From Candidatus Cloacimonadales bacterium (lineage in GTDB: Bacteria > Cloacimonadota > Cloacimonadia > Cloacimonadales > JAFGVF01): DNA of 64,000 nt. The notes under the pieces were generated by a model. The model had not been told where the DNA came from and did no database searches. It saw nothing but the letters and a program-made list of their open reading frames with translations. Positions within the stretch are counted from its first letter, which is position 1. Each line of letters starts with the position of its first letter. This document shows, one piece after another, positions 1 to 64,000 of the stretch. The stretch is taken from contig CAXXJV010000001.1 of the NCBI GenBank assembly GCA_963663475.2, positions 864,001 to 928,000 on the forward strand, in the 5' to 3' direction. A program made the position numbers and the translations under genes.

Positions 1-474
1 ATGAATAGATCCATCTCCATGCTTAACTTTTCTCATTAAACCAACAGCATTAATCTCTGACATCTCTTTGATCTTGTAGTTCATCTTTCTTCCTTTAGTT
101 TGATTTTCACAGAACTGCGGTACTAGTTTTGGTGTGTAATTCATCAGCTGATTGTTCTTCTTATATACAAGAGGTGTATCACGAAATTGCTTTTTAAAAG
201 CTCTAATAAAAGATTCTACCGAAATAAAACTATATTTGCCGGCTATTTGCTTTACCTGGTAATTACCCTCAATTAGATCCTTAGCAGCTTCAGATAATCT
301 CCTCTCTCTTACATAACTCTTTAATGTATAGCCTGTAAAAGTATAAAATATTCGCATAAAATGATAGAGAGAAAAACCAACATTATCGGCTATATCTTCC
401 ATCTGAATCTCTTGATATAGATTCCTCTCTATGTAATCAATGCTGTGTTGTATTACTCTATTATAATCAGGCAT
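1..474 (-). CDS. AraC family transcriptional regulator (Rob/GyrI-like effector domain), runs off window start
   Basis: Hand translation from ATG 474: MPDYNRVIQHSIDYIERNLYQEIQMEDIADNVGFSLYHFMRIF...RRLSEAAKDL...ESFIRAFKKQF (AraC double HTH), then MNYKIKEMSEINAVG. Not in the ORF track because it is partial. Confidence 0.9.
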   Translation of the reverse strand, partial: MPDYNRVIQHSIDYIERNLYQEIQMEDIADNVGFSLYHFMRIFYTFTGYTLKSYVRERRLSEAAKDLIEGNYQVKQIAGKYSFISVESFIRAFKKQFRDTPLVYKKNNQLMNYTPKLVPQFCENQTKGRKMNYKIKEMSEINAVGLMRKVKHGDGSIH

Positions 475-508
475 AACTTTCTTTTCCTTTCATTATTGAC
501 TTTTTTTG

Positions 509-537
509 CTTATACACCAGTAAGAGATAAGTGTCAA
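509..537 (-). promoter_or_regulatory. Putative sigma70 promoter for the AraC gene
   Basis: TTGACA-N17-TATAAG on the minus strand. Confidence 0.5.
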
Positions 538-542
538 TTTAT

Positions 543-713
543 TTAACCCAAATAATGCATTAGACCTCTGTGAATAGCAGAATATTCTTCTGCAAAAGTA
601 AGATCCATAATTTCTCCGAATATATAAAATATATGCGTCAAAATTCTGTAAGCTATTTTGCTAAAAGAATCTAGCAATCTTCATCAAAGTTCAAATGCAC
701 TATTTGAGTTTAA
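543..713 (+). mobile_element. Foldback MITE family A, short (~170 bp) form
   Basis: TTAACCCAAATAATGCA...TGCACTATTTGAGTTTAA ends; aligns with the other copies in the window. Confidence 0.85.
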
Positions 714-821
714 CTTATAATTTTACCAAAAAATCTATTGGACTATTTGGGGGAAAAAATGCACTTGACAAATTTCCAGAAAAAACTAATAATAAAAAAA
801 AGAAGAAAATTAGGAGAAGAA

Positions 822-1670
822 ATGAATTTCCAAGATATAATATTAACCTTACAAGGCTACTGGGCTAGTCAAGGCTGCAACATAGTACAACCTTACGATG
901 TTGAGATGGGAGCAGGTACTTTCCATCCAGAAACTTTTTTTGGTTCATTAGCTAGCAAGAGTAAAAGGGTTGCTTATGCCCAGCCATGTCGTCGCCCTAA
1001 GGATGGACGCTATGGTGAGAATCCTAACAGGTTTCAGCATTATTATCAGTTTCAAGTTATTATTAAACCTTCTCCTGACAATATTCAAGCTCTTTATTTA
1101 AAGAGTTTGCAGGCAATAGGTATTGAGATAGAGAAGCATGATATTCGTTTTGTAGAAGATGATTGGGAATCACCAACATTAGGAGCTTGGGGTTTAGGCT
1201 GGGAAGTTTGGTTAGATGGTATGGAGATTAGTCAATTTACTTATTTCCAACAAGTAGGTGGCTTGGATGTATCTCCTATAAGTGTAGAGCTAACTTATGG
1301 GTTAGAGAGACTTGCCATGTACATTCAAGGTGTTGAGGATTATAGAGATTTAAAATACAATGATACTACTACTTATGGTGAGATATTTTTTCAAAGAGAG
1401 TTAGAGTATTCCCACTTTAATTTTGATCAAGCTAATGTTGATATTCTCTTCAAGGCTTTTAATGAATATGAAGCAGAATGTCATAGGTTAGTAGAAAATA
1501 ATTTAGTTTATCCAGCTTATGACTATTTACTGAAGTCTTCTCATTCTTTCAACCTACTTGATGCTAGGGGAGTAATTTCTGTAACAGAAAGGGCAAATTA
1601 TATTGGTAAAATTAGAAGAATGGCTAAAGCATGTGCTGAAAAATATCTTAAGGTGAGCGAGGGGGAATAG
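822..1670 (+). CDS. glyQ: Glycine--tRNA ligase alpha subunit
   Basis: [60 protein letters not shown]. Start moved to ATG 822 behind AGGAG. Confidence 0.98.
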
Positions 1671-2450
1671 ATGCTAAATGCTCTTTTTGAAATGCGTTAT
1701 ACAAGTCCCATAATTGCTACTGCAATTCATAATGGTCATTATATTAGACCAGAACTCAAAGATAACTTAATAATAAGTGATGAAGATAGAAAAAGGGAAG
1801 AGGATCCTTATACAAACTCCATAATTAGGTCATATGATAACAGGATTGTTGTTAATACTTCCAGGTTTGAAGTTGAATTGAACAGGAACAGGGATAGGGC
1901 AATCTACAAAACTCCAGATGATTGTTGGGGACTGGAAGTTTGGAAAAGGGATTTAACTCAGGAAGAAATTGATCAATCTCTTGCCGAATATGATAGTTTT
2001 TATAGGAGATTGGATTCTGCTATAAGTGAGACTATTAGGTCTTTTGGTTATGCTATTGTTTTAGATGTACATTCTTATAATCATCATCGTTTAGGTATAG
2101 GTCAGCCCTATGATAGCCCAGAGGATAATCCGCAGATTATTTTAGGTACAAACAATATGCCTAGAAGATATATGGAATCTATTTATAAGATTCAAAAGAA
2201 GTTTCAGGAAAACATTTATGAAGGTAGAAAATTAGATTGTAGAATCGATATTAAGTATCCTGGTGGAACAATGTCTCGTCATTTACATAGAGAGTTTCCA
2301 GACAAGGTCTTTTCTCTAGCTATTGAGTTTAAGAAGACTTTTATGAATGAGTGGACAGGTGAACTATATAGAGATAAGATGGAGGATTTGATTACCGCTT
2401 TACAGTCTATAAGTCCACTGTTAAACAAGGATTTATTAATTGAAGATTAG
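1671..2450 (+). CDS. N-formylglutamate amidohydrolase family protein
   Basis: TAIHNGH, REEDPYT, SRFEVELNR, LDVHSYN, AIEFKK motifs. Confidence 0.85.
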   Translation: MLNALFEMRYTSPIIATAIHNGHYIRPELKDNLIISDEDRKREEDPYTNSIIRSYDNRIVVNTSRFEVELNRNRDRAIYKTPDDCWGLEVWKRDLTQEEIDQSLAEYDSFYRRLDSAISETIRSFGYAIVLDVHSYNHHRLGIGQPYDSPEDNPQIILGTNNMPRRYMESIYKIQKKFQENIYEGRKLDCRIDIKYPGGTMSRHLHREFPDKVFSLAIEFKKTFMNEWTGELYRDKMEDLITALQSISPLLNKDLLIED

Positions 2451-2468
2451 TAGATTTTTGGTGTAAAT

Positions 2469-3998
2469 GTGAGAAAAATAGGGCTACTTTTTGCTTTAGT
2501 TTTACTGGTAAATGTAAGTGAAGCTAAGGGAAAGAGTGTCTATTTTCTCTTGCACGGACTCTACAGCTCAAGTTATCATTGGCATGATTTATTAGAATCA
2601 GATGATTTTGCCAATAGTGAGTTTTTTTATGCAGGTAATATTAGGGTAAATGAAGGTCTTTTTTCTGATGAGAAGTTTATCATTACCCCTGAATTTGATG
2701 AAGAGATATCTGAGTTAGTGGAGCGAGATAATAGTGTATTTACTATTAATTTTGCCTCTGGTTTTCAGCATGATTTTAAGCAACAAGCCTTACAGATAAA
2801 GCAGGTATTAGAACTTTTTCCAGATCAAGCTTATGAATATTATTTAGTAGGACATTCAATGGGTGGTTTGGCTGCTAGGTGTTATCTGACTAGTTATTTA
2901 AATAGGAAGGTTAGAGGTTTAGTAACTGTTGGGACTCCAAATTTAGGTTCATACTTAGGAAATTCAGATACTTCCTTAACCGCCTTTTTAGGAGTAATGA
3001 CTGGAGTATTTACCAGGCCAGATAATTTAATTACAGGAATTGCTAGGCTATGGAAGGAAGACAGACGGAATGTCACTCCTGCTTTAGCTCCAGGATCTCC
3101 TGAACTTACAGAATTGAATGCTAAATACTTTCCTCAAGATGTTAAGACTCTCTGTCTTTTTTCTACTATAAATTCTCCTGAAGAAATTAAGGCACTGTCA
3201 AGAGATGAGCAGTTTGTTCACCAAGTTTTACAGATGGAGAAACTAAAATCTTTTCAATCAACTAACCCTAAGGACAAGGAAATTACCAGTCTCTATAATG
3301 ATCTTTATTATAATGATGGATTAGTTTCCATAGCTTCACAGAATATTACTAATGCCATTCCTAATAACTATGCAATTGAAGCCCATCATATGCCTACCAG
3401 AGTCTATCATGATAATGAACCTAAAGATGTTGAACATTTACTGCCTGCCATGCGACTAATCAAGGAAGATAAGTCTAAAAGGATATATAATCTGTTTATT
3501 TATTCTACTAGTAAAGAGATTATTAAAGAAGATTATTTCTTGTCTATTAGTAAATCATTCTTCAGAACAAGTTCTTATGATGCCAGTTTAGTAGTTGATT
3601 ATCAAGACAGCTTACAAGTGGTTCATCTTAGTAAATATCCACCAATATTTGATTATGGTATTTTTCTGATAAACAAGACAGATAAATTAAATGAAATAAA
3701 CAGTAAGATAGATTCAACTTGGATTTTTCCCATAATTGTAGATTTTTCTGTTAATAACAATATTAAGGGCTTTCTTGATAAAGATTGTATCTATATTAAA
3801 ATTATTTCAATTGAAGAGGCAGAATGTTTTTTCAAGTTTTTAGGGGATATTTTAAGTGGTAAAGTTCATGTCAAAGAGGGAGAATTAGAAAAAGTAAAAG
3901 AACAGATAGTTCGTTATTATTTCATAAGTTCAAATATGACTGAAAGATTAAAGATACCTGATTATTGGTGGGAAGCTAATCTTAAGTTTTTCCAATAA
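2469..3998 (+). CDS. Secreted alpha/beta hydrolase (lipase/PGAP1-like)
   Basis: Signal peptide, LLHGL oxyanion motif, GHSMGG nucleophile elbow, GTPNLGS, NDGLV. Confidence 0.8.
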   Translation: MRKIGLLFALVLLVNVSEAKGKSVYFLLHGLYSSSYHWHDLLESDDFANSEFFYAGNIRVNEGLFSDEKFIITPEFDEEISELVERDNSVFTINFASGFQHDFKQQALQIKQVLELFPDQAYEYYLVGHSMGGLAARCYLTSYLNRKVRGLVTVGTPNLGSYLGNSDTSLTAFLGVMTGVFTRPDNLITGIARLWKEDRRNVTPALAPGSPELTELNAKYFPQDVKTLCLFSTINSPEEIKALSRDEQFVHQVLQMEKLKSFQSTNPKDKEITSLYNDLYYNDGLVSIASQNITNAIPNNYAIEAHHMPTRVYHDNEPKDVEHLLPAMRLIKEDKSKRIYNLFIYSTSKEIIKEDYFLSISKSFFRTSSYDASLVVDYQDSLQVVHLSKYPPIFDYGIFLINKTDKLNEINSKIDSTWIFPIIVDFSVNNNIKGFLDKDCIYIKIISIEEAECFFKFLGDILSGKVHVKEGELEKVKEQIVRYYFISSNMTERLKIPDYWWEANLKFFQ

Positions 3999-4555
3999 GC
4001 AATAAGTTGGGGGATAATTTTGTGGGGAACAAGGTGGGAGATATCTGAATGTCTTTCTAATCTCTGTCTAATTTCTGTTGAAGATATATCATAAGGTGTA
4101 ATAGTAAGAATATTAAATCTACTATCAATTTGATGATTAGCTTGGTCAGGACTATTCCTAGAAACAACAGTAAAATTAGTATTATTTAGTAACCATTCAG
4201 CTTCATACCACTTTGCAAAATTAAGAGCATTATCATAACCAATTACGAAAGTAAAGTCTTTATTAGGATAAGCAGATTTAAGTCTTTTAATTAGATGAAA
4301 AGTATAACTGATTCCATAATCAGGACAATCTAAATTGCTAATAGACAAGTTAGGGTAGTCAGCAATAGCTGATTCAATTAAGGTAAATCTTTGCTTATAG
4401 GGTAAAACAAGAGGAGTGTTTTTAAGGGGGTGTTGACCATTAGGTATGAAGATAACTTCTTGAGCTACTTCTTGTTTTATGATTTCTTGAGCAATATAAA
4501 GATGCCCATTATGGATGGGGTTAAAAGCCCCACCCAGAATAGCAAAGTCATACAT
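3962..4555 (-). CDS. nadD: Nicotinate-nucleotide adenylyltransferase
   Basis: GGAFNPIHNGH, SYT, IGYDN, ISSTEIR. Confidence 0.95.
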   Translation of the reverse strand: MYDFAILGGAFNPIHNGHLYIAQEIIKQEVAQEVIFIPNGQHPLKNTPLVLPYKQRFTLIESAIADYPNLSISNLDCPDYGISYTFHLIKRLKSAYPNKDFTFVIGYDNALNFAKWYEAEWLLNNTNFTVVSRNSPDQANHQIDSRFNILTITPYDISSTEIRQRLERHSDISHLVPHKIIPQLIAYWKNLRLASHQ

Positions 4556-5277
4556 TAATCTAATTTCTTGATTATTTTTTTTGTTAGTTTTTCATCTGGA
4601 TAGGAAAGTCTAAGATATTCTTTGAAAGAGTTAGCTCTTTCCATATTTCCTTGTTCACGATAGATTAAAGCACTATAATAAGCGCTTTTTAAGTCTAGTT
4701 GGCTTTTAGAACCTGTAGCTAAAACTTCGGAAAAATAGAGAAGGGCAGCAGGATAATCAGATAACATATAATAAGTGTAGCCATTAAGGTAAGTTTTTTC
4801 TAATAGCTTTAATTCTGCTTGTTTAATAATTTCAATAGCTTCACTTCTGTATTTACCTGTAGGATATCTAGTCAAATATTCTTCTAAAGATGCAATAGCT
4901 GCATTAGTTTCTTCTTGAGTATAGCTAGCTGGTTCAGATGTTTTCCAAAAACATTCACCAATTCTGAAATAGGCTATTTCAAGCTGTTCCATATTAGATG
5001 AGTAGCGCATTAAGAATTGATATTCAAGTCTAGCATTTTCATACTGACCCATTAAGTAGTAACTTTCAGCAAGATTAGCTTGAGCCTTGGTAGTAATATC
5101 AGATGTTTTGAAGCTAACAATAGATTCATAGATAGGAATAGCTTTACGGTATTTTCCTTCTTGGAAATATTGGTTGGCTATTTTAAACCTTTCAGTTTCA
5201 GATTTGTTTTCATGAAGGTTGTTACTACAGGCCATTAGTAAGCCAACAAGTAAGATTAGTATAAGTGTTTTTTTCAT
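4555..5277 (-). CDS. bamD: Outer membrane protein assembly factor BamD (TPR lipoprotein)
   Basis: Lipobox LMAC, TPRs, YTQEETNAAI..EEYLTRYP. Confidence 0.85.
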   Translation of the reverse strand: MKKTLILILLVGLLMACSNNLHENKSETERFKIANQYFQEGKYRKAIPIYESIVSFKTSDITTKAQANLAESYYLMGQYENARLEYQFLMRYSSNMEQLEIAYFRIGECFWKTSEPASYTQEETNAAIASLEEYLTRYPTGKYRSEAIEIIKQAELKLLEKTYLNGYTYYMLSDYPAALLYFSEVLATGSKSQLDLKSAYYSALIYREQGNMERANSFKEYLRLSYPDEKLTKKIIKKLD

Positions 5278-5307
5278 TTTATCCTCTGTTCAGTATATAA
5301 TTAATAT

Positions 5308-5799
5308 TTATTCGATAGACCATAAAGAGTAAACTAGAGTTCCTGTGATTAGGGAAATTAAGACAGGTTTCCACAAGGTAATCGTTCCATCCTTAAGAGT
5401 CTCTTCTTTATTAATAGTATAGTTAATATGTTTTTCAATTTTTGATGTAGTATTATCTGTAATGATAGCTTGAGCATGGTAGTTTTCAACTTGAATTTGG
5501 CGGGAAAAGATAAGAGAGTGCTTTGTCTTATAAGAAATATCACTTGTCAGACTTACTTGAATAGATTTGCTAGCTAGCTGGGGATTAGTTCTCAAATCAG
5601 TGCCTAAAGCTATTAATCTTTCTTGGATATAAGACTTTAGTTTAGGGTTATCAGAATTAATTAAGTAATAGCTATCCTGTAACTTAATTTCGGTTTGCAG
5701 GTGCTGGAAAAGAGAGTCAGCAACTTCATGATTGAAGCTTGGTATTGCCAGAATAAAACTAGAGTAGATTAGTAGGAGAATAGTGATAATTCTTTTCAT
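5308..5799 (-). CDS. Hypothetical exported protein with C-terminal TM
   Basis: Signal peptide plus hydrophobic C-terminus; in an operon. Confidence 0.7.
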   Translation of the reverse strand: MKRIITILLLIYSSFILAIPSFNHEVADSLFQHLQTEIKLQDSYYLINSDNPKLKSYIQERLIALGTDLRTNPQLASKSIQVSLTSDISYKTKHSLIFSRQIQVENYHAQAIITDNTTSKIEKHINYTINKEETLKDGTITLWKPVLISLITGTLVYSLWSIE

Positions 5800-6515
5800 T
5801 AATTTAAGTCCTTAATTAAAGATTTTACTTTGTTAATTCTGATATAGTTGGGATTCTTATGTAAAATAGCTTGGGCTTGTCTAAGAGATAAGTCATAATT
5901 ACCCAATATTTTATTGATAAGGGCAATTTTAAAAAGACTATCAATAGCTTTTTCAGGGTTAGTTTTATCTTGAGAAATTAAGGTAAATTTATCAATGGCA
6001 GCTTGATACTTTTCTTGATCATAGTCAATTTCAGCTAGCCAATATTTACTATTTATGGCAAGCTCATGGCTAGGGTAGGCTATAATAAAGTCATTAAACA
6101 AGTCTTTAGCATTATTAAGTTGATTAGCAAGGTAAAGTTTACGAGCTTGGGCATAAAGGTCTTGTGGTCCTTTACTTTTAACTTGGGGTGAAGGACTTGA
6201 AACTGGGGGAGTTTTTATCCCTTGTAGGGCATTTATATTTCTAGTATTATTTGAAATAATATCAAGCATGGTATCGATTCTATCAGAATAAAAAGAGATT
6301 TGTTGGTCCATTAAGTCAAGCTTGTTTTCTAAGAAAATACTATTTGCTTCTAATTCACTATATTTTTCTTGGAAGAGTGAGTCTTGTTGAGCAAGACTAG
6401 TAGTTAATGAATCAATCATAGCATTTAACCTAGTAATTTGCTGATCATCCTGCTTATTGTGAGAGCAGGCAGAAATGAATAATAATGAGCAGAATAAGTA
6501 GATATATTTTTTCAT
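5799..6515 (-). CDS. cpoB: CpoB/YbgF-like Tol-Pal TPR lipoprotein
   Basis: Start MKKYIY (6515), lipobox ISAC, coiled coil, then LY..A...FIIAYPSHELAINSKYWLAE TPR. Confidence 0.75.
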   Translation of the reverse strand: MKKYIYLFCSLLFISACSHNKQDDQQITRLNAMIDSLTTSLAQQDSLFQEKYSELEANSIFLENKLDLMDQQISFYSDRIDTMLDIISNNTRNINALQGIKTPPVSSPSPQVKSKGPQDLYAQARKLYLANQLNNAKDLFNDFIIAYPSHELAINSKYWLAEIDYDQEKYQAAIDKFTLISQDKTNPEKAIDSLFKIALINKILGNYDLSLRQAQAILHKNPNYIRINKVKSLIKDLN

Positions 6516-6523
6516 ATAATTAA

Positions 6524-6556
6524 TAAAATGAGGTGGTAATGAAAGCACTACCACCT
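6524..6556 (-). terminator. Stem-loop downstream of the aminopeptidase gene
   Basis: AGGTGGTAGTG-CTTT-CATTACCACCT with a short T tail. Confidence 0.5.
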
Positions 6557-6571
6557 GCATTATTTATCATA

Positions 6572-7978
6572 TTATGCTTTGAGCATAAATGCTTTATATC
6601 CTTTATAAGTACTGAAGAGATCAGCTTTGCTAACTACTTCATAAAGAGAGTGCATTCCTAAAAGACTAGGACCGCAATCAATTACTTCAGCACCAAATTC
6701 AGCTAAGAATTTAGCAATAGTTCCTCCGCCACCTTCATCAACTTTACCAAGGGTTCCTGTTTGCCAAATGACTTTAGCTTCATTGAAGATTTTAATAACT
6801 TCAGCATTGAATTCAGCATTTGCATCATTAGAACCACCTTTACCACCAGCACCTGTATATTTAAGAAGGGTAACACCTTGACCTAAGACAGGAGCATTCA
6901 TTTTTTCATGAACGCTTGGATAATTAGGATTCATAGGAGCATTAACATCAGCAGATAAAACTTTTGTTTTCATAAGAGTTTTTCTGAGATTATAAGAACC
7001 ACAATCTTCACCATTTTGCTTTAAAACATCACCGATGAAATCTGAAATAAAGATAGATTTAGCACCAGTATTACTATCAGAACCAACTTCTTCTTTGTCA
7101 CTGAAATAAACAATTGAAGTTCTTTCAAGATCTTTAGGATCTAAATCAAGAAGAGCTTTTAAACCAGTGTAAGCACAAATTCTATCATCTTGTCCATAAC
7201 CCATAACCATGGATCTATCTAAGCCCATTTCACGTGCCTTTCCTGCTGGAACTAATTCTAATTCTGCAGAAAGGAAATCTTCTTCTGTAACACCATATTT
7301 CTCATTAAGAAGCTCTAAAACATGGTACTTAATTGCTTCTTTTTGATCTTTATCTTCAACAGGAATTGAAGCCATTACTAAGTTTAAATTATCTGCTGAT
7401 ATTGCTTCGCCAATTTTCTTGCCAGATTGAACTTTTCTAGCTAAGTGAGGAAGTAAATCAGGAATGATGAAAACAGGATCATTATCATCTTCACCGATAG
7501 AAACATTAACTACTTTTCCTGCTTTATCAACGAAGATACCGTGAATAGCTAGAGGAGTAGAAACCCACTGGTATTTCTTGATTCCACCATAATAGTGGGT
7601 ACGAGCCATACCTAAAGCACAGGCAGCATCTTCATAAAGTGGATTTTGTTTTAAGTCTATTCTAGGTGCATCAATATGGGCAGCAATAAGATTTACACCA
7701 TCAGATACTGGTTTTTTGCCAATGATAGCAAAAGCTAAAGTCTTATTACGGAAGATTGAGTAAACTTTTTTACTTGTTTTGTTTGCTAAAACTTCTTTAA
7801 AGCCACTAGCTTTAAGAGCTGCTTCTGTATAAGCAACAGTTTCGCGAACGTTTTTACATTGGTTTAAGAAATCGATATAATCTTTGGAAAATTCATGAGC
7901 TGCTTTGATATCTTTCTTATCAGCTTCTTTCCAAAAGTTTTTACGATTATAAGTAAGAACTTTTTTCTCTTTTTTCAT
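6572..7978 (-). CDS. M18 family aminopeptidase (ApeA-like)
   Basis: AHIDAPRIDLK, THYYGGIKKYQW, GQDDR, DKEEVGS, GGGGTI, MHS. Confidence 0.95.
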   Translation of the reverse strand: MKKEKKVLTYNRKNFWKEADKKDIKAAHEFSKDYIDFLNQCKNVRETVAYTEAALKASGFKEVLANKTSKKVYSIFRNKTLAFAIIGKKPVSDGVNLIAAHIDAPRIDLKQNPLYEDAACALGMARTHYYGGIKKYQWVSTPLAIHGIFVDKAGKVVNVSIGEDDNDPVFIIPDLLPHLARKVQSGKKIGEAISADNLNLVMASIPVEDKDQKEAIKYHVLELLNEKYGVTEEDFLSAELELVPAGKAREMGLDRSMVMGYGQDDRICAYTGLKALLDLDPKDLERTSIVYFSDKEEVGSDSNTGAKSIFISDFIGDVLKQNGEDCGSYNLRKTLMKTKVLSADVNAPMNPNYPSVHEKMNAPVLGQGVTLLKYTGAGGKGGSNDANAEFNAEVIKIFNEAKVIWQTGTLGKVDEGGGGTIAKFLAEFGAEVIDCGPSLLGMHSLYEVVSKADLFSTYKGYKAFMLKA

Positions 7979-7991
7979 ATTTACCTCATTA

Positions 7992-8459
7992 TTATTTTAT
8001 TGATAAAATCTTAAATTTTCTTTCACCCTTAGGGGCCTTAACAACAGCAATATCATTTACAGATTTGCCAATAAAGCCTTTGCCAATTGGTGATTCTATT
8101 GATATTTTAGTGAAATCATTTTCAGGAAAGTTGACTTCTGCGCTACCTACTAAATAATAATTAATAATTTCATCTGAGCCAACTTCTTGTGCTTCAACTA
8201 TAGCTCCAAATCTAACTTTATCCTTGGCAATATTAGCTGGGTCTAGAACTTTTAACTTAGCACTAATGAGTTTAAGCTTAGTTACTTCATTATCAATCTG
8301 TCTTTGTCTCTCTTTTGCTGACTTATATTCAGCATTTTCACTTAAATCTCCCATTTCACGAGCAATAGCAATAGCTTTTAAAATACTTGGTCGTTCTGTG
8401 AGAAGGTCGTTTATTCTTTTTTGAATTTGTTGCATTCCATAAGGAGTTATATAGCTCAT
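7992..8459 (-). CDS. greA: Transcription elongation factor GreA
   Basis: AREMGDLSENAEY, ISIESPIGK. Confidence 0.95.
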   Translation of the reverse strand: MSYITPYGMQQIQKRINDLLTERPSILKAIAIAREMGDLSENAEYKSAKERQRQIDNEVTKLKLISAKLKVLDPANIAKDKVRFGAIVEAQEVGSDEIINYYLVGSAEVNFPENDFTKISIESPIGKGFIGKSVNDIAVVKAPKGERKFKILSIK

Positions 8460-9277
8460 TATTTTCCTCTATTTTTCAGTCTCATTAAATGTCTATGGCC
8501 TGAAATGGCAGATTTTTTTAATCTTGCATTTCCGCTTTTAGTCCACTCTTCTAGGATTTTCTCAAGGCTAGGATGGTAAAAATTAATTGATCCAGTAAGG
8601 ATTTCTACCACATTAGGATCTCTACTATTATCGTAGAAATCGAAAGTATCAAGGTAGAGTTCTTTATCAATTTTTGCAACTTCTTTGAAGAAGTTTGATA
8701 GTCCTTTGAGTAGTTCTTGGGGAGCATAAGCCCATTTATTCTCTAGGTGCCTTAGGACCTGTTTTGTGTAGTCATTTTTTGCTTTACACAATTTAGTAAG
8801 TGTTTTTAAGGCAAGGATTTCAAGATCAAGCTGACCACTATTTGTCCATTGATAAGCAGTTGTTAGGTACTTATCAGGATATTTTTTTAATAATGGCAGG
8901 AAGATTTTATCAACAATAAGGGCTAGTTCATGTTGGTCATTAGCGTTATCTAAGAATTCTAGCATTTTAGCATAGTAGATTTCTTTATTTTTTGCATAAA
9001 TTTTGTTTAAGATAATAGAAACAATAAACTTCCCGTTATACTGGCCTTGGTACCAGAGATAGTCATAGAAATCCATATAGAGATCGTGTTTTTTTTCAAT
9101 GTTTTTTGCTATTTCTTTAGCGACTAATGTAAGTACTTCATTAGGGATATTGTGCCCTTCCCTAGCAGGGTAAGCATTGTAAATTATATCGACACAATAA
9201 TCTTTTTTATCTAATTTATTTTTACAGAAGTCATCAGCATCTTTAATTAATCTTTCTTTCCAATCTAATGATATCAT
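8459..9277 (-). CDS. HEAT/ARM-repeat protein (DNA alkylation repair enzyme-like)
   Basis: All-helical, W-x3-G/N repeat pattern; weak family resemblance only. Confidence 0.5.
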   Translation of the reverse strand: MISLDWKERLIKDADDFCKNKLDKKDYCVDIIYNAYPAREGHNIPNEVLTLVAKEIAKNIEKKHDLYMDFYDYLWYQGQYNGKFIVSIILNKIYAKNKEIYYAKMLEFLDNANDQHELALIVDKIFLPLLKKYPDKYLTTAYQWTNSGQLDLEILALKTLTKLCKAKNDYTKQVLRHLENKWAYAPQELLKGLSNFFKEVAKIDKELYLDTFDFYDNSRDPNVVEILTGSINFYHPSLEKILEEWTKSGNARLKKSAISGHRHLMRLKNRGK

Positions 9278-9290
9278 TTAATCTCCTATT

Positions 9291-12200
9291 TTAGTTTAAT
9301 ACAGCGATTTTCCCTTTTTTCTCAGAGTCCCCCATAGTGATTACATAGAAATAAATACCTGAAGAGACTTTTTTACCACTATTATTAGTAAGTTGCCATC
9401 GGAAATTATCTATGCCATAGAAAGGTCCGATTTGTTTGGTAAAGACTAAGTCTCCAGATTTAGTATAAATTGAGATATTACCTTTGGAGTTTAAAGGGAA
9501 GTTGGTAAAGTTAATCTCATTGTCTCCCTCTCTTGGATAAGCTGGATTAGGGAACACTACCAACTTTGATAAATCAGTAATATCTGTCAAGCTGAAATGA
9601 GCTGTACTGAATTGAGCAAGCATCATATTAGCATTACTATCGATGATATTGTTAGTAACAAGTTTATAGGGATAGTTTCCGTATTGCAAGTCACGGGTAA
9701 AAGAGACCATAACTTCATTGTTACTATGAGAAATTGATTCGATAGAACTTAGAATATCATTTGGTGGATTTTTAAGGGTGAAGTTGGCTTCTGTTACAGG
9801 TTGAAAGTCACTAGCAAAGATATTCTCAGAGAAAATCAACTTCACTTGAGATCGATTAACAATTTCAATATGTTCGATTGTAGGTGCAACTACATCAGCG
9901 ATATTCTCGAATTGAGAACTCAATGATTCAACTAAGATACCATTTCTAGATTTGACATCGTAACAAGTAAGCACATAAGTTGGTGCTTCAAGCTCTTGTC
10001 TTAATCTAATAATTGCCCGATTAAATTGAGAATCTAGGATAACTGAGTGAGGGTTCCCAACATTATTATTGAGAGAATAATGCCCTATCCTAATCATATC
10101 ACTTGCTAGAGGTACATTAAAGACAACTTCTAAACTAAAATCACCTATTTTTCTAACATTAACTATTTGAGGTTGTCTGTTAGGAATAACAACTTTCCAA
10201 GGGGTTAAGAAACTCTCAGAGTTAGGAAAGTCTGGGTTATAACAAGAAACAGCATAGCTATATTCTTGGTTTGTGTTTAATCCTTGGTCATAGAAGTAAC
10301 CATTCTGGGTACTAGTAAGCAATCCTTCTTGACCATTGAAACGACGATAAATATTATATGTAGATGTTCCATCTGCTTGCCAGGTTAGTTTTGCCGTACT
10401 TTCATCAAGAGGTAGAGCAATAAAATTATCTGGTGTAGCTGGCTCATTATGATAATCACGTGCTGTTAAATAGACAGCTTCTATCTCTTCTCCATGTAAT
10501 TGATTACAGATTAACATAGGTTGAGAAGATTGGTCTTCTTGATAGAAAGAAATCTGGAAAGAGTTATTGGAGTTATGAACCGCTGTTGGGGTTAGTTTTC
10601 CTGACAGGAATTCGACTTTATAGAGAAAAGGAGTAAGAGAGAGGTAAAGCTCATCTTTGCCGTCTTGATCACTATCATAGACAAGCAGTGAATTATTCTT
10701 ATCTACATTATCAAAAGTAATTTTATCAATAACTTGATAGCTGTTGTTACCATTAGATTTATAGAGATAAAACTCAAAATAAGTGTTATCCATATTTTCT
10801 AAGTTCTCAACATATCCACCAACGATAAACTCATTTTCTCCGTCTCCTGTAAAATCACCATAATCAACATAGTAGGCATTTCTCACCCCGATTCTATCAG
10901 TCCAGGTAAGATATTCTTCAGCATTGGAGTTGATTTCATAAATCATTACATCACCGTCAGTATCAGCAGCTAAGATATCTTGATAGTTATCTCCATCAAG
11001 GTCTCCACATTTAACCCAGGGAATAAAGGTGTTTCTAGCAAAAGTCGAAGAGGTATTTACCAATCTTTCTCTTTCTTCAAAGCTATTAAGCTGTCTCTGA
11101 TAAATCTTAATAACAGTTTGGGCTGGTTCATTTATCACGCAAATCAAATCATCTCTTCCATTGTTATTATAATCAGCAAAAATAGCACCAGAGGCATTGT
11201 TAATGGACTGGATGTAAGCATTTAGGGGATAGGAATTGTCAGAATAAGTATCATAGAGATAGAGTGTTTCAAGATTTAATCCTACAATATCATAGCCTGA
11301 ATTATTTGAATCTCCAATATCAAGGGGACGGAAGTTATCAGTAAATTGGTGTTTGATTGCTAAACCTTGGTCATTTTTCTCATAGATGGCAACAGATCCG
11401 AAAGTACCATTCTCAATGGTCATAGCAAGAAACTCATTTTTCCCATTTTCATCAAAGTCAACATAATCTTTTGTGGGGATTATCTGTTGTGGTAAGAGGG
11501 GAGAAACTTGGAAATGATTGATAGGAGTAGATGAGTTATCTATCTGGCCTAAGTTAGGAAACAAGTCTGATTCATAGACTAATCCAGACCTATTTCTTGC
11601 AGTGTATTGCAGGCTAATTGCACCACTAGCTAGTGAATTTGGTAGGGGAACAAAGACTAGAGAATCGGCAAAAGATGAGAAAGCACTAAAGACTTCATTA
11701 TTGCTATCAGTGATACTAGCTTGAATATCAACACTCTCATTAAAATGGAATTTAAGATAGTGGTTTTTAGTATTAGACCTATAACGGGTTACAAGCTCAG
11801 GTTGACTTTTAACTTGAGGGATTGATTTATCAATGTAGATATTTCTTAAAATATTAAAGACTTTTCCACTATTATTTTGCACAGTTAATCTAATCCTGTA
11901 GTTTCCATCAGGTAATTCTGGTTCTACTCTGAAATCTCTAAGATGACCTGTGTAAGGAAGGTTTATTTCATTATTGTAATAATAGACAGGTGTTTGATTA
12001 TGAGTATAGCAATCTTTCCAGACAATGTCTTCAACTTCATCACCAGAAGAGAAGGTTACTGAGTAGCGGAAAAAATCATCAAGCTCAATCTTACCTCTGA
12101 TTTCAAATGAAGAGCTAAGACCCATTTCTTCATAAGGGTAACTGATTGAGATATCTTGATTAGTATAGGTGCTGAGCAGATTGTAAGCATTTATTAGACC

Positions 12201-13475
12201 ATAACCATATTGTAGGTTAAAGCCACTAGCTGCTACACTTCCTAAGGGTAAATATTCAGTAGTAGAATAAAGCATAGTTTTAAGCTCATCAAAGGTAGTA
12301 CCAGGGCGTTGGGAAAGAAGTAAACCTATGATTCCTGCTGCATAGGGAGCAGCCATAGAAGTTCCAGATAGTTCTGAGTAACCATTGCTTGTCCCTTCCA
12401 TACTATAAGTAGAAAGAATTTGCGAGCCAGGTGCAACAATATCTAATTCAGGTCCATAGCTAGAGAAACTTGACAGCTCTTTTGATTCATCTACTGATCC
12501 AACGGAAATTACAGTTGATAGTTTAGCAGGATAACTGATGTAAGGGCCAGGATCATTACCAGAAGAGGCAACTAAGATTACTCCATGATCATAAGCATAC
12601 TGACAGGCATCGGCAATAATTGGGGAGTAGTAGGAAGAACCCCAACTCATATTTATGATATCAGCTCCCATATCAGTAGCATAGATGATAGCAGCAGAAA
12701 CGTCATCATCTTGTAGGTAACCACCACCAGAAGTAGTTCTGAAACCAGCTCTAATAGCAAGCAATCTTTTTTTCCAGATGACACCAGCTATTCCAATGCC
12801 ATTATTAACTTCTGCTCCAATGATACCACTTACATGGGTTCCATGATAGTTTTCATCAGAAGCATCATTATCTCTAACAGTATAATCTCCTAAGGCAATA
12901 TTATGAAGGGTTGGAGCATCAGTAAAGTCCCACCCCCTCCAATCATCAATATAGCCATTATTATCATTATCAGTATTGGAATCAGCTATTTCATTCTCAT
13001 TGTGGAAAACAACGTTAGTTAAGTCAGGATGTTCATAAAGAATACCCGAATCTACTACAGCTATGATTAAATCATCATCACCACTTGTGAATGTCCAGGC
13101 GTCAGGAATCTGACATAGGTCATGCTGCTGTTGATTAAAATATGGGTCATTTGTTCTAGCATGGAAGACATTAAGGTAGTTTGGTTGAATATATTCAACA
13201 TTAGAAAAGTCATTCCTTTTGCTTTCAATTTCTGAAAGAGGTATTTCTCTATCTGTTTCAATAACAAAGAACTGATTATTACTTTTTTGAGTTAAAGGGC
13301 TTATCTTGCTAACACCGTAAGTTTTTAGCCATTTACTCATAAGCGGTAGGGAATCAACCTCAAGATTAGCTCTTGAGTCTTTTAACTTAACAATTATTTC
13401 TCTAGGAGAATGAGTTAAAGTAAAAGCACAGGTAAATATTGTTATAAGAAAGCTTATTAGAAATACCTTTTTCAT
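9291..13475 (-). CDS. S8 subtilisin-family protease with FG-GAP repeats, FN3/Ig domains and T9SS/FlgD-like C-terminal domain
   Basis: Triad AVVDSG / HGTHVSG / SGTSMA; DxxxDGxxD repeats; VVFPNP...SGIYFY...KIAVLN tail. Confidence 0.92.
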   Translation of the reverse strand: MKKVFLISFLITIFTCAFTLTHSPREIIVKLKDSRANLEVDSLPLMSKWLKTYGVSKISPLTQKSNNQFFVIETDREIPLSEIESKRNDFSNVEYIQPNYLNVFHARTNDPYFNQQQHDLCQIPDAWTFTSGDDDLIIAVVDSGILYEHPDLTNVVFHNENEIADSNTDNDNNGYIDDWRGWDFTDAPTLHNIALGDYTVRDNDASDENYHGTHVSGIIGAEVNNGIGIAGVIWKKRLLAIRAGFRTTSGGGYLQDDDVSAAIIYATDMGADIINMSWGSSYYSPIIADACQYAYDHGVILVASSGNDPGPYISYPAKLSTVISVGSVDESKELSSFSSYGPELDIVAPGSQILSTYSMEGTSNGYSELSGTSMAAPYAAGIIGLLLSQRPGTTFDELKTMLYSTTEYLPLGSVAASGFNLQYGYGLINAYNLLSTYTNQDISISYPYEEMGLSSSFEIRGKIELDDFFRYSVTFSSGDEVEDIVWKDCYTHNQTPVYYYNNEINLPYTGHLRDFRVEPELPDGNYRIRLTVQNNSGKVFNILRNIYIDKSIPQVKSQPELVTRYRSNTKNHYLKFHFNESVDIQASITDSNNEVFSAFSSFADSLVFVPLPNSLASGAISLQYTARNRSGLVYESDLFPNLGQIDNSSTPINHFQVSPLLPQQIIPTKDYVDFDENGKNEFLAMTIENGTFGSVAIYEKNDQGLAIKHQFTDNFRPLDIGDSNNSGYDIVGLNLETLYLYDTYSDNSYPLNAYIQSINNASGAIFADYNNNGRDDLICVINEPAQTVIKIYQRQLNSFEERERLVNTSSTFARNTFIPWVKCGDLDGDNYQDILAADTDGDVMIYEINSNAEEYLTWTDRIGVRNAYYVDYGDFTGDGENEFIVGGYVENLENMDNTYFEFYLYKSNGNNSYQVIDKITFDNVDKNNSLLVYDSDQDGKDELYLSLTPFLYKVEFLSGKLTPTAVHNSNNSFQISFYQEDQSSQPMLICNQLHGEEIEAVYLTARDYHNEPATPDNFIALPLDESTAKLTWQADGTSTYNIYRRFNGQEGLLTSTQNGYFYDQGLNTNQEYSYAVSCYNPDFPNSESFLTPWKVVIPNRQPQIVNVRKIGDFSLEVVFNVPLASDMIRIGHYSLNNNVGNPHSVILDSQFNRAIIRLRQELEAPTYVLTCYDVKSRNGILVESLSSQFENIADVVAPTIEHIEIVNRSQVKLIFSENIFASDFQPVTEANFTLKNPPNDILSSIESISHSNNEVMVSFTRDLQYGNYPYKLVTNNIIDSNANMMLAQFSTAHFSLTDITDLSKLVVFPNPAYPREGDNEINFTNFPLNSKGNISIYTKSGDLVFTKQIGPFYGIDNFRWQLTNNSGKKVSSGIYFYVITMGDSEKKGKIAVLN

Positions 13476-13486
13476 CTTAAAGATCC

Positions 13487-14389
13487 TTAAAATTTGTATG
13501 ACAGACTTATTTTATGGACATCATCTAATCCATCAGTCATTTGTAAATATGCATAATTAATATTGAATGAATCGTAGTCTATACCGATACCATAGCTAAG
13601 TTCGTTGGAATCATTTTTAGCTTTATATCCTGTTCTTAGATAGAGAATTTCAAAAGTTTTTAGTTGGGCACCGAAATTATAGGCTAGGTCTGTATCTTGA
13701 GATTTATGAGTTTTTACATCAAGAGCTAAGTCATAATACTGAGAGATAAATTCTTTGGAAAGACCAAGTTCGTAATTAATAGGTAAATCTATTTTCTCTT
13801 TATCCATATTTGAAGTTGTTCCTAAGTTCTTAAGACTAGTATAAAGTTTCACATCTTTTAAAGGAGTTGACCAGACATAAGCTAAATCACTAGAAAAACC
13901 ATAGGCTGAAGCAGTTGATATTTTCTGATAAAGGATGTTAGCATTGATCCCGAAATAGTGGGTTGCACCCAATCTGTAAGCATAATTTACAGTACCTATG
14001 AAGTCAACAGGAGAGAATTCGCCTATGATATTACCGCTGTCATCGCGACTATCTAAAGTACCATAATTTAAGTGTCTAAAGGCATATCCCCAGTGATATT
14101 TTCTTTTATTTCGGGAGAGAGCACCACTTATAAGGTCAGTATCACCAATCCAAAAGTTTTGAGAAACAGTTATTATCTTGCTTTTATTAAAGAGACCTGC
14201 TGCAGGATTACTAGTGAAATTTAAAGCATCATTAGAGAAGAGTGCCCCAGTATCACCCATACCAGACATAGCTGGGCTACTTGTTATCTCTAAAATTTGA
14301 AATCCATACTCTCCTGCATTATCATTAAGGGCATTCAAGCTAGCGACAAGTGTAATTAACAGTATAGCGATTATTTTTATTTTATTCAT
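13487..14389 (-). CDS. PorV/PorQ family outer-membrane beta-barrel
   Basis: SPAMSGMG, NPAAG, KNLG, LYLRTGY, C-terminal SYKF. Confidence 0.85.
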   Translation of the reverse strand: MNKIKIIAILLITLVASLNALNDNAGEYGFQILEITSSPAMSGMGDTGALFSNDALNFTSNPAAGLFNKSKIITVSQNFWIGDTDLISGALSRNKRKYHWGYAFRHLNYGTLDSRDDSGNIIGEFSPVDFIGTVNYAYRLGATHYFGINANILYQKISTASAYGFSSDLAYVWSTPLKDVKLYTSLKNLGTTSNMDKEKIDLPINYELGLSKEFISQYYDLALDVKTHKSQDTDLAYNFGAQLKTFEILYLRTGYKAKNDSNELSYGIGIDYDSFNINYAYLQMTDGLDDVHKISLSYKF

Positions 14390-14401
14390 ATTTTTATCCT
14401 T

Positions 14402-17400
14402 CTATTTTTCTAAAGCAAATTTAATTTTTTTGTGTTTACCTTCAGCTTCAATTATAGCTAAGTAGATCCCTGAAGCCATCTTTCTAAAAGGTATATCAAA
14501 TTTATTCATGTTTTCTAAATAAGGGTCAAGTTCTTTTGTTGCGGTAAAGACTTTTTTCCCTGAGATAGAATAGATATTTAATTGGGCTAAGCAAGGTCTA
14601 GAAACCATAGCTTGGAAAATTAATTTATCATTAATAGTTGAATTGAATGGGTTAGGGTAAATGTAAACCTGCCCATCCACAAAAATATCTTCAGTCTCGA
14701 AAGTGTTAGTAAGCTGACTGTTAAATTCAACTGCATTTCTATGATAGTTCTTGTACTCAGTAAACCAGCTTTTAGAAGCTAAATCTAATTGGTTATCAGG
14801 GGACATATCTTGAATGAAGGCTCGGTTGATACTTGCTCCATCTTGAGTTGAATAAACATATAGTTTATCATCTTCTTGATGAAAGAAGGGATAGGAACGG
14901 CAGTTACTGTAATTTCCTACTGGGAAACCAGGAAGTGCTTGACCAGACTGATCCCAGACAGCGGTTCTATTTCGAGAGAAAGAACCAATGAAGTTATAGT
15001 TATCATCACCGGCCAGGTCAAGGGCATAAGCACCACCATAGACAATTAAAGAATCATTAGGGGTTGAGTAAACAGTGAACTTATTCTTATCTATCAATTC
15101 TCCATTATAGGCCAGGATTTTGATACCATCTTTGAAACCAATTATTAAGTCCCAAGTCCCATTCTTGTCATAATCAACAAGAGAAGGAGTAACAGTTGAT
15201 TTAACCGAAGATTCAAGATAGTTTATTCTGGTAAAGTCTTTACTAGTATAAGTGTAGAAACCATAAGGGCCTTGAACAATTAGCTCCATGGCTTCATGCT
15301 GGGGATTGAAATCGAAATACATTATATTATTTATCAAAGAATCAGCAGGAATATCAAGTTGGATATTTTCAATTAAGCCATCTTCTTCGTCTAATAAATT
15401 TAAGTAGTAGTTATCAGTCTTGCTAATAATCATAAGGTTATCAGCATAGAGGAGATTTGATTTAATTTTTCCTTGAATTTCAAAGATGGTTAACACATTT
15501 AAATCACTATCTACAACCTTGATAATACCTTGATTTAAGTCCGTATTACTCAAGGAGCAAAAGTAGCTATAAGTATTTTTGTCTTCTTGTTTATGAATCA
15601 AAACTGGTGAGGTCCAGCTGTAACCAGCTTGAGTAAAAATACTCTCAAGAGCCTGTCCATCATAGTAGCTGAGACTAGCTCGGGCAGTGGGTAAAATTGC
15701 TTGAGTTGGCAAGAGAAGTCTGTTAGCTATTTCATCATAACTGTGGTTACGGAAGATTTTATCTTCCATGGTGAAGTTATTAATTAATTGATCAGATTCA
15801 AAAATTGATAAGTTGTTGCCATTAGGTAGAATTATTTCATTCTGTCCATTTTGATTCATGTCTAATGATATAGCAGAATAATTAACAGTTCCAGTATAGG
15901 AGGTAGAGAGATTCCATTCAAACTTAACACTAAAGGTCATTGTATTGCTAGCTTGAGATATATTAAATACTTCAAAAGGAGTGCCTCCATAATAACTTAC
16001 AGCACTAGGTAAGTGGAGTTGGCTAGTATTTGGGTTTGGACTAAAGCCAATATAGTTATTCACATTCTCTCTAAAGGCATCTTCAGGTCCACCATAGCCA
16101 TATATAGATGCTTGAGGATTGCTATCTAATTGCTGGATACCATCTGCCTCTTCTAAATCAACGCCCTTATGATTGGCATCTCCATTAACTCTACTTAGTC
16201 CAATCTCTGGATCAAAGTTTGTTTCAATAATGTATTCATCAATATGCCAGATAAGCAGGCCTGAACCATCCACAGGTAAGTAGCCTCCACCTGAATAACC
16301 AGGTAAAAAGAAATCCCATTCGCATCCTTTAAGACGGTTTGTCATAAAGTTAAATTTTGGTACTAAATCTGTTTGCCCATCTTGTAAGGGGTAATATTCT
16401 TGCTGTCCTTCAGCTAGTAGTGGGAAGGTAAAAGAGGCTTGACCATTTAAGACTGAACCATCGGGATTTTGTGCTCTATTCTCAATCAAGAAGTATTCTT
16501 TTTCAGACATATTAATCTTGTAAATTTGGGGTTTAGTAGGGCTTTTATCTAAGAAGTGATCTATTTCAAGGTTATAAGTGTCTGCTGTAACTTCAACAGG
16601 AATATCCCAGCCTAAATAGTATCTTGACCAAGCAGAAAACTGAGCAGGTGTATAACCATTAGCATTCCAAGCACCTGACCCCATAATTCCCCAGTTACCT
16701 ATTCCTGCAGAAATGCCATTCTCAGAAATACCATCGCTTAAATTGGGAAGTCCTAAAGCATAGCCAAAGCTTGATGCTAAGACCCCTAAATTACCATAAG
16801 GAAGTTGACTACCATCTTGGGGAAAATAATCTTGCCATTGGTGTTCAGGAGCAATTACAAAATCTGTTACATAGCCACCATCAGCTGGAATACCTTGAAA
16901 ATCATCATTTTCAGGATCTAGACCTAACTGGAGATTTCTGCGTGATAAAAAAGTAGACCAGATTAAACCAGGCCTAATTTTACTTATATCTGATTCTTGC
17001 CCTGGACCTGCATGGAAGACAATGAAAGTATCCCAATTATTAAAATCAATAGTAGCATCTGATTTTTCTACTATTTCTTGAGCAAATTCAGCAATCCTCT
17101 GTCTAGTGTCTGTATCTGAACCATAATAAGACATAGGATTATCAAGCGTAATTACTTGAGGATAAAATTCATAGTTAAGTCTGTAATTTGTGTGTGAACC
17201 GTCATAAAGATAGTCGCTCAGTTGAATCATGTATCTATCAAAAAAAGCTTGATCATGAACTAGTGAATCTGGATATGAAGGTTGTGAAACAAAGCTAAGA
17301 TCACTAAATTGAACTAAATAAACTAATACGTTTTGAGGTAGTTCTTTTTGGCCCTTTCTATTTAATCGGGGAAATTTATCCGAAGGGAATGATGCCTTGC

Positions 17401-17497
17401 TTGATACCGGTTTATTCATCATTGGATGAGGCATAACCTCACCAATTAAGGTTATTACTAAGAAAAGTAATAAGGTCATAATTGAATATTTTTTCAT
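14402..17497 (-). CDS. M6 (immune inhibitor A)-like domain protein with T9SS-like C-terminus; zinc motif degenerate
   Basis: HAGPGQE, WGIMGSG, YFLIENR, GLLIWHID, GVDLEEADG; HExxH replaced by SSFGY; YIYPNP...SGIY tail. Confidence 0.85.
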   Translation of the reverse strand: MKKYSIMTLLLFLVITLIGEVMPHPMMNKPVSSKASFPSDKFPRLNRKGQKELPQNVLVYLVQFSDLSFVSQPSYPDSLVHDQAFFDRYMIQLSDYLYDGSHTNYRLNYEFYPQVITLDNPMSYYGSDTDTRQRIAEFAQEIVEKSDATIDFNNWDTFIVFHAGPGQESDISKIRPGLIWSTFLSRRNLQLGLDPENDDFQGIPADGGYVTDFVIAPEHQWQDYFPQDGSQLPYGNLGVLASSFGYALGLPNLSDGISENGISAGIGNWGIMGSGAWNANGYTPAQFSAWSRYYLGWDIPVEVTADTYNLEIDHFLDKSPTKPQIYKINMSEKEYFLIENRAQNPDGSVLNGQASFTFPLLAEGQQEYYPLQDGQTDLVPKFNFMTNRLKGCEWDFFLPGYSGGGYLPVDGSGLLIWHIDEYIIETNFDPEIGLSRVNGDANHKGVDLEEADGIQQLDSNPQASIYGYGGPEDAFRENVNNYIGFSPNPNTSQLHLPSAVSYYGGTPFEVFNISQASNTMTFSVKFEWNLSTSYTGTVNYSAISLDMNQNGQNEIILPNGNNLSIFESDQLINNFTMEDKIFRNHSYDEIANRLLLPTQAILPTARASLSYYDGQALESIFTQAGYSWTSPVLIHKQEDKNTYSYFCSLSNTDLNQGIIKVVDSDLNVLTIFEIQGKIKSNLLYADNLMIISKTDNYYLNLLDEEDGLIENIQLDIPADSLINNIMYFDFNPQHEAMELIVQGPYGFYTYTSKDFTRINYLESSVKSTVTPSLVDYDKNGTWDLIIGFKDGIKILAYNGELIDKNKFTVYSTPNDSLIVYGGAYALDLAGDDNYNFIGSFSRNRTAVWDQSGQALPGFPVGNYSNCRSYPFFHQEDDKLYVYSTQDGASINRAFIQDMSPDNQLDLASKSWFTEYKNYHRNAVEFNSQLTNTFETEDIFVDGQVYIYPNPFNSTINDKLIFQAMVSRPCLAQLNIYSISGKKVFTATKELDPYLENMNKFDIPFRKMASGIYLAIIEAEGKHKKIKFALEK

Positions 17498-17693
17498 GTT
17501 TACTCCTATTTTAAATTCTTTTTGGGAATTCCCTACAAATCGTCTGACCGGTTATCAATTACTCTATACTTTTCTCCTTTGAAATTCAGATATTTTTCTT
17601 TAAATACTATGATTGCAAATGCTATTAATTTAGTCAATTATTTTCTCTATTTAATTAGAAATTAATCCAGCATCCTTGTCGGTAACTTATTTA

Positions 17694-17860
17694 CTGGGAA
17701 GGCTAGCATCTTTGCTGGCATCTTTTCTTTTGTCGGAAGGTGGATTGTCTGCCTGCTGTAAAAACTGCTTCTTGTGACAGAAGCAAGAAAGCTATGGACT
17801 GAGACCATCCCTGGTCTCAGATTCTATTGTGCAAACAAGGATGTTTCCATTCTCTTCCCG
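17694..17860. repeat. Cluster of GC-rich REP-like hairpins
   Basis: TGCTTCT-TGTGAC-AGAAGCA, CTGAGACCA-TCCC-TGGTCTCAG, GCTAGCATCTTTGCTGGC, AAACAAGGATGTTT. Confidence 0.5.
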
Positions 17861-17882
17861 TAAGTTCTACTACATAATTTTG

Positions 17883-18401
17883 TTAAAATATTAAGATACC
17901 TATTACGCCAGTTACAATAGTTATGATGATAGGGTTAGGTTTTTTATAGAAGGATAAGGTTAAGACTCCCAGAAAGATGAGTAAACTTTTCCAATCCACC
18001 AGAGTTTTATAGCCAATAAACCAGACAGCGCTGGCAATAAAACCTATAGTTCCTGGTTTTATCCAAGCAAGAGCTTCCTTGACATATTTGTTATTTGCAA
18101 AAATGAAGAAGAAAGAGGCAATTATGAACATTATTATTATTGATGGCATTACCACACCAGCAGTCGCAAATACACCACCTAGTATTCCTCCTGTTTTTTG
18201 GCCTATAAAAGTGGCTGCATTAACAGCTATAGGGCCAGGAGTAGATTGAGCAATTGCAACTAAATCAATAAACTCTTGTTCAGTTAGCCATTGATTATTT
18301 TCCACAACTTCTTCTTGAATTAGGGGCAGCATGGCCAGTCCGCCTCCGAAAGCAAAGAGACCAATTTTAAAGAAGATTAAGAAAAGTTTAAGAAAGACCA
18401 T
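17883..18401 (-). CDS. chrA: Short-chain chromate transporter subunit
   Basis: FFKIGLFAFGGG, AQSTPGPIAVN. Confidence 0.92.
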   Translation of the reverse strand: MVFLKLFLIFFKIGLFAFGGGLAMLPLIQEEVVENNQWLTEQEFIDLVAIAQSTPGPIAVNAATFIGQKTGGILGGVFATAGVVMPSIIIMFIIASFFFIFANNKYVKEALAWIKPGTIGFIASAVWFIGYKTLVDWKSLLIFLGVLTLSFYKKPNPIIITIVTGVIGILIF

Positions 18402-18915
18402 GATTTTTTACCAACCTACTAATAATACTAATTATAATTAAACTAATGATGATAATTATAGGTGAAAGAGAAGCAAAAGTAAGCAGGCCAAAAGAGATAA
18501 TCATGGTTGCAATAGACAGGTAGTTTTTCTTACTTTTTTTCAGGAGGTTAACTAAGGAGAAAGTAATCATTGCCCCTACTGCAGGTCGAATTCCTTTAAA
18601 GAATCTTTCCATATAGGGGTTATCTCCATACTCAAGAATAAAGCCTGTTAGAAAACTTATGATTAAAAATGCTGGTAAAATGGTTGCTAGAGCACAGATG
18701 ATAGCTGTTAAGTAACCACCTAAACGATAGCCTAAAAAGACTGATATGTTAACAGCAATAGGGCCTGGAGACGTTTGCGATAATGCTAAACCATCATGAA
18801 AACTGTCATAATCAAGTAACTTCTCTTTTTCTACTAATTCGTATTCAATAAGATGTAACATGGCATAGCCTCCACCAATAGTGAAGGCGCCAATCTTAAA
18901 AAATATTTTGAACAA
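18388..18915 (-). CDS. chrA: Short-chain chromate transporter subunit (start possibly ATT at 18933)
   Basis: FFKIGAFTIGGGY, SQTSPGPIAVN. Confidence 0.92.
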   Translation of the reverse strand: MFKIFFKIGAFTIGGGYAMLHLIEYELVEKEKLLDYDSFHDGLALSQTSPGPIAVNISVFLGYRLGGYLTAIICALATILPAFLIISFLTGFILEYGDNPYMERFFKGIRPAVGAMITFSLVNLLKKSKKNYLSIATMIISFGLLTFASLSPIIIIISLIIISIISRLVKNHGLS

Positions 18916-18951
18916 TTTCCAATTTTTATTAATATTAGCTCCCTGAGAGCA

Positions 18952-20751
18952 TTATTCTCTGTCTGCCTTGAGAACTTCTAAGAAAGCTTCCTGAGGTACT
19001 GTAACTGAACCAATTTCTTTCATCTTTTTCTTACCCTTTTTCTGCTTATCTAATAGTTTTCTTTTACGAGAGATATCACCACCATAGCATTTGGCAAGAA
19101 CATCTTTTCGCATAGCATTGATAGTAGAACGAGCAATAATCTTACCTCCAATAGTTGCCTGTAAAGCAATTTTAAAAAGGTGACGGGGAATAACTTCAGA
19201 TAATTTCTCTGTGACTGATTTTCCCCAATTATAAGCCTTATCAACATGGCAAATAAAAGACATAGCATCTACTTTCTCGCCATTAATAAGAATATCTACT
19301 TTGGCAACTTCTGAGGTTTGGTAGTTTTTAAAACTGTAATCAAAGGAAGCATAACCTCTAGATAAGGTTTTTAATTTATCGTAAAAATCAAAGATAATTT
19401 CTATCAAAGGTAGATCGTAGTGAAGAGCAACTCTTTTATCATCGATATATTGAATATCTTTTTGCACCCCTCTTCTATCTTGAGCTAACTGCATGATATT
19501 GCCAATGTATTCTGAGGGGAGAATTATTTCTACATTCATCACTGGTTCCTCTATAAAATCTATGACGGTTGGGTCTGGGAAATCAATAGGATTATAGACT
19601 ATTTTTTCCGAACCATCCTTGAGGTGAATGATGAATTTAACACTGGGTGTTGTAGCAATAATAGGTACATTATACTCCCTGAAAAGTCTTTCTTTAACAA
19701 TTTCTAGATGTAACATACCTAAGAATCCACATCTAAATCCGTAACCCAAGGCTAAAGAGCTTTCTTTTTCGTAAATGAGGGATGAATCATTGAGCTTGAG
19801 TTTACCCATTGCCTCTACTAAATTAGCATAATCATCACCATCAATTGGGAAAATACCACTATATACCATTGGTTTAGGTTCTTCATAACCCTTGATAGCT
19901 TGCTGACAACCATTCTTCTCTGAAGTAATAGTGTCACCAACTCTGGCATTAGCAATTTCTTTAATATTACAGATGAGATAACCTACTTCTCCTGTTGTTA
20001 ACTCTTTTGTAGGCTCTAGTTTCATTCCTAGATAACCAAGCTCTTCAATATCATATACTTTATCAGTTTGCATTAATCTGATGGAGTCTCCCTTGCGTAG
20101 CTTTCCTTCAAAAACTCTTACTAAGACTACAACTCCTCTATAAGTATCAAAATATGAATCAAAAATCACAGCTTTAGGGGGAGCATCTTCCTTGCCTTGA
20201 GGAGCTGGAATAGTCTCAACTATGCCATCTAATAGGTCTTCAACCCCAAGTCCACTTTTTGCTGAAACTTTAAAGATATGGTCTGGATCACAACCAAGTA
20301 ATTCTATTAAGTCATGTTCAGTGCCTTCAACATCTGCCTTGGGTAAATCAATCTTATTAATAACAGGAATAATCTCTAAATTATTATCCATTGCTAAATA
20401 GAGATTACTCATTGTTTGAGCTTCTATCCCTTGAGCTGCATCCACAAGAAGTAGGGCTGCTTCACAAGATGCTAATGATCTTGAGACCTCATAAGTAAAG
20501 TCAACATGACCAGGAGTATCAATTAAATTGAAAACATACTCTACTTTATCTTTAGTATGTTTCATTCTAATTGCATGGGATTTTATGGTAATCCCTTTTT
20601 CGCGTTCAAGATCCATATTGTCTAAGACTTGATCAACGATTTTAGTTCTATCTATAGTATTTGTCGCTTCTAATAATCGGTCAGCCAAAGTTGATTTACC
20701 ATGGTCAATGTGAGCAATTATACAGAAATTTCTAATATTTGTTTGTTTCAT
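18952..20751 (-). CDS. lepA: Elongation factor 4
   Basis: IRNFCIIAHIDHGKSTLADR, DTPGHVDF, KCYGGDISRKRKLL. Start at ATG 20751 behind GAGG. Confidence 0.99.
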   Translation of the reverse strand: MKQTNIRNFCIIAHIDHGKSTLADRLLEATNTIDRTKIVDQVLDNMDLEREKGITIKSHAIRMKHTKDKVEYVFNLIDTPGHVDFTYEVSRSLASCEAALLLVDAAQGIEAQTMSNLYLAMDNNLEIIPVINKIDLPKADVEGTEHDLIELLGCDPDHIFKVSAKSGLGVEDLLDGIVETIPAPQGKEDAPPKAVIFDSYFDTYRGVVVLVRVFEGKLRKGDSIRLMQTDKVYDIEELGYLGMKLEPTKELTTGEVGYLICNIKEIANARVGDTITSEKNGCQQAIKGYEEPKPMVYSGIFPIDGDDYANLVEAMGKLKLNDSSLIYEKESSLALGYGFRCGFLGMLHLEIVKERLFREYNVPIIATTPSVKFIIHLKDGSEKIVYNPIDFPDPTVIDFIEEPVMNVEIILPSEYIGNIMQLAQDRRGVQKDIQYIDDKRVALHYDLPLIEIIFDFYDKLKTLSRGYASFDYSFKNYQTSEVAKVDILINGEKVDAMSFICHVDKAYNWGKSVTEKLSEVIPRHLFKIALQATIGGKIIARSTINAMRKDVLAKCYGGDISRKRKLLDKQKKGKKKMKEIGSVTVPQEAFLEVLKADRE

Positions 20752-20898
20752 ATATTTATACCTCAAACAAACCCTATTTTTTTGGGGGATTTTGTGTCAA
20801 TAGAAAAAAGTGGAAAGGGGGATTAGGACATTAGAGAAAGTCTTCAACAATCAAAATCCACTGGAAAAGTAATAATATTCAACTAATGTTAACCTCGT

Positions 20899-21097
20899 TT
20901 ATCTCAAATGGTGCAGTAGAACTTTGATACTACTTCGCTAAAGCTACTTATCACAGGTGAAGAGTGCAGATTATTCTTGCAAAATAACCTACAGAATTTT
21001 GACGCATATAATATATATATTCGGAGAAACTATGTAAGTTATTTTTGCAGAAGAATATAGTACTATTCGCAAAGGTCTACTGCATTATTTGAGTTTA
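20899..21097 (-). mobile_element. Foldback MITE family A, long (~200 bp) form, inverted
   Basis: Reverse complement aligns to the family; carries the 30-bp CCTGTGATAAGTAGCTTTAGCGAAGTAGTA insert. Confidence 0.85.
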
Positions 21098-21227
21098 TCT
21101 TCTACTCACTCTTATCAGGCAATATACACCTGTGAATAACTCAATTTTCCTCTTACAATATTAAGCCCCATTATTTTTAAGAATATATATTATTATAAGT
21201 AGACTAATTTATGATTTGTAGCTTATT

Positions 21228-21306
21228 CATCCTTAACCCTTCCTTTACAGTCTTTCGATGAAAGTCCGTGTTTCATCGAAAGACTGTAAAGGAAGGGTTA
21301 AGGATG
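21228..21306. repeat. 79-bp palindrome, copy 1 (36-bp perfect arms, 7-nt loop)
   Basis: CATCCTTAACCCTTCCTTTACAGTCTTTCGATGAAA-GTCCGTG-reverse complement. Confidence 0.95.
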
Positions 21307-21420
21307 CTATAGGGATCTGAATAGGATTCTTATGATCAAGTTTATGTTTTGAAGAAAGATAAATGTATAAGATAAGGGCTAAGTTGATAAAGTAATTGCT
21401 AAAATATCAGTGATAGTGAT

Positions 21421-21621
21421 TTAACCTAAATAACGCATTAGATCTTTGCGAATAGCAGAATCTTCTTTTGCAAGAGTAAGCTACATAATTTTCATGAATA
21501 TATATATTATATGCATTCAAACTCTGTAACTTATTTTGCTAAAAGAATCTAGCACTCTTCACCTGTGATAAGTAGCTTTAGCGAAGTAGTATCGAAGTTC
21601 AAATGCACTATTCTGGTTTAA
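21421..21621 (+). mobile_element. Foldback MITE family A, long form
   Basis: TTAACCTAAATAACGCA...TGCACTATTCTGGTTTAA with the 30-bp insert. Confidence 0.85.
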
Positions 21622-21762
21622 GAATCATCTTATCTAGCTACAAAATATATTATTAATGGTAAAATAACATTGATAACTTTATTTGATATAATTAATATGC
21701 TATTATTGATGTCTATTTTTTTTGAAATTATAAAAGGGTGTTTGCCAAATTTCACCAAAAGC

Positions 21763-21791
21763 TTGACAGCTTGTGGAATAGTCTTTATTCT
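21763..21791 (+). promoter_or_regulatory. Putative sigma70 promoter
   Basis: TTGACA-N17-TATTCT upstream of the 21929 ORF. Confidence 0.45.
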
Positions 21792-21928
21792 ATCTCACAA
21801 TAAGTTTATTAATAGAATACTCGTAGGATAATAATGTAATTTATCATTATTTACCTTGTTTAGTTAGGCAAGGTAAAGATTATAAGGAATGAATATTAGG
21901 AATATAACAAGTGTGAGGAGTATGGCTT

Positions 21929-22153
21929 ATGTTTTTTAAGATTAGAGAGATATTTAGTAGTTTTTTTTCTTCAATTAGTGGTTGGGGAAAGATAGTATTC
22001 ATTTTAAGTATTATTATCACAATTGCACTTGTGTGGCAACACAAGCTAGTCTTTTATTACCATTTACCATTTCTTTTACTAGGAATTCCTTTTGCTGTAA
22101 CCTACCTTTTTGAATTTATTTATAACTTATTCAGAAATAGACCTAGTAGTTAG
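21929..22153 (+). CDS. Small hydrophobic membrane protein (2 TM), possibly truncated
   Basis: GAGGAG upstream; two hydrophobic stretches; the stop codon lies in the adjacent MITE remnant. Confidence 0.55.
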   Translation: MFFKIREIFSSFFSSISGWGKIVFILSIIITIALVWQHKLVFYYHLPFLLLGIPFAVTYLFEFIYNLFRNRPSS

Positions 22154-22317
22154 CTGAATATTCTTTTGCAAAAGTAAGATCCATAATTCTTACGAATATA
22201 TAGGTTATATGCCTTCAAATTCTGTAACTTATTTTGTTAAGATAATATGCACTCTTCACCTGTGATACGTAGCTTTAGCGAAGTATTACTAAAATTCTAC
22301 TGCACCATTCGGGATAA
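22151..22317 (+). mobile_element. MITE family A, long form, 5'-truncated
   Basis: Internal body and right end TGCACCATTCGGGATAA present; left TIR absent. Confidence 0.8.
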
Positions 22318-22492
22318 TTTGGGAAAAGTGTAGTTTTTTTTCAACACTTTGCCAAGAGAGAGCTGAAAATTTCTCACCAAGGAAGATTATATGAAGAGTG
22401 ACGGGAGTTGCTCACGGAGTAGCGACTTCCGACACTCTTCACCCGAAGTCCCTTGCCTACGGCTGAGGAAGTCTGGTCTCCAACAAAAAGTA

Positions 22493-22970
22493 GGCTCAAG
22501 TTCAAGTCTGGTGGTAAATAAGAGACTTTCATTATAGCATATTGCTTGAATAATAGAAAGTTACAAGTAAGAATATACTGTTAAGAGTATGTTTTGTTTG
22601 ATGATAAGTACTAAATCCTGAAAGGATAAGTCTTAAATCCTCAAAGGGGATAAATAGTTTAGCCTAGGGTAAATTCCTGAAGGGAATGCAACCCTGGGTA
22701 CTGGTGATGAAAAACAAAGCCTAACCCTGAAAGGGTTAAATAACATCATATATACCATAGACTTATACAATAATATATTATTTATCATTTTATTAAACCC
22801 TTACAGGGTAACATCTTTGGGCTAGCCATCATTACCCAGGGTTGCGATACTTTCAGCATCTTACCCTGGGCTAAATTATTTTATCCCTTTCAGGGATTTT
22901 TGATGAATTAATATAGTAATGAAATATTCTAATTTTCCTATATTATTCCCACCAGACTTGAACTTGAGCC
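22493..22970. mobile_element. Non-autonomous 478-bp element with perfect 22-bp TIRs (family B)
   Basis: GGCTCAAGTTCAAGTCTGGTGG (22493-22514) and CCACCAGACTTGAACTTGAGCC (22949-22970); no ORF. Confidence 0.8.
22635..22900. repeat. REPIN-like inverted doublet (~110-bp arms) nested in the family B element
   Basis: Arms 22635-22743 and 22790-22900 are imperfect reverse complements, each with CCCTGAAAGGG and CCCAGGGT...ACCCTGGG hairpins. Confidence 0.75.
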
Positions 22971-23046
22971 AAAAAAATTAAAAAACTATTATAAAATCTT
23001 GACTAATTTAAATTAGCTAGTAAAATTAAATTGTTATTTGTAAGTA

Positions 23047-23212
23047 TTATCCCAAAATAATACAGTAGATCTTTGAGAATAGCAAAATATTTTTTTTGCA
23101 AAAGTAGCTTTCATAATTCTCTTGAATATATCTCATTCGTCCGAATTCTGTAAGTTGTTTTGCTAAAAGAATCTGCATTCTTCTTCAAAGCTCTATGTAG
23201 CAGCTGGGATTA
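23047..23212 (+). mobile_element. MITE family A, degenerate short form
   Basis: CCCAAAATAATACAGTAGATCTTTG...GCTAAAAGAATC...CAAAGCTCTA. Confidence 0.75.
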
Positions 23213-23416
23213 TGATAAATAAGGTTTGGGATAGGACTTGTTATTATCAGTCTAAAAGAAAAAGAAAACAAGTACTATTAGTAGTTAAAGTAGAGTAGAG
23301 CTCTACTATACTTAAAATGTCACGAATAATAAAAAAACTAAACAGTGCATTAGCCACTAAAATTCTATTGCACTTGCTTGGTTTAAGACAAGTTAATTTT
23401 TTAACAAGGAGTAAAG

Positions 23417-26400
23417 ATGCATAGCAAAGAATGGAATAGTGATATTTTGGTTAAATTAAAGGCAATAGCACTTCATTTTGATCCAGAACATTTAACAACT
23501 TATACCCTAGGTTTAGCAGTTTTAGCTTTAGAAGAAAGCCGAGAAATTTTAATTAACAAGTTAAAGATAGACCCCTTTTGTTTGAGACAAGTAGATTTAC
23601 CTGATTATGAGATTCCTGAGAATCTAGCAGATATTCCTTGGCCGACTATCCTATGCGAATCAAATAGTAACTGGTTTGATAGTGATGATGATAATGATAA
23701 GAATTCAAGTGAAGATGATGAAATTGATAAAGAAATTAAGAGAATGCTGGCAGAGTTACAAGAAGATGATGATGATAATTTTGATGATTCTGATGAATTA
23801 ACTTATGATGATGAACATGATCAATGGGTCTTTAATAGAGATGATGATAATGATGAAGAAATAGACCCAGAGGATGATGTTTTTAAGTTCATGGAGTTTG
23901 CAGATGAAGAAGCTGAAGAAAATGAAGAAGCTGAAGAAGATGAAGCAGAGGAAACAGATGAAACTGAGAAAGATAGCACAAAAGCTTATGGAATAAAAAG
24001 TGAAATTGATGATGAAGAGTTTAAAATAGATAATCCAAAAGACTTAGTGGATAAAATAGTTGATACCCTTCACGGTAATTTCTGGTATAAGAGAGAATAT
24101 TATGCCAATTCGAATGAAGTGATAATGACCTTAAATACAATTTTTGAGGAAGTTGAAACAGAATTTTCCTATTACAAAGAACAACTAGGACTTTTAAAGG
24201 AGTTAATCATTAACCAAATTTTAGATGGTCAATTTTCAGATAATCAGATAAATCCTTTGCCTATTGTGATTTGCTCTTTTGAAGCCAATAATATTAGCCC
24301 CATACTCAACTATATAGCCAAAAAGATGCATTATAAATTTAACTTCATAGAAGAAACCCTTTCGCTTTCAGACCATTTTAACTATAATACAATGTTTCCT
24401 TTCACAATGGATGTCATTCGTTTTAGCGATAAAAAGACTGATTTTACTGATGAGATTCATAAACTTTTAGATTATTATGAAACAGGTATTTTTCAGCATA
24501 GTTTTGAAGCTGATTCAAGTGAGGATTTCTTTAATTTTCTGTCAGATAGTTCAAAGAAAGAAACTGACGATAAGGAGTTTAATAAAGACTTCTTCTTCAG
24601 AAATCATTTAATTATATTCTTATTACAGATAGATTCGGATATTGATGTTGATTTTCACATGAGTAATGAAAAGATAAAAACTACTATTACCTCTTTTTAT
24701 AAAGATAGTTATCTCGCTGACCAGCATGAAGGCATTTATAATACTTATAATAAATATAAAGCCCTTTTTAAAGCTATTAAATCTGAGAAGTTAATCCTGT
24801 TTGATTATGGCGAAACTAGACTGATTCTAGCAAAAATCAAGGACTTTGTAGATTCATTGCTAGCTAGATACCCCGAAATCAAGCTAATCTTGGCTAGGGA
24901 TATTGAAAAAATCATTTTTTTCAATGTTCTCAAAGTAGGAGGATTTGATCTAAATTCTCTCAAGCTTGCTATATCGCACTCCATTTATAAGCTAAATCAA
25001 TTATTACTTTTCCATAATTCTCAAGATAAGATAAACCGAGTACGTTTTGATGTTAAAAATACTAAGATTAAAGATTTTATGCAGATGCTTCATAATAATA
25101 AAAGTAGCTATGAAATTATCCAGTATATAGAAGATAATTTCTTAAAACATAGTCAAAAGTTAACTTACAGTATTGATTATGACCAGACACAGAAGGAATT
25201 CATCTTTACAGATTTGAACTTAGAAACAATAATCAGAGAAGGTTCTAATCTTACCCAAAGACCTGAGGTGAGGTTTAAAGATGTCATAGGTTGTGAAGAA
25301 GTAAAAAAACGCTTCGCTAAAATAATTGACTATTACAAGGACAAATCATTTTTCCTAGAAAAGGGAATTAAAATGAGTAATAGAATTCTTCTCATAGGAC
25401 CTCCAGGCACTGGTAAGACTATGGTTGCTAAGGCCTTTGCAGGAGAAATAGGACTACCTTTTTATGCTATTTCAGCTGCTGAAGTTACTTCTCAACAATG
25501 GGCAGGCTGGGGGGCTAGTCTCCTAAGAAAGATCTTTTACAAAGCAAAAAAGAACAAGCCCTGTGTAGTCTTCCTTGATGAAATTGATGCCTTTGGTAAT
25601 CGAGGTCAGTTTAATGGTGATGATGGGGGAGTTGGTTATGATGCAAAGAGTATTATGAATACCTTACTTGTTCTGCTAGATGGAGTTGAAGATAATAATG
25701 ATGTAATTGTGATTGGGGCTACTAATAGACCAGAAGATTTAGATGATGCTTTGATTAGATCAAAAAGATTTGGATTAAAGTTTGAGATAAAAGCCTTAAC
25801 TTCTGCTCAGAGAATTCAACTTATAAAACTTCATCTAAAAGAAAAAAATGTCCAGGGAGATTATGAAAAGTTAGTTACTCACATTAAAGACAGAACTTAT
25901 GGAGAATTCTCTGCAGCTAAAATTGTTGAATTAATTGAAGAAACCCAAATCTATGCCCTAATTGATAAGAAAACTAAAGTTACTGCTAACCACTTTGACT
26001 ACATCATTGATAAGTTTATTTTAGGTGAAAAAATTTCTAATCTAAATCCTGATTATAAGAAAAATGTAGCTATTCATGAAGCAGGTCATGCAGTAATTCA
26101 CCAAATGCTTTTCCCAGAAAATTCTATCCAGAGTCTGTCTCTTGGCTTAAGAAAATCCTCTGTTGGGATAACTCTCTACAAGAAAGAGAATAGCGATAAT
26201 GGTTATGAAGAACTTAAAAATACCGAAATAATTAATCATATTGTCATAGCCCTAGCTGGAATGCAAGCTGAAAAGATTATGTTCGGACATTGGGATTTAG
26301 GCTCTAGTGATGACTTTGTTGTTGCCACCCATATGAGCCTTCAACTTGCCTGTAATTTAGACTTAGGAAAAGGAATCTCTCCTGTAATTGATTATAGTTT

Positions 26401-26653
26401 AATGGTCTTAGATTTGGGAGGTAAAGAAATATCCCCAGAAACTAAGGAAATATTGCATGAGTTAGTGGAGATTTGCTCCCAGAAAGCTGGTGAATTGCTT
26501 AGGGGAAATTGGGAATATGTGCTGAAATTGGCTGGAGAATTAGAGGAAAAAGAAGACTTGAATTGGGAGGATATTAGACCGCTTCTAGAGGGATTGAAGC
26601 CTTATAGAGGAGCTTTGGTTGATAAGCTTATGGGGGTTGAGGTGAAGGTGTAG
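23417..26653 (+). CDS. Soluble FtsH-like AAA+ ATPase / M41 metalloprotease with long acidic N-terminal region
   Basis: VRFKDVIG, GPPGTGKT, VFLDEIDA, ATNRPEDLDDALIRSKRF, HEAGH, LAG..AE; no TM helices. Confidence 0.9.
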   Translation: MHSKEWNSDILVKLKAIALHFDPEHLTTYTLGLAVLALEESREILINKLKIDPFCLRQVDLPDYEIPENLADIPWPTILCESNSNWFDSDDDNDKNSSEDDEIDKEIKRMLAELQEDDDDNFDDSDELTYDDEHDQWVFNRDDDNDEEIDPEDDVFKFMEFADEEAEENEEAEEDEAEETDETEKDSTKAYGIKSEIDDEEFKIDNPKDLVDKIVDTLHGNFWYKREYYANSNEVIMTLNTIFEEVETEFSYYKEQLGLLKELIINQILDGQFSDNQINPLPIVICSFEANNISPILNYIAKKMHYKFNFIEETLSLSDHFNYNTMFPFTMDVIRFSDKKTDFTDEIHKLLDYYETGIFQHSFEADSSEDFFNFLSDSSKKETDDKEFNKDFFFRNHLIIFLLQIDSDIDVDFHMSNEKIKTTITSFYKDSYLADQHEGIYNTYNKYKALFKAIKSEKLILFDYGETRLILAKIKDFVDSLLARYPEIKLILARDIEKIIFFNVLKVGGFDLNSLKLAISHSIYKLNQLLLFHNSQDKINRVRFDVKNTKIKDFMQMLHNNKSSYEIIQYIEDNFLKHSQKLTYSIDYDQTQKEFIFTDLNLETIIREGSNLTQRPEVRFKDVIGCEEVKKRFAKIIDYYKDKSFFLEKGIKMSNRILLIGPPGTGKTMVAKAFAGEIGLPFYAISAAEVTSQQWAGWGASLLRKIFYKAKKNKPCVVFLDEIDAFGNRGQFNGDDGGVGYDAKSIMNTLLVLLDGVEDNNDVIVIGATNRPEDLDDALIRSKRFGLKFEIKALTSAQRIQLIKLHLKEKNVQGDYEKLVTHIKDRTYGEFSAAKIVELIEETQIYALIDKKTKVTANHFDYIIDKFILGEKISNLNPDYKKNVAIHEAGHAVIHQMLFPENSIQSLSLGLRKSSVGITLYKKENSDNGYEELKNTEIINHIVIALAGMQAEKIMFGHWDLGSSDDFVVATHMSLQLACNLDLGKGISPVIDYSLMVLDLGGKEISPETKEILHELVEICSQKAGELLRGNWEYVLKLAGELEEKEDLNWEDIRPLLEGLKPYRGALVDKLMGVEVKV

Positions 26654-26691
26654 TAATGTGGAAGGAGAATTTCTTAATCAAAGAGGTATTA

Positions 26692-26744
26692 TTGCAGAAG
26701 AAAATTCTGCTAATCACAAAAGTCTACTGCGTTATTTGGGTAAA
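26692..26744 (-). mobile_element. MITE family A, left-end fragment
   Basis: Reverse complement reads TTTACCCAAATAACGCAGTAGACTTTTGTGATTAGCAGAATTTTCTTCTGCAA. Confidence 0.7.
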
Positions 26745-26836
26745 ATCGTGACTGGGTGATGGTAAATCCTATTGTTATCTCCAAAGGGAAGTACTTCTAA
26801 TTACGGAAGATATGAGGAATTATGATTATTATACTG

Positions 26837-26861
26837 GAGGGATAGATGACTTCTATCCCTC
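26837..26861. terminator. Hairpin between convergent genes
   Basis: GAGGGATAGA-TGACT-TCTATCCCTC. Confidence 0.5.
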
Positions 26862-27053
26862 TGTTATTAATTCAATATCATCATCTGATAATCTACTTCT
26901 TAATAATGAATCTATACAAATGATAGAAAAAGTTTTAAAGTAGGTGATTGTATAGTTGTCAGGAACCCTTTATGCTATATTAGTAGGAATGAGAAGGATT
27001 ATTTTATGGGCGATTTTTGTGTTGAGGTGTGAGATAAAAAGGGGGTAATTAGT

Positions 27054-27491
27054 TCAATAATCAGTATGATTACTAGGTATATCAGTATGACTTCTTCTAT
27101 TATGAGTATCTGTATGTTTAGATTTCTGTCCAAAATCCTTGTGTGAAGGTGACTTCACTCCACCATAATTGAAATCAGAATGATTAATCCAATCTCCTTG
27201 ATCAATGTGAGATGGTTTCTGGTGTTCTATTCCAAAATCAAAATCTGTATGATTGCCAATTGTAGTAGTATCAGTATGTGGCATTTTAATACCATAGTCT
27301 TTATGTTTCTGCCCATAATCTAAATGTTGTAACTCATAATTATTATGACTTCTATTATCATGCATATCGGATAAAATAATCTCTCGCTTTTGGATTGCTT
27401 CGTAACATTTTATCAAACGTTTGTTGGTAAAGGAAATTTTGTCATCAGATAGACAAAAATTAGCAATATACTTAAGTTTCTCTTTCATCAT
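27054..27491 (-). CDS. His-x-Asp repeat protein, candidate rSAM-modified RiPP precursor
   Basis: ~43-aa leader-like N-terminus, then 10 HxD and 2 HxN motifs; 4-nt overlap with the rSAM gene. Confidence 0.75.
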   Translation of the reverse strand: MMKEKLKYIANFCLSDDKISFTNKRLIKCYEAIQKREIILSDMHDNRSHNNYELQHLDYGQKHKDYGIKMPHTDTTTIGNHTDFDFGIEHQKPSHIDQGDWINHSDFNYGGVKSPSHKDFGQKSKHTDTHNRRSHTDIPSNHTDY

Positions 27492-28567
27492 AGTTTTACC
27501 TCTCTATAAATAACATTCGTGATTTTTTCAAAGATCATTTTATAAGACTCACAAAAAATATCTTTACTATCTAAATCATTATGACCTATTAGTGCGTTAT
27601 AAGGGCATCCAGAGTAACATATATTAAAATAGTCACATTGAAGGCATTTAGATTTCAAAAAACTTCTGTTCTTTAAAGCTTGTTTTGTTCTATGTTTAAA
27701 AATATCTTTAAGAGTTGAGGTGTTGATATTCCCTAGTTTATACTCTTCTAGATAATCGAACCTATTACAAGGATAAATATCTCCATTACTACTTATTGAA
27801 ATAAAATAATCTTGGCATGAAACTGAATGATTACAACTACAGGGCTCAAATCTTTTGTAGCTGAGAATATTTTCGATAAACTGTTCAAAAGTAATAATAG
27901 TATTCTCAATATTTTTATCATTATACCAAAGATCAAATAAATCTATCATAAACTGACCAAAATCTAAAGGAGATATTGCAAAATTTTTATTATTAGATAT
28001 CAGAGGATTAAATTTCCAGTTAATATTATTTTCCTTAAAAAAATCATAAATAGCACTAACATTCTGTGAACTTTTTTTAGATATTACTGCAATTGTACCA
28101 AATCTAATTTTTTCTTTTTGTAGCAATTTAATATTTGAAAAGACAGACGAAAAAGAACCCTTACCATTTTTATCTATTCTATAAAAATCATGAATTTCTT
28201 GTGGGCCATCTATACTTAGCCCTAAATTAATCTCATTATCCTTTATTAGGTCAACCCACTCCTTATTAATAAGAGTAGCATTAGTCTGTATGCAATTATG
28301 GTATTTATCATTAGGTAATATTCGTTTTTGATAATTAATTATTTTTTGGAAGTTATCAATACCTGTCAATAATGGTTCTGAACCATGCCATATGAAACTT
28401 ATTGTATTGCCTTCTTTAATTAATTTGTTGGCTTCTGTAAAGATTTTATTACATACAGAAAGACTAATTAACTCCTTTGATGAAATTGAACTATTGTCAT
28501 AGCAATACAAACAGTTCAAATTGCATTTGTTAATTGGCTTTATTATTATTTCATAGTGATTATTCAT
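27488..28567 (-). CDS. Radical SAM/SPASM domain maturase
   Basis: CNLNCLYC, WHGSEPLL, QTNAT, SIDG, GDIYPC, CLQC..FNICYSGCP...FC. Confidence 0.93.
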   Translation of the reverse strand: MNNHYEIIIKPINKCNLNCLYCYDNSSISSKELISLSVCNKIFTEANKLIKEGNTISFIWHGSEPLLTGIDNFQKIINYQKRILPNDKYHNCIQTNATLINKEWVDLIKDNEINLGLSIDGPQEIHDFYRIDKNGKGSFSSVFSNIKLLQKEKIRFGTIAVISKKSSQNVSAIYDFFKENNINWKFNPLISNNKNFAISPLDFGQFMIDLFDLWYNDKNIENTIITFEQFIENILSYKRFEPCSCNHSVSCQDYFISISSNGDIYPCNRFDYLEEYKLGNINTSTLKDIFKHRTKQALKNRSFLKSKCLQCDYFNICYSGCPYNALIGHNDLDSKDIFCESYKMIFEKITNVIYREVKL

Positions 28568-28719
28568 AATTAGTCCTTTATTAATTGAACTGATTTCATT
28601 GCCTATCTTTAGTTTTTACTATAAATTATGGGTATGAGAATAGCATTAAGTTGATTAAGGATAAATCATTAGTTAGATAATTCTAAGCTGAACAATTCAA
28701 TCTTATTAGTAATCAATTG

Positions 28720-29340
28720 CTTCACCTTGTTGTTGGCCATCAACGTAATTTACTAATTATCTGTAGTCCTATCTTCATTGTACAATATTTCTTCACCTTG
28801 TTGTTGGCCATCAACGTAATAGGTTTTAAGCATTATATTTCCATAAAGAGAATATGTTATTGTCTCACCTTGTCTTCTGCCATCAACGTAATTGGCTTTA
28901 GTCCGTATATTCCCATTTTTATAATACGATATTTCTTCACCTTGTTTTTTGCCATCAACGTAATTGGCTTTAGTCCGTATATTCCCATTTTTATAATACG
29001 ATATTTCTTCACCTTGTTGTTGGTCATCTACGAAATTGGCTTTAACTTTTATACTTCCATCTTCATGATAAAAAATTACTTCACCTTGTTGTTGGTCATC
29101 TACGAAATTGGCTTTAACTTTTATACTTCCATCTTCATTATAGAAGGATGCTTCACCTTGTTGTTGGCCATCTACGAAATGGGCTTTACTTTCTATAGTC
29201 CCATCTATACGAAACCATATTACTTCACCTTGTAGTTTACCATCTACGTAATTGGCTTTACCCTCTATATCTCCTCCTCCATTATACCATATATTTTCAC
29301 CTTGTTTTTTACCATCTACGTAATTGGCTTTGGTCCATTT
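28720..29340 (-). repeat. 72-bp coding tandem repeat array
   Basis: TCACCTTG recurs every 72 bp; some adjacent units are nearly identical. Confidence 0.9.
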
Positions 29341-29865
29341 ACCTCTACACTCAGAAAACGTAATTTCTTCGCCATGCTTAACTCCATTTTTGAAATCATT
29401 TTCCACGATATAACACTCCGAATAACAATCTGATTGATCCCAGAGAGCAATAGTACCATTGAGAGGTAAATGAGAAATTTTGTAGTAAATCCTTGTAGTA
29501 TCATCTTCAACATCTAGTATATCTTCAAATTCTGAATATTGTTCACTATAAATGTCCTTTATATCTAAAGGTTCTACATCCTTGAATTCTGAATTTTGTT
29601 TGCTATACAATAATCCCCAAGTAAAATCTTCTTGCCATAAACTACTGGCTGTTATTATACCATTTTTAACATCTAACTCATACATTAGAATCTCATTATC
29701 ATCATAGTGCTGTATTGTCCCAGTAAAGGGTTTATTCTCGTCATTTTTAATAACAAAAATATCTTCTTTTTCATAATAAGCTATCTCATCTGAGCTTATT
29801 GTCTTTTCACAACTGGTAAGTAAAAATACAAGCAAAATTAATAAAATTATCTTAAAGATTTTCAT
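28753..29865 (-). CDS. MORN-variant (YwqK-like) repeat lipoprotein; last repeat frameshifted
   Basis: Lipobox LTSC; tandem 24-aa QGE..Y..xG.I..KANyVDG repeats. Confidence 0.85.
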   Translation of the reverse strand: MKIFKIILLILLVFLLTSCEKTISSDEIAYYEKEDIFVIKNDENKPFTGTIQHYDDNEILMYELDVKNGIITASSLWQEDFTWGLLYSKQNSEFKDVEPLDIKDIYSEQYSEFEDILDVEDDTTRIYYKISHLPLNGTIALWDQSDCYSECYIVENDFKNGVKHGEEITFSECRGKWTKANYVDGKKQGENIWYNGGGDIEGKANYVDGKLQGEVIWFRIDGTIESKAHFVDGQQQGEASFYNEDGSIKVKANFVDDQQQGEVIFYHEDGSIKVKANFVDDQQQGEEISYYKNGNIRTKANYVDGKKQGEEISYYKNGNIRTKANYVDGRRQGETITYSLYGNIMLKTYYVDGQQQGEEILYNEDRTTDN

Positions 29866-29985
29866 AACATCTCCTTATTACGCATTATCAAAAACATCCA
29901 CATCATTGTTATTAAGTACAAGTAGCTTAGTAGAATTTTATAGAAACAATTGCACTTTTCTTAAAATTCTTCAGAAACATTTAGG

Positions 29986-30155
29986 TTAAACCCAAATAAT
30001 GCAGTAGACCTTTGTGAACAGCACTATATTCTTCTGCAAAAGTAACTTCCATAATTTCTCCGAATATATAAAATATATGCGTCAAAATTCTGTAAGCTAT
30101 TTTGCTAGAATAATCTGCACTCTTCACTAAAGCTCTACTACACTATCTGGGTTAA
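29986..30155 (+). mobile_element. MITE family A, short form
   Basis: TTAAACCCAAATAATGCAGTAGACCTTTG...CTACACTATCTGGGTTAA. Confidence 0.88.
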
Positions 30156-30168
30156 AAATATTTGTATA

Positions 30169-30549
30169 TTATTTATCTCGGTAAGCCAGTTTTCCTGATG
30201 AGCTTCTTTCAAGCCTATGTATTTGATGATTTTGCTTGATAGAAATAGAAATTAATTTATAAAAGGAGTTACTATAAGTAATATTAATTGTAGCTCCAAC
30301 TTGCAGTTGTTTACCTATATCGAAATTATGTATAGTTTTATAGGCAGTTAAAGTTTCATCAATTTCTTCAAGGCTAAATCCTTGATTAAGCATGATTGAT
30401 TGAAAAAACATTCCAGATTTTATTACTATACTTGTATCTATGATAGTTTGAGCTTTTTCTTGGCTTATTACTTCTTGCTTTTCTTTACACCCCAAAAAGA
30501 ACAAGAATATAGATAGGAATAGAACAAATAGCTTCATATTTTTTTTCAT
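30169..30549 (-). CDS. Lipoprotein resembling the N-terminal (LysM/OapA-like) part of M23 DD-endopeptidases; possibly truncated
   Basis: Lipobox FLGC; IKSGMFFQSIM..QGFS.EEI...KQLQVGATINI pattern; no HxxxD/HxH catalytic domain. Confidence 0.5.
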   Translation of the reverse strand: MKKNMKLFVLFLSIFLFFLGCKEKQEVISQEKAQTIIDTSIVIKSGMFFQSIMLNQGFSLEEIDETLTAYKTIHNFDIGKQLQVGATINITYSNSFYKLISISIKQNHQIHRLERSSSGKLAYRDK

Positions 30550-31376
30550 TTTATTAACACCACAGGTTTATGTTTTTCTCCATCACAAGTATATCCTAAT
30601 TTTAGTAGATAATAGATAGTATTTGCTGGCAAATCTCTGAATTTAGCATTCAATATAGGACTTACCTGTTCAGAAAGAATTTCATTCATTGGTGATAAAG
30701 TAGGGTAAGTAGTCATTTCTATTTCATTAAATTTACTAACAAGTATTTCAGGATAAGAAACTTGAATATTTATGTTTTCAAAAACAATATCCATAAAAGT
30801 AGATATATAGACTAAGTCTTCATAATTTATGTTTGATTTTCTATAAAATGTCCCGATATTTATTGTATCAAGTTGGTAGTAATTAATCAAGTTAGTAATC
30901 ATAGTCTTGAATGTAACTAGTTTATCAATGATAGTATTTTTTTTGTTAGCATCTTCTTTTAATCGACTTAAGTCATTTTCAAGAGATAAAAAACTATTTT
31001 GACTCGATAAGCATAAGTTTTGAAGTTGATTTAAATCTTGTGATTGATCGAAAGATAAAAGCTTAGGTTTAACAAATTTTAAAAGAGACTTCACTGTAAA
31101 TTGAATACTAAACTCATTATTTTTTTTACGAAGTTTATCATTTTCTTCATTTATTTTCCTAAGAGATAGATTGTTTTCTTTGATAATTTTGTTAAGTTTC
31201 TTGCACTTTCTAATTTCAAAAATGTGGAATATAAGGATATTCAAAATTACTATTATTACAAGTGAGATTTCAATGATAAGTCCATAATTGAAATTGACAG
31301 TCATGAATTGTGAATATATTAGTAATAATAATACAAGAAGTAAGAGTGAGTTGATCGTCATCTCAAGTGTTTTCAT
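30546..31376 (-). CDS. 2-TM coiled-coil protein with GrpE-like C-terminus
   Basis: TMs, coiled coil, then YPEILVSKFN...NTIYYLLKLGYTCDGEKHKPVVLIK. Confidence 0.6.
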   Translation of the reverse strand: MKTLEMTINSLLLLVLLLLIYSQFMTVNFNYGLIIEISLVIIVILNILIFHIFEIRKCKKLNKIIKENNLSLRKINEENDKLRKKNNEFSIQFTVKSLLKFVKPKLLSFDQSQDLNQLQNLCLSSQNSFLSLENDLSRLKEDANKKNTIIDKLVTFKTMITNLINYYQLDTINIGTFYRKSNINYEDLVYISTFMDIVFENINIQVSYPEILVSKFNEIEMTTYPTLSPMNEILSEQVSPILNAKFRDLPANTIYYLLKLGYTCDGEKHKPVVLIK

Positions 31377-31384
31377 TTGTTCTC

Positions 31385-34069
31385 CTAAAAGTATGGCCAG
31401 AGTTTTTTACAGGTGTGTTCGTTCCAGATTTTCCCCGATAAAGGGCTAATAGAATAATCAGTATTTGCGACAGAGAAGGTATAATATAAATTATTATATT
31501 GCAATGAATTATTTATAATCTCTTGTCCCCGAATAGGATCGTTATTTATTGTTAAATCACCATCAATTGCTTTAAGACACAAATCGTAATTAGTATCATT
31601 ATTCAATTTCAGGTTATCTAAAGAAATATTTAAGATGTCATTTTTACATAAATCATTAGGGGTACATATTTTTATTGGATCGACAAAACCATCAGCTCTT
31701 GAAAAAATCAAAGAGAAGAGAGGTTTGTTTGGAGTAAGATAGTCCATAGCTCTATTAAAATATTCATAAGCTCCTTGGGCAGTGACTATTTTAGACTCAT
31801 CAGAGTAAATATCAAAATTTAGAGATTTTTTTAGACATTTTTTTAGACATTTTTTTAGAATTGTTTTTGGAGACCAAAATTTACCAAGTACCTCTTCTTT
31901 AATATTTTTAATCATTTGCTTTCTAAGCTCTGGTAACTTTATGCTACGTCCAGAAAGAATGATTCGGTCAATTTTATATGATTGAATACCTTCTAGGAAG
32001 GAGTGAATCAGTTTTTTATTGAAATTAGTTTTAAAATCAACAAAAGTAGGACTAGTAATTAACTCATTTCTTAAATTTTTCAGCTGTTCTTGATTATAGT
32101 TATCTTCACCTAATCGCAATCTTCCTAACTGTTGATAAAGATTATCTTCTAGAATATCATCATAACGATTTTCCTTAAGTAGTTTTATGAAATATTTAAA
32201 TATGAATTTTTCATAGCTATTCAATTCATGGTGACTTATATTTTTTTTCCTTAGATAATTATCTGCTAGTAAGAAATCTATGTAATCACCAGCTCCTAAG
32301 ACAGACGTACTTTTAACTATTGAATTTCTAGCTTCATTATCCTGAGGAGAATGGTTAGATTGGAAAAAGGTAAGGTCTATTGTTCCAGCCCCAATATCAA
32401 TAGCTAAAATATTCTCCACTCTTCTTCGTAAATTAAACTCAATTCTCTTGAAATAATTTTCATAGCCCCTACCGTCTCTCAATTTGATGAAGTCATTTCT
32501 TTTCTTTTTATCATAGTTCGCTATAACAGCCTCTGCTTCTGTTATTATATTTACATCAAGACAATTTTGAGACTGATAAAATGCATCCTTTAAAGTCTTC
32601 TTATTTGCTAAAGTAAAAGTTTTGGGAACAGTTATGATATATTTTTTCAAAATCGTATCATCTAACCCTATTCTTCTAATCAGTGCATTTGTATAAATTT
32701 CAATAATCCTTTCAATCTCAATTCCTTGGTATTGGTTATGACCAAGGATTAACTTAATTGCTGGGACTAGTATTTTTTTATTATCTTGATTTAAGGCATT
32801 AAGGTCAGACCATCTTTCAATAAAAGAGAACATTCTAATCTCAATTTTTTTAATAAAAATATTTATGATATTTTCAAGAGTTGAGTAACTTTCTTCAAAG
32901 ATATTCATTAAATGATTTACATCTTGATTATTGTTATTCTGGATTTGCCTGCATATGTCTGACCACAATTCATTATTGCCTAACAGAGTTTGAAATTCAC
33001 TGATAAAGGGAGATATTTTTTGCTGGGTTTCTTCATTAATCCAAGAATTTGGTCCAAAAATACTAGCATGTTGTATTTTTAGATTAGCTATTGTGGGGTG
33101 GGCAATACTAGCAATAAAGTCAATTTTCTCTTTTAATTGACCCAATAGATATTGTCTAATCTCAGAAATAGGTATACTGGTATCGAGAACACCTATTGCA
33201 CTAAGAATATGAGGATCTTTTTCTATAACCCCAGCATTGCTATCTGGATTATCATTGAATACCTTTGTCTTAATAAGTCCATTTTGATATTTATAATTAA
33301 CCACTATTCCACTCGTTCCCATATCTATAGCAATATTAACAAAATTATCAACTCGAATAATAATAATTTCATAAGTATGTTCAATTTCTCCATTATTTAG
33401 TATGTCTATGCTGATTCTGTTTTCACCAATATTCAAGTTTTGAAGATTGATGTTGGGCTTATTATTGAATTCTTGATCGTCTAATCTTAGGTTTAATTTA
33501 TAATTATTATTTACATCATTATCTCTCATATTTGATATACTTATATGGATTCCTTTGTGGTGACAATAAACAATATATCTTTTTCTTGAACTATAAAAAT
33601 TATGCTGGCCAATACGTAATTGGAAGCTATCTGTGTCTGGTAAGTTTCTAATGTTAGGGGAGTATTCTATTTCTCTTAAGGTTTTATTATTAAAACTCAA
33701 ATATATTTTTACGTCAATTTTCGGAATCAACCCATCACCAATACCTTTCCAATTTGGATCTTGATGATTTAGCTTTATTTGTAAGCAATTATTATCACTT
33801 TTTAAAATTTCAGCAGTTAATTGTGTTACAAGTGTTTCTTGAAAAATATCATTGTGGAAGATATAAGCTTCTATTTTAATGATGTCTTGCAGGATATAGT
33901 CACTAATGACATATTTATGTAACCACCATAGATTGGATATAACAAGGCTACCAAGATAATTGTTATCAGCTAAATCAGATTCATACTTAACACTAATATC
34001 TTTAATTTGTAGTACTTTTTTAACAATTTCATTTTTTTTATCATCAGGGATAATACTTGAAATAAACAT
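31385..34069 (-). CDS. Divergent Hsp70/actin-fold (ASKHA) ATPase with N-terminal cadherin-like beta-sandwich
   Basis: IAIDMGTSG, ITVP, ITEAEAV, LAIDIGAGTIDL, GAGDYID, ILSGRSIKLP, TAQGA. Confidence 0.85.
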   Translation of the reverse strand: MFISSIIPDDKKNEIVKKVLQIKDISVKYESDLADNNYLGSLVISNLWWLHKYVISDYILQDIIKIEAYIFHNDIFQETLVTQLTAEILKSDNNCLQIKLNHQDPNWKGIGDGLIPKIDVKIYLSFNNKTLREIEYSPNIRNLPDTDSFQLRIGQHNFYSSRKRYIVYCHHKGIHISISNMRDNDVNNNYKLNLRLDDQEFNNKPNINLQNLNIGENRISIDILNNGEIEHTYEIIIIRVDNFVNIAIDMGTSGIVVNYKYQNGLIKTKVFNDNPDSNAGVIEKDPHILSAIGVLDTSIPISEIRQYLLGQLKEKIDFIASIAHPTIANLKIQHASIFGPNSWINEETQQKISPFISEFQTLLGNNELWSDICRQIQNNNNQDVNHLMNIFEESYSTLENIINIFIKKIEIRMFSFIERWSDLNALNQDNKKILVPAIKLILGHNQYQGIEIERIIEIYTNALIRRIGLDDTILKKYIITVPKTFTLANKKTLKDAFYQSQNCLDVNIITEAEAVIANYDKKKRNDFIKLRDGRGYENYFKRIEFNLRRRVENILAIDIGAGTIDLTFFQSNHSPQDNEARNSIVKSTSVLGAGDYIDFLLADNYLRKKNISHHELNSYEKFIFKYFIKLLKENRYDDILEDNLYQQLGRLRLGEDNYNQEQLKNLRNELITSPTFVDFKTNFNKKLIHSFLEGIQSYKIDRIILSGRSIKLPELRKQMIKNIKEEVLGKFWSPKTILKKCLKKCLKKSLNFDIYSDESKIVTAQGAYEYFNRAMDYLTPNKPLFSLIFSRADGFVDPIKICTPNDLCKNDILNISLDNLKLNNDTNYDLCLKAIDGDLTINNDPIRGQEIINNSLQYNNLYYTFSVANTDYSISPLSGKIWNEHTCKKLWPYF

Positions 34070-34086
34070 TTCATTCCTCCTTAGAA

Positions 34087-37002
34087 TTATAAGTTGTTAT
34101 ATTCTTCTTCGATTCTAGTCAAAGAGTAGCTAGAGATAATTAAAATAGTAAATGATGGGATAACAAATAATATATTCGAGAATTTGGCATGGCTTAGTAA
34201 ACAAGCTGGAATACCGACTATCGGAGATGTCCCTGCTACATTACCTATAGTAATAAGGTAATGGGAAATAATTAGTCCAGTTATAGCTAAAATGATATTA
34301 TTATAAGTTTTTTTTATTAGTGCTATTTCAGGATATATACTGTTAATATTACCAGATTTTTTTATGCTATTGAAGAATAACCAGAAAATTATCGATGCTA
34401 ACCATACAATTCCCCACCTTTTATATATAAAAAAGAAAAAGGATAAGGAAAAGTCATCTTTAATCTGTGGGACATTATCCAGTAGTGAAATTGAAGATAT
34501 GTTGCTGTTCAAAAAATGAGAAGATAGGTAAAATTGTTCATTTAGTATTGTCCATGGGTATCGGCACATGAAAAATCTTTGATGAAGGTAGGTTCCATTT
34601 GCAAAGTTGAAATAAGTTATGTAGCAGATGAAAAATAGCATTAATAGAGCAAAAGAAGAAAGATGTCTACTCTTTTCTTGGAGGAAAACTATTATAAATG
34701 ATATACTGAAAATAACCATATAGGATTGGTCATCCAAGCAAAAGGCAAAAGATATCGCTAGAATAAAACAGAGAATCCAACCCCAATACCTTGATAATGA
34801 ACTATTTTTACTATAAATATAAGTTGCCATAATAATAAATATTAGTTTTATTAATTCAAAGATAGGAAGATGTCTTCCAACCATAAGGATTCCTAACTCA
34901 TTTCCTCGAATTATCTGAAAAAAGAACAAAAGTAAAGAGTAGAAAAATATTTGAGGGAAAATATTGTATTTATTCTTATTAGCTTCAGTATTAAGGGTAC
35001 TATTTAAAAGGCCAAAAAAACCTTTTTTAAATGGGTCATCAGCTATATAATAAAATTTTTTAAATAAATAGCCGATAATAGAGACTGTAGCCAATGAGAA
35101 GATAATTCCGACTTTTAGTGACCTAATAAGTTCATTTTGCAAATAGTGAAGTCTGGGGGAATAAAAACTCATGATTGTCAAGTTTAACAAACCTTGGTAA
35201 CATAGTAATATAAAGATCAAGATAAAAGTTATTATTTGATTATCTATCCTTAAATATTGCATCAAGAAAATAACAAGAAGAGCAATAATGGAAAATATGC
35301 CTGTGATTTTGAGAATCTTATGGCGTATATTAACAGGTTTTGAGTAATTAATTTTAGTTTTCGACGAATGCTGACTATTTGTAAGTTCATTAGAAAATGT
35401 AAAATCATCTTGGTAGTAGTACTTTCTATTCTCATTTTTTGTATTAGTTATCACTAATAAACTATCTTCTTTTGAAATATCAAAATCAGAGTAGCCGATT
35501 CTAAATGATGGTTGATCATTAAATATTCTTCTTTCTTGAAGTTCATATAAAGAGTTAAAGTTATTTTCTCCCATAGATTTAACTTGAATATTGTGTTTTG
35601 CTCTAGGGCTGTAGTTAATTATTGAAAGGGTAATATCAGTTCTGAAAGAACTTAAACACAATAATATAATAGCTATTAGGAAAGTGACTCTAAAAAAGAG
35701 CATTTTTTTCTGCCAAAGTCTTACCAAAAGTCTTACAATGATTACTTTGATTGCATTCACAATCTTCTTCCATGCTCTATTATTATTAGGTTCTTCTATA
35801 TCATTAACTAAGGGAATATTTTCAATCTTACTCTTATCAGAAGAAAAAATTAAAATCAAATGAATGGTAGCTATATGAATAAAAACAAAAAGAATTATAA
35901 TGTCTAAGGAACTAACCAATGAAATATTACTAATAAGTGGTGTTTGGGTGATTATTAATGACATCCAGTTTAATATTAAATACGTGATAAAAAGGTAAAT
36001 AAGTGATAACACAAAAGTATTAATCAGGGATAATACTTTTGATAAGAGCTTATTTTTTACTGATGACGATCCTATCCTAAATGGCAATGTAAGTATATAA
36101 AATAATCGTGAAGCAAAGAATATAAAAACTCTTAAATTTAATCCTAAGTCGATGTTGATAGTTTCTCCAGTGAGGGTATAATTATGTAAAATATATAAAT
36201 ACATGGTCATGAATAAAAATAATACAATTAGAATTAATATAAGAAATGTTAAAGAGTTATAACTAAAAAACATCGATAGAATAATTAGAGTAATACAGAA
36301 GCAAAAAAACACGATAAACTTAGGAATTTTATTCCATAGTTCTCGATTAAGTTCAACCACCTTACTAGAATTTCTTATAATATATGAGGAAAAATCATTT
36401 AAGTATTTTTTATAAGGTGAGGAAAAGATTCCAATCGCTAATATTAGTAGTATGAGGGAAGGTATAAATCTATTTAAGTATTCAGGTAGATTAAATAAAT
36501 TTGATGTAACCCTAAAAATAACTTTCTGTGGAGAATTAAATTCTTTTGGAGGGAAAAAAGTAAAAGGTAAAGCGCTCCAAAGAAAATGTATTTCTTTATT
36601 ATTGCCATAAGAAATAATCTTAAAAAACTTATAGTCATTAAAGTCAATTTGATTATTATTTAGATTGATTTTATCTCCATCTTTCAACTTGTAATTTGAA
36701 AGGTAACTATTTCTTAGAACAACTCTATTAGTTGCTGATAAATTCTTGAATGAAAAATTTTCATAATCAGAAGAAGTAATAGCTAAATGATGATCACTAA
36801 TTTTGGGTAGATTTAAAACTATATCATTATCATCTGAAGAGCCAAGAGTTAATTCAAAGTCATCACTATTAGCAGGTAAAGGATAGATGTAACTAGTTTC
36901 AGATACTTTTATTATTTTTTCATTTTCCAATTTATGATAGGGAACGATAAAACTTATCATAAACAAAATAATAAAAATTGTGATAGTCAATATATTTCTC
37001 AT
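34087..37002 (-). CDS. FHA-domain + SEDS (FtsW/RodA) family peptidoglycan glycosyltransferase-like protein
   Basis: N-terminal LTLGSSDDNDIVL..ISDHH..KNLSATN..LKDGDKI; many TMs; FELIK, VPQIKDDF, GTSPIVGIPACLLSH. Confidence 0.8.
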   Translation of the reverse strand: MRNILTITIFIILFMISFIVPYHKLENEKIIKVSETSYIYPLPANSDDFELTLGSSDDNDIVLNLPKISDHHLAITSSDYENFSFKNLSATNRVVLRNSYLSNYKLKDGDKINLNNNQIDFNDYKFFKIISYGNNKEIHFLWSALPFTFFPPKEFNSPQKVIFRVTSNLFNLPEYLNRFIPSLILLILAIGIFSSPYKKYLNDFSSYIIRNSSKVVELNRELWNKIPKFIVFFCFCITLIILSMFFSYNSLTFLILILIVLFLFMTMYLYILHNYTLTGETINIDLGLNLRVFIFFASRLFYILTLPFRIGSSSVKNKLLSKVLSLINTFVLSLIYLFITYLILNWMSLIITQTPLISNISLVSSLDIIILFVFIHIATIHLILIFSSDKSKIENIPLVNDIEEPNNNRAWKKIVNAIKVIIVRLLVRLWQKKMLFFRVTFLIAIILLCLSSFRTDITLSIINYSPRAKHNIQVKSMGENNFNSLYELQERRIFNDQPSFRIGYSDFDISKEDSLLVITNTKNENRKYYYQDDFTFSNELTNSQHSSKTKINYSKPVNIRHKILKITGIFSIIALLVIFLMQYLRIDNQIITFILIFILLCYQGLLNLTIMSFYSPRLHYLQNELIRSLKVGIIFSLATVSIIGYLFKKFYYIADDPFKKGFFGLLNSTLNTEANKNKYNIFPQIFFYSLLLFFFQIIRGNELGILMVGRHLPIFELIKLIFIIMATYIYSKNSSLSRYWGWILCFILAISFAFCLDDQSYMVIFSISFIIVFLQEKSRHLSSFALLMLFFICYITYFNFANGTYLHQRFFMCRYPWTILNEQFYLSSHFLNSNISSISLLDNVPQIKDDFSLSFFFFIYKRWGIVWLASIIFWLFFNSIKKSGNINSIYPEIALIKKTYNNIILAITGLIISHYLITIGNVAGTSPIVGIPACLLSHAKFSNILFVIPSFTILIISSYSLTRIEEEYNNL

Positions 37003-38009
37003 TGTTTTTCAACCTTGAGTGTGTATAAGCCAAGATCATAAGTCTCGCCATATTCTATTTCTTTACCATTAATTATCCATTTATTAGTTTCTAGCCTAAT
37101 TTTTTTGGGAAGCTCTGAAGATTCAGATGGGAGATACACTTTCTTGTAGGTGGCATGATTAGTGAAAAAATACTTAGGTATTTCTATTTTTAAATCTATC
37201 TCGCAAGCAAAATCAGATTCAATATCTTCTCTCAGGTTAATACAGCTTGCTCGACTGGCATTACATGAATAACAAATTTCTCCACTGTCATCTTTATAAA
37301 TTCCGATAACTGCTATGTCTTTCCCATTTCCATCTACAAATTCAAAGTTTTTACTGTTAAGATATAGTTCCAGTTTAGTAGTATTCCCTAATCTCTCAAT
37401 CACTTTCTTAGCAATTTCAGATAGTGATGCAAATTTAATTTTTTTTATTAATGTGAATTTACTTAGAAGGTCATTAATATTTATTACTCTTTCCTTTTCA
37501 ACGAGTTCAATATTTTTTTTCTCATCTTCAAAGCTAATTACTTGAGGATTAATATCTCTAATTTGCACAAAATCATTACTAATAACAGATTTACTGTTTG
37601 AATTCATAATAGTAGCAAATGGATCACTACTTATTAAGCAAAATTCATTATCTTTAATATTAAGAGAAATCGCTTTTTTATATGTGAGATTAGATGTACC
37701 ATTTAAATAATACTGATTAGATAAGAATTTATCATGAATCATTAGATAAGCTTTATTGAAGTCAATATGGGAGTATATGGTTTTTAAGTCAATTTTTATC
37801 CCAAGATAAGCTTTTGGCTCTTCGACATCTCCTATAAAGTATCTAAAAACTGAAGGAAGTATCAATGTTAGCTTATTTTTTTCATTACTAATTACTGATT
37901 CCATTTCCTTATTATCTTCATTTTTTGCCTGTATTTTTTCCTTAATCAATTTAGTAATATAGTTATTTGAAATCTCATTTAAATCTAAATTAATTTGAAT
38001 TATTTTCAT
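36999..38009 (-). CDS. Hypothetical protein (possible degenerate FHA-like C-terminus)
   Basis: Coupled ORF; ends WIINGKEIEYGETYDLGLYTLKV. Confidence 0.65.
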   Translation of the reverse strand: MKIIQINLDLNEISNNYITKLIKEKIQAKNEDNKEMESVISNEKNKLTLILPSVFRYFIGDVEEPKAYLGIKIDLKTIYSHIDFNKAYLMIHDKFLSNQYYLNGTSNLTYKKAISLNIKDNEFCLISSDPFATIMNSNSKSVISNDFVQIRDINPQVISFEDEKKNIELVEKERVININDLLSKFTLIKKIKFASLSEIAKKVIERLGNTTKLELYLNSKNFEFVDGNGKDIAVIGIYKDDSGEICYSCNASRASCINLREDIESDFACEIDLKIEIPKYFFTNHATYKKVYLPSESSELPKKIRLETNKWIINGKEIEYGETYDLGLYTLKVEKQ

Positions 38010-38021
38010 GTTTATCCTTCC

Positions 38022-41000
38022 TTAATAAGTTGATAAGTTCTGATTATTGATGACATAGTCTCGAAACTCTTTAAACAGATTTACAGCAATTTCACTTGTT
38101 TGGTGTACTGAGTTAAGAACCAAAGAAAAGTAATATGTTTCACCTTCATATTCCCAGATACCTACAAACCAAGAGTTGTTTAGTTCTCTTTCATTACTGA
38201 GAGTTGAAGTTCCAGTTTTTGCATATAATCTTCCTAGGTTAGGAGGATCTTTAGAATATTTTTCTCCAATGTATGATTTTAGTCTAGGCATATAAGAAGT
38301 AATTATATTATTATTTATTGAAATTGCCTGTCCATTATATATTTTTTCCCCTATTTTGATTGATTTGAATAAATATGGCAATTTGATATATCCTTCATTA
38401 ATTAAAGAAAGAACCATGAGTTGTTGAAAATTGGTTAGAGAAGGAGTAACATCACCAACGGCAGCTTGTACAAAATCCCAACTGAAAAGCTCATTGTTAG
38501 GTAGAAATGAAGGATTAACAATTAAATCTTCAGCTATTGTGTCATGAAACAATAGTGAATTTCCTAATGAATCTAATAAATTACCTGTATAGGTTAATCT
38601 TTGGTTAAAGAATAATTTATCTCTCCAATAGTTAAAAGGATAATTTAAATATTCGTCTTCTTTTAGGCAGTAACCTTTAGGGCGAATATATGTAATATCG
38701 TCATATGAGTCGATAAAATCAAGGTTCAGGTGTAACATAGCATAAGAAAAATAAGTATTATAGCTATGTTCTAAGGCTTTTTGCAAATTATTGTCAGTAG
38801 GAGTGAAAACTGTATTTTCAGTTTCAAAATTTTTATGATTAAGAGTAATATTTTTATCAGGAGAAAAGATAAATGACTTTCCTTTGATATTATTCCAGTT
38901 ATCATTTCCGTTATTCAAATTAGGATTGTTTGTATAATCATCATGTAATAGGATATCAACATATTGTAGTCTAATATCATCTTCTTCTAATAAGGAGTCA
39001 GCATGAAGTAGGGTCATGGCGTTAATAAGTTTAATAGTTGAGCCTGGTGTTGCAGGGCTTTTGAAGTTATGATTTAAGTATCTGTTATTGAACCCTGAAA
39101 CATTGCTTCCATAACTTAAATCAACCAATAAGTTTCTTTCATTTCTTGGGTTATCGAAATAAGTGGAGTCTATAGATGGGTATGATGCAGAAACTAATAT
39201 CTCTCCATTTCTTTTAGTTAGTAGAAAAGCTCCCCAGGGTTCTGTTTTATCGTTTACTAAATCTCCATCTTTAAAACTAAAGTCATTAACATAAGATTCT
39301 AAAAGTCTATGGGCATATTCTTGCCAATCAGAATTTATTGTAGTTTCTATTTCAATTTTTTCATTTTTATACTGATTGGATAGCTCTTTAAAGTATGATT
39401 CTAGTCCAACAGTTTGTTTGGATTTATTATCATAAAAACCAAGCAAATTACTAAGTCCTCTCAAAGAAGAATAATTTCTTTTAGAATCTGGTGTGGAAAA
39501 GGCCAATATATTATTGTCCCTATCATAAATATTTGGTAATATAATATCAATTTTATCAAAAACATTCCTACTAACAGAAATGTCTTTTAGTTTTCCTTTG
39601 CTAAGTAGTAATAATTTGTTAGTAGGACCTAATGGTGAAGTATAAGGTTTAATCTGTACAGCAATGACTCCATTGGCAGATACCATATCTCCATTACTTA
39701 GCAATCTCCATGTTGAGTCTTGAATCTCATAAACAAGAACATCATTATTAAAGTCATAAAATATTGGACTTGAAACAGGCATATCATATCTAAAATAGTA
39801 GAATGCTTGTTCACTCTTTGGAGATATATTCTCATAGGGAAGAATGATTTTATTATCGTCAAGAGAATCGACCCTAACAGCTTGCAATCTATTAGAAGTG
39901 TAATGTTTTTCTCCAATATTTCGCATGTTATCGGTAAATGAACTTGGAGCAATATAACTGTTTAAGCTGCTTCTCCAGTTTCTATTTGTTGGAAATCTAG
40001 TATTATTGATTTCTAAGTATCCTTTTAAATAAGGATTTGGAAATAGTTTGACACTATTGTTATGTGTGATAAGGGATATTTGAATATTCTCTCTGGGAGC
40101 TGAGTTAATAATAATTTTTTTATTTCTATCACTGAAATCTCCTGAAATTACCTTATCAAAACCTCTGAGTAAATAATCACCAGTTGCACAAATCTTAACA
40201 TAACTTACAGTTTCTCCATCCTCAAGATTAAAATCAGTAGGTGTAAATATGAATTCTCTTTGGTGATTGACTGGAGGGTTTATCTGTAAGGGGAAGGCAA
40301 TAAATGATCCGAAATTTCGCTTAAAATAAGTGTCTCTATTATAACTAATAGCTCTCTCTCTAACATTGTTATGACTAACAAACCATGAATTATCCGTTGT
40401 AACAAATCTTTGTGTTTTATTCACGTGATTGTATATTGCGAAGGTAGCTGATATTCCTGGCTGGAAAATCAAACTTTGAGTTTCTGTTATAAGTTCTTTT
40501 AATAATGGTTTTAGTGCCAATTCATGATGCTTATTGATTTTCTTTAGTTTTTCATCACAGAGTAAAGAATCAGTAATGATGTCTCTTTTATAGTTTAAAG
40601 AATTATTTAATGGCCTAGAAAGCATATTATCTAGGTATTTGGTTTTGAAAGTGAACATTACTTTTTCATAATCTTTTTTAAAAATTGCTAAGGAAACACT
40701 ATTAGGAATAATTGCATTTTTTCTATAATCTATTGGTTTTAAAAGTTTGTTTTGAGAAACAATTATATTCTTTTTATCTCTACTTAGCTCTTTATGAATC
40801 TCAAGACCAGATTTATTTTTGAAAATTAACAGAGCTGATCTTGCTAGTTGGTCAAGAGAAAATTTGTTTTTATCTTGAATACTTATTGATACTTTCAGAT
40901 CATCTCTCAAATAATCACTTTGACTATGATTATTTAAAGGATGTTTATAATACATCTTATGTTTTTCAAGCTTCTGGACTATTTTTAAATTAATTTCTTT

Positions 41001-41615
41001 TTCTGCTAATTTTATAAGTATTGAATTTTCTTCAGTTAAAAGCGTAGGAAGTCTAACAGGGGTTAGATTGTTATTATTTCTCAGATAAAGATATTCGTCT
41101 GAATTAGGATATGTTGGATAAAGTACTAGTTGATTTTCTTGAAAGTCTAAACTTGCAATTAAATCTGGAATAAAAGTGTGGTCAGAAGATTTGTCAATAA
41201 CAATACTAGATTTTTTTTGATCAAAACCTATGTGAATAGTTCTACTACTAAGATCACTTCTATAAGCGTCGAAAATTGTCCTGTAGTAGAAATCTTTAGG
41301 CCTTGTATATAGTTCAAAATCAAGATCTTCAAAAGATATGATATCTCCATTTTTTAATTCATTAGTATTTGAAGTAATCAATTTATCGTTTATATAAGTA
41401 TTGTTAATATGAGATTTCGAAATCCAATTGTTATTTTCAAAATTAATTTCCAAAAGATCTGATCTACTTAAAAGTTTATCAGTCTCAACAATTATATAAT
41501 TATAATCGCTAGATACTTCTCCATTTTTCATTATACTGATGAGTTTTAATGAAAGGGATAGCATTGTAAGAGCTAAGAAAAGGACAATGGCTAAATTACG
41601 ATATAATATTTTCAT
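38022..41615 (-). CDS. Giant class B penicillin-binding protein with FHA-like N-terminal segment
   Basis: IYDRDNNILA, GLE, TTINSDWQ, GEILVSASYP, PGSTIK (SxxK), SYN (SxN), AKTGTS (KTG), SWFVG. Confidence 0.88.
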   Translation of the reverse strand: MKILYRNLAIVLFLALTMLSLSLKLISIMKNGEVSSDYNYIIVETDKLLSRSDLLEINFENNNWISKSHINNTYINDKLITSNTNELKNGDIISFEDLDFELYTRPKDFYYRTIFDAYRSDLSSRTIHIGFDQKKSSIVIDKSSDHTFIPDLIASLDFQENQLVLYPTYPNSDEYLYLRNNNNLTPVRLPTLLTEENSILIKLAEKEINLKIVQKLEKHKMYYKHPLNNHSQSDYLRDDLKVSISIQDKNKFSLDQLARSALLIFKNKSGLEIHKELSRDKKNIIVSQNKLLKPIDYRKNAIIPNSVSLAIFKKDYEKVMFTFKTKYLDNMLSRPLNNSLNYKRDIITDSLLCDEKLKKINKHHELALKPLLKELITETQSLIFQPGISATFAIYNHVNKTQRFVTTDNSWFVSHNNVRERAISYNRDTYFKRNFGSFIAFPLQINPPVNHQREFIFTPTDFNLEDGETVSYVKICATGDYLLRGFDKVISGDFSDRNKKIIINSAPRENIQISLITHNNSVKLFPNPYLKGYLEINNTRFPTNRNWRSSLNSYIAPSSFTDNMRNIGEKHYTSNRLQAVRVDSLDDNKIILPYENISPKSEQAFYYFRYDMPVSSPIFYDFNNDVLVYEIQDSTWRLLSNGDMVSANGVIAVQIKPYTSPLGPTNKLLLLSKGKLKDISVSRNVFDKIDIILPNIYDRDNNILAFSTPDSKRNYSSLRGLSNLLGFYDNKSKQTVGLESYFKELSNQYKNEKIEIETTINSDWQEYAHRLLESYVNDFSFKDGDLVNDKTEPWGAFLLTKRNGEILVSASYPSIDSTYFDNPRNERNLLVDLSYGSNVSGFNNRYLNHNFKSPATPGSTIKLINAMTLLHADSLLEEDDIRLQYVDILLHDDYTNNPNLNNGNDNWNNIKGKSFIFSPDKNITLNHKNFETENTVFTPTDNNLQKALEHSYNTYFSYAMLHLNLDFIDSYDDITYIRPKGYCLKEDEYLNYPFNYWRDKLFFNQRLTYTGNLLDSLGNSLLFHDTIAEDLIVNPSFLPNNELFSWDFVQAAVGDVTPSLTNFQQLMVLSLINEGYIKLPYLFKSIKIGEKIYNGQAISINNNIITSYMPRLKSYIGEKYSKDPPNLGRLYAKTGTSTLSNERELNNSWFVGIWEYEGETYYFSLVLNSVHQTSEIAVNLFKEFRDYVINNQNLSTY

Positions 41616-41629
41616 AATAATCCTAGTTG

Positions 41630-43426
41630 CTATTGTTTAACAAATATAGTTAGATTAGTATAGATGTGCTCATCGTCATATATGCACATAGTTTCTACCT
41701 CATAGATACTACCACTATCTAATGAATCATATACTGTTTTGAATAAATCTGGTTCAAATTTATTTAGAATAGAGTACTTTTTTGATTCAAAACTAATGTT
41801 ATCACTGAGTAAAGTGCCATCAGGTTTTGTAATTAAGGTATCATTAAACATCAGTGGAACTGTCTTTGGATAAAGGAAATTAAAGTTGTAAATTTGCTTG
41901 GCTACAGAAATTAAATCTTTAAATAAAATATTGATTATTGGATGTAATGAATTTATTTTGCTATCTTTATATAAACTAATTAACCTAATTCTATTTAGAT
42001 TATTTAGGTAATCCTTTAAAGCGCTTTTATTTTTAACATTTATATTACCTAGGAGGGATAAATAATTCATGTAATCATTAGTAATATCAAGAATTTCCGC
42101 TTCTTCTTTTATTTGATTGAAAATTGTTTCATATCTTTGTAAGCAACTTTCAACAAAACTTTCGCTATGTTCTAGTTTTATTTCTTGGATTTTAGCTTCG
42201 TAGCCTTCAATAGCCTTTTCTTTATCTGCTTTTATTTGTCTTTCCGATTCTTGGCTAATAGAAAGAAGTTTCTCTAACTGAGATTTCTCTTTTTTAATCT
42301 CTTTATACTTTGTTTCTAAAGATGATAAGAGTTTTAAATCATAGTTAAGCCTTTCATTTTTAATTTTTTCGTTCTTAAACTCTATTTTTTGGTTTTCCAA
42401 CTCACTTTCTTTAACTTGAATATCACTATTTTTCTCATCTAGCTTATTCTGTAGTTGGACTATTTCCTGATTTAAGCTACTTATAGCATTTCTTCTATAT
42501 CTTTCTTCTGAAAATAAATTTCCAATTAATTCACTAAGAGTTTCAATTGAATCTCTATGTTTATTGAACTTTTCTTGGGCATCTTTTGTTAGATTATTAT
42601 GGACAAAATTAATTTTTTCATCATCAGCATGTGAAAATCCAGATTTGTTATTAAAATGAGTAATTTTAATATTTGTATTATTTTTTGATTCAATCAACTT
42701 CTTTATTTGAGATAATAAATCATCATAACAAAAAACATTTTCCTGAAGAGAACGAAGTAATTCCTTATTATTTTGTTCTAAATCTTTAACATTTTTTTTG
42801 TATTCAGCAATTGCTTTATCTTCTATTTTAGAGGGCTGAAGGGGTTTATCAAGTTCAGTGATTGGTCTTCTTATCGATTTTGGGAAAGTGGTTAATGGCT
42901 CGTTTTCAATAACTTGCTCAGACTTAGGTGATATATTTTGATTTTTCAATTGACTTTTTTGAATGCTAACGCCCTCTTTATAAGCAATCTTCTGTGTATT
43001 AACCTTACTCTTAATATCACGATTTTTACGCTTAATGACTATTAGGCAACGAATAGTACTTATAAGAAAGATTAGACAAAGAATAGATACTATTAGTAAA
43101 ATTGAATCATTATTTAATATTTTTTCCTTTTTATTAGAAATATTATCAACGGATTCTTTATTTATCTTAGTACTTAGTACATCTCTTTCAATAACTTTAG
43201 TTGAACTTTTGATGTTATTTTTAATATGTTCAATAACCTGGTCGAGTTCAGAAGAAACAGAATGTAGAAATATTATGTGAATAGTATCTATTTTAGTTGA
43301 TTTTGTAGTATTGTCAGTATTAGAGTAGTCTGTAGAATCTTTTATACTTTCATCTTTCTCCTCTATTGCTATCATTATTGAAGATAATGCAAGAGTGATA
43401 ATTAATATCAAGATTATTTTTTTCAT
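41630..43426 (-). CDS. Membrane-anchored coiled-coil protein with GrpE-like C-terminus
   Basis: Signal/TM, second TM, long coiled coil, YPKTVPLMFND...SGSIYEVETMCIYDDEHIYTNLTIFV. Confidence 0.55.
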   Translation of the reverse strand: MKKIILILIITLALSSIMIAIEEKDESIKDSTDYSNTDNTTKSTKIDTIHIIFLHSVSSELDQVIEHIKNNIKSSTKVIERDVLSTKINKESVDNISNKKEKILNNDSILLIVSILCLIFLISTIRCLIVIKRKNRDIKSKVNTQKIAYKEGVSIQKSQLKNQNISPKSEQVIENEPLTTFPKSIRRPITELDKPLQPSKIEDKAIAEYKKNVKDLEQNNKELLRSLQENVFCYDDLLSQIKKLIESKNNTNIKITHFNNKSGFSHADDEKINFVHNNLTKDAQEKFNKHRDSIETLSELIGNLFSEERYRRNAISSLNQEIVQLQNKLDEKNSDIQVKESELENQKIEFKNEKIKNERLNYDLKLLSSLETKYKEIKKEKSQLEKLLSISQESERQIKADKEKAIEGYEAKIQEIKLEHSESFVESCLQRYETIFNQIKEEAEILDITNDYMNYLSLLGNINVKNKSALKDYLNNLNRIRLISLYKDSKINSLHPIINILFKDLISVAKQIYNFNFLYPKTVPLMFNDTLITKPDGTLLSDNISFESKKYSILNKFEPDLFKTVYDSLDSGSIYEVETMCIYDDEHIYTNLTIFVKQ

Positions 43427-43469
43427 AATATACCTTTGATCTTATTTTGTAACTAGTGAATATCTGCTA

Positions 43470-43889
43470 TTAATCCAAAGCATTTTTTATATTGCTGATT
43501 GTTGTTTGAATTTGATTGTTATGAAAGGAATAACTTTCCAGAGATTTTTGAATAAAAGTTCTTAAGTCATTGTATTTTTTTTCAAAACTATTATTTCTTA
43601 AAACTTTGTTTTCTTCCTTTAACTTTGTTTTTAGTACTTCTAACTCTTCATTTTTTTTTTGTAATGAACGTTTTTCTTTTGTTAACTCTTCATTACTTCG
43701 TAAAATGTTTTCTTTTTCTCTTTGTAGCTGTTGGATTTTTGATTCAAAATCACTAAGATTGTTTTTGTTTAGTTCATTATTTAAATTCTCTTGGTTAAGT
43801 ATTTCATTATGTCGTTTTAAGGTTGATACTTGTTTTTCTAATTCTTCAATTTGTTTTTTTAGTAAATTTTCATTTGTAGTTTCTTCCAT
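43470..43889 (-). CDS. Small all-coiled-coil protein (DivIVA/ZapB-like composition)
   Basis: Heptad K/E/N/Q/L-rich sequence; AGGAG RBS. Confidence 0.65.
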   Translation of the reverse strand: MEETTNENLLKKQIEELEKQVSTLKRHNEILNQENLNNELNKNNLSDFESKIQQLQREKENILRSNEELTKEKRSLQKKNEELEVLKTKLKEENKVLRNNSFEKKYNDLRTFIQKSLESYSFHNNQIQTTISNIKNALD

Positions 43890-43917
43890 AATATCTCCTA
43901 TAGTAATTAGTCATTTA

Positions 43918-46900
43918 TTATTGATTAGGTAGGTTTGTAAAAGGCCATAAGCTAATATTATAGCCAATGTTTTTAGAAAAGTCAATGTCAGATAACTCAA
44001 CAGGCCGAGGTTCATTATCATCAATCTTAATTGTTAAGTCGTTATCATTTCTTATAAGTTCTACTGAATAATTTCCATTTTTTCTAGGTACTTGATATTT
44101 ACCAATATGAATATAAAATGGAGACTCTTTTACTAAAGCTGCATTTTTATTACTTTTATATTCTTTGGCTATTATAGAAGAACATTTGAAAAGCTCTAAA
44201 TAAGCTTCCTCATTACCTATAATCAAACTACTAGGGCAATTATGAATATTGAACTGATTATTTCCATTCTGGCTTCTTTCGAAGAAATACATGTGTTTAT
44301 TTATGTTACAATAAAATCCATAAAGGAACTTGTTTTCTTGTAGCTCTCCAAAATCTATATTAGATATCTTGTTGTTGCCAATACCATAAAAGATATCATC
44401 ATATATCTTTAATCCCTCAACAACTTGGCCTTTGGGTCTTTCGGGAATAATGAAAGAAGGAACAAAATTAAATGATGATAAAGTCGCCTTAATAATTTCT
44501 TGTATTTTAGGTGAATAGCCTGCTAACTTACTTCCACGTCCAACAATAGCTACATCTATTTTTTGTTTTTCTTGAACATGTCGAGTATCAAAAATTAAAC
44601 AAATAGCTTCTTTTATAGAATCAATTAAATACTTCCTAGTATTGTCATCTTTCCAAAAGGTTGATAGATTGACTAGTAAACTATTTATTTCATCTTCATT
44701 TTTATTCATGTAAGAAGTATAGTCTTTCTTGAAAGTTTTTTTATCTGATGTGGATAAAATATATTGATCATTGTGGGTAAAAAATTTCTTTTGTTTGTTA
44801 ATGAAATTTTTTGCTTTTAACAGTTCTCTTTTCTCCATCAACCTATAATTTGGAAATATTGCTTGAGTTATGAGACTATCAATAGCATCACCTGCAATGT
44901 TATAGCTAAATCTATCGAGAACTTCAACATCCCATCTATTTGTAATGCTCCATTTAATCAAGCTAAGATCAGTTGTTCCTGCTCCGATATCAATAACCAA
45001 TAAAAACCTATTTGTTAACTGAGCATCTTGATTTCTAAAATGATTTAAAATGTTTAAAGCAACAGCATCTGATTCGGAGATAAAACTAACTTCACACTGC
45101 TCTTGATAATATCCAACAAGTTGCTTCTCTATTTTTTCTTTAACAATCTTAAGAGTGTTATTGGGTAATGATATAAAAAATTGCATTGAGGTATTGTTCA
45201 TTATTTCTGGTTTTAAATCCATGTAATGATCAAGAAACTGAATAGTAGTCTGTAGATATAGCTTGTCCATTGGGATATTGAATATCGAAAGGTTTTCTTT
45301 ATCAATTAAAGGTTTGAATAATTCTCCATCATAGTATCCTGGTTCAGGAGTATCTTCGGAATTTATAGTTAAATTCATAAGTTCCCAGAGGTTAGGTAGT
45401 TTTTCATACTGGATAAAATATTTTTCAGAAGGTATTATATTTTCAGGTTCAGCTATTGAATTTAGCCTTGGGATTTTGAACAGACATTGCGATGGAGTTT
45501 GATACTTATCCAAATACTTTATACTATCATTCTTGCTTTTCATAAAATCAAAGAATGTTAAAGTCGAGATAAATTCATCATCAAAATTTGGTATATCTGC
45601 TGATGTTATCAGATTTTGCTCGTTTCTAGCATATATTTGGTTAATTTTAACTAACTTACTTTGATTACCGATACCAGCTATTTCAGCATAGTTATTATTT
45701 TCATCATAAGATCTGATATTTATAGCATTAGCAGAAGTACCTTTATCAAAATAGACTGCATAGTTTCTAGGAGGATTTAGTTTAATTAGTGTCTCTTTTG
45801 GGAAGTTCGCAACTGTTATGTTGTCTGGTCCTATTACTTTCACAACAAAAAATAATTTGACCCTACATTTTACGCAAGAGCTAATTTTAATTGAATATTC
45901 TTTACTTGCACCGATAGGAATGTTTACATTGTCTAGGATATATTCATAATTAAACGTTTTTTGGTTAACGCTAAAAGGAAGCTCGTTTATGCTATTGGGC
46001 TTAGCGTTATCCTTATTCTCTGGTATCGAACGCAGTTTAATAATTAACTTAAAATTATTATATAGCTCTGATATATTATTAATAGTGATAGTCCCAATGC
46101 TCTGAGAAACAATATTATGCGATCTTTGGTTGTAAATACCTTCTTTTTTTAGTTTATCAATATAGAAGAAATTCGGGGTAAAATTTATTTCAGGGTAAAC
46201 TTCATTTTTATTTCTCCAAATAGAGAAAGGGCAACTTGAGTTGTTAGAATTCAAGGTAAAGTTTAAAAAATCAGATGGATTAGAGTAAGAATAATTATTC
46301 AAGTCTAAAGTTACTTTAATTGTAAAAGACAATCTGCCTCTATATAGTTTCTTGTTATTTTCTTTGCTCAAGAGAGTTATTGACTTTTTATCCCCATTAT
46401 TGGACTTTCTTTGATAAAATTTCATTGAGTTATTTTTTTTAAAATTAGAACTCAAAATATCTAAGCAATCTAAGCCAATGATTACATTTTTTCCATCAGC
46501 ATGCGTTATATTAATAGGGATAGTAATTTCAATATCTAAGTATTTTAAAGCCTTTGTTTCCATCAAAAAGTTAAATTCAAAAGAGATGGGGTCTTTTTTT
46601 GAGAAAATTGCTTTATCTGGTCTCAATAAGGATATTGATTTTATTTCCCAGTCTTTATTAACCTTAGTAGTAGGAAGAAATAGGAAATAACCAAAAATAA
46701 GCAAGCAAATAACTATAACAGTGGCAGAGATAATTAAAACAATAATATATTTTTGTGTATCACTAATCTCGTCCTGAATATCTGGAGACTTGACAAATTC
46801 ATATATCTTTTTAAGCATCTTTATGTATGCAAAGGGTTCAAAATACTTATTATAAGAGATAGGAATTACAGATGAGTTTTTTATTAAGAATGGATAATCC

Positions 46901-47994
46901 TGTGGTCTAAGATTCATTCCTTTAATATATTTATTATTAAGTTTGTGAGATACACCATAATTTATATTTACAACCGATCCATTTATATATTCACTTACAT
47001 CAATAAGTGTCTCATGTTCAAAATTAACATTTCCGAAGTTTTGATTGTTGATAGATAAGTTAAATTTTACATCATGGTTTTGGTTTTCAGTATTTTCATG
47101 ATGGGGTTTAATGAATAAATATGTTTTTTCTAAAACATGGTACGTTTCAAAATTCAAAACTGGTATAGGAACAGAAAAATTAAAATCACTAGGTTTAATT
47201 TCAAGTTCTTTAACACAAATTCTTATATGTTGTTGATCAGGCCTCTTAAAATCGAGATCAATTGGGTAATAAGTAAATAATTGGTTGAAGCTTTTCAGAG
47301 AATCATAGAAATTAAAAAGGTCTTCTTCATTACTTTTATAACCTGAATTATCTAAAAAAGCAAAGGCATCTCTATTTTCTTCATCAGCATTTACCGCTCT
47401 AAAAGATTCCGAATTAACAATTTCATCTGATATCCTAATAATAACAATTCTGTTGAAAGATAAATAATCATATTTAGTAGTTAGCAGTGTTGCGAAATAC
47501 TCAAGTGAGAACAAACGGGTAGATAACCTATTGAAGAAAGATGAAATGCTTTTTTGAGTTATCAAATAATCTAAAACTTTAAGTGAATTATTAATATTTT
47601 TCTCATTAGCTTTTTCTGGTTCAAATTCAACTTTAAGATAATCCTCTAGTGAAGTATACATGTACATATGGTTTTTCTGAAATTGCTCTCCAAAACCAAA
47701 TTTTACAAGAGTAAAATAGTCTGTATCCTCTTTCATATTTAGTTTTTCAATAACTCTTTGAAAATTGTAGGTAGATTCTAAATCTTTATCAAAAAAAGAG
47801 CATATGTTTGACCATTTGTTTAGATTTGATGTACCATTATCAGTATACATTGTTTGGCTGCCATCAATTGCAAAAATATATAGGGTAGAACTTGAATTTT
47901 CATTTGAAAACAAGTTATATGGGATTATTGCTAATAAAAAAATAATTGTTAATAATTGTAAATAACGAAACAAATTTTCTCCTTTATTATTCAT
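43918..47994 (-). CDS. VWA-like extracytoplasmic domain + TM + divergent Hsp70/actin-fold ATPase
   Basis: FAIDGSQTM (MIDAS-like), RISD, TM, then YFDKGTS, ISLP, ISESDAVA, LVIDIGAGTTDLS, IAGDAID, IVGRGSKL, VVEGL. Confidence 0.85.
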   Translation of the reverse strand: MNNKGENLFRYLQLLTIIFLLAIIPYNLFSNENSSSTLYIFAIDGSQTMYTDNGTSNLNKWSNICSFFDKDLESTYNFQRVIEKLNMKEDTDYFTLVKFGFGEQFQKNHMYMYTSLEDYLKVEFEPEKANEKNINNSLKVLDYLITQKSISSFFNRLSTRLFSLEYFATLLTTKYDYLSFNRIVIIRISDEIVNSESFRAVNADEENRDAFAFLDNSGYKSNEEDLFNFYDSLKSFNQLFTYYPIDLDFKRPDQQHIRICVKELEIKPSDFNFSVPIPVLNFETYHVLEKTYLFIKPHHENTENQNHDVKFNLSINNQNFGNVNFEHETLIDVSEYINGSVVNINYGVSHKLNNKYIKGMNLRPQDYPFLIKNSSVIPISYNKYFEPFAYIKMLKKIYEFVKSPDIQDEISDTQKYIIVLIISATVIVICLLIFGYFLFLPTTKVNKDWEIKSISLLRPDKAIFSKKDPISFEFNFLMETKALKYLDIEITIPINITHADGKNVIIGLDCLDILSSNFKKNNSMKFYQRKSNNGDKKSITLLSKENNKKLYRGRLSFTIKVTLDLNNYSYSNPSDFLNFTLNSNNSSCPFSIWRNKNEVYPEINFTPNFFYIDKLKKEGIYNQRSHNIVSQSIGTITINNISELYNNFKLIIKLRSIPENKDNAKPNSINELPFSVNQKTFNYEYILDNVNIPIGASKEYSIKISSCVKCRVKLFFVVKVIGPDNITVANFPKETLIKLNPPRNYAVYFDKGTSANAINIRSYDENNNYAEIAGIGNQSKLVKINQIYARNEQNLITSADIPNFDDEFISTLTFFDFMKSKNDSIKYLDKYQTPSQCLFKIPRLNSIAEPENIIPSEKYFIQYEKLPNLWELMNLTINSEDTPEPGYYDGELFKPLIDKENLSIFNIPMDKLYLQTTIQFLDHYMDLKPEIMNNTSMQFFISLPNNTLKIVKEKIEKQLVGYYQEQCEVSFISESDAVALNILNHFRNQDAQLTNRFLLVIDIGAGTTDLSLIKWSITNRWDVEVLDRFSYNIAGDAIDSLITQAIFPNYRLMEKRELLKAKNFINKQKKFFTHNDQYILSTSDKKTFKKDYTSYMNKNEDEINSLLVNLSTFWKDDNTRKYLIDSIKEAICLIFDTRHVQEKQKIDVAIVGRGSKLAGYSPKIQEIIKATLSSFNFVPSFIIPERPKGQVVEGLKIYDDIFYGIGNNKISNIDFGELQENKFLYGFYCNINKHMYFFERSQNGNNQFNIHNCPSSLIIGNEEAYLELFKCSSIIAKEYKSNKNAALVKESPFYIHIGKYQVPRKNGNYSVELIRNDNDLTIKIDDNEPRPVELSDIDFSKNIGYNISLWPFTNLPNQ

Positions 47995-48717
47995 TATAAA
48001 GATATAATTATTGTTCAAGTCAAAAAAATCTATTAGCTAAAGAACATTCTATAGTTACTTTAGAATGTTACTATTTTTTGACTAAGCTTCGCCCTATGAC
48101 TTACAGAGCTTCTGAAGCACTTTTTATATGTAGTATGCGTTTCTTCCTTGTTTTGGAATTTTTATTGATCTTGATGCACTTAGTATGATTCAAAAAGAAA
48201 GTAAATTTCTTTCCTTGTCAATAAAAAAATGTGTTTTAGAATTTTTTATTCTTTTTTAATAAAATAATCTGCAACTGTAACTTGTGATGGGACTTACTTA
48301 CAGCCGATTTTAACCTAGGTTTAAAAGTACTTGTTGATAATTTTTTATCAGATTTTCTGTTTTTCACAAAAGAAATGAGTAAAAGCTTTTTAATTCTACG
48401 GATATTTTCTATAATATTTAGAAACGCGAAACTAAACTTATAATTGATTCATCTAGGGCAAATTTAATTTGAATTTAAAAACATCTTTTTCATCTTCGTA
48501 GCGATGGTTTAGAAAATCTTGATGTAACTTTCGTGTTGAATTATTTCTCCCTCACATCCCCCGCCAATTATTCCCATTGACAGATTAGAAAAATTATATT
48601 ATTTGATTTATTCTCTAATAAAAGAGTAGTTTTTGTGATTAAGACAACACTTTTCATAACCTTCACCTTTAAGCTACTTAAGTAATTGGAGATAATATTA
48701 AATCAAGGTCTGAACAT

Positions 48718-49230
48718 ATGAACATTAGAGAAGAGGATTTAACTTTAAGAGAGATTCAACCCGCTGATATTCCTGCAATATTAGTCATAGAGGAAGAATT
48801 ATTTTCAGATCCATGGTCTGCAGAAGTTTTTCTAGAAGAAATTGAAAGTAAAAATCTCTTCACTAAGCTAGTACAAGGAAAGGAAAGGTCTTGCAAGCAC
48901 AATTATCTTCTTGAGTATAAGGGAGAAGTTGTGGGATTTTTTCTAGCATGGGCAATTCATGATGAGTATTCAATAATGAATATTGGGGTAACTAAAAGGC
49001 AGCAGAGAAAGGGCTTTGGAACTTATTTATTGACAAAACTGATAGAAATGGCAATTGATTTTGAATGTCTAACTATTTATTTAGAAGTCAGAGCAGGAAA
49101 TAAATCTGCAATAAATTTATATCAAAAGTTTTATTTCCAAGAGATCGGGAGAAGAAAGAATTATTATTCCTCTCCTGTGGAAGATGCCCTAGTTATGAGA
49201 CTTGATTTAGGTATTGAAGGAAAAAGATAG
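48718..49230 (+). CDS. rimI: Ribosomal protein S18-alanine N-acetyltransferase
   Basis: FSDPWS, QRKGFG, LEVRAGNKSAINLY, RRKNYY..PVEDALVM. Confidence 0.93.
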   Translation: MNIREEDLTLREIQPADIPAILVIEEELFSDPWSAEVFLEEIESKNLFTKLVQGKERSCKHNYLLEYKGEVVGFFLAWAIHDEYSIMNIGVTKRQQRKGFGTYLLTKLIEMAIDFECLTIYLEVRAGNKSAINLYQKFYFQEIGRRKNYYSSPVEDALVMRLDLGIEGKR

Positions 49231-49307
49231 ATAAGCTGTTAACTTAAATATTGACATATGCTTCATGTTCAAGGTTAACATATTATGAGAAATTGTAAGA
49301 AGGCAAA

Positions 49308-50906
49308 ATGAAAGATTATGATTATTTAGTGATTGGTAGTGGAATAGCAGGTTTAGTATTTGCTTTAGAAGTATCTAAATACGGCAAGGTAGCTGTAATA
49401 ACTAAGAAAAAGTTAAGAGACTGCAATACAGACTACGCACAAGGTGGAATTGCAGCTGTTTTAAATAAACAAGATTCTTTTGAAGATCATATAAATGATA
49501 CTTACAAGGCAGGGGCTGAGTTAGGTAAAAAGAAGATTATTAGAACTATAGTTGAAGATGGACCTAAGTTAATTCAATATTTAATTGATATAGGAACCCA
49601 GTTCACAGCTAAAGATATATATAGATCAGGTTCCTTAGAGAATTTATCTCTAACTAGAGAAGGTGGTCATTCTCGCCCGAGAGTTGCTTACGCTAAGGAT
49701 TCTACTGGGCATTTAATAATGGATGCTTTAATAGAAAACTGTAGAAAAAATGATAAAATTGACCTTTATGAACACCACCTAGCTGTTGATTTAATTACCC
49801 AGCATCATATCCCTCAACTCGATGAATTTATAGCCGAAATTACCTGTTGGGGTGCCTATGTTATGGATACACAAACCAACAAAATTGAAATTTTCAGAGC
49901 TAAAAAAACTATGTTAGCTACTGGCGGAGCTGGTCAAGTCTATAAACACAATACTAATCCTGATGTCACAACTGGTGATGGAATGGCTATGGCTAAGCTA
50001 GCTGGTGCAAGACTCGCTAATATGGAGTTTATTCAATTCCATCCTACTGCCTTCTATTCTCCTACAGGAAGAACCTTCTTAGTAAGTGAAGCTCTCAGAG
50101 GCGAAGGAGCAGTTTTAAAACTACCTAATGGTCAAACTTTTATGAAAAAGTATCATCCAATGGGGTGTCTTGCTCCTAGAGATATTGTCTCTAGGGCTAT
50201 TGAGCGTGAATTAAAACGCTCAGGTGATAAGTATTTATTGTTAGATGCAACAGGTATAGATTCTGAAAAACTTAAGAATCACTTCCCTTATATTAATAAA
50301 AAATGCTTAAAATATGGAATAGACTTCACTAAAGAAGCAATTCCCATAGCACCAGCAGCTCATTACTTCTGTGGTGGTATATTAACATCAATAGATGGAC
50401 AGACAGATATCAAAGGACTTTATGCTGCAGGCGAAGTTGCTTGTACTGGCCTACATGGGGCTAATAGACTTGCTTCTAACTCTCTACTGGAAAGCTTGGT
50501 TATTGCCTATAGGGCTGCCAACTGTAAAGATATTCAAGAAGATGTTTGCTTCCCTGAATTTTCTCAATGGCATGATTTAGGTGAGTTTAATGAGAACGAG
50601 TGGGTTATTATTGCTAACAATAGAGAGATTATAGGGACTATAATGCAGGGTTATGTGGGAATAATTAGATCAAGAAGATTACTTAAGTATGCTCTTTCCA
50701 GATTAGAAAATATTTATAAAGAGATCAACAATTTTTACCAACATAATTCAGTTAGAAAAGAAGTTATTGAGACTAGGAATATTGCTATTATAGCCCAAAC
50801 CATCGTTGAATCAGCTCTCATGCGTAAGGAGAGTCGTGGAGCTCATTATGTCATTGATTATCCAGAAAGAGATGAAATTAAATTTAAGAAAGATACTATA
50901 GTATAA
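49308..50906 (+). CDS. nadB: L-aspartate oxidase
   Basis: GSGIAGL, YAQGGIAAV, EGGHS, QFHPT, HYFCGG, GLHGANRLASNSLLE, ESRGAH. Confidence 0.96.
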   Translation: MKDYDYLVIGSGIAGLVFALEVSKYGKVAVITKKKLRDCNTDYAQGGIAAVLNKQDSFEDHINDTYKAGAELGKKKIIRTIVEDGPKLIQYLIDIGTQFTAKDIYRSGSLENLSLTREGGHSRPRVAYAKDSTGHLIMDALIENCRKNDKIDLYEHHLAVDLITQHHIPQLDEFIAEITCWGAYVMDTQTNKIEIFRAKKTMLATGGAGQVYKHNTNPDVTTGDGMAMAKLAGARLANMEFIQFHPTAFYSPTGRTFLVSEALRGEGAVLKLPNGQTFMKKYHPMGCLAPRDIVSRAIERELKRSGDKYLLLDATGIDSEKLKNHFPYINKKCLKYGIDFTKEAIPIAPAAHYFCGGILTSIDGQTDIKGLYAAGEVACTGLHGANRLASNSLLESLVIAYRAANCKDIQEDVCFPEFSQWHDLGEFNENEWVIIANNREIIGTIMQGYVGIIRSRRLLKYALSRLENIYKEINNFYQHNSVRKEVIETRNIAIIAQTIVESALMRKESRGAHYVIDYPERDEIKFKKDTIV

Positions 50907-50977
50907 TCCCAAATAAAGCAGTAGATCTTTGATAATATGCAATCTACTCTAAAGCTCTACCGCACCATTGGGGTTAA
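50904..50977 (+). mobile_element. MITE family A, internally deleted (ends only)
   Basis: TAATCCCAAATAAAGCAGTAGATCTTTG...AAAGCTCTACCGCACCATTGGGGTTAA. Confidence 0.75.
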
Positions 50978-51032
50978 TAGATAATTGACTAATTTAGTTA
51001 ATCAAGATGGAAAAAAATAAACAGGAAGAAAT

Positions 51033-51671
51033 ATGAAAAGAGGCTTATTTATAACCTTTGAGGGAATAGAGGGTTGTGGTAAAAGTACACAGACCAAAGC
51101 CCTAGCAGATTATTTTGCAGAAAATAATTTGCCTTTTATAGTAACCAGAGAGCCAGGTGGTACGTTAATATCTGAAAAGATAAGAGAAATTCTACTTGAT
51201 AATGAAAACCATGAGATGAACCCTGAAACAGAACTACTTCTCTATATGGCAAGTCGAAGTCAACATACTGCTACTAAGATAATACCTGCCTTAGAGTCTG
51301 GTAACCATGTAATTTGTGATAGGTATTATGATTCTACTCTTGCTTATCAGGGAGCAGCTAGGGAGTTAGACACAGAGTTTATAGACTTGTTAATAGATTT
51401 TGCTACCTATTCAACATCGCCTGATTTAACTTTTCTTTTAGATATCTCAGTCGAAGAAAGTGAAAAGAGGATTTGCCATCGGGGTAAGGATAGAATGGAG
51501 CAAGAATCTAAAGAATTTCATCAAAAAGTAAGAAAAGAATTTTTAAATCTTGCAAAAAAATATAGTAATAGATATATTGTTATTGACGGACTGCAAAGTC
51601 CTGAAATAATAGCAGATATGATTAAACACGTAATTAAAGAAAAAATGGATGGTGAAAATGAAACTAAATAA
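51033..51671 (+). CDS. tmk: Thymidylate kinase
   Basis: FITFEGIEGCGKST, TREPGG, CDRY..STLAYQG. Confidence 0.97.
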   Translation: MKRGLFITFEGIEGCGKSTQTKALADYFAENNLPFIVTREPGGTLISEKIREILLDNENHEMNPETELLLYMASRSQHTATKIIPALESGNHVICDRYYDSTLAYQGAARELDTEFIDLLIDFATYSTSPDLTFLLDISVEESEKRICHRGKDRMEQESKEFHQKVRKEFLNLAKKYSNRYIVIDGLQSPEIIADMIKHVIKEKMDGENETK

Positions 51672-53406
51672 TTCAAATAAGATAATTATATTAGTCTTTG
51701 GGATTCTGTGGGTAATATCAAGTCTTATAGCTTATAATAATGCAATTAGTGAAGATAGTGATAAATATATTGATGATATCATAGCCATGGAAGAGGGGAT
51801 GCAAAGTAGCCAATATTATTCTCAAAATAGAGAAGCATCTACTGAATCTACCGCCCCAACAATGCCTGAATTAATAGAAAAAATAGTAACAATTATCCAG
51901 AGATTAGACGCCATCTATGTTGATGAAGTTGATTATGGCCAGCTTATGGAAGATGCTATTAATGGTATGTTAAAAGGACTTGATCCTCATACAACATATT
52001 TTTCTCCAGATGATTTTAAAAATTTTACATCTAGTACCAAGGGAGAATTTGGTGGACTAGGAATTCAAATAGACAAGAAAGGTGATTATATAACTGTTGT
52101 AAGTCCTATTCAAGGTACACCAGCCTATCGTATGGGAATTATGGCTGGCGATATGATTTGGAAGGTTGATGGAGAGGATATTACAGGTATAACTACCGAC
52201 CAATCAATCAAGAAAATGCGTGGTGAAGTTGGTTCTGAGGTAGTCATTACAGTTATTCGTCCAGGAGTTAAAGACCCATTAGAATTTAAAATTGTAAGAG
52301 ATATTATCAAAATCAATAGTATTCCTTATAGTTTTAAGATGGATAATAACGTTGGTTATATTAGAATGTCTCAATTCAACGCTAATACATCTGAAGAATT
52401 AAGTGAATCCTTAGATGCCTTAGAAGAAGAAGGAATTGAAGGATTAATTATAGACTTAAGATTTAATCCTGGTGGACTTCTTTCAGAAGCGATCAATACA
52501 GTGAATGAATTTATCGGTAAAGGTAAGAGGGTTGTTTATACTAAAGGTAGAATTGAATATGCTAATGAAGACTACTTTACCACAAAAGATATTATGCGAC
52601 CTGACTACCCTATAGTTGTTTTAATTAATGAAGCTTCAGCATCTGCCTCTGAAATATTTGCCGGTTCTATGCAAGATTATGATAGAGGACTTGTTGTGGG
52701 TAAGACATCTTTTGGTAAGGGCTCAGTTCAACAGCTATTCCCACTAAGAGATGGTTCAGGAATTAAAATTACAACTTCTCATTATTATATTAATTCTGGA
52801 AGATGTATCCATAAGATCATTAACGATAAACTTTTGAATGGTAAGAAAGTAACTGAAGAAGAAAAAGAAGATATTGATAAATTCAATCATGAACATATTT
52901 ATAAAACAGCTAAAGGTAGAACTGTTTATGGTGGAGGTGGTGTTACTCCTGATATTATCGTTGATGCTGATACCCTCTCTCGTTTTGAATTAGAACTTCG
53001 CAGAAAAAACTTCTTCTTTGATTATGCTGTTGAATATATGTTAGAACATTCTGATGATGTAGAACTTGATTTTAGAGTTAATGATAAAATTTATAATGAT
53101 TTTGTTAGTTTTGTTATTGAAAAAGAAAAACAAGCAAAAGCAGATGAAAAAGAAGATGATGCAAGTATTGCAGCCCTTTCTAACCCTATCGATCTAACCA
53201 ATCCTTCTCCTGAAGATTTGGCCCAAGCTGAAGATTATATAAAACTTACATTGACAAGTGAGATAATAGAAAAGAAATTTGGAAGTCAGGAAGGATACAA
53301 AATTAGAATTGAAATGGATAACCAACTCCAAGAAGCTAAATCCTTATTTGATAAATATGATACCTTAGAAGAGATGTTTGAACATAGTAACATTCAAAAA
53401 AGTTAG
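51649..53406 (+). CDS. ctpA: Carboxy-terminal processing protease (S41, PDZ)
   Basis: LDPHT, FGGLGI, DLRFNPGGLL, SASASEI, SFGKGSVQ; start may be 51658. Confidence 0.93.
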   Translation: MVKMKLNNSNKIIILVFGILWVISSLIAYNNAISEDSDKYIDDIIAMEEGMQSSQYYSQNREASTESTAPTMPELIEKIVTIIQRLDAIYVDEVDYGQLMEDAINGMLKGLDPHTTYFSPDDFKNFTSSTKGEFGGLGIQIDKKGDYITVVSPIQGTPAYRMGIMAGDMIWKVDGEDITGITTDQSIKKMRGEVGSEVVITVIRPGVKDPLEFKIVRDIIKINSIPYSFKMDNNVGYIRMSQFNANTSEELSESLDALEEEGIEGLIIDLRFNPGGLLSEAINTVNEFIGKGKRVVYTKGRIEYANEDYFTTKDIMRPDYPIVVLINEASASASEIFAGSMQDYDRGLVVGKTSFGKGSVQQLFPLRDGSGIKITTSHYYINSGRCIHKIINDKLLNGKKVTEEEKEDIDKFNHEHIYKTAKGRTVYGGGGVTPDIIVDADTLSRFELELRRKNFFFDYAVEYMLEHSDDVELDFRVNDKIYNDFVSFVIEKEKQAKADEKEDDASIAALSNPIDLTNPSPEDLAQAEDYIKLTLTSEIIEKKFGSQEGYKIRIEMDNQLQEAKSLFDKYDTLEEMFEHSNIQKS

Positions 53407-53415
53407 AGGATATAT

Positions 53416-54030
53416 ATGGATAAACAATTAGAAAATATGCTGATCTATATTGTTGATGACGACCCAATAAACCTTAGATTAATTAAGGCAATTCTGAATC
53501 AACATGGATTCTATAATCTTACTTTGCTTAATAATGGTAATGAATTATTAGCCAGTATGGAAAAGAATAAACCAGATATTTTACTCCTGGATATTATGAT
53601 GCCAGAGTTAAGTGGTTATGATATTCTGGAAATAGTAAAACAAAGAAATGTCTGGAAACATATTCCTGTAATTGTTATTACTGCTCTTCCTCTAGCTGAT
53701 GAAATGAAACCATTGAAAAAGTCTTTTAATCTAGGAGCTATGGATTATATTAGCAAACCATTCAATCATGTAGAACTTATGTTAAGGGTTAAATCTGCTC
53801 TTAAATTAGAGTATCAAAGACAGCAACTAGAAGAGACTTTAGACAGGATTAGAAACTTGGAAAAAATGATTTCTATTTGCTCTTATTGCAAGAAAGTAAG
53901 AGTTGATGAAACTCAGTGGCAAGACTTAGAACTTTATGTTAGTGAACATACTGATACCCAGTTTAGTCACAGCATTTGCCCAAACTGTTATGAAAATGTT
54001 GTCAAACCTGAAATGGAAGAAGATGAATAG
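53416..54030 (+). CDS. Response regulator receiver protein with C-terminal Cys/His-rich tail
   Basis: IVDDD, LLDIMMP, DYISKP; ICSYCKKVR...SHSICPNC. Confidence 0.9.
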   Translation: MDKQLENMLIYIVDDDPINLRLIKAILNQHGFYNLTLLNNGNELLASMEKNKPDILLLDIMMPELSGYDILEIVKQRNVWKHIPVIVITALPLADEMKPLKKSFNLGAMDYISKPFNHVELMLRVKSALKLEYQRQQLEETLDRIRNLEKMISICSYCKKVRVDETQWQDLELYVSEHTDTQFSHSICPNCYENVVKPEMEEDE

Positions 54031-54060
54031 TGAAAACTAGCTAGATAACAAATATTTATG

Positions 54061-54094
54061 GGGCGTATAGGTTAATACGCCCTTTACTTTTTTT
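54061..54094 (+). terminator. Rho-independent terminator
   Basis: GGGCGTAT-AGGTTA-ATACGCCC followed by a T-rich tail. Confidence 0.8.
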
Positions 54095-54291
54095 AACCCA
54101 ATAATGCAGTAGACCTTTGTTAAACCCAAAATAATGCAGTAGACCTTTGCGAATAGCACTATCTTCTTTTGCAAAAGTAAGCTACATAATTTTCAGGAAT
54201 ATATATATTATATGCCTTCAAATTCTGTAACTTATTTTGCTAAAAGAATCTAGCACTCTTCATCAAAGTTCTACTGCACCATTCGGGTTAA
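54093..54291 (+). mobile_element. MITE family A: left-end fragment (54093-54119) plus full short copy (54120-54291)
   Basis: Duplicated TTAACCC...GACCTTTG left end; right end CAAAGTTCTACTGCACCATTCGGGTTAA. Confidence 0.9.
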
Positions 54292-54363
54292 AAAAAATGA
54301 AGGGAATAAAATTTTTATTGCAGGAAAGTGTAGTTATGTAAGTCTTAAATTATAGGAGAGAGT

Positions 54364-54873
54364 ATGAGTAGAGATAAATTCGAAGATATAGTCAAAGAAT
54401 TCACTCCTAAATTATATAACTATATACTGAAATTCGTGAGGCAAAGAGAAGATGCTGAAGATGTTTTACAAGGTGTCTTCATTGCTTTTTATAGTAAAAT
54501 GGAAGGTATTGAAAGTGAGAAAGTATCTTCTTACCTCTATAGAGCATGTCATAATAACTCTTTAGACTTTCTCAAGAAGAATAAAAGAGTGATTTCTTTT
54601 CCTAACCTGGATTTTAGCAACCTAGAAGATATGGGAAGTGAAGAAAAAGAAGACCTATATAAAGATATTATAAAATATGCTATGACTGAGATACCTGCTA
54701 AGATGTCTCTTCTTATAGAAATGAAGATATATCAAAAGAAATCTTATAAAGAGATAGCCCAAGAAACTGGTTTATCAATCAAGGCTATTGAAAGCCAGTT
54801 AGTTCGCGCAAAGAAGAAATTAAGAAAGATTATTGAGAAAAAAGCAAAAAGTGATTTAGGAATCATTTTGTAA
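54364..54873 (+). CDS. ECF RNA polymerase sigma factor
   Basis: DAEDVLQ.VF, SYLYR..HN, SYKEIA..TG.S..AIESQLVRAKKKL. Confidence 0.92.
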   Translation: MSRDKFEDIVKEFTPKLYNYILKFVRQREDAEDVLQGVFIAFYSKMEGIESEKVSSYLYRACHNNSLDFLKKNKRVISFPNLDFSNLEDMGSEEKEDLYKDIIKYAMTEIPAKMSLLIEMKIYQKKSYKEIAQETGLSIKAIESQLVRAKKKLRKIIEKKAKSDLGIIL

Positions 54874-54898
54874 GTTACTTCTTAAAGTGGGAGGAAGT

Positions 54899-55300
54899 AT
54901 GAAAGATGAAAGATTGATTAATAGATATTTAGATGGAGAAACTAGTCCTCAAGAAACTAGTTATGTGGAGAATAGACTAGCTCAAGATAAGGACTTTGCT
55001 AAAGTCTTTGCTAAATTTCAAGAGGTGGATAAATTACTTAACAAGGTTAGTAATGATATCGTTCCAGAAGATATTGCTAAGAGGGTTCTAAATTCTGTAA
55101 AATACCAGGTTAAGCCTTTGCCATTCTATAGAAAATATGCCCCAGCCTTAGTAGGTTCAATGATGAGTTTTGTCTTAGGTATCTTATTTACTAGTCTCCT
55201 TATTACTAGTCCAGAAGCAAAACTTGAGAATAATGCTAGCAGTAACCTCTATTCTACCTTAGAAATTGATGATGTTATTGACTACTATTATGGAGATTAA
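54899..55300 (+). CDS. Anti-sigma factor (single TM)
   Basis: LINRYLDGET...VENRL; TM; directly downstream of the ECF sigma gene. Confidence 0.8.
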   Translation: MKDERLINRYLDGETSPQETSYVENRLAQDKDFAKVFAKFQEVDKLLNKVSNDIVPEDIAKRVLNSVKYQVKPLPFYRKYAPALVGSMMSFVLGILFTSLLITSPEAKLENNASSNLYSTLEIDDVIDYYYGD

Positions 55301-55309
55301 GGAGGCTTT

Positions 55310-55861
55310 ATGAAGATTAGTAAAAAGATCTGGTTTTATGTAGTGTTTCCTATTATTTTTGCTTTTAATATTGCTGTTGTAGGAACTTTGATCTATTTTT
55401 TCTTATCACATAGAATTGTTATTGAAGATATTAGACCTGAAGAAACTCTACTACATTTTAGAGATATGAGAGAAGAACGACCAGAAATTCATGCCAAATA
55501 CAGAGAAACTATCAGACCTCTTAATGAAAAGAATAGAGACTTACGGCTTAAGTTCATGAGTGAATTAACAAAGAGTGAACCAGATTATGAATTCTTGCAA
55601 GATTTAAACAAGCAGATCCAAGAAATTACAAAAGAAATTAGCCAAAACTTCTATGCTGAAATGATTGAAACAAGAAAGACTTTAAATCCTGAACAAGCCA
55701 GAAAACTCTATGGCTATCACCTACAAATGATGAAGAGAAAATTTAACTTAGACGCAAAAGAAGCTGAAATTGGTTTTGGATATCATGGTAACCAAGGTAT
55801 GCAAGCCAATCCTAGGCAAGGCAGAATGAGAAGAAATTACGATAAGTATGAAGATGACTAA
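55310..55861 (+). CDS. Periplasmic heavy-metal sensor / Spy-CpxP-like protein
   Basis: FNIAVVG N-terminal TM, helical body, LNPEQ motif. Confidence 0.7.
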   Translation: MKISKKIWFYVVFPIIFAFNIAVVGTLIYFFLSHRIVIEDIRPEETLLHFRDMREERPEIHAKYRETIRPLNEKNRDLRLKFMSELTKSEPDYEFLQDLNKQIQEITKEISQNFYAEMIETRKTLNPEQARKLYGYHLQMMKRKFNLDAKEAEIGFGYHGNQGMQANPRQGRMRRNYDKYEDD

Positions 55862-55924
55862 AATGCAATTCAGTAATTAATTATGCATTTTAAAGTCATG
55901 AGTGTGTTATTTGAACAGAAGTAA

Positions 55925-55953
55925 TTGACTAAATTAGTATGTTACATTATAGT
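55925..55953 (+). promoter_or_regulatory. Putative sigma70 promoter
   Basis: TTGACT-N17-TATAGT. Confidence 0.5.
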
Positions 55954-56036
55954 ATTAATGTGTGATTTAGAAATATGATAATGTGCTTTCCCAATTGTAA
56001 TTTATGAATTGCAATAAAAAGTGACGAACTTCTAGT

Positions 56037-56061
56037 AAAACTCCCGAAAGGGAGTTTTTTT
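56037..56061 (+). terminator. Rho-independent terminator
   Basis: AAAACTCCC-GAAA-GGGAGTTTTTTT. Confidence 0.85.
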
Positions 56062-56155
56062 GTTTTTTAGATATCCTGCAACAGGGCTTAATCCAAAATA
56101 GGGTAATATAATTTTAGCCCAAAGTAATGAAAAAATATTATTCAGATTCTTGTAG

Positions 56156-56234
56156 CATCCTTATTCCTTCCTTTACAGTCTTTCGATGAAAGTCCGACTT
56201 TCATCGAAAGACTGTAAAGGAAGGAATAAGGATG
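56156..56234. repeat. 79-bp palindrome, copy 2 (39-bp perfect arms, 1-nt centre)
   Basis: CATCCTTATTCCTTCCTTTACAGTCTTTCGATGAAAGTC-C-reverse complement. Confidence 0.95.
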
Positions 56235-56250
56235 GAAAGGCAATAAATGT

Positions 56251-56496
56251 TAAAAGAATCTAGTAATCTTTACCTGTGATACTTAGCTTTTGCGAAGTAT
56301 TATCAAAGTTATACTGTACCATTCAGGTTAAACCCAATAATGCAGTAGACCTTTGCGAATAGCACTATCTTCTTTTGCAAAAGTAAGCTACATAATTTTC
56401 AGGAATATATATATTATATGCCTTCAAATTCTGTAACTTATTTTGCTAAAAGAATCTAGCACTCTTCATCAAAGTTCTACTGCACCATTCGGTTAA
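56251..56496 (+). mobile_element. MITE family A: 3' fragment of long form (56251-56331) plus full short copy (56328-56496)
   Basis: The two copies share a TTAA junction; the full copy is nearly identical to 54120-54291. Confidence 0.9.
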
Positions 56497-56946
56497 AATA
56501 ATGGCTCTACTTTCAATTCTGCACACATCTTCACAAATTTTTACAGAAAAGCCTTGTCTATTTAGTAGATTAATACAAATCTAATCCAGTAGAGGATTTC
56601 TTATTTTTTACTCCTTTAGGTGTAGTGATTTTGAGGATATTTAATGTTGAAATTCTCTCAACTTTGTTTTATTTTTTTCCAAAAACCCACTCTACTTTGG
56701 AGAGAGCCTTATCTATATGGTGTCTATTAGTTATAAAGCTAATAGAAAAGTGATGCCCCTCCCAAAGAGGCCTAATAGAGTACCAATAGACCGTAAAGGA
56801 AATTTGTGGCAGGTTTTGAGCAACTTTCGCTCCTTTTCTGGTAAGCATATTTTATTTTCTTAACATTTGCAGACCAATAAATCTAAGTTTATCTCTATGT
56901 CCTAACTGCTTAATAATTCATATTTTAATCATAAAGAAAAAAAATA

Positions 56947-57280
56947 TTGACAGAAAAGCAGGGACAGAAAAAAATGCAAAAAAAGGCACACTCTCTTCAA
57001 GAGAGGCAGAGCAAAAGCTAGCTAAGATAGCTTGTAGATCTTTGTGATAAGCGGACGAGGAACGCTTTGAAACGCATATAGTTGGACACTATGCGCATGT
57101 TTGCATAGTCTGTGGACAAGTACATCTTTTGTACGGTCAGATATTCATGTAGCAAATACCTCGAACGCGTAAAAAATTTAAGAAGTTGAATACAATTTTA
57201 CAAATTCAAATAAAAATAACAAACAACATTATAAGAAAAATACAGATATATTTATAGATCCACTATAAATGGAGGAATCC
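56947..57280 (+). promoter_or_regulatory. S10 operon promoter and long structured 5' leader
   Basis: TTGACA at 56947 (weak -10 AAAAAT); several hairpins 56991-57168. Confidence 0.55.
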
Positions 57281-57604
57281 GTGAGTAAAGATAATAAAAT
57301 CAGAATTAAACTCAAAGCTTATGATCATCGTCTGTTGGATCAATCTGTACAAGAAATCATTCATAGCACTAGAAATACAGGTGCTAAGATTGTTGGTCCT
57401 ATTCCATTGCCAACAGAAAGATCATTGTACACAATTTTAAGATCTCCACACGTTAATAAAAAAGCACAAGACCAATATCAAATGTTAGTGCATAAAAGAT
57501 TGGTGGACATAGTTAATCCTACTCCGCAAACAACAGCAGCTCTTAAAAAAATGAGTTTGCCAGCGGGTGTTCATGTGGAAATTAAAGCAACACAAAGGAG
57601 CTAA
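57281..57604 (+). CDS. rpsJ: 30S ribosomal protein S10
   Basis: [32 protein letters not shown] start behind GGAGG. Confidence 0.98.
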
Positions 57605-57606
57605 GG

Positions 57607-58230
57607 ATGATAGGTTTAATTGGAAAAAAAATAGGAATGACTCAAATTTTTGATGAAGATGGAAAGATTATTCCAGTAACAGTACTACATGCTGGTCCTT
57701 GTCAAGTTTTAGAAATGAAAACTGCTGACAAAGACGGATATCAATCAATCAAATTAGGATATGAGCCAATTTCAGAGAAAAAAGTTAATAAGCCAATGAC
57801 TGGTTACTTCAAATCTCTAGCTTGTGATCCTGTTAGATATATTAAAGAATTTAGAGTAAAATTCTTCCGAGATACAGAGTTAAAAGATATATTTAAAGTT
57901 GACTTATTTCAAGTTAATGAATTAATTACAGTAACAGGAACTTCTAAAGGTAGAGGTTTTGCTGGTGTAATGAAGAGACATAATTTCAGTGGTTTCATGG
58001 CCTCACACGGTGTTCATGAATCATTCAGAGGACCTGGTTCAATTGGTCTTTGTGCTACTCCTGCTCGTGTTATGAAAGGTATGAAAATGGCTGGACACTA
58101 TGGAGTTGATAAAGTAACTGTAAAGAACCTAAAAGTTGTTAAAGTTGATGTTGAAAAGAACCTTATAATGGTAAGAGGTGCTGTTCCTGGACATCGTAAT
58201 AGCTTAGTTCTTCTTAAGAAAGGTGTTTAA
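57607..58230 (+). CDS. rplC: 50S ribosomal protein L3
   Basis: GKKIGMTQIF, SKGRGFAGVMKRH. Confidence 0.98.
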   Translation: MIGLIGKKIGMTQIFDEDGKIIPVTVLHAGPCQVLEMKTADKDGYQSIKLGYEPISEKKVNKPMTGYFKSLACDPVRYIKEFRVKFFRDTELKDIFKVDLFQVNELITVTGTSKGRGFAGVMKRHNFSGFMASHGVHESFRGPGSIGLCATPARVMKGMKMAGHYGVDKVTVKNLKVVKVDVEKNLIMVRGAVPGHRNSLVLLKKGV

Positions 58231-58241
58231 CGGGGGAATAA

Positions 58242-58877
58242 ATGGCTAATGCATTAAAATATAATAGTAATGGTGATAAAATAGGTGAAGTTCAACTTCC
58301 AGCATCAGTTTTTGAAGCTGATTGCAAAAATCCTAAAGCCTTACTTTACGAAGTTGTTAATATGTATCTTGCTAATCAAAGACAAGGCACTAAAGCAACA
58401 AAGTCAAGAGGTTTAGTAAGAGGATCTACAAAGAAGCTTGGAAAACAAAAAGGTAGTGGCGGAGCTCGTATGGGTTCTAGAAGATCTCCAATTAGAGTTG
58501 GTGGTGGTCACGCTTTTAGAATTGATCCAAAATGTTGGTATAGACATATTCCAAACAAAAAGAAAAGACTAGCCTTAAAACTTGTTCTATCTGATAGAGC
58601 AAGCGAAGGTAAAGTTTTAGTTGTAGAGAATCTTAATTATGACAAACCAAGCACCAAGAGTGCTAGAGCTCTAGTTGAGAAATTAGTTACTGAAAAAGGT
58701 AGAGTCCTTATCGTAACTAAAGGTAACGACACAGCTGTTGTTAGATCTTTCTCTAACTTAGAATATGTAGAAACAGGTAGAGCAGATGGCCTTCATGCTT
58801 ATGGTATCCTTAAAAATAGTTTTATCGTAATGACAGAAGAAGCCTTGCAACAAGTTGAGGAGGTATTCGGAAAATGA
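58242..58877 (+). CDS. rplD: 50S ribosomal protein L4
   Basis: RQGTKATKSRG, QKGSGGARMG. Confidence 0.97.
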   Translation: MANALKYNSNGDKIGEVQLPASVFEADCKNPKALLYEVVNMYLANQRQGTKATKSRGLVRGSTKKLGKQKGSGGARMGSRRSPIRVGGGHAFRIDPKCWYRHIPNKKKRLALKLVLSDRASEGKVLVVENLNYDKPSTKSARALVEKLVTEKGRVLIVTKGNDTAVVRSFSNLEYVETGRADGLHAYGILKNSFIVMTEEALQQVEEVFGK

Positions 58878-59161
58878 TACATCCAAGAGAAATAATCATA
58901 GCTCCTATGCTTACTGAAAAATCTCTTACTGAAAAAGAGAATAATAACAGATATATGTTTAAAGTAAGTATCAATGCTAATAAAATAGAAATTAAGAAAG
59001 CTATAGAAAAAGTTTTTTCTGTGAAAGTAGTGAAAATAAACACTATTAGAATGAAGGGAAAACCAAAGAGAATGGGTAGATATGAAGGCAGAAGACCTGA
59101 CTTTAAGAAAGCTATCGTTACTCTTCAAGCAGATCAAACTATACCAGATTTTGAAGTTTAA
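58874..59161 (+). CDS. rplW: 50S ribosomal protein L23
   Basis: [21 protein letters not shown]. Confidence 0.97.
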
Positions 59162-59172
59162 GGGAGTTAATA

Positions 59173-60000
59173 ATGGGAATTAAAAAATATAAACCAATTA
59201 CACCTACTTTAAGATATAAAACAGGATATACTTTTGAAGAAATTACAAAGACTAGTCCTGAAAAATCTTTGCTTGCAAAGTTAAAAAAGTCTGGTGGTAG
59301 AAATAGTCAAGGTCGTATTACATGTCGTCATAAAGGTGGCGGACATCGTAGACATTATAGAATTATCGATTTCAAAAGAAATAAAATAGAAATTCCGGCA
59401 AAAGTTGCCTCAATTGAGTATGATCCAAATCGTTCTGCAAGAATCGCTCTTTTACACTATGTAGATGGTGAAAAAAGATATATCATTGCTCAAGATGGAT
59501 TAAAAGTAGGTATGGAAGTTATAGCAAGTCCTACTGCTCCTATCAAAGTGGGAAATGCTTTACCACTTAGTAATATTCCATTAGGTACAACAATCTCATG
59601 TGTTGAACTTAAAAGAGGAAAGGGTGCTCAAATAGCTCGTTCAGCTGGTTCAATGGCACAGCTTGTTGCAAAAGAAGGCGATTATATCCATGTGAAGATG
59701 CCTTCAAATGATGTTCACTTAGTTAGAAAAGAATGCTATGCTGTAATCGGTCAAGTTGGTAACTTAGAACACAACTTAATCGTTTTAGGTAAAGCTGGTC
59801 GTAGTAGATGGTTAGGAATCAGACCTACAGTTCGTGGTGTTGTTATGAACCCTGTTGATCACCCACATGGTGGTGGTGAAGGTAAAACATCAGGTGGTAG
59901 ACATCCTGTTTCTCCATGGGGTAAACTCGCTAAAGGTGGAAAAACCCGTAAGACTAAGAAATATTCTAACAAGTATATTATCAAATCTAAAAAGAAGTAA
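59173..60000 (+). CDS. rplB: 50S ribosomal protein L2
   Basis: [26 protein letters not shown]. Confidence 0.99.
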
Positions 60001-60019
60001 GCTGACATAGGAGAAAATA

Positions 60020-60289
60020 ATGCCTAGATCGATAAAAAAAGGACCTTTCGTCGATGAACATTTGATGAAAAAGGTTGAAAAACAAATAAGTACTAAAGAT
60101 AAATCAGTGATTAAAACTTGGTCAAGAAGATCAGTTGTTTTACCTGAATTTATAGGACTTACTTTTGCTGTACATAATGGACACAAATTTGTGCCAGTAT
60201 ATATTTCTGAAAATGCAGTTGGTCATAAACTTGGCGAATTTGCAGCAACCAGAACTTATCGTGGCCACAAAGAAAAGAAAAAAAGATAG
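60020..60289 (+). CDS. rpsS: 30S ribosomal protein S19
   Basis: [24 protein letters not shown]. Confidence 0.98.
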
Positions 60290-60299
60290 GAGATAGAGA

Positions 60300-60659
60300 A
60301 TGGAAGCTATAGCTAAACTTAGATACCATCGTGGTTCAGCTCGTAAAGCTCGCTTGGTTCTTGATTTAATCAGAGGTAAATCAGTATCTGAAGCACGAAA
60401 CATTCTTATGTTCTCAGAAAAGCGTGTGTCAGATCCTGTACTTAAAGTATTAGAATCTGCAGTGGCTAATGCACTACATAAAGATGCGAGAAAAGAAACA
60501 AACGAAATGATTATAAATAAAGCACTTGCTGATGATGGTCCTATAATGAAAAGATTCCGTCCAAGAGCTCAAGGTCGTGCTTTTATGATAAGAAAGCGTA
60601 CTTGTCACATAACCTTACAAATTTCAGATTTATCTGAAACTGCTTCCGGACAGGAATAG
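60300..60659 (+). CDS. rplV: 50S ribosomal protein L22
   Basis: RKARLVLDLIRG, PRAQGRA..IRKRTCH. Confidence 0.98.
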   Translation: MEAIAKLRYHRGSARKARLVLDLIRGKSVSEARNILMFSEKRVSDPVLKVLESAVANALHKDARKETNEMIINKALADDGPIMKRFRPRAQGRAFMIRKRTCHITLQISDLSETASGQE

Positions 60660-60668
60660 GAGGAAAAT

Positions 60669-61391
60669 TTGGGACAAAAAATTAATCCAATTATATATCG
60701 TATTGGCGTAAATAAAGAGGCTGAATCAACATGGTTTGCCACTGGTAAACAATATCTTGATAATTTCCATGAAGATTTAAAAATCAGAAATTATATTGAA
60801 AAAAGACTTAGATTCAGAGAAATTCAAGAAGACGTAGATGGTAAAATTAGAAAGAAAATGATACCAACAAACAATATGGTTTCAAGAATAGATATCTCAA
60901 GAAAAACTAATTCAATTTATATCGATATTCAAACTGCTCGTCCTGGCCAAGTTATTGGTAAAAAGGGTGAAGATATTGATAAATTAAGAAACGAAATTAA
61001 TCACCTTGTTAATAAAGGCAGAGATAAGAGCATGAATGTTTTTATCAATGTTAAAGAAATTAACAAAATGTGGTTAGATTCAAAATTAGTTGGTGAAGAG
61101 ATAGCAAAACAATTAGAACAAAGAATCTCTTTTAGAAGAGCAATGAAAAATGCTATGCGTAATGCCTTCAAAGATGGAGCTTTAGGAATTAAAGTTCAAT
61201 GTGCAGGCCGTTTAGGTGGAGCTGAAATTGCTAGAACAGAGAGATATAAACAAGGTAGAACACCTCTTCACACACTTAGAGCCGATATCGATTATGCTTT
61301 AACAGAAGCACAAACAACTTACGGTGTTATTGGTATTAAAGTGTGGATTTATAAAGGTGATATTCTTAATAATAATGTTACTCAAGGGTAA
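60669..61391 (+). CDS. rpsC: 30S ribosomal protein S3
   Basis: [41 protein letters not shown] start. Confidence 0.98.
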
Positions 61392-61412
61392 TGTTAGGAA
61401 GAGGAGAAAAAG

Positions 61413-61832
61413 ATGTTAGCACCAAAAAAAGTAAAACATAGAAAACAGATGCGCGGAAGAAGAACTGGTTTAGCCTATCGTGGCTCTACTGTTTCTTTTG
61501 GTGAGTATGCTTTAATGGCAACTCAAGATGGCTGGATTACTAGCCGTCAAATCGAAGCTTCTCGTGTCGCTATTACTAGAACTATGAAGCGTCAAGGTAA
61601 AGTGTGGATAAGAATCTTCCCAGATAAACCTATTACAAATAAACCTGCTGAAACTCGTATGGGTAAAGGTAAGGGTGCACCAGAATACTGGGTAGCAGTT
61701 GTAAAACCTGGAAGAATAATGTTTGAGGTCGATGGTGTCGACGCTTCTATTGCAAAAGAAGCTTTTAGATTAGCCGGACATAAACTTCCCATATCAACTA
61801 AAATGATTGCACGTGAAGGAGCTGAAATATGA
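61413..61832 (+). CDS. rplP: 50S ribosomal protein L16
   Basis: [16 protein letters not shown]. Confidence 0.99.
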
Positions 61833-62023
61833 TAGCAAAAGAATTAAGAGACCTATCAGTCGAAGAATTAAATGCTAGGCTTAACGATTGTAAAGAAGAG
61901 CTTTTTAATCTTCGTTTCCAACAAGTGCGAAATATGCTGGAGAATCCAGGTAGATTTAAAGAACTCAAAAAAGAGATTGCCAGAATTCATACAGTGTTAA
62001 CTGAAATGAAAAAAGCTAACTAA
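61829..62023 (+). CDS. rpmC: 50S ribosomal protein L29
   Basis: [16 protein letters not shown]. Confidence 0.96.
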
Positions 62024-62032
62024 GAGGTCAAA

Positions 62033-62287
62033 ATGCAGGAAACAAGAAAACTAACCAAAAGTGGTGTAGTGGTAAGTGATAAGATGGACAAAACTATTGT
62101 CGTTCGTGTAGAAAGACAGTTTACCCATCCTCTATACAAAAAGACTGTAAGAGTGCATAAGAAATTTATGGCTCATGACGAAAATAATGAAGCACAGATC
62201 GGTGATAAAGTAATAATTGAAGAGAGCAGACCTTTAAGTAGAAAGAAAAGATGGAATCTTCAAGAAGTCACTGAAAAGGTTAAATAG
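62033..62287 (+). CDS. rpsQ: 30S ribosomal protein S17
   Basis: [26 protein letters not shown]. Confidence 0.98.
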
Positions 62288-62296
62288 GAGTAAGAG

Positions 62297-62665
62297 ATGA
62301 TCCAAGCACAAACAATATTGAACATCGCAGATAACTCCGGTGCTAAGAAGGCAATGTGCATCAAAGTTCTTGGCGGAAGTAAAAGAAAATATGCTACCGT
62401 CGGAGATATCATAGTAATAGCTATTAAATCAGCAACACCTAACGGTAAAGTTAAAAAAGGTACTGTTGAAAAAGCTGTGATCGTAAGAACTGCTAAAGAG
62501 ATAAGACGTAAAGATGGTTCTTATATTCGATTCCAAGATAATGCAGCAGTTATTCTTGATGCTAAAATGGAACCTAAAGGAACTCGTATTTTTGGACCTG
62601 TTGCTCGTGAACTTCGTGAGCATGAGTTTATGAAAATTGTTTCTTTAGCACCTGAAGTGTTATAG
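62297..62665 (+). CDS. rplN: 50S ribosomal protein L14
   Basis: [27 protein letters not shown]. Confidence 0.99.
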
Positions 62666-62674
62666 GAGTAGATA

Positions 62675-62995
62675 ATGCAAAATAAAATGAGAATCAAAAA
62701 AGGTGATACAGTAGTTGTAATCAGTGGAGCTGATAAAGGCGTTAAAGGTAGAGTACTTGTTGCTTTCCCTCGTAAACAACGCATTATTATTGAAAAAGTT
62801 AACATGATCAAAAAACATGTTAAACCAAATCAAGCTAATCCACAAGGTGGAATTATTGAAAAAGAAGCCCCTATTCACGTTTCTAACGTAATGCTGTATA
62901 ACGAAAAAATAAAAGATGTTACCAGAGCTGTTTATAAAACAACCGCTGACGGAAAAAGAGTCAGAGTTTGTAAGAAAACAGGGGACGAAATCTAA
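62675..62995 (+). CDS. rplX: 50S ribosomal protein L24
   Basis: [25 protein letters not shown]. Confidence 0.98.
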
Positions 62996-63005
62996 AGGAG
63001 AAGGG

Positions 63006-63560
63006 ATGAACAGAAAAAAAGAATTATATTTAAACGAAGTGATTCCCGCACTTAGAACTAAGTTCGAGTATAAAAATATACATATGGTGCCAAAGTTTGA
63101 TAAGATAGTTATTAGTATGGGTGTTGGCGGTGCTACACAAAATAAAGCTATCTTAGATAATGCTATAAAAGATATGGAACAAATTACAGGTAGAAAACCT
63201 CTAGTTACTAAAGCTAAAAAATCAATCTCTAACTTTAAATTAAGAGCAGGGATGCCTATTGGTTGTAAAGTAACTCTTAGAGGCGAAATCATGTATGAAT
63301 TCTATGATAAATTAATATCAATTGTAATTCCTCGTATCAGAGACTTTAAAGGTGTGCCTTTAAAAAACTTTGACGGTAGAGGAAACTACTCATTAGGTTT
63401 AGATGAACAAACAGTTTTTCCTGAAATTGAATTCGACAAAATCGACATGGTTAGAGGTATGAACATTGCAATAGTTACTACTGCAAAAACAGACGAAGAA
63501 GCCAGAGAAATGTTGAAATTAATGGGATTCCCTTTCAGAAAAGTTGCGGTAAAGGAGTAG
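63006..63560 (+). CDS. rplE: 50S ribosomal protein L5
   Basis: [30 protein letters not shown]; start at ATG 63006. Confidence 0.98.
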
Positions 63561-63563
63561 ATT

Positions 63564-63749
63564 TTGGCAAAGAAATCATTAGTTGTAAAACAACAAAAGA
63601 AAGCTAAATTCGGCGTTAGAGAATATTCTCGTTGTAAAATTTGTGGAAGACCAAGAGCTTACATGAGAGATTTTGGCATATGCCGTCTTTGTTTCAGAAA
63701 ATTAGCTGACCATGGTAAAATACCTGGAATCACAAGAGCTAGTTGGTAA
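63564..63749 (+). CDS. rpsN: 30S ribosomal protein S14, zinc-binding (type Z) form
   Basis: 61 aa, RCKICGRPR...CRLCFR. Confidence 0.97.
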
Positions 63750-63764
63750 TAAACTGGAGGAAAA

Positions 63765-64000
63765 ATGATATCAGATCCGATAGCTGATGCAATAACAAAA
63801 GTAAGAAATGCATATCGTGCCGGACATACCAGAGTGGTATTAAATCACAGCAAAATTATTGAATCTATAGTTGTTCTTTTAGCTAAAGAAAACTTTATCA
63901 ATAGTTTTCATGTATTAGAAAAAGACCCTGAAAGAGGCTTAAACTTCAAAAAATTAAGTTTAAACCTTAGATATACAAATAGTGGCCAACCGGTTCTAAC
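63765..64000 (+). CDS. rpsH: 30S ribosomal protein S8 (partial)
   Basis: Hand translation MISDPIADAITKVRNA...LRY; GGAGG RBS; runs off the window end. Confidence 0.95.
   Translation, partial: MISDPIADAITKVRNAYRAGHTRVVLNHSKIIESIVVLLAKENFINSFHVLEKDPERGLNFKKLSLNLRYTNSGQPVL

What the first reader, a model, noticed from the sequence alone, without database searches (positions are those of the whole stretch)
27054..28567. Radical SAM/SPASM gene coupled to a His-x-Asp repeat precursor: candidate new poly-cyclophane RiPP
Seen: the rSAM stop overlaps the start of a 145-aa ORF. After a ~43-aa leader it carries HDN, HNN, HLD, HKD, HTD, HTD, HID, HSD, HKD, HTD, HTD, HTD (10 HxD, 2 HxN; 14 His in total) and one WIN. 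The enzyme has no N-terminal RRE and reads WHGSEP where anaerobic sulfatase maturases usually have WQGGEP; no sulfatase gene is nearby. Known: three-residue cyclophane-forming rSAM/SPASM enzymes (XyeB, GrrM, FxsB) crosslink aromatic-X-X motifs, and His-Xaa-Ser repeat systems exist. Inference: His-to-Asp crosslinks installed up to ~12 times, or a modified metal-binding peptide.
Basis: partly seen in the sequence, partly recalled or inferred. Interest (0 to 1): 0.85.

Follow-up and report, generated by a model that had tools for sequence, protein, structure and literature searches.

The report
Radical SAM enzyme with His-x-Asp peptide
A two-gene unit pairs a radical SAM enzyme with a peptide that carries twelve His-x-Asp/Asn motifs, and it most likely makes a ring-crosslinked peptide of a known natural-product class, using a motif and an enzyme lineage that have not been characterised.

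Summary
A 359-aa radical SAM/SPASM gene (27488-28567, minus strand) overlaps by ATGA a 145-aa ORF (27054-27491). That ORF has a leader of about 43 aa, then 10 HxD, 2 HxN and 1 WIN.

The enzyme is not a sulfatase maturase:
- The genome has no sulfatase.
- The enzyme scores below every curated family cut-off.
- In two trees it sits apart from the sulfatase-adjacent enzymes, among relatives (34-40% identity) that flank short peptides rich in aromatic-x-Asp/Glu/Asn.

Eleven other loci, mostly DPANN archaea and metagenomes, carry His-rich versions with the same H-T-D(-Y) preference. A complex model with controls places the peptide's first 40 residues on the enzyme.

Best reading: a triceptide-type RiPP in which His is crosslinked to the beta-carbon of Asp/Asn two residues on, up to 12-13 times. 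The chemistry is inferred, not shown.

The peptide has no detectable sequence relative. Its leader does not match the relatives' conserved leader motif. No RNA data were found.

The 2.9-kb cassette is an indel absent from all 11 other genomes of the family.

Verdict: a new variant of a known kind, of moderate interest.

The parts
27488..28567 (-). Radical SAM/SPASM maturase, 359 aa, with no N-terminal RRE
   Evidence: ORF. Pfam Radical_SAM 9-175 and SPASM 253-312. Best NCBIfam hits are anSME 279.5 bits (cut-off 349.45) and DynA 264 bits (cut-off 450), both below cut-off. Closest solved structure is anSMEcpe 4K36 at 179 bits.
28502..28525 (-). CX3CX2C radical SAM cluster motif (C15, C19, C22)
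   Evidence: Cys positions. C19 and C22 are invariant in alignment A1; C15 is kept in the 8 of 9 rows that span it.
27551..27841 (-). SPASM region with auxiliary-cluster cysteines (C243/C245, C251, C267, C308, C311, C317, C321, C339)
   Evidence: Cys positions. C245, C251, C267, C308, C311, C317, C321 and C339 are invariant in A1. Pfam SPASM.
27054..27491 (-). Precursor peptide gene, 145 aa plus stop. Its start overlaps the maturase stop (ATGA).
   Evidence: Single copy in the genome. No sequence relative in 5.8 billion clusters or 1.84 billion representatives.
27363..27491 (-). Predicted leader, residues 1-43
   Evidence: No Hx[DN] motif before residue 44. The complex model puts residues 1-40 on the enzyme: score 0.83, best control 0.01.
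27057..27362 (-). Predicted core, residues 44-145: 10 HxD, 2 HxN, 1 WIN, no Cys
   Evidence: The motif preference (x = Thr; Tyr/Phe after the acid) is shared with 15 other precursors.
28753..29865 (-). MORN-repeat lipoprotein, 370 aa, upstream on the same strand and inside the same indel. Any role in the system is unknown.
   Evidence: Pfam MORN_2. Seven 72-nt tandem units. Paralogues are common in the genus. No such neighbour stood out when I read the ORFs around the enzyme in 18 relatives' loci; I did not search for one.
27049..29979 (.). 2,931-bp indel relative to congener G005, carrying the precursor, the maturase and the MORN gene
   Evidence: In G005, the positions matching window 27048 and 29980 lie 6 bp apart. 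No DNA match to window 26812-29985 appears among the listed matches for the 6 congeners (652 further matches were not listed).
26816..27048 (+). Remnant of a metallophosphoesterase gene at the left edge of the indel. The gene is intact (257 aa) in G005.
   Evidence: Two 84-85% identical pieces, with an internal stretch of about 358 bp missing. Pfam Metallophos on the G005 copy.
29980..30157 (.). Copy of a roughly 170-bp repeat dispersed across the genus, at the right edge of the indel. A partial inverted copy lies at 26700-26741.
   Evidence: Many copies in G000 and its congeners. Inverted repeat I1: 42 nt, 83%. Alignment.

Best explanation
This is a minimal two-gene RiPP unit. The 145-aa product is a precursor. 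Its N-terminal 40 residues or so act as a leader that docks on the bridging region and C-terminal helix of the RRE-less radical SAM/SPASM enzyme.

Proposed mechanism, all inferred by analogy:
- The enzyme cleaves SAM reductively.
- The 5'-deoxyadenosyl radical abstracts the C-beta hydrogen of the Asp (or Asn) at position i+2.
- The carbon radical adds to the imidazole of His at position i.
- An auxiliary cluster takes the electron.

The result is a three-residue ring with a loss of 2 Da per motif. This could happen at up to 12 Hx[D/N] sites plus one W-I-N site, giving a long poly-cyclophane peptide of the triceptide type.

Shown here: the gene pair, the motifs, the enzyme's domain make-up and tree position, the recurrence of enzyme/peptide pairs in relatives, and the indel.

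Inferred: that the peptide is modified at all, which atoms are joined (His C2 as in HaaB/YhhB/HtkB, or His N as in dynobactin), how many sites react, and what the product does.
For: Gene pair and motifs
- The genes are translationally coupled through an ATGA overlap.
- Motif excess: 0 of 100,000 shuffles reach it.
- 12 of 14 His sit in Hx[DN].
- The core has no Cys, which excludes thioether chemistry.

Enzyme
- It has a radical SAM motif and a complete SPASM cysteine set.
- The genome has no sulfatase; the same search rang in 10 of 14 control genomes.
- It lies outside the sulfatase-adjacent clade (99% branch; AU p = 0.03).
- 7 of 7 relatives scanned hit the dynobactin maturase model best (265-341 bits, below the 450 cut-off). 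The window enzyme scores 264 on that model.

Neighbours of relatives
- 41 of 161 loci have an adjacent aromatic-x-[DEN]-rich small ORF, against 25 of 6,986 non-adjacent small ORFs.
- 12 of 161 have at least 3 Hx[DE], against 1 of 6,986.
- No locus has both a sulfatase and such a peptide.
- Examples are L098 (10 Hx[DE]), L012 (8) and L087 (6), all just downstream of the enzyme.
- Motif preference is shared. The middle residue is Thr in 5 of 10 window motifs and in 29 of 63 motifs elsewhere.
- Tyr/Phe follows the acid in 6 of 10 window motifs; elsewhere Tyr follows in 15 of 63.

Complex model
- Scores were 0.83, 0.87 and 0.81, against a best control of 0.01.
- The mark was reached by 58 of 80 solved complexes and 2 of 110 mismatched pairs; the tool says these counts hold only roughly with my own alignment.
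- The runs agree in at least 22% of contacts and the partner's pLDDT is 40-44.
- The interface is peptide residues 1-40 with enzyme residues 214-240, 312-316 and 346-359.

Chemistry precedents (review PMC11002830, passages read; PMC11499958, main text parts 1-2 of 3 read)
- Tyr C3 to Asp C-beta (YxdB).
- Trp C7 to Asn/Asp C-beta (OscB).
- His C2 to Ala, Arg or Lys C-beta (HaaB, YhhB, HtkB).
- His N-tau to Tyr C-beta (dynobactin).
Against: - There is no experimental datum on this pair.
- The peptide has no detectable sequence relative.
- BLASTP against the most similar-looking precursor (L012) is not significant, E = 0.08.
- The relatives share a clear leader motif (I-x-N-P-x-L ... F-x-F-x-Y). 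An HMM built from 18 such leaders ranks the window peptide only 42nd of 632 window ORFs, E = 8.6. An earlier 9-leader HMM also failed.
- The enzyme is at most 40% identical to any relative whose context I could see. Its only close relative (P0002, 83%) is truncated and its neighbourhood could not be read.
- No protease, exporter or immunity gene lies in the cassette.
- The motif thresholds used and the tree groups were chosen after I had looked at the data.
- The partner's fold in the complex model is uncertain (pLDDT 40-44), and RiPP leader-enzyme complexes exist among solved structures, so the pass may partly reflect likeness.
Confidence: 0.6

Rival explanations
1. The pairing is the same but the chemistry differs. 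Possibilities are a His N-to-C-beta (C-N) link as in dynobactin, a link involving the Tyr/Phe that follows the acid in 6 of 10 motifs, or a non-crosslinking change to Asp or His such as hydroxylation, epimerisation or an overoxidation shunt.
For: The relatives' best curated match is the dynobactin maturase model (7 of 7), and that enzyme makes a His N-tau to Tyr C-beta bond (PMC11002830, passage read). H-x-[DE]-[YF] recurs in the window and in relatives. rSAM cyclophane enzymes can overoxidise Ser to aminomalonate as a shunt (PMC12186529, passage read).
Against: All four characterised His-first triceptide enzymes named in the texts I read use His C2 to C-beta (PMC11499958, PMC11002830). The DynA score is far below its cut-off (264 against 450). 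Nothing in the sequence can distinguish which atoms are joined.
Confidence: 0.2
2. The small ORF is an unmodified His/Asp-rich metal-binding or storage protein that merely shares an operon with the enzyme, and the enzyme acts on another substrate.
For: 14 His and 16 Asp in 145 aa would bind divalent metals. The peptide has no family and no leader match.
Against: The enzyme-peptide pairing recurs in independent lineages. The start and stop codons overlap. The complex model docks the His-free N-terminus, not the His-rich part. No sulfatase substrate exists in the genome.
Confidence: 0.1
3. The cassette is a recently acquired, silent or decaying island that makes no product in this organism.
For: It is a 2.9-kb indel beside dispersed repeats and a broken phosphoesterase gene. 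It is absent from 11 of 11 other family genomes. The one close homologue of the enzyme elsewhere is truncated.
Against: Both ORFs are intact and all cluster cysteines are kept. The region is identical in a second sample of the same study (record 1, 0 differences over 25500-28907).
Confidence: 0.1

Closest known systems
Triceptides made by three-residue cyclophane-forming rSAM/SPASM enzymes: XncB, OscB, MscB, YxdB, HaaB, YhhB, HtkB, MicB
   Same: A single rSAM/SPASM enzyme sits beside a precursor with repeated aromatic-X-X motifs. His as the aromatic partner (HaaB HAA, YhhB HNR, HtkB HTK, MicB HAS) and Asp/Asn as the C-beta partner (YxdB, OscB) are each known (PMC11002830, PMC11499958, PMC12912966; passages or main text read).
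   Different: The His-x-Asp combination was not found in any text I could search. The enzyme is below the cut-off of every curated triceptide model (YhhB 152.9/445, GrrM/OscB 146.2/310, XyeB 118.1/450, FxsB 91.1/370, AmcB 136.3/425). The core is long (about 100 aa) with 12-13 candidate rings.
Dynobactin maturase (NCBIfam NF041298, DynA)
   Same: It is the best or second-best curated match for the window enzyme and for 7 of 7 relatives. It lacks an N-terminal extension (the match covers model positions 4-352 of 356). It acts on W-x-N-type and His-containing motifs.
   Different: The score of 264 is well below the 450 cut-off. Dynobactin is a decapeptide with two rings and a His N-to-Tyr link, whereas here there are about 12 HxD repeats.
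Anaerobic sulfatase-maturating enzyme (TIGR03942; PDB 4K36)
   Same: It is the highest-scoring curated family (279.5 bits) and the closest solved structure (179 bits). It has the same three-cluster architecture and likewise no RRE.
   Different: The score is below the cut-off (349.45). The genome has no sulfatase. The enzyme lies on the other side of a 99% branch from the sulfatase-adjacent enzymes.
His-Xaa-Ser repeat system (HxsA with HxsB/HxsC/HxsD)
   Same: A His-x-small-residue repeat peptide is encoded beside radical SAM enzymes.
   Different: HxsB scores 81.9 against a cut-off of 370. The Hxs system uses two paired rSAM enzymes, a point I recall from the NCBIfam family descriptions rather than from any call. 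Only one rSAM gene is in this cassette, and the only other weak rSAM/SPASM hit in the genome lies about 480 kb away.

Membership tests
Triceptide / 3-CyFE system | Radical SAM CX3CX2C motif plus a SPASM domain with auxiliary-cluster cysteines | tested here: met
   Pfam Radical_SAM and SPASM. C15/C19/C22 and the SPASM cysteines are conserved in A1.
Triceptide / 3-CyFE system | Adjacent precursor with aromatic(1)-X(2)-X(3) motifs | tested here: met
   12 Hx[DN] plus 1 WIN in the overlapping ORF.
Triceptide / 3-CyFE system | Aromatic-to-C-beta crosslink between residues i and i+2 (loss of 2 Da, confirmed by NMR) | not testable with these tools
   This needs co-expression, LC-MS/MS and NMR.
Triceptide / 3-CyFE system | Sequence membership in a curated or characterised 3-CyFE family | tested here: not met
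   YhhB, GrrM/OscB, XyeB, FxsB and AmcB all score below their cut-offs. ChlB (PDB 9GM3) scores only 75.6 bits.
Anaerobic sulfatase maturase | Score at or above the TIGR03942 cut-off | tested here: not met
   279.5 against 349.45.
Anaerobic sulfatase maturase | A Cys/Ser-type sulfatase substrate encoded in the genome | tested here: not met
   PF00884: 0 matches in the 99.24%-complete genome. The control rang in 10 of 14 genomes.
Anaerobic sulfatase maturase | Groups with sulfatase-adjacent enzymes | tested here: not met
   Of the 11 neighbours flagged as sulfatases, 10 were checked against Pfam and all 10 were confirmed.
Dynobactin maturase DynA (NF041298) | Score at or above the cut-off of 450 | tested here: not met
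   264 bits.
His-Xaa-Ser system | HxsB/HxsC-type paired rSAM enzymes | tested here: not met
   HxsB 81.9 against 370. There is a single rSAM gene in the cassette.
Relatives' precursor family (leader I-x-N-P-x-L ... F-x-F-x-Y) | Leader matches the HMM built from 18 relatives' leaders | tested here: not met
   Rank 42 of 632, E = 8.6. Only a local N-K-R-L-I-K resemblance to N-P-R-L-I-K of L012 can be seen by eye.

The most novel reading that the evidence does not exclude
HxD is the substrate of a crosslink not yet described: His to Asp C-beta, either C-C or C-N, leaving the carboxylate free. Installed about a dozen times, it would make a rigid ladder of imidazole-carboxylate rings, in effect a ribosomal poly-cyclophane metal-binding scaffold. 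The same H-T-D(-Y) system would be shared between a Bacteroidota-like bacterium and DPANN archaea, making it a cross-domain RiPP family with archaeal members.
Probability: 0.25. Interest if true: 0.8.

Novelty: new variant of a known kind. Interest (0 to 1): 0.58.

Why it matters
If the chemistry holds, this would be the first His-to-Asp three-residue ring, joining two partners that are each known only in other pairings. It would also be one of the most densely cyclised ribosomal peptides, with 12-13 rings in about 100 residues.

The comparative work defines a wider, uncurated lineage of RRE-less, DynA/anSME-like maturases paired with aromatic-x-Asp/Glu peptides. That lineage includes His-rich versions in DPANN archaea, where few RiPPs are known (this last point rests on my own knowledge, not on a call).

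The practical point is annotation. Such enzymes score highest on the sulfatase-maturase model and risk being named so, as one homologue is. Here a genome-wide absence of sulfatases and the neighbouring peptide show otherwise.

Tried and rejected
- Leader homology. HMMs from 9 and then 18 relatives' leaders did not pick the window peptide among 723 window ORFs. BLASTP to the L012 precursor gave E = 0.08. I therefore do not claim that the precursors are homologous in sequence.
- Precursor relatives. The word-index search, phmmer over 1.84 billion representatives and the ESM Atlas returned only the peptide itself or nothing usable.
- DNA-level tandem repeats in the precursor gene: none.
- Promoter and terminator scan: 18 promoter-like sites against 22.9 expected, so uninformative.
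- Expression: no RNA holder was listed.
- Run X5 holds only one 151-base contig inside the enzyme gene plus two short partial matches elsewhere in the laid stretch. It says nothing about a second host.
- WHGSEP as a discriminator: rejected.
- The first tree run (IQ-TREE quick, 92 rows) did not finish in time. I replaced it with FastTree and a 36-row IQ-TREE.
- The dynobactin paper (PMC10155127) is not held. The 2022 JACS triceptide-landscape paper is not in the library, and supplements are closed. I therefore cannot exclude that an HxD precursor family is already listed there.
- Searches that found no His-x-Asp triceptide in print.
Full report
**What is there**

On the minus strand, a 359-aa ORF (27488-28567) ends in an ATGA overlap with a 145-aa ORF (27054-27491).

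The small product carries no Hx[DN] motif in residues 1-43. After that come HDN, HNN, HLD, HKD, HTD, HTD, HID, HSD, HKD, HTD, HTD and HTD, plus one WIN. Twelve of its 14 His sit in Hx[DN], and the core has no Cys. None of 100,000 shuffles reached 10 HxD, with a maximum of 8 for the whole peptide and 7 for the core.

**The enzyme**

- Pfam finds Radical_SAM (9-175) and SPASM (253-312).
- The CX3CX2C motif starts at residue 15, so there is no RRE-sized N-terminal domain.
- The SPASM cysteines C245, C251, C267, C308, C311, C317, C321 and C339 are invariant across nine relatives.
- Against NCBIfam, no family reaches its cut-off among the 25 shown of 65:

| Model | Score (bits) | Cut-off |
|---|---|---|
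| anSME TIGR03942 | 279.5 | 349.45 |
| Dynobactin maturase DynA | 264 | 450 |
| YhhB | 152.9 | 445 |
| GrrM/OscB | 146.2 | 310 |
| XyeB | 118.1 | 450 |
| FxsB | 91.1 | 370 |
| HxsB | 81.9 | 370 |

- The closest solved structures are anSMEcpe (4K36, 179 bits), the triceptide synthase ChlB (9GM3, 75.6 bits) and CteB (5WGG, 69.1 bits).

**Is it a sulfatase maturase?**

No, for three reasons.
- The whole genome (3.3 Mb, 99.24% complete) has no PF00884 sulfatase, while the same search rang in 10 of 14 control genomes.
- In a FastTree of 92 rows, the 14 rows I had labelled sulfatase fall on one side of a 99% branch. Eleven of them have a sulfatase neighbour flagged by a motif, of which 10 of 10 tested were confirmed by Pfam. 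The other three are protein-search hits: one is named anSME at source, one is a close relative of it with WQGGEP, and one is a Haemophilus anSME. The window enzyme falls on the other side, among enzymes with peptide neighbours.
- A 36-row IQ-TREE (LG+C20) gives the same split at 99%. Holding the window enzyme with the sulfatase clade costs 31.3 log-likelihood units (AU p = 0.03).

There are caveats. I named the groups after seeing the first tree, the roots are midpoint roots, and the window enzyme sits on a long branch with unusual composition.

The 11 sulfatase-adjacent relatives all read WHGGEP, although the loci were fetched with a WHG pattern. Among 120 protein hits the counts were 75 WHGGEP, 24 WQGGEP and 4 WHGSEP.

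**Relatives and their neighbours**

The enzyme is nearly an orphan.
- Among 5.8 billion clusters, the only close hit is a truncated 318-aa protein (83% identity over 79% of the query, with a divergent tail). The next hits are 40% and then 37% or less.
- None of the other 11 genomes of its family has an orthologue; the best hits there are 26-29% identical.
- A pattern scan of one genome per species (185,579 species) gave at most 38% identity.
- A scan of JGI metagenomes gave at most 40%.

I listed same-strand small ORFs within 900 bp of the enzyme in all 161 loci (80 + 80 + the window). I called an ORF 'rich' if it had at least 5 aromatic-x-[DEN] motifs at a density of at least 0.08 per residue.

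| Measure | Adjacent to the enzyme | Non-adjacent small ORFs |
|---|---|---|
| Aromatic-x-[DEN]-rich ORF | 41 of 161 loci | 25 of 6,986 ORFs |
| Rich ORF with at least 3 Hx[DE] | 12 of 161 loci | 1 of 6,986 ORFs |

- The 12 include the window, and L091 repeats L006.
- 11 loci have a sulfatase neighbour, and none has both a sulfatase and such a peptide.
- By identity to the window enzyme, rich neighbours occur in 35 of 91 loci at 33% or more, 5 of 32 at 30-33%, and 0 of 37 below 30%.
- Many contigs are short, so absences are weak. I set the thresholds after looking at the data.

The peptide types are:
- Bacteroidales peptides ending ...YNDCHGDYYDAE;
- W-x-N repeats in delta-proteobacterial and Acidobacteria loci with two tandem rSAM genes;
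- W-x-D types;
- His-rich types, mainly in DPANN archaea and metagenomes.

Examples of the His-rich type are L098 (10 Hx[DE]; its start overlaps the enzyme's stop), L012 (Woesearchaeota, 8, ending HTDKY) and L087 (6). Others are L117, L114, L086, L126 and L006/L007.

Motif preference matches the window.
- The middle residue is Thr in 29 and Ser in 11 of 63 motifs elsewhere, and Thr in 5 of 10 in the window.
- Tyr follows the acid in 15 of 63 motifs elsewhere, and Tyr or Phe follows it in 6 of 10 in the window.

Seven of seven relatives scanned match the dynobactin maturase model best (265-341 bits, below cut-off).

**What does not fit**

- The window peptide has no detectable sequence relative.
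- BLASTP to L012's peptide gives E = 0.08.
- The relatives share a clear leader motif (I-x-N-P-x-L..., then F-x-F-x-Y). HMMs built from 9 and then 18 such leaders do not recover the window peptide, which ranks 42nd of 632 with E = 8.6.
- Only a local N-K-R-L-I-K against N-P-R-L-I-K resemblance is visible.
- The link between the window peptide and the others therefore rests on motif architecture and on the enzyme tree, not on peptide homology.

**Binding**

One complex job used the enzyme as alignment A1 and the peptide alone.
- Scores were 0.83, 0.87 and 0.81, against a best control of 0.01.
- The mark was reached by 58 of 80 solved complexes and 2 of 110 mismatched pairs. The tool says these counts hold only roughly with my own alignment.
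- The runs agree in at least 22% of contacts, and the partner's pLDDT is 40-44.
- The confident contacts are peptide residues 1-40, including 21-30 (FTNKRLIKCY), with enzyme residues 214-240, 312-316 and 346-359.

This supports a leader-like role for the His-free N-terminus. It does not show binding, and likeness to solved leader-enzyme complexes may contribute to the score.

**Mechanism**

By analogy with characterised enzymes, the enzyme most likely makes i-to-i+2 rings between His and the C-beta of Asp/Asn, with a loss of 2 Da each, at up to 12 sites plus WIN. The precedents I read are:
- Tyr C3 to Asp C-beta (YxdB);
- Trp C7 to Asn/Asp C-beta (OscB);
- His C2 to Ala or Arg C-beta (HaaB, YhhB) and to Lys C-beta (HtkB);
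- His N-tau to Tyr C-beta (dynobactin).

The sources are passages of PMC11002830 and the main text of PMC11499958. Whether the bond is C-C or C-N cannot be told from sequence.

**Genomic setting**

- Compared with congener G005, the positions matching window 27048 and 29980 lie 6 bp apart.
- The 2,931 bp between them (precursor, enzyme and a MORN-repeat lipoprotein) are therefore an indel.
- On one side is the remnant of a metallophosphoesterase gene, which is intact in G005.
- On the other side is a copy of a roughly 170-bp repeat dispersed across the genus. A partial inverted copy of that repeat lies at 26700-26741.
- A neighbouring gene has a T9SS sorting domain, which suggests a Bacteroidota-like host.
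- No protease or exporter lies in the cassette.
- A second sample of the same study carries 25500-28907 without a difference.

**Novelty**

The class, triceptides, is known and large. About 3,900 pathways have been predicted according to PMC11499958.

What appears new is the His-x-Asp pairing, the number of repeats, an enzyme lineage with no curated model, and His-rich relatives in DPANN archaea. Seven literature searches found no His-x-Asp triceptide.

I rate this a new variant of a known kind, with interest 0.58.

Noticed in passing
window 22485-22977; also 20898-21097, 21419-21621, 22158-22317, 29980-30157: Dispersed repeats. A roughly 490-bp element has dozens of copies at 87-99% identity in this genome. 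Elements of about 170-200 bp have many copies in all congeners, in the manner of MITEs.
   Followed up: partly
window 23417-26653 (+): A 1,078-aa FtsH-like protein (AAA plus peptidase M41) has a roughly 600-aa N-terminal extension that is very acidic in part. It is convergent with the precursor gene. It is 91% identical at the DNA level in one congener (G005), where it lies at a different locus context without the cassette.
   Followed up: partly
window 30169-48018 (-): A long run of same-strand large ORFs, mostly without Pfam matches. It includes an 894-aa protein with an actin/Hsp70-like ATPase motif (seen by eye), a 971-aa FHA-domain protein and a 1,197-aa protein with a PBP transpeptidase domain. 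A 1,366-aa ORF of unknown function is also in the run.
   Followed up: partly
window 28692-29376: The MORN lipoprotein gene holds seven 72-nt (24-aa) tandem units at 64-77% identity to the reference copy. A 51%-identical, stop-interrupted fragment of the gene exists in congener G002.
   Followed up: partly
L018, L019, L021, L024, L026, L029, L034, L036, L038, L039: In delta-proteobacterial and Acidobacteria loci, a WGNW/WRNW-repeat peptide is followed by two tandem rSAM/SPASM genes. The second of the two is the relative of the window enzyme.
   Followed up: no
L128, L145, L148, L156, L163 and neighbours (metagenome loci): A set of relatives has upstream peptides that share a long conserved leader (...FRDELEEVWVPKD.GELEGLLLTIQNEPGK.ILKHKIQQ...). 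Their cores are W-x-D/W-P-D-rich.
   Followed up: no
L048 3992-6334: One Bacteroidales relative is a 780-aa fusion of the rSAM/SPASM enzyme with a second, unexamined part. It is followed by a peptide with HTDY, HTDKY and Y-S-[DEN] repeats.
   Followed up: no
L052, L063, L143, L144: Relatives are followed by a peptide with the same I-D-S-P-A-L leader motif but a different core ending ...KHSDWGQQGQCGCVMGCLGG. This suggests that other chemistry has been added in that branch.
   Followed up: no
P0002 (protein search hit): The only close homologue of the enzyme (83% identity) diverges after residue ~283 and ends at 318 aa, so it lacks the distal SPASM cysteines. It looks like a broken copy in another organism.
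   Followed up: no

Follow-up and report, generated by a model that had tools for sequence, protein, structure and literature searches.

The window analysed here, a stretch of 64,000 nt from a Candidatus Cloacimonadales bacterium (GCA_963663475.2 CAXXJV010000001.1:864001-928000) in which positions are counted from the start, carries an operon of nine genes, all on the minus strand, as delineated by ORF calling. In order of increasing coordinates, they encode a small lipoprotein (g126, 30169..30549, 126 aa); a protein with a TM hairpin, a coiled coil and a conserved C-terminal domain (g276, 30546..31376, 276 aa); a soluble giant ASKHA ATPase (g894, 31385..34069, 894 aa); a protein composed of an FHA domain, extra TMs and a diverged SEDS-type domain (g971, 34087..37002, 971 aa); a cytoplasmic orphan (g336, 36999..38009, 336 aa); a giant class-B-type PBP (g1197, 38022..41615, 1197 aa); a protein with a TM and a long coiled coil (g598, 41630..43426, 598 aa); a small cytoplasmic coiled-coil protein (g139, 43470..43889, 139 aa); and a membrane-anchored giant ASKHA ATPase (g1366, 43918..48018, 1366 aa).

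The successive spacings from g126 to g1366 are -4, 8, 17, -4, 12, 14, 43 and 28 bp, with 4 bp overlaps between g276 and g126 and between the stop of g336 and the start of g971. They agree with the nine co-oriented genes, separated by at most 43 bp or overlapping, of an earlier model-made note on this DNA (the sequence-only reading), whose tight grouping of Hsp70-fold ATPases and a SEDS-class B PBP pair within a single operon also stands. The SEDS and PBP genes are separated by a single gene, g336. With ~28% GC, one stop per 12 codons would be expected, and the chance of an open run of 1366 codons is ~1e-51; the nine-gene structure is confirmed as real. Its end needs a small correction: position 47994, given previously, is indeed the first ATG of g1366, but the ORF opens at a TTG, which gives an end at 48018. 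The 699-bp gap between this first gene of the operon and a divergent GNAT gene (48019..48717) is presumed to contain the promoter.

Orthologues and the G018 cluster

Four genes of the operon have orthologues, 71-85% identical, on contigs of 22,703 and 22,045 bases, among them P0002 for g894 (71%) and P0040 for g1197 (85%). The most conserved stretches are the SEDS motifs (96-98% identity) and the phosphate-2 motif (94%), a pattern that points to conservation under constraint. Co-occurrence in other genomes, fixed in advance as a test of the sequence-only reading, was observed for the core: a diverged homologous cluster from another family of the same order, named G018, shares the trio of giant class B PBP, FHA-SEDS protein and giant Hsp70-like ATPase. 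Since the accessory genes differ between the window operon and G018, the trio alone is a conserved unit.

The 1374-aa PBP of G018 matches g1197 in blastp over the transpeptidase (1e-35) and over the extension 255-483 (4e-8), and possesses a LysM peptidoglycan-binding domain (1.6e-9). Its 1303-aa protein is a Ser/Thr kinase fused to the ATPase, as testified by Pfam matches to Pkinase (1.4e-9) and HSP70 (9e-4); it is recognized by a DnaK-NBD HMM (2e-7) and not, at ≤0.05, by an MreB HMM. G018 additionally carries a HerA/FtsK-like ATPase, and no PP2C was found among the ten G018 proteins scanned. Neither a Ser/Thr kinase nor a PP2C was detected in the window operon with Pfam and NCBIfam, and the sole clear kinase of this genome lies at 1.85 Mb.

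The giant PBP and the FHA-SEDS protein

g1197 consists of a TM (residues 8-26), an FHA-like stretch (56-95), a family-specific extension of ~650 aa and a C-terminal transpeptidase domain (PF00905, 4e-15, 56.2 bits for a Pfam cut-off of 22.1). The active-site motifs announced by the sequence-only reading are all intact, namely S859-T-I-K (SxxK), S951-Y-N (SxN) and K1133-T-G (KTG), and by its sequence g1197 classifies as a giant class-B-type PBP with the acyl-serine motif set preserved. No GT51 glycosyltransferase domain was found in it. A PBP2-type match (TIGR03423, NCBIfam, 1.1e-6) lies before the active-site serine; the PBP_dimer pedestal is not matched in Pfam, and residues 502-891 are collinear with PBP2 19-355 at P 0.02 only. 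The segment 8-26 is the only hydrophobic one and corresponds to an N-terminal anchor; as it lies upstream of the FHA-like stretch, the latter would be on the periplasmic side. This stretch scores 0.0019 and 19.0 bits in hmmscan, and 23 bits when the whole genome is searched, on either side of the Pfam cut-off of 20.7, and is therefore a borderline FHA.

g971 starts with a helix (4-22) and an FHA domain (52-114), followed by ~7-8 TMs (179-453), a loop of ~100 aa (455-560) and a C-terminal region (~560-971) assigned below to a diverged 10-TM SEDS-type glycosyltransferase domain. The FHA domain, already recognized by the sequence-only reading, is clear (PF00498, 4.3e-9, 37.1 bits for a Pfam cut-off of 20.7); it and the stretch in g1197 are the only two FHA matches genome-wide. 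In FHA domains, the Arg of the GR pair binds the phosphate, and the Ser and His of SxxH together with an Asn bind the phosphothreonine. The FHA of g971 lacks this full set: G54-S55 replaces GR, with S69, H72 and N92 retained. The G-S pair is common to g971, P0003 and the G018 protein.

The SEDS label was also confirmed, in an indirect manner. g971 itself has no match to PF01098 in Pfam at E≤10, and is not matched by an order-level SEDS HMM under --max. Taken alone, it aligns globally in hhalign with 31 RodA/FtsW sequences, collinearly across 347 columns at P 0.0012, and it ranks fourth among 51 polytopic sequences in the SEDS profile comparison. In the ESM Atlas, 25 of the 30 nearest clusters are FTSW_RODA_SPOVE (PF01098), with a top score of 0.95. 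The link is provided by the 924-aa FHA-SEDS protein of G018, which passes the Pfam SEDS threshold (8.1e-10, 38.6 bits for 26.4) and aligns with g971 in hhalign (Prob 85, E 6e-6, 281 columns). A joint profile of g971 555-971, P0003 and this G018 protein matches the 31 RodA/FtsW with Prob 96.2 and E 1.6e-9 over 345 columns. The SEDS identity of the 971-aa protein, another test fixed in advance, was borne out by transitive and profile evidence; g971 is best described as a diverged SEDS, confirmed only indirectly and not through a Pfam match of its own.

Residue D850 of g971 aligns with the invariant SEDS Asp, which we take to be the catalytic one of the large outer loop; P845, R809, G920, P927, G930 and S937 are retained as well, and the P..KDD..S motif around D850 is invariant in g971, P0003 and G018. 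g971 matches 14 of the 49 SEDS columns conserved at ≥87%. The 35 others are changed, among them those of the GxxR Arg, the EE pair and SYGG, so that g971 may be inactive or use a different substrate. Elsewhere in the same genome are a canonical mreB-mreC-mreD-pbp2-rodA cluster (2.41 Mb) and ftsW/ftsI (2.48 Mb); beside RodA-PBP2 and FtsW-FtsI, the operon pair is a third one, and accessory as had been proposed.

The ASKHA ATPases and the smaller proteins

g894 and g1366 are, firmly on sequence criteria, two paralogous ASKHA ATPases with intact nucleotide-binding motifs. The phosphate 1, phosphate 2 and adenosine motifs mark the whole superfamily and not Hsp70 alone; all are present, in order, in both proteins (IDMGTSG 248, ITEAEA 509, DIGAGTID 558 and LSGRSIKLP 705 in g894; FDKGTS 757, ISESDA 980, DIGAGTTD 1010 and IVGRGS 1158 in g1366). 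The two are related in blastp at 3e-4. The sequence-only reading had called them Hsp70-like, which holds for the Hsp70/actin fold and the motifs; neither reaches the Pfam HSP70 cut-off, g894 giving no match to this family at all, and an Hsp70 substrate-binding domain was detected in neither.

g894 is made up of 245 N-terminal residues, the ASKHA domain with large inserts (~245-780) and a C-terminal beta-rich tail; the cadherin-like label found no match. It matches MamK in NCBIfam (8.7e-4). In hhalign it aligns with MreB at Prob 46 and with the DnaK NBD at Prob 14, and its nearest detectable relative is a 517-aa Hsp70-like protein (Pfam HSP70 9.6e-23; Prob 92, E 7e-7, 210 columns). An ESM Atlas search with g894 likewise leads to HSP70-bearing clusters.

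g1366 has a hydrophobic helix (20-38), a region of ~390 aa that is probably extracytoplasmic, a TM (425-443), then a cytoplasmic beta-rich region and the ASKHA domain (~750-1210). It matches the actin-like NCBIfam models BeeR (3.9e-7) and MamK (6e-5) and, in blastp, the G018 kinase-Hsp70-like protein (8e-4). Below the Pfam cut-offs are MreB (8.9e-4) and HSP70 (0.0045, 13.3-15.7 bits for 20.6), the latter only over model positions 183-348 of 599. Neither the whole of g1366 nor its residues 35-300 matched in Pfam, at E≤1 to 10, the VWA domain attributed to this protein; visual inspection gave only a DGSQT string at 52-56.

The TM segments of the sequence-only reading were confirmed. g276 has TMs at 11-29 and 32-50 forming a hairpin, a cytoplasmic coiled coil and a C-terminal domain (205-276) that is nearly invariant in its 80% identical orthologue P0045. 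Its AF2 model has a mean pLDDT of 44.1, too low for fold assignment. g598 shows a helix (4-22), a short acidic outside stub, a TM (112-130), a long cytoplasmic coiled coil, matched at 201-449 by the SMC coiled coil (3.9e-4, NCBIfam), and a C-terminal domain (~455-598); nothing relevant to its last 256 aa was found among PDB sequences. No relationship between g276 and g598 was detectable. g139, without TM, gives weak coiled-coil-type matches only (Rad50 0.0038, NCBIfam; RIMB1_N 0.0022, Pfam). g336, also without TM, has no match in Pfam (E≤10), NCBIfam, PADLOC, PHROGs or PDB sequences. g126 is a lipoprotein as suggested, with a lipobox FLGC at 18-21 and Cys21; its M23-N-terminus-like label was not supported, as no family is matched in Pfam, and in NCBIfam there is only LolB1 over the signal peptide (0.0036).

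Possible function and related systems

The explanation that we prefer, with about even confidence, is that the operon encodes an accessory third peptidoglycan polymerase/cross-linker pair with its own cytoplasmic control apparatus. g894 and g1366 would be nucleotide-driven switches or scaffolds at the inner membrane face, g1366 being held there by its own TM and the soluble g894 being tethered by g276, g598 and g139, whose genes each come after an ATPase gene. The ATPases may gate or position the SEDS-bPBP pair, and FHA-mediated contacts could take part in this control. Such contacts are proposed to depend on phosphorylation in G018, with its Ser/Thr kinase, and perhaps not to do so in the window operon, because Ser replaces the phosphate-binding Arg. 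The output would be local peptidoglycan synthesis or repair at a special place or time rather than bulk growth, and the module is probably horizontally mobile, given the distribution, GC content and site described below. Against this explanation stand the 35 changed SEDS columns, the class D beta-lactamases that best match the KTG region of g1197 among PDB sequences, the undetected pedestal, the lack of MreC or MreD likeness and the accessory genes that G018 does not share.

Several features speak against a purely building role and fit a mobile conflict/repair module about as well. In such a conflict, defence or envelope-repair module, the ATPases would act as threshold switches sensing phage, predator, epibiont or antibiotic attack on the envelope, and the SEDS-bPBP pair would serve as effector by thickening, patching or rebuilding the wall; the chemistry overlaps with that of the preferred explanation, and purpose and trigger differ. 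We regard this alternative as possible, if rather unlikely. The operon is rare and fast-evolving: the giant PBP is patchily spread, and among 232 genomes of the phylum it occurs in 2, which belong to two different families. The operon genes have a GC content of 23-29% against 32-36% for the neighbours, and synteny with four congeners is lost at this site, ending at the 699-bp gap. Accessory genes are swapped between the window and G018 versions, the latter adding the kinase fused to the Hsp70-like ATPase and the HerA/FtsK-like ATPase. The 517-aa relative of g894 lies in a defence island, with WD40, HEC-01A/B and IetA-like genes next to it, and both it and g894 match the PADLOC defence-candidate model PDC-M61B. 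The matches of g894 (1.6e-8) and g1366 (5.5e-6) to this model are partial, covering ~80-90 of its 588 positions. Diverged Hsp70-fold ATPases, with GrpE in some cases and alone in others, are described as switches in mobile, multi-gene, NTPase-centred conflict systems (Kaur et al. 2020, PMC7159879). Their effectors, however, are GTPases, tubulin or others; SEDS and PBP are absent from the conflict-system papers checked, FtsW having 0 occurrences in PMC7159879. Moreover, the PADLOC matches are weak and concern one component only, PDC-M61A being unmatched in the operon, which leaves the PDC-M61 component set incomplete. Searches of Pfam, NCBIfam and PADLOC revealed none of the usual effectors, such as a nuclease, pore or toxin, and no phage family was matched in PHROGs.

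A true Hsp70 chaperone cycle, with g276 and g598 as GrpE-type exchange factors for g894 and g1366, is improbable. It could account for the TM and coiled-coil gene with a conserved C-terminal domain after each ATPase gene, and for a G018 ATPase that is Hsp70-like rather than MreB-like. The GrpE-like label was nevertheless not upheld: neither g276 nor g598 has a Pfam GrpE match at E≤10, and a profile of 29 GrpE sequences gives, in hhalign, P 0.36 for g598 and P 0.07 for g276, limited to the last 25 residues, which appear by eye in register with the GrpE end. The joint g276+g598 profile gives P 0.71 and seven small G018 proteins P 0.044-0.6, and a PDB profile search with g276 returned nothing, GrpE included. 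With no GrpE likeness in any test, the notion of dedicated exchange factors for the ATPases finds no support, and the substrate-binding domain of Hsp70 was detected in neither ATPase. The dnaK and grpE genes of this genome are at 1.41 Mb.

Improbable as well is a signalling device with catalytically dead folds, in which the transpeptidase domain would bind muropeptides or beta-lactams as in BlaR1/MecR1, SEDS would be a scaffold and FHA and ATPases would relay the signal. A KTG region (1129-1184) whose best PDB sequence matches are class D beta-lactamases, the 35 changed SEDS columns and the G018 kinase are in its favour, but g1197 keeps SxxK, SxN and KTG, D850 with P..KDD..S is invariant in the window protein, P0003 and G018, and Pfam and NCBIfam revealed neither a DNA-binding nor another output domain. 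With BlaR1/MecR1 and class D beta-lactamases g1197 has in common an outer-face transpeptidase fold with SxxK and KTG; it differs by SxN, a PBP2-type match, a nearby SEDS gene and the lack of a zinc-protease domain (Pfam).

The proposed accessory synthase with its own control apparatus has the same types of parts as the divisome (FtsA-FtsW-FtsI with FtsQLB/FtsN) and the elongasome (MreB/RodZ-MreCD-RodA-PBP2), in which SEDS, class B PBP, actin/Hsp70-fold ATPases and bitopic coiled-coil proteins form one functional unit. It differs from them by uniting all parts at one locus, by giant ATPases (894 and 1366 aa) that may stand closer to Hsp70-like proteins than to MreB, by the FHA and ~7-8 extra TMs of its SEDS and the weak FHA-like stretch of its PBP, and by its accessory and rare character; no MreC or MreD likeness was found in the operon proteins. 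In endospore formers, SpoVE-SpoVD is a third, dedicated pair that makes the spore cortex, in addition to the pairs for growth and division. The operon resembles it in this respect, but lacks a sporulation context; SpoVE-SpoVD is not known to have FHA domains or ATPases of its own. In agreement with the sequence-only reading, which a match to a characterised locus would have refuted, no description of a locus with the present composition turned up in the literature, as far as the search reached. One report describes an actinobacterial pknA/pknB-rodA-pbpA-fhaA/fhaB cluster, with a phosphatase, that brings together FHA, SEDS, class B PBP and Ser/Thr kinase (PMC3989709). The window operon shares the first three and G018 the kinase too. 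In the cluster described there, FHA is a separate protein, whereas here it is fused to SEDS and has Ser for the phosphate-binding Arg; kinase and PP2C are missing from the window operon, and the G018 kinase is fused to the Hsp70-like ATPase. Finally, the SEDS-PBP pair is housekeeping in the actinobacterial cluster and accessory here.

Gene organization and the giant penicillin-binding protein

Nine open reading frames on the minus strand occupy positions 30169–48018 and encode, in coordinate order, proteins of 126, 276, 894, 971, 336, 1197, 598, 139, and 1366 residues, named here g126 to g1366 by their length. The co-oriented arrangement described in a sequence-only reading is confirmed by the ORF calls and by the gene spacings (−4, 8, 17, −4, 12, 14, 43, and 28 bp in coordinate order). 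The only other ORF of at least 100 residues in this span is a 120-residue frame antisense to the g139 gene and, with a stop expected about every 12 codons at the local composition, the chance of a 1366-codon open frame is about 1e-51. The housekeeping RodA-PBP2-MreBCD and FtsW-FtsI sets, dnaK, and grpE are encoded elsewhere in the genome; the operon therefore represents an extra set.

The giant class B penicillin-binding protein (bPBP) g1197 carries a Pfam transpeptidase domain (4e-15), matches the PBP2 model TIGR03423 over residues 743–877, and has the catalytic motifs STIK (859), SYN (951), and KTG (1133), in agreement with the intact SxxK/SxN/KTG set read earlier; a pedestal domain was not detected in it. 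Hydropathy predicts one N-terminal transmembrane (TM) segment, ahead of a sub-threshold Pfam FHA-like stretch (residues 56–95), so that this stretch would then be periplasmic, alongside the transpeptidase domain.

The FHA-SEDS protein and the G018 cluster

In the hydropathy profile of g971, one N-terminal helix precedes the FHA domain (residues 52–114, Pfam 4.3e-9), which is followed by about 17 TM segments; both membrane topologies are possible for the FHA domain. This domain and the FHA-like stretch of g1197 are the only two FHA matches of the genome. The Pfam SEDS model does not match g971, though it finds the two canonical SEDS genes of the genome, and the PDB sequence search returned FHA domains or nothing useful. 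Among 1.84 billion representatives searched with phmmer, g971 has 37 matches at E ≤ 0.001: one is full-length (P0003, 79% identity) and 36 cover the FHA region only. Residues 581–971 are collinear with a 31-sequence RodA/FtsW profile from the order (P 0.0012). As a control, 49 polytopic ORFs from this genome and two g971 fragments were ranked together against the SEDS profile: of these 51 sequences, only two canonical SEDS proteins and one Wzy-like protein scored above the C-terminal fragment, which came fourth. In the ESM Atlas, 25 of the 30 clusters nearest g971 are annotated FTSW_RODA_SPOVE (top score 0.95); the AlphaFold2 model, built from a two-row alignment, is too poor to use (mean pLDDT 33.3). 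Taken alone, g971 thus makes a weak to moderate case for SEDS identity.

The Wzy-like protein in this ranking (474 residues, P 4.5e-6 against the SEDS profile; locus L140, 7250–8674, G000:C1:711249-712673) has no Pfam match. Neighbouring genes encode glycosyltransferases and a Wzx-type flippase, and the protein probably represents a Wzy-type polymerase whose fold is distantly related. It shows no resemblance to g971 (P 0.25), and a Wzy-like identity for g971 was rejected.

Decisive support comes from G018, a genome from another family of the same order. When 232 genomes of the phylum were scanned for Pfam FHA, the domain turned up inside an ORF of at least 900 residues, among the matches listed, only in G018 and in the genome of the window. 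The 924-residue G018 protein, with 17 predicted TM segments, passes the Pfam SEDS model (8.1e-10, 38.6 bits against a cut-off of 26.4), carries an FHA domain (1.7e-7), and aligns with residues 655–954 of g971 (Prob 85, E 6e-6). When g971, P0003, and the G018 protein are combined in one profile, it matches that of SEDS over 345 columns (Prob 96, E 1.6e-9). On these two grounds the SEDS assignment of the sequence-only reading is upheld and g971 is accepted, from sequence comparison, as a diverged SEDS-family protein. Its activity is less certain, as it keeps the SEDS residue at only 14 of the 49 columns that are most conserved in the family; even so, its residue D850 aligns with the invariant Asp of the SEDS family, and the surrounding motif VP.(I/L)KDD..S is invariant in all three proteins.

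The G018 gene belongs to a co-oriented run of at least 30 kb (G018:C22:6000-41000, loci L177 and L179). In order, it contains a 1374-residue PBP (Transpeptidase 1.8e-22, LysM 1.6e-9) that matches g1197 by blastp in both the transpeptidase domain (1e-35) and the N-terminal extension (4e-8). A 1257-residue HerA/FtsK-like ATPase, a 175-residue protein, the FHA-SEDS protein, a 440-residue protein with a weak kinase match, and three proteins without family name follow. Next comes a 1303-residue protein that combines a protein kinase (1.4e-9, with HRD and DFW strings) with an Hsp70-like domain; the latter matches Pfam HSP70 (9e-4) and a DnaK nucleotide-binding-domain HMM (2e-7) but not an MreB HMM, and it matches g1366 (blastp 8e-4). 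Two proteins with two TM segments each (252 and 666 residues) follow. The run includes about ten membrane or coiled-coil proteins without family name. By these sequence matches, the run is a diverged counterpart of the window operon. No small partner is detectably common to the two clusters while the trio is kept, and the conserved unit is therefore the giant bPBP, the FHA-SEDS protein, and the giant Hsp70-like ATPase. Homologues of the core trio do occur together in another genome.

Closer relatives were found for all four queried genes: P0002 for g894 (71% identity), P0003 for g971 (79%), P0040 for g1197 (85%), and P0045 for g276 (80%). The orthologues of g894, g971, and g1197 lie on contigs of 22,703 and 22,045 bases, the longest contig reported for the g276 orthologue being of 22,045 bases; such matching contigs fit a single cluster conserved in a relative. 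The most conserved stretches are the SEDS motifs (96–98% identity) and the ATPase phosphate-2 region (94%), and short contigs from a metagenome run of a second study are 92–99% alike across the cluster.

Beyond these, the cluster appears rare. The g1197 query matches 2 of 232 genomes of the phylum at E ≤ 1e-8, and the g894 query none of 40 relatives, G018 among them, whose ATPase was missed because it is too diverged. None of the pattern matches was confirmed for g971 in genome contigs (101), for query A1 in metagenome contigs (594), or for g894 in viral contigs (2). Ten long FHA proteins from a library search were rejected as FHA-SEDS proteins, being FHA-ABC transporters, propeller, TPR, or PrsW proteins. 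Runs of three to five FHA-domain genes also occur in many genomes of the order (L171–L176, e.g. G013:C1:119000-138900) and include proteins of 750–770 residues with two FHA domains and 6–7 TM segments; these runs do not match the SEDS or PBP2 HMMs and may be FHA-ABC transporter systems.

ATPases and small partners

An ASKHA (actin/Hsp70-fold) ATPase domain is common to g894 and g1366, whose sequences resemble each other around the phosphate-2 motif (blastp 3e-4). The two proteins match the PADLOC model PDC-M61B (1.6e-8 and 5.5e-6, respectively) and, as a pair, the NCBIfam models BeeR and MamK; the scores of g1366 against Pfam MreB and HSP70 are under the cut-offs. Each of the two has the phosphate-1, phosphate-2, and adenosine motifs, in that sequence. 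A 517-residue protein of a related genome, itself a clear HSP70 by Pfam (9.6e-23), aligns with g894 over 210 columns (Prob 92, E 7e-7). By hydropathy, g1366 consists of a helix, about 390 residues, a TM segment, and a long cytoplasmic part with the ATPase, and g894 has no TM segment. PDB sequence searches with either protein gave nothing useful. Two domains proposed earlier found no match: the vWA domain at the N-terminus of g1366, where a DGSQT string is seen by eye only, and the cadherin-like N-terminus of g894.

Among the smaller proteins, g598 is predicted from hydropathy to comprise a helix, a short stub, a TM segment, and a coiled coil, and g276 a TM hairpin ahead of a coiled coil; g336 and g139 have no TM segment and g126 has a lipobox. 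The proposal that g276 and g598 are GrpE-like is not sustained: neither has a Pfam match at E ≤ 10, and against 29 GrpE sequences hhalign returns P 0.07 for g276, on its last 25 residues only, and P 0.36 for g598 (0.044–0.6 for the G018 small proteins). A relationship between g276 and g598 is not detectable, and a PDB profile search with g276 found neither GrpE nor anything else. The AlphaFold2 model of g276, from a two-row alignment, is too poor to judge its fold (mean pLDDT 44.1), and a complex prediction for g894 (240–800) with g276 (52–276), scoring 0.00, speaks neither for nor against binding. The M23-like N-terminus assigned to g126 has no match in Pfam or NCBIfam, and PDB sequence searches with g336 and the g598 C-terminus gave nothing useful. 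Likeness to MreC/MreD was rejected for g971 (130–470), g598, g276, g139, g336, g126, and g1197 (1–740), the best P of 0.0077 falling on a signal peptide, as was likeness to the G018 kinase for g336, the g894 N-terminus, and the middle of g1366 (P 0.09–0.6).

Proposed working, alternative readings, and genomic site

We propose that g1366 would lie at the inner membrane face through its own TM segment, and g894 by way of the TM-coiled-coil proteins whose genes follow each ATPase gene, and that nucleotide-dependent switching or assembly would let the ATPases gate or position the SEDS-bPBP pair, with the FHA domain of the SEDS protein as the likely docking point. The fusion of kinase and ATPase in G018 hints at docking that depends on phosphorylation, as in the actinobacterial pknAB-rodA-pbpA-fhaAB cluster (PMC3989709). 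In the window version docking may be phosphate-independent, since no kinase is present in the window and its FHA subfamily has Ser where the phosphate-binding Arg would stand.

SEDS-bPBP pairs are core wall polymerases and major drug targets. To our knowledge, few ways of steering them have been described (MreB, FtsA/FtsZ, and Ser/Thr kinases with FHA proteins). This list would be widened by an accessory pair that is physically FHA-fused and mobile between genomes, and whose partners are Hsp70-fold ATPases, including a kinase-Hsp70 fusion in one lineage; the general type, SEDS-bPBP modules that have ASKHA partners and are controlled through FHA/kinase proteins, is a known one. If true, the cluster would offer a compact, genetically separable system in which to study the gating of wall synthesis by a cytoplasmic ATPase. 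A search of the open full-text literature found no description of this composition. The architecture is an unusual one, and G018 provides an independent second case. Its present weight is limited by the narrow distribution, and its function is a prediction from the genes. A bolder reading, which we consider unlikely, is a third control mode: a mobile, self-contained cassette in which giant Hsp70-like ATPases, not MreB/FtsA, switch on the FHA-tagged pair for on-demand wall patching or reinforcement under attack, a "wall-repair immunity" movable between lineages.

The site of the cluster bears on this mobility. Its genes have a G+C content of 23–29%, against 32–36% for the adjoining lepA, nadB, tmk, ctp, and GNAT genes. 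Four genomes of the same genus (L077–L080) keep nadB and the GNAT gene and carry unrelated and differing genes at the cluster position; by this comparison, window position 48718 and leftwards is a variable chromosomal spot. The low G+C, the patchy distribution, and the non-syntenic site in congeners together point to horizontal acquisition. No convincing flanking repeats surround the cluster (longest common word 11 bp), the window has no tRNA or Rfam match, and none of the nine proteins matches PHROGs.

Such mobility would fit a conflict or repair module, as would the swapping of accessory NTPases between versions and the apparent defence-island setting of the nearest g894 relative: the 517-residue Hsp70-like protein adjoins a 932-residue WD40 protein, HEC-01A/B-type genes, and an IetA-like AAA+ gene (L070, 9494–17317, G020:C88:8665-28600). 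Hsp70 with GrpE also occurs in conflict systems described in PMC7159879. However, a classical effector was not found in the operon, and we hold this reading possible but doubtful; if true, it would connect the enzymes of cell-wall synthesis with conflict systems. A true Hsp70-GrpE cycle, for which no test was positive, is improbable. Least probable is a device that only senses, suggested by the class D beta-lactamase-like KTG region of g1197 and the many changed SEDS positions of g971, since the motif sets are intact.

Directly downstream of the operon lies an interspersed repeat of about 160 bp (29986–30145), with 249 blastn matches in the genome (212 on contig 1 and 37 on contig 2), eight of them in the window; many copies are 97–99% alike, with a depth spike of about 70-fold in aligned contigs. 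Further downstream on the minus strand (27054–29865) are genes for a 145-residue protein, a radical SAM/SPASM protein (26% GC), and a MORN-repeat protein, and positions 23417–26653 encode a 1078-residue FtsH-like protein (AAA and Peptidase_M41) with an N-terminal extension of about 600 residues without family match.
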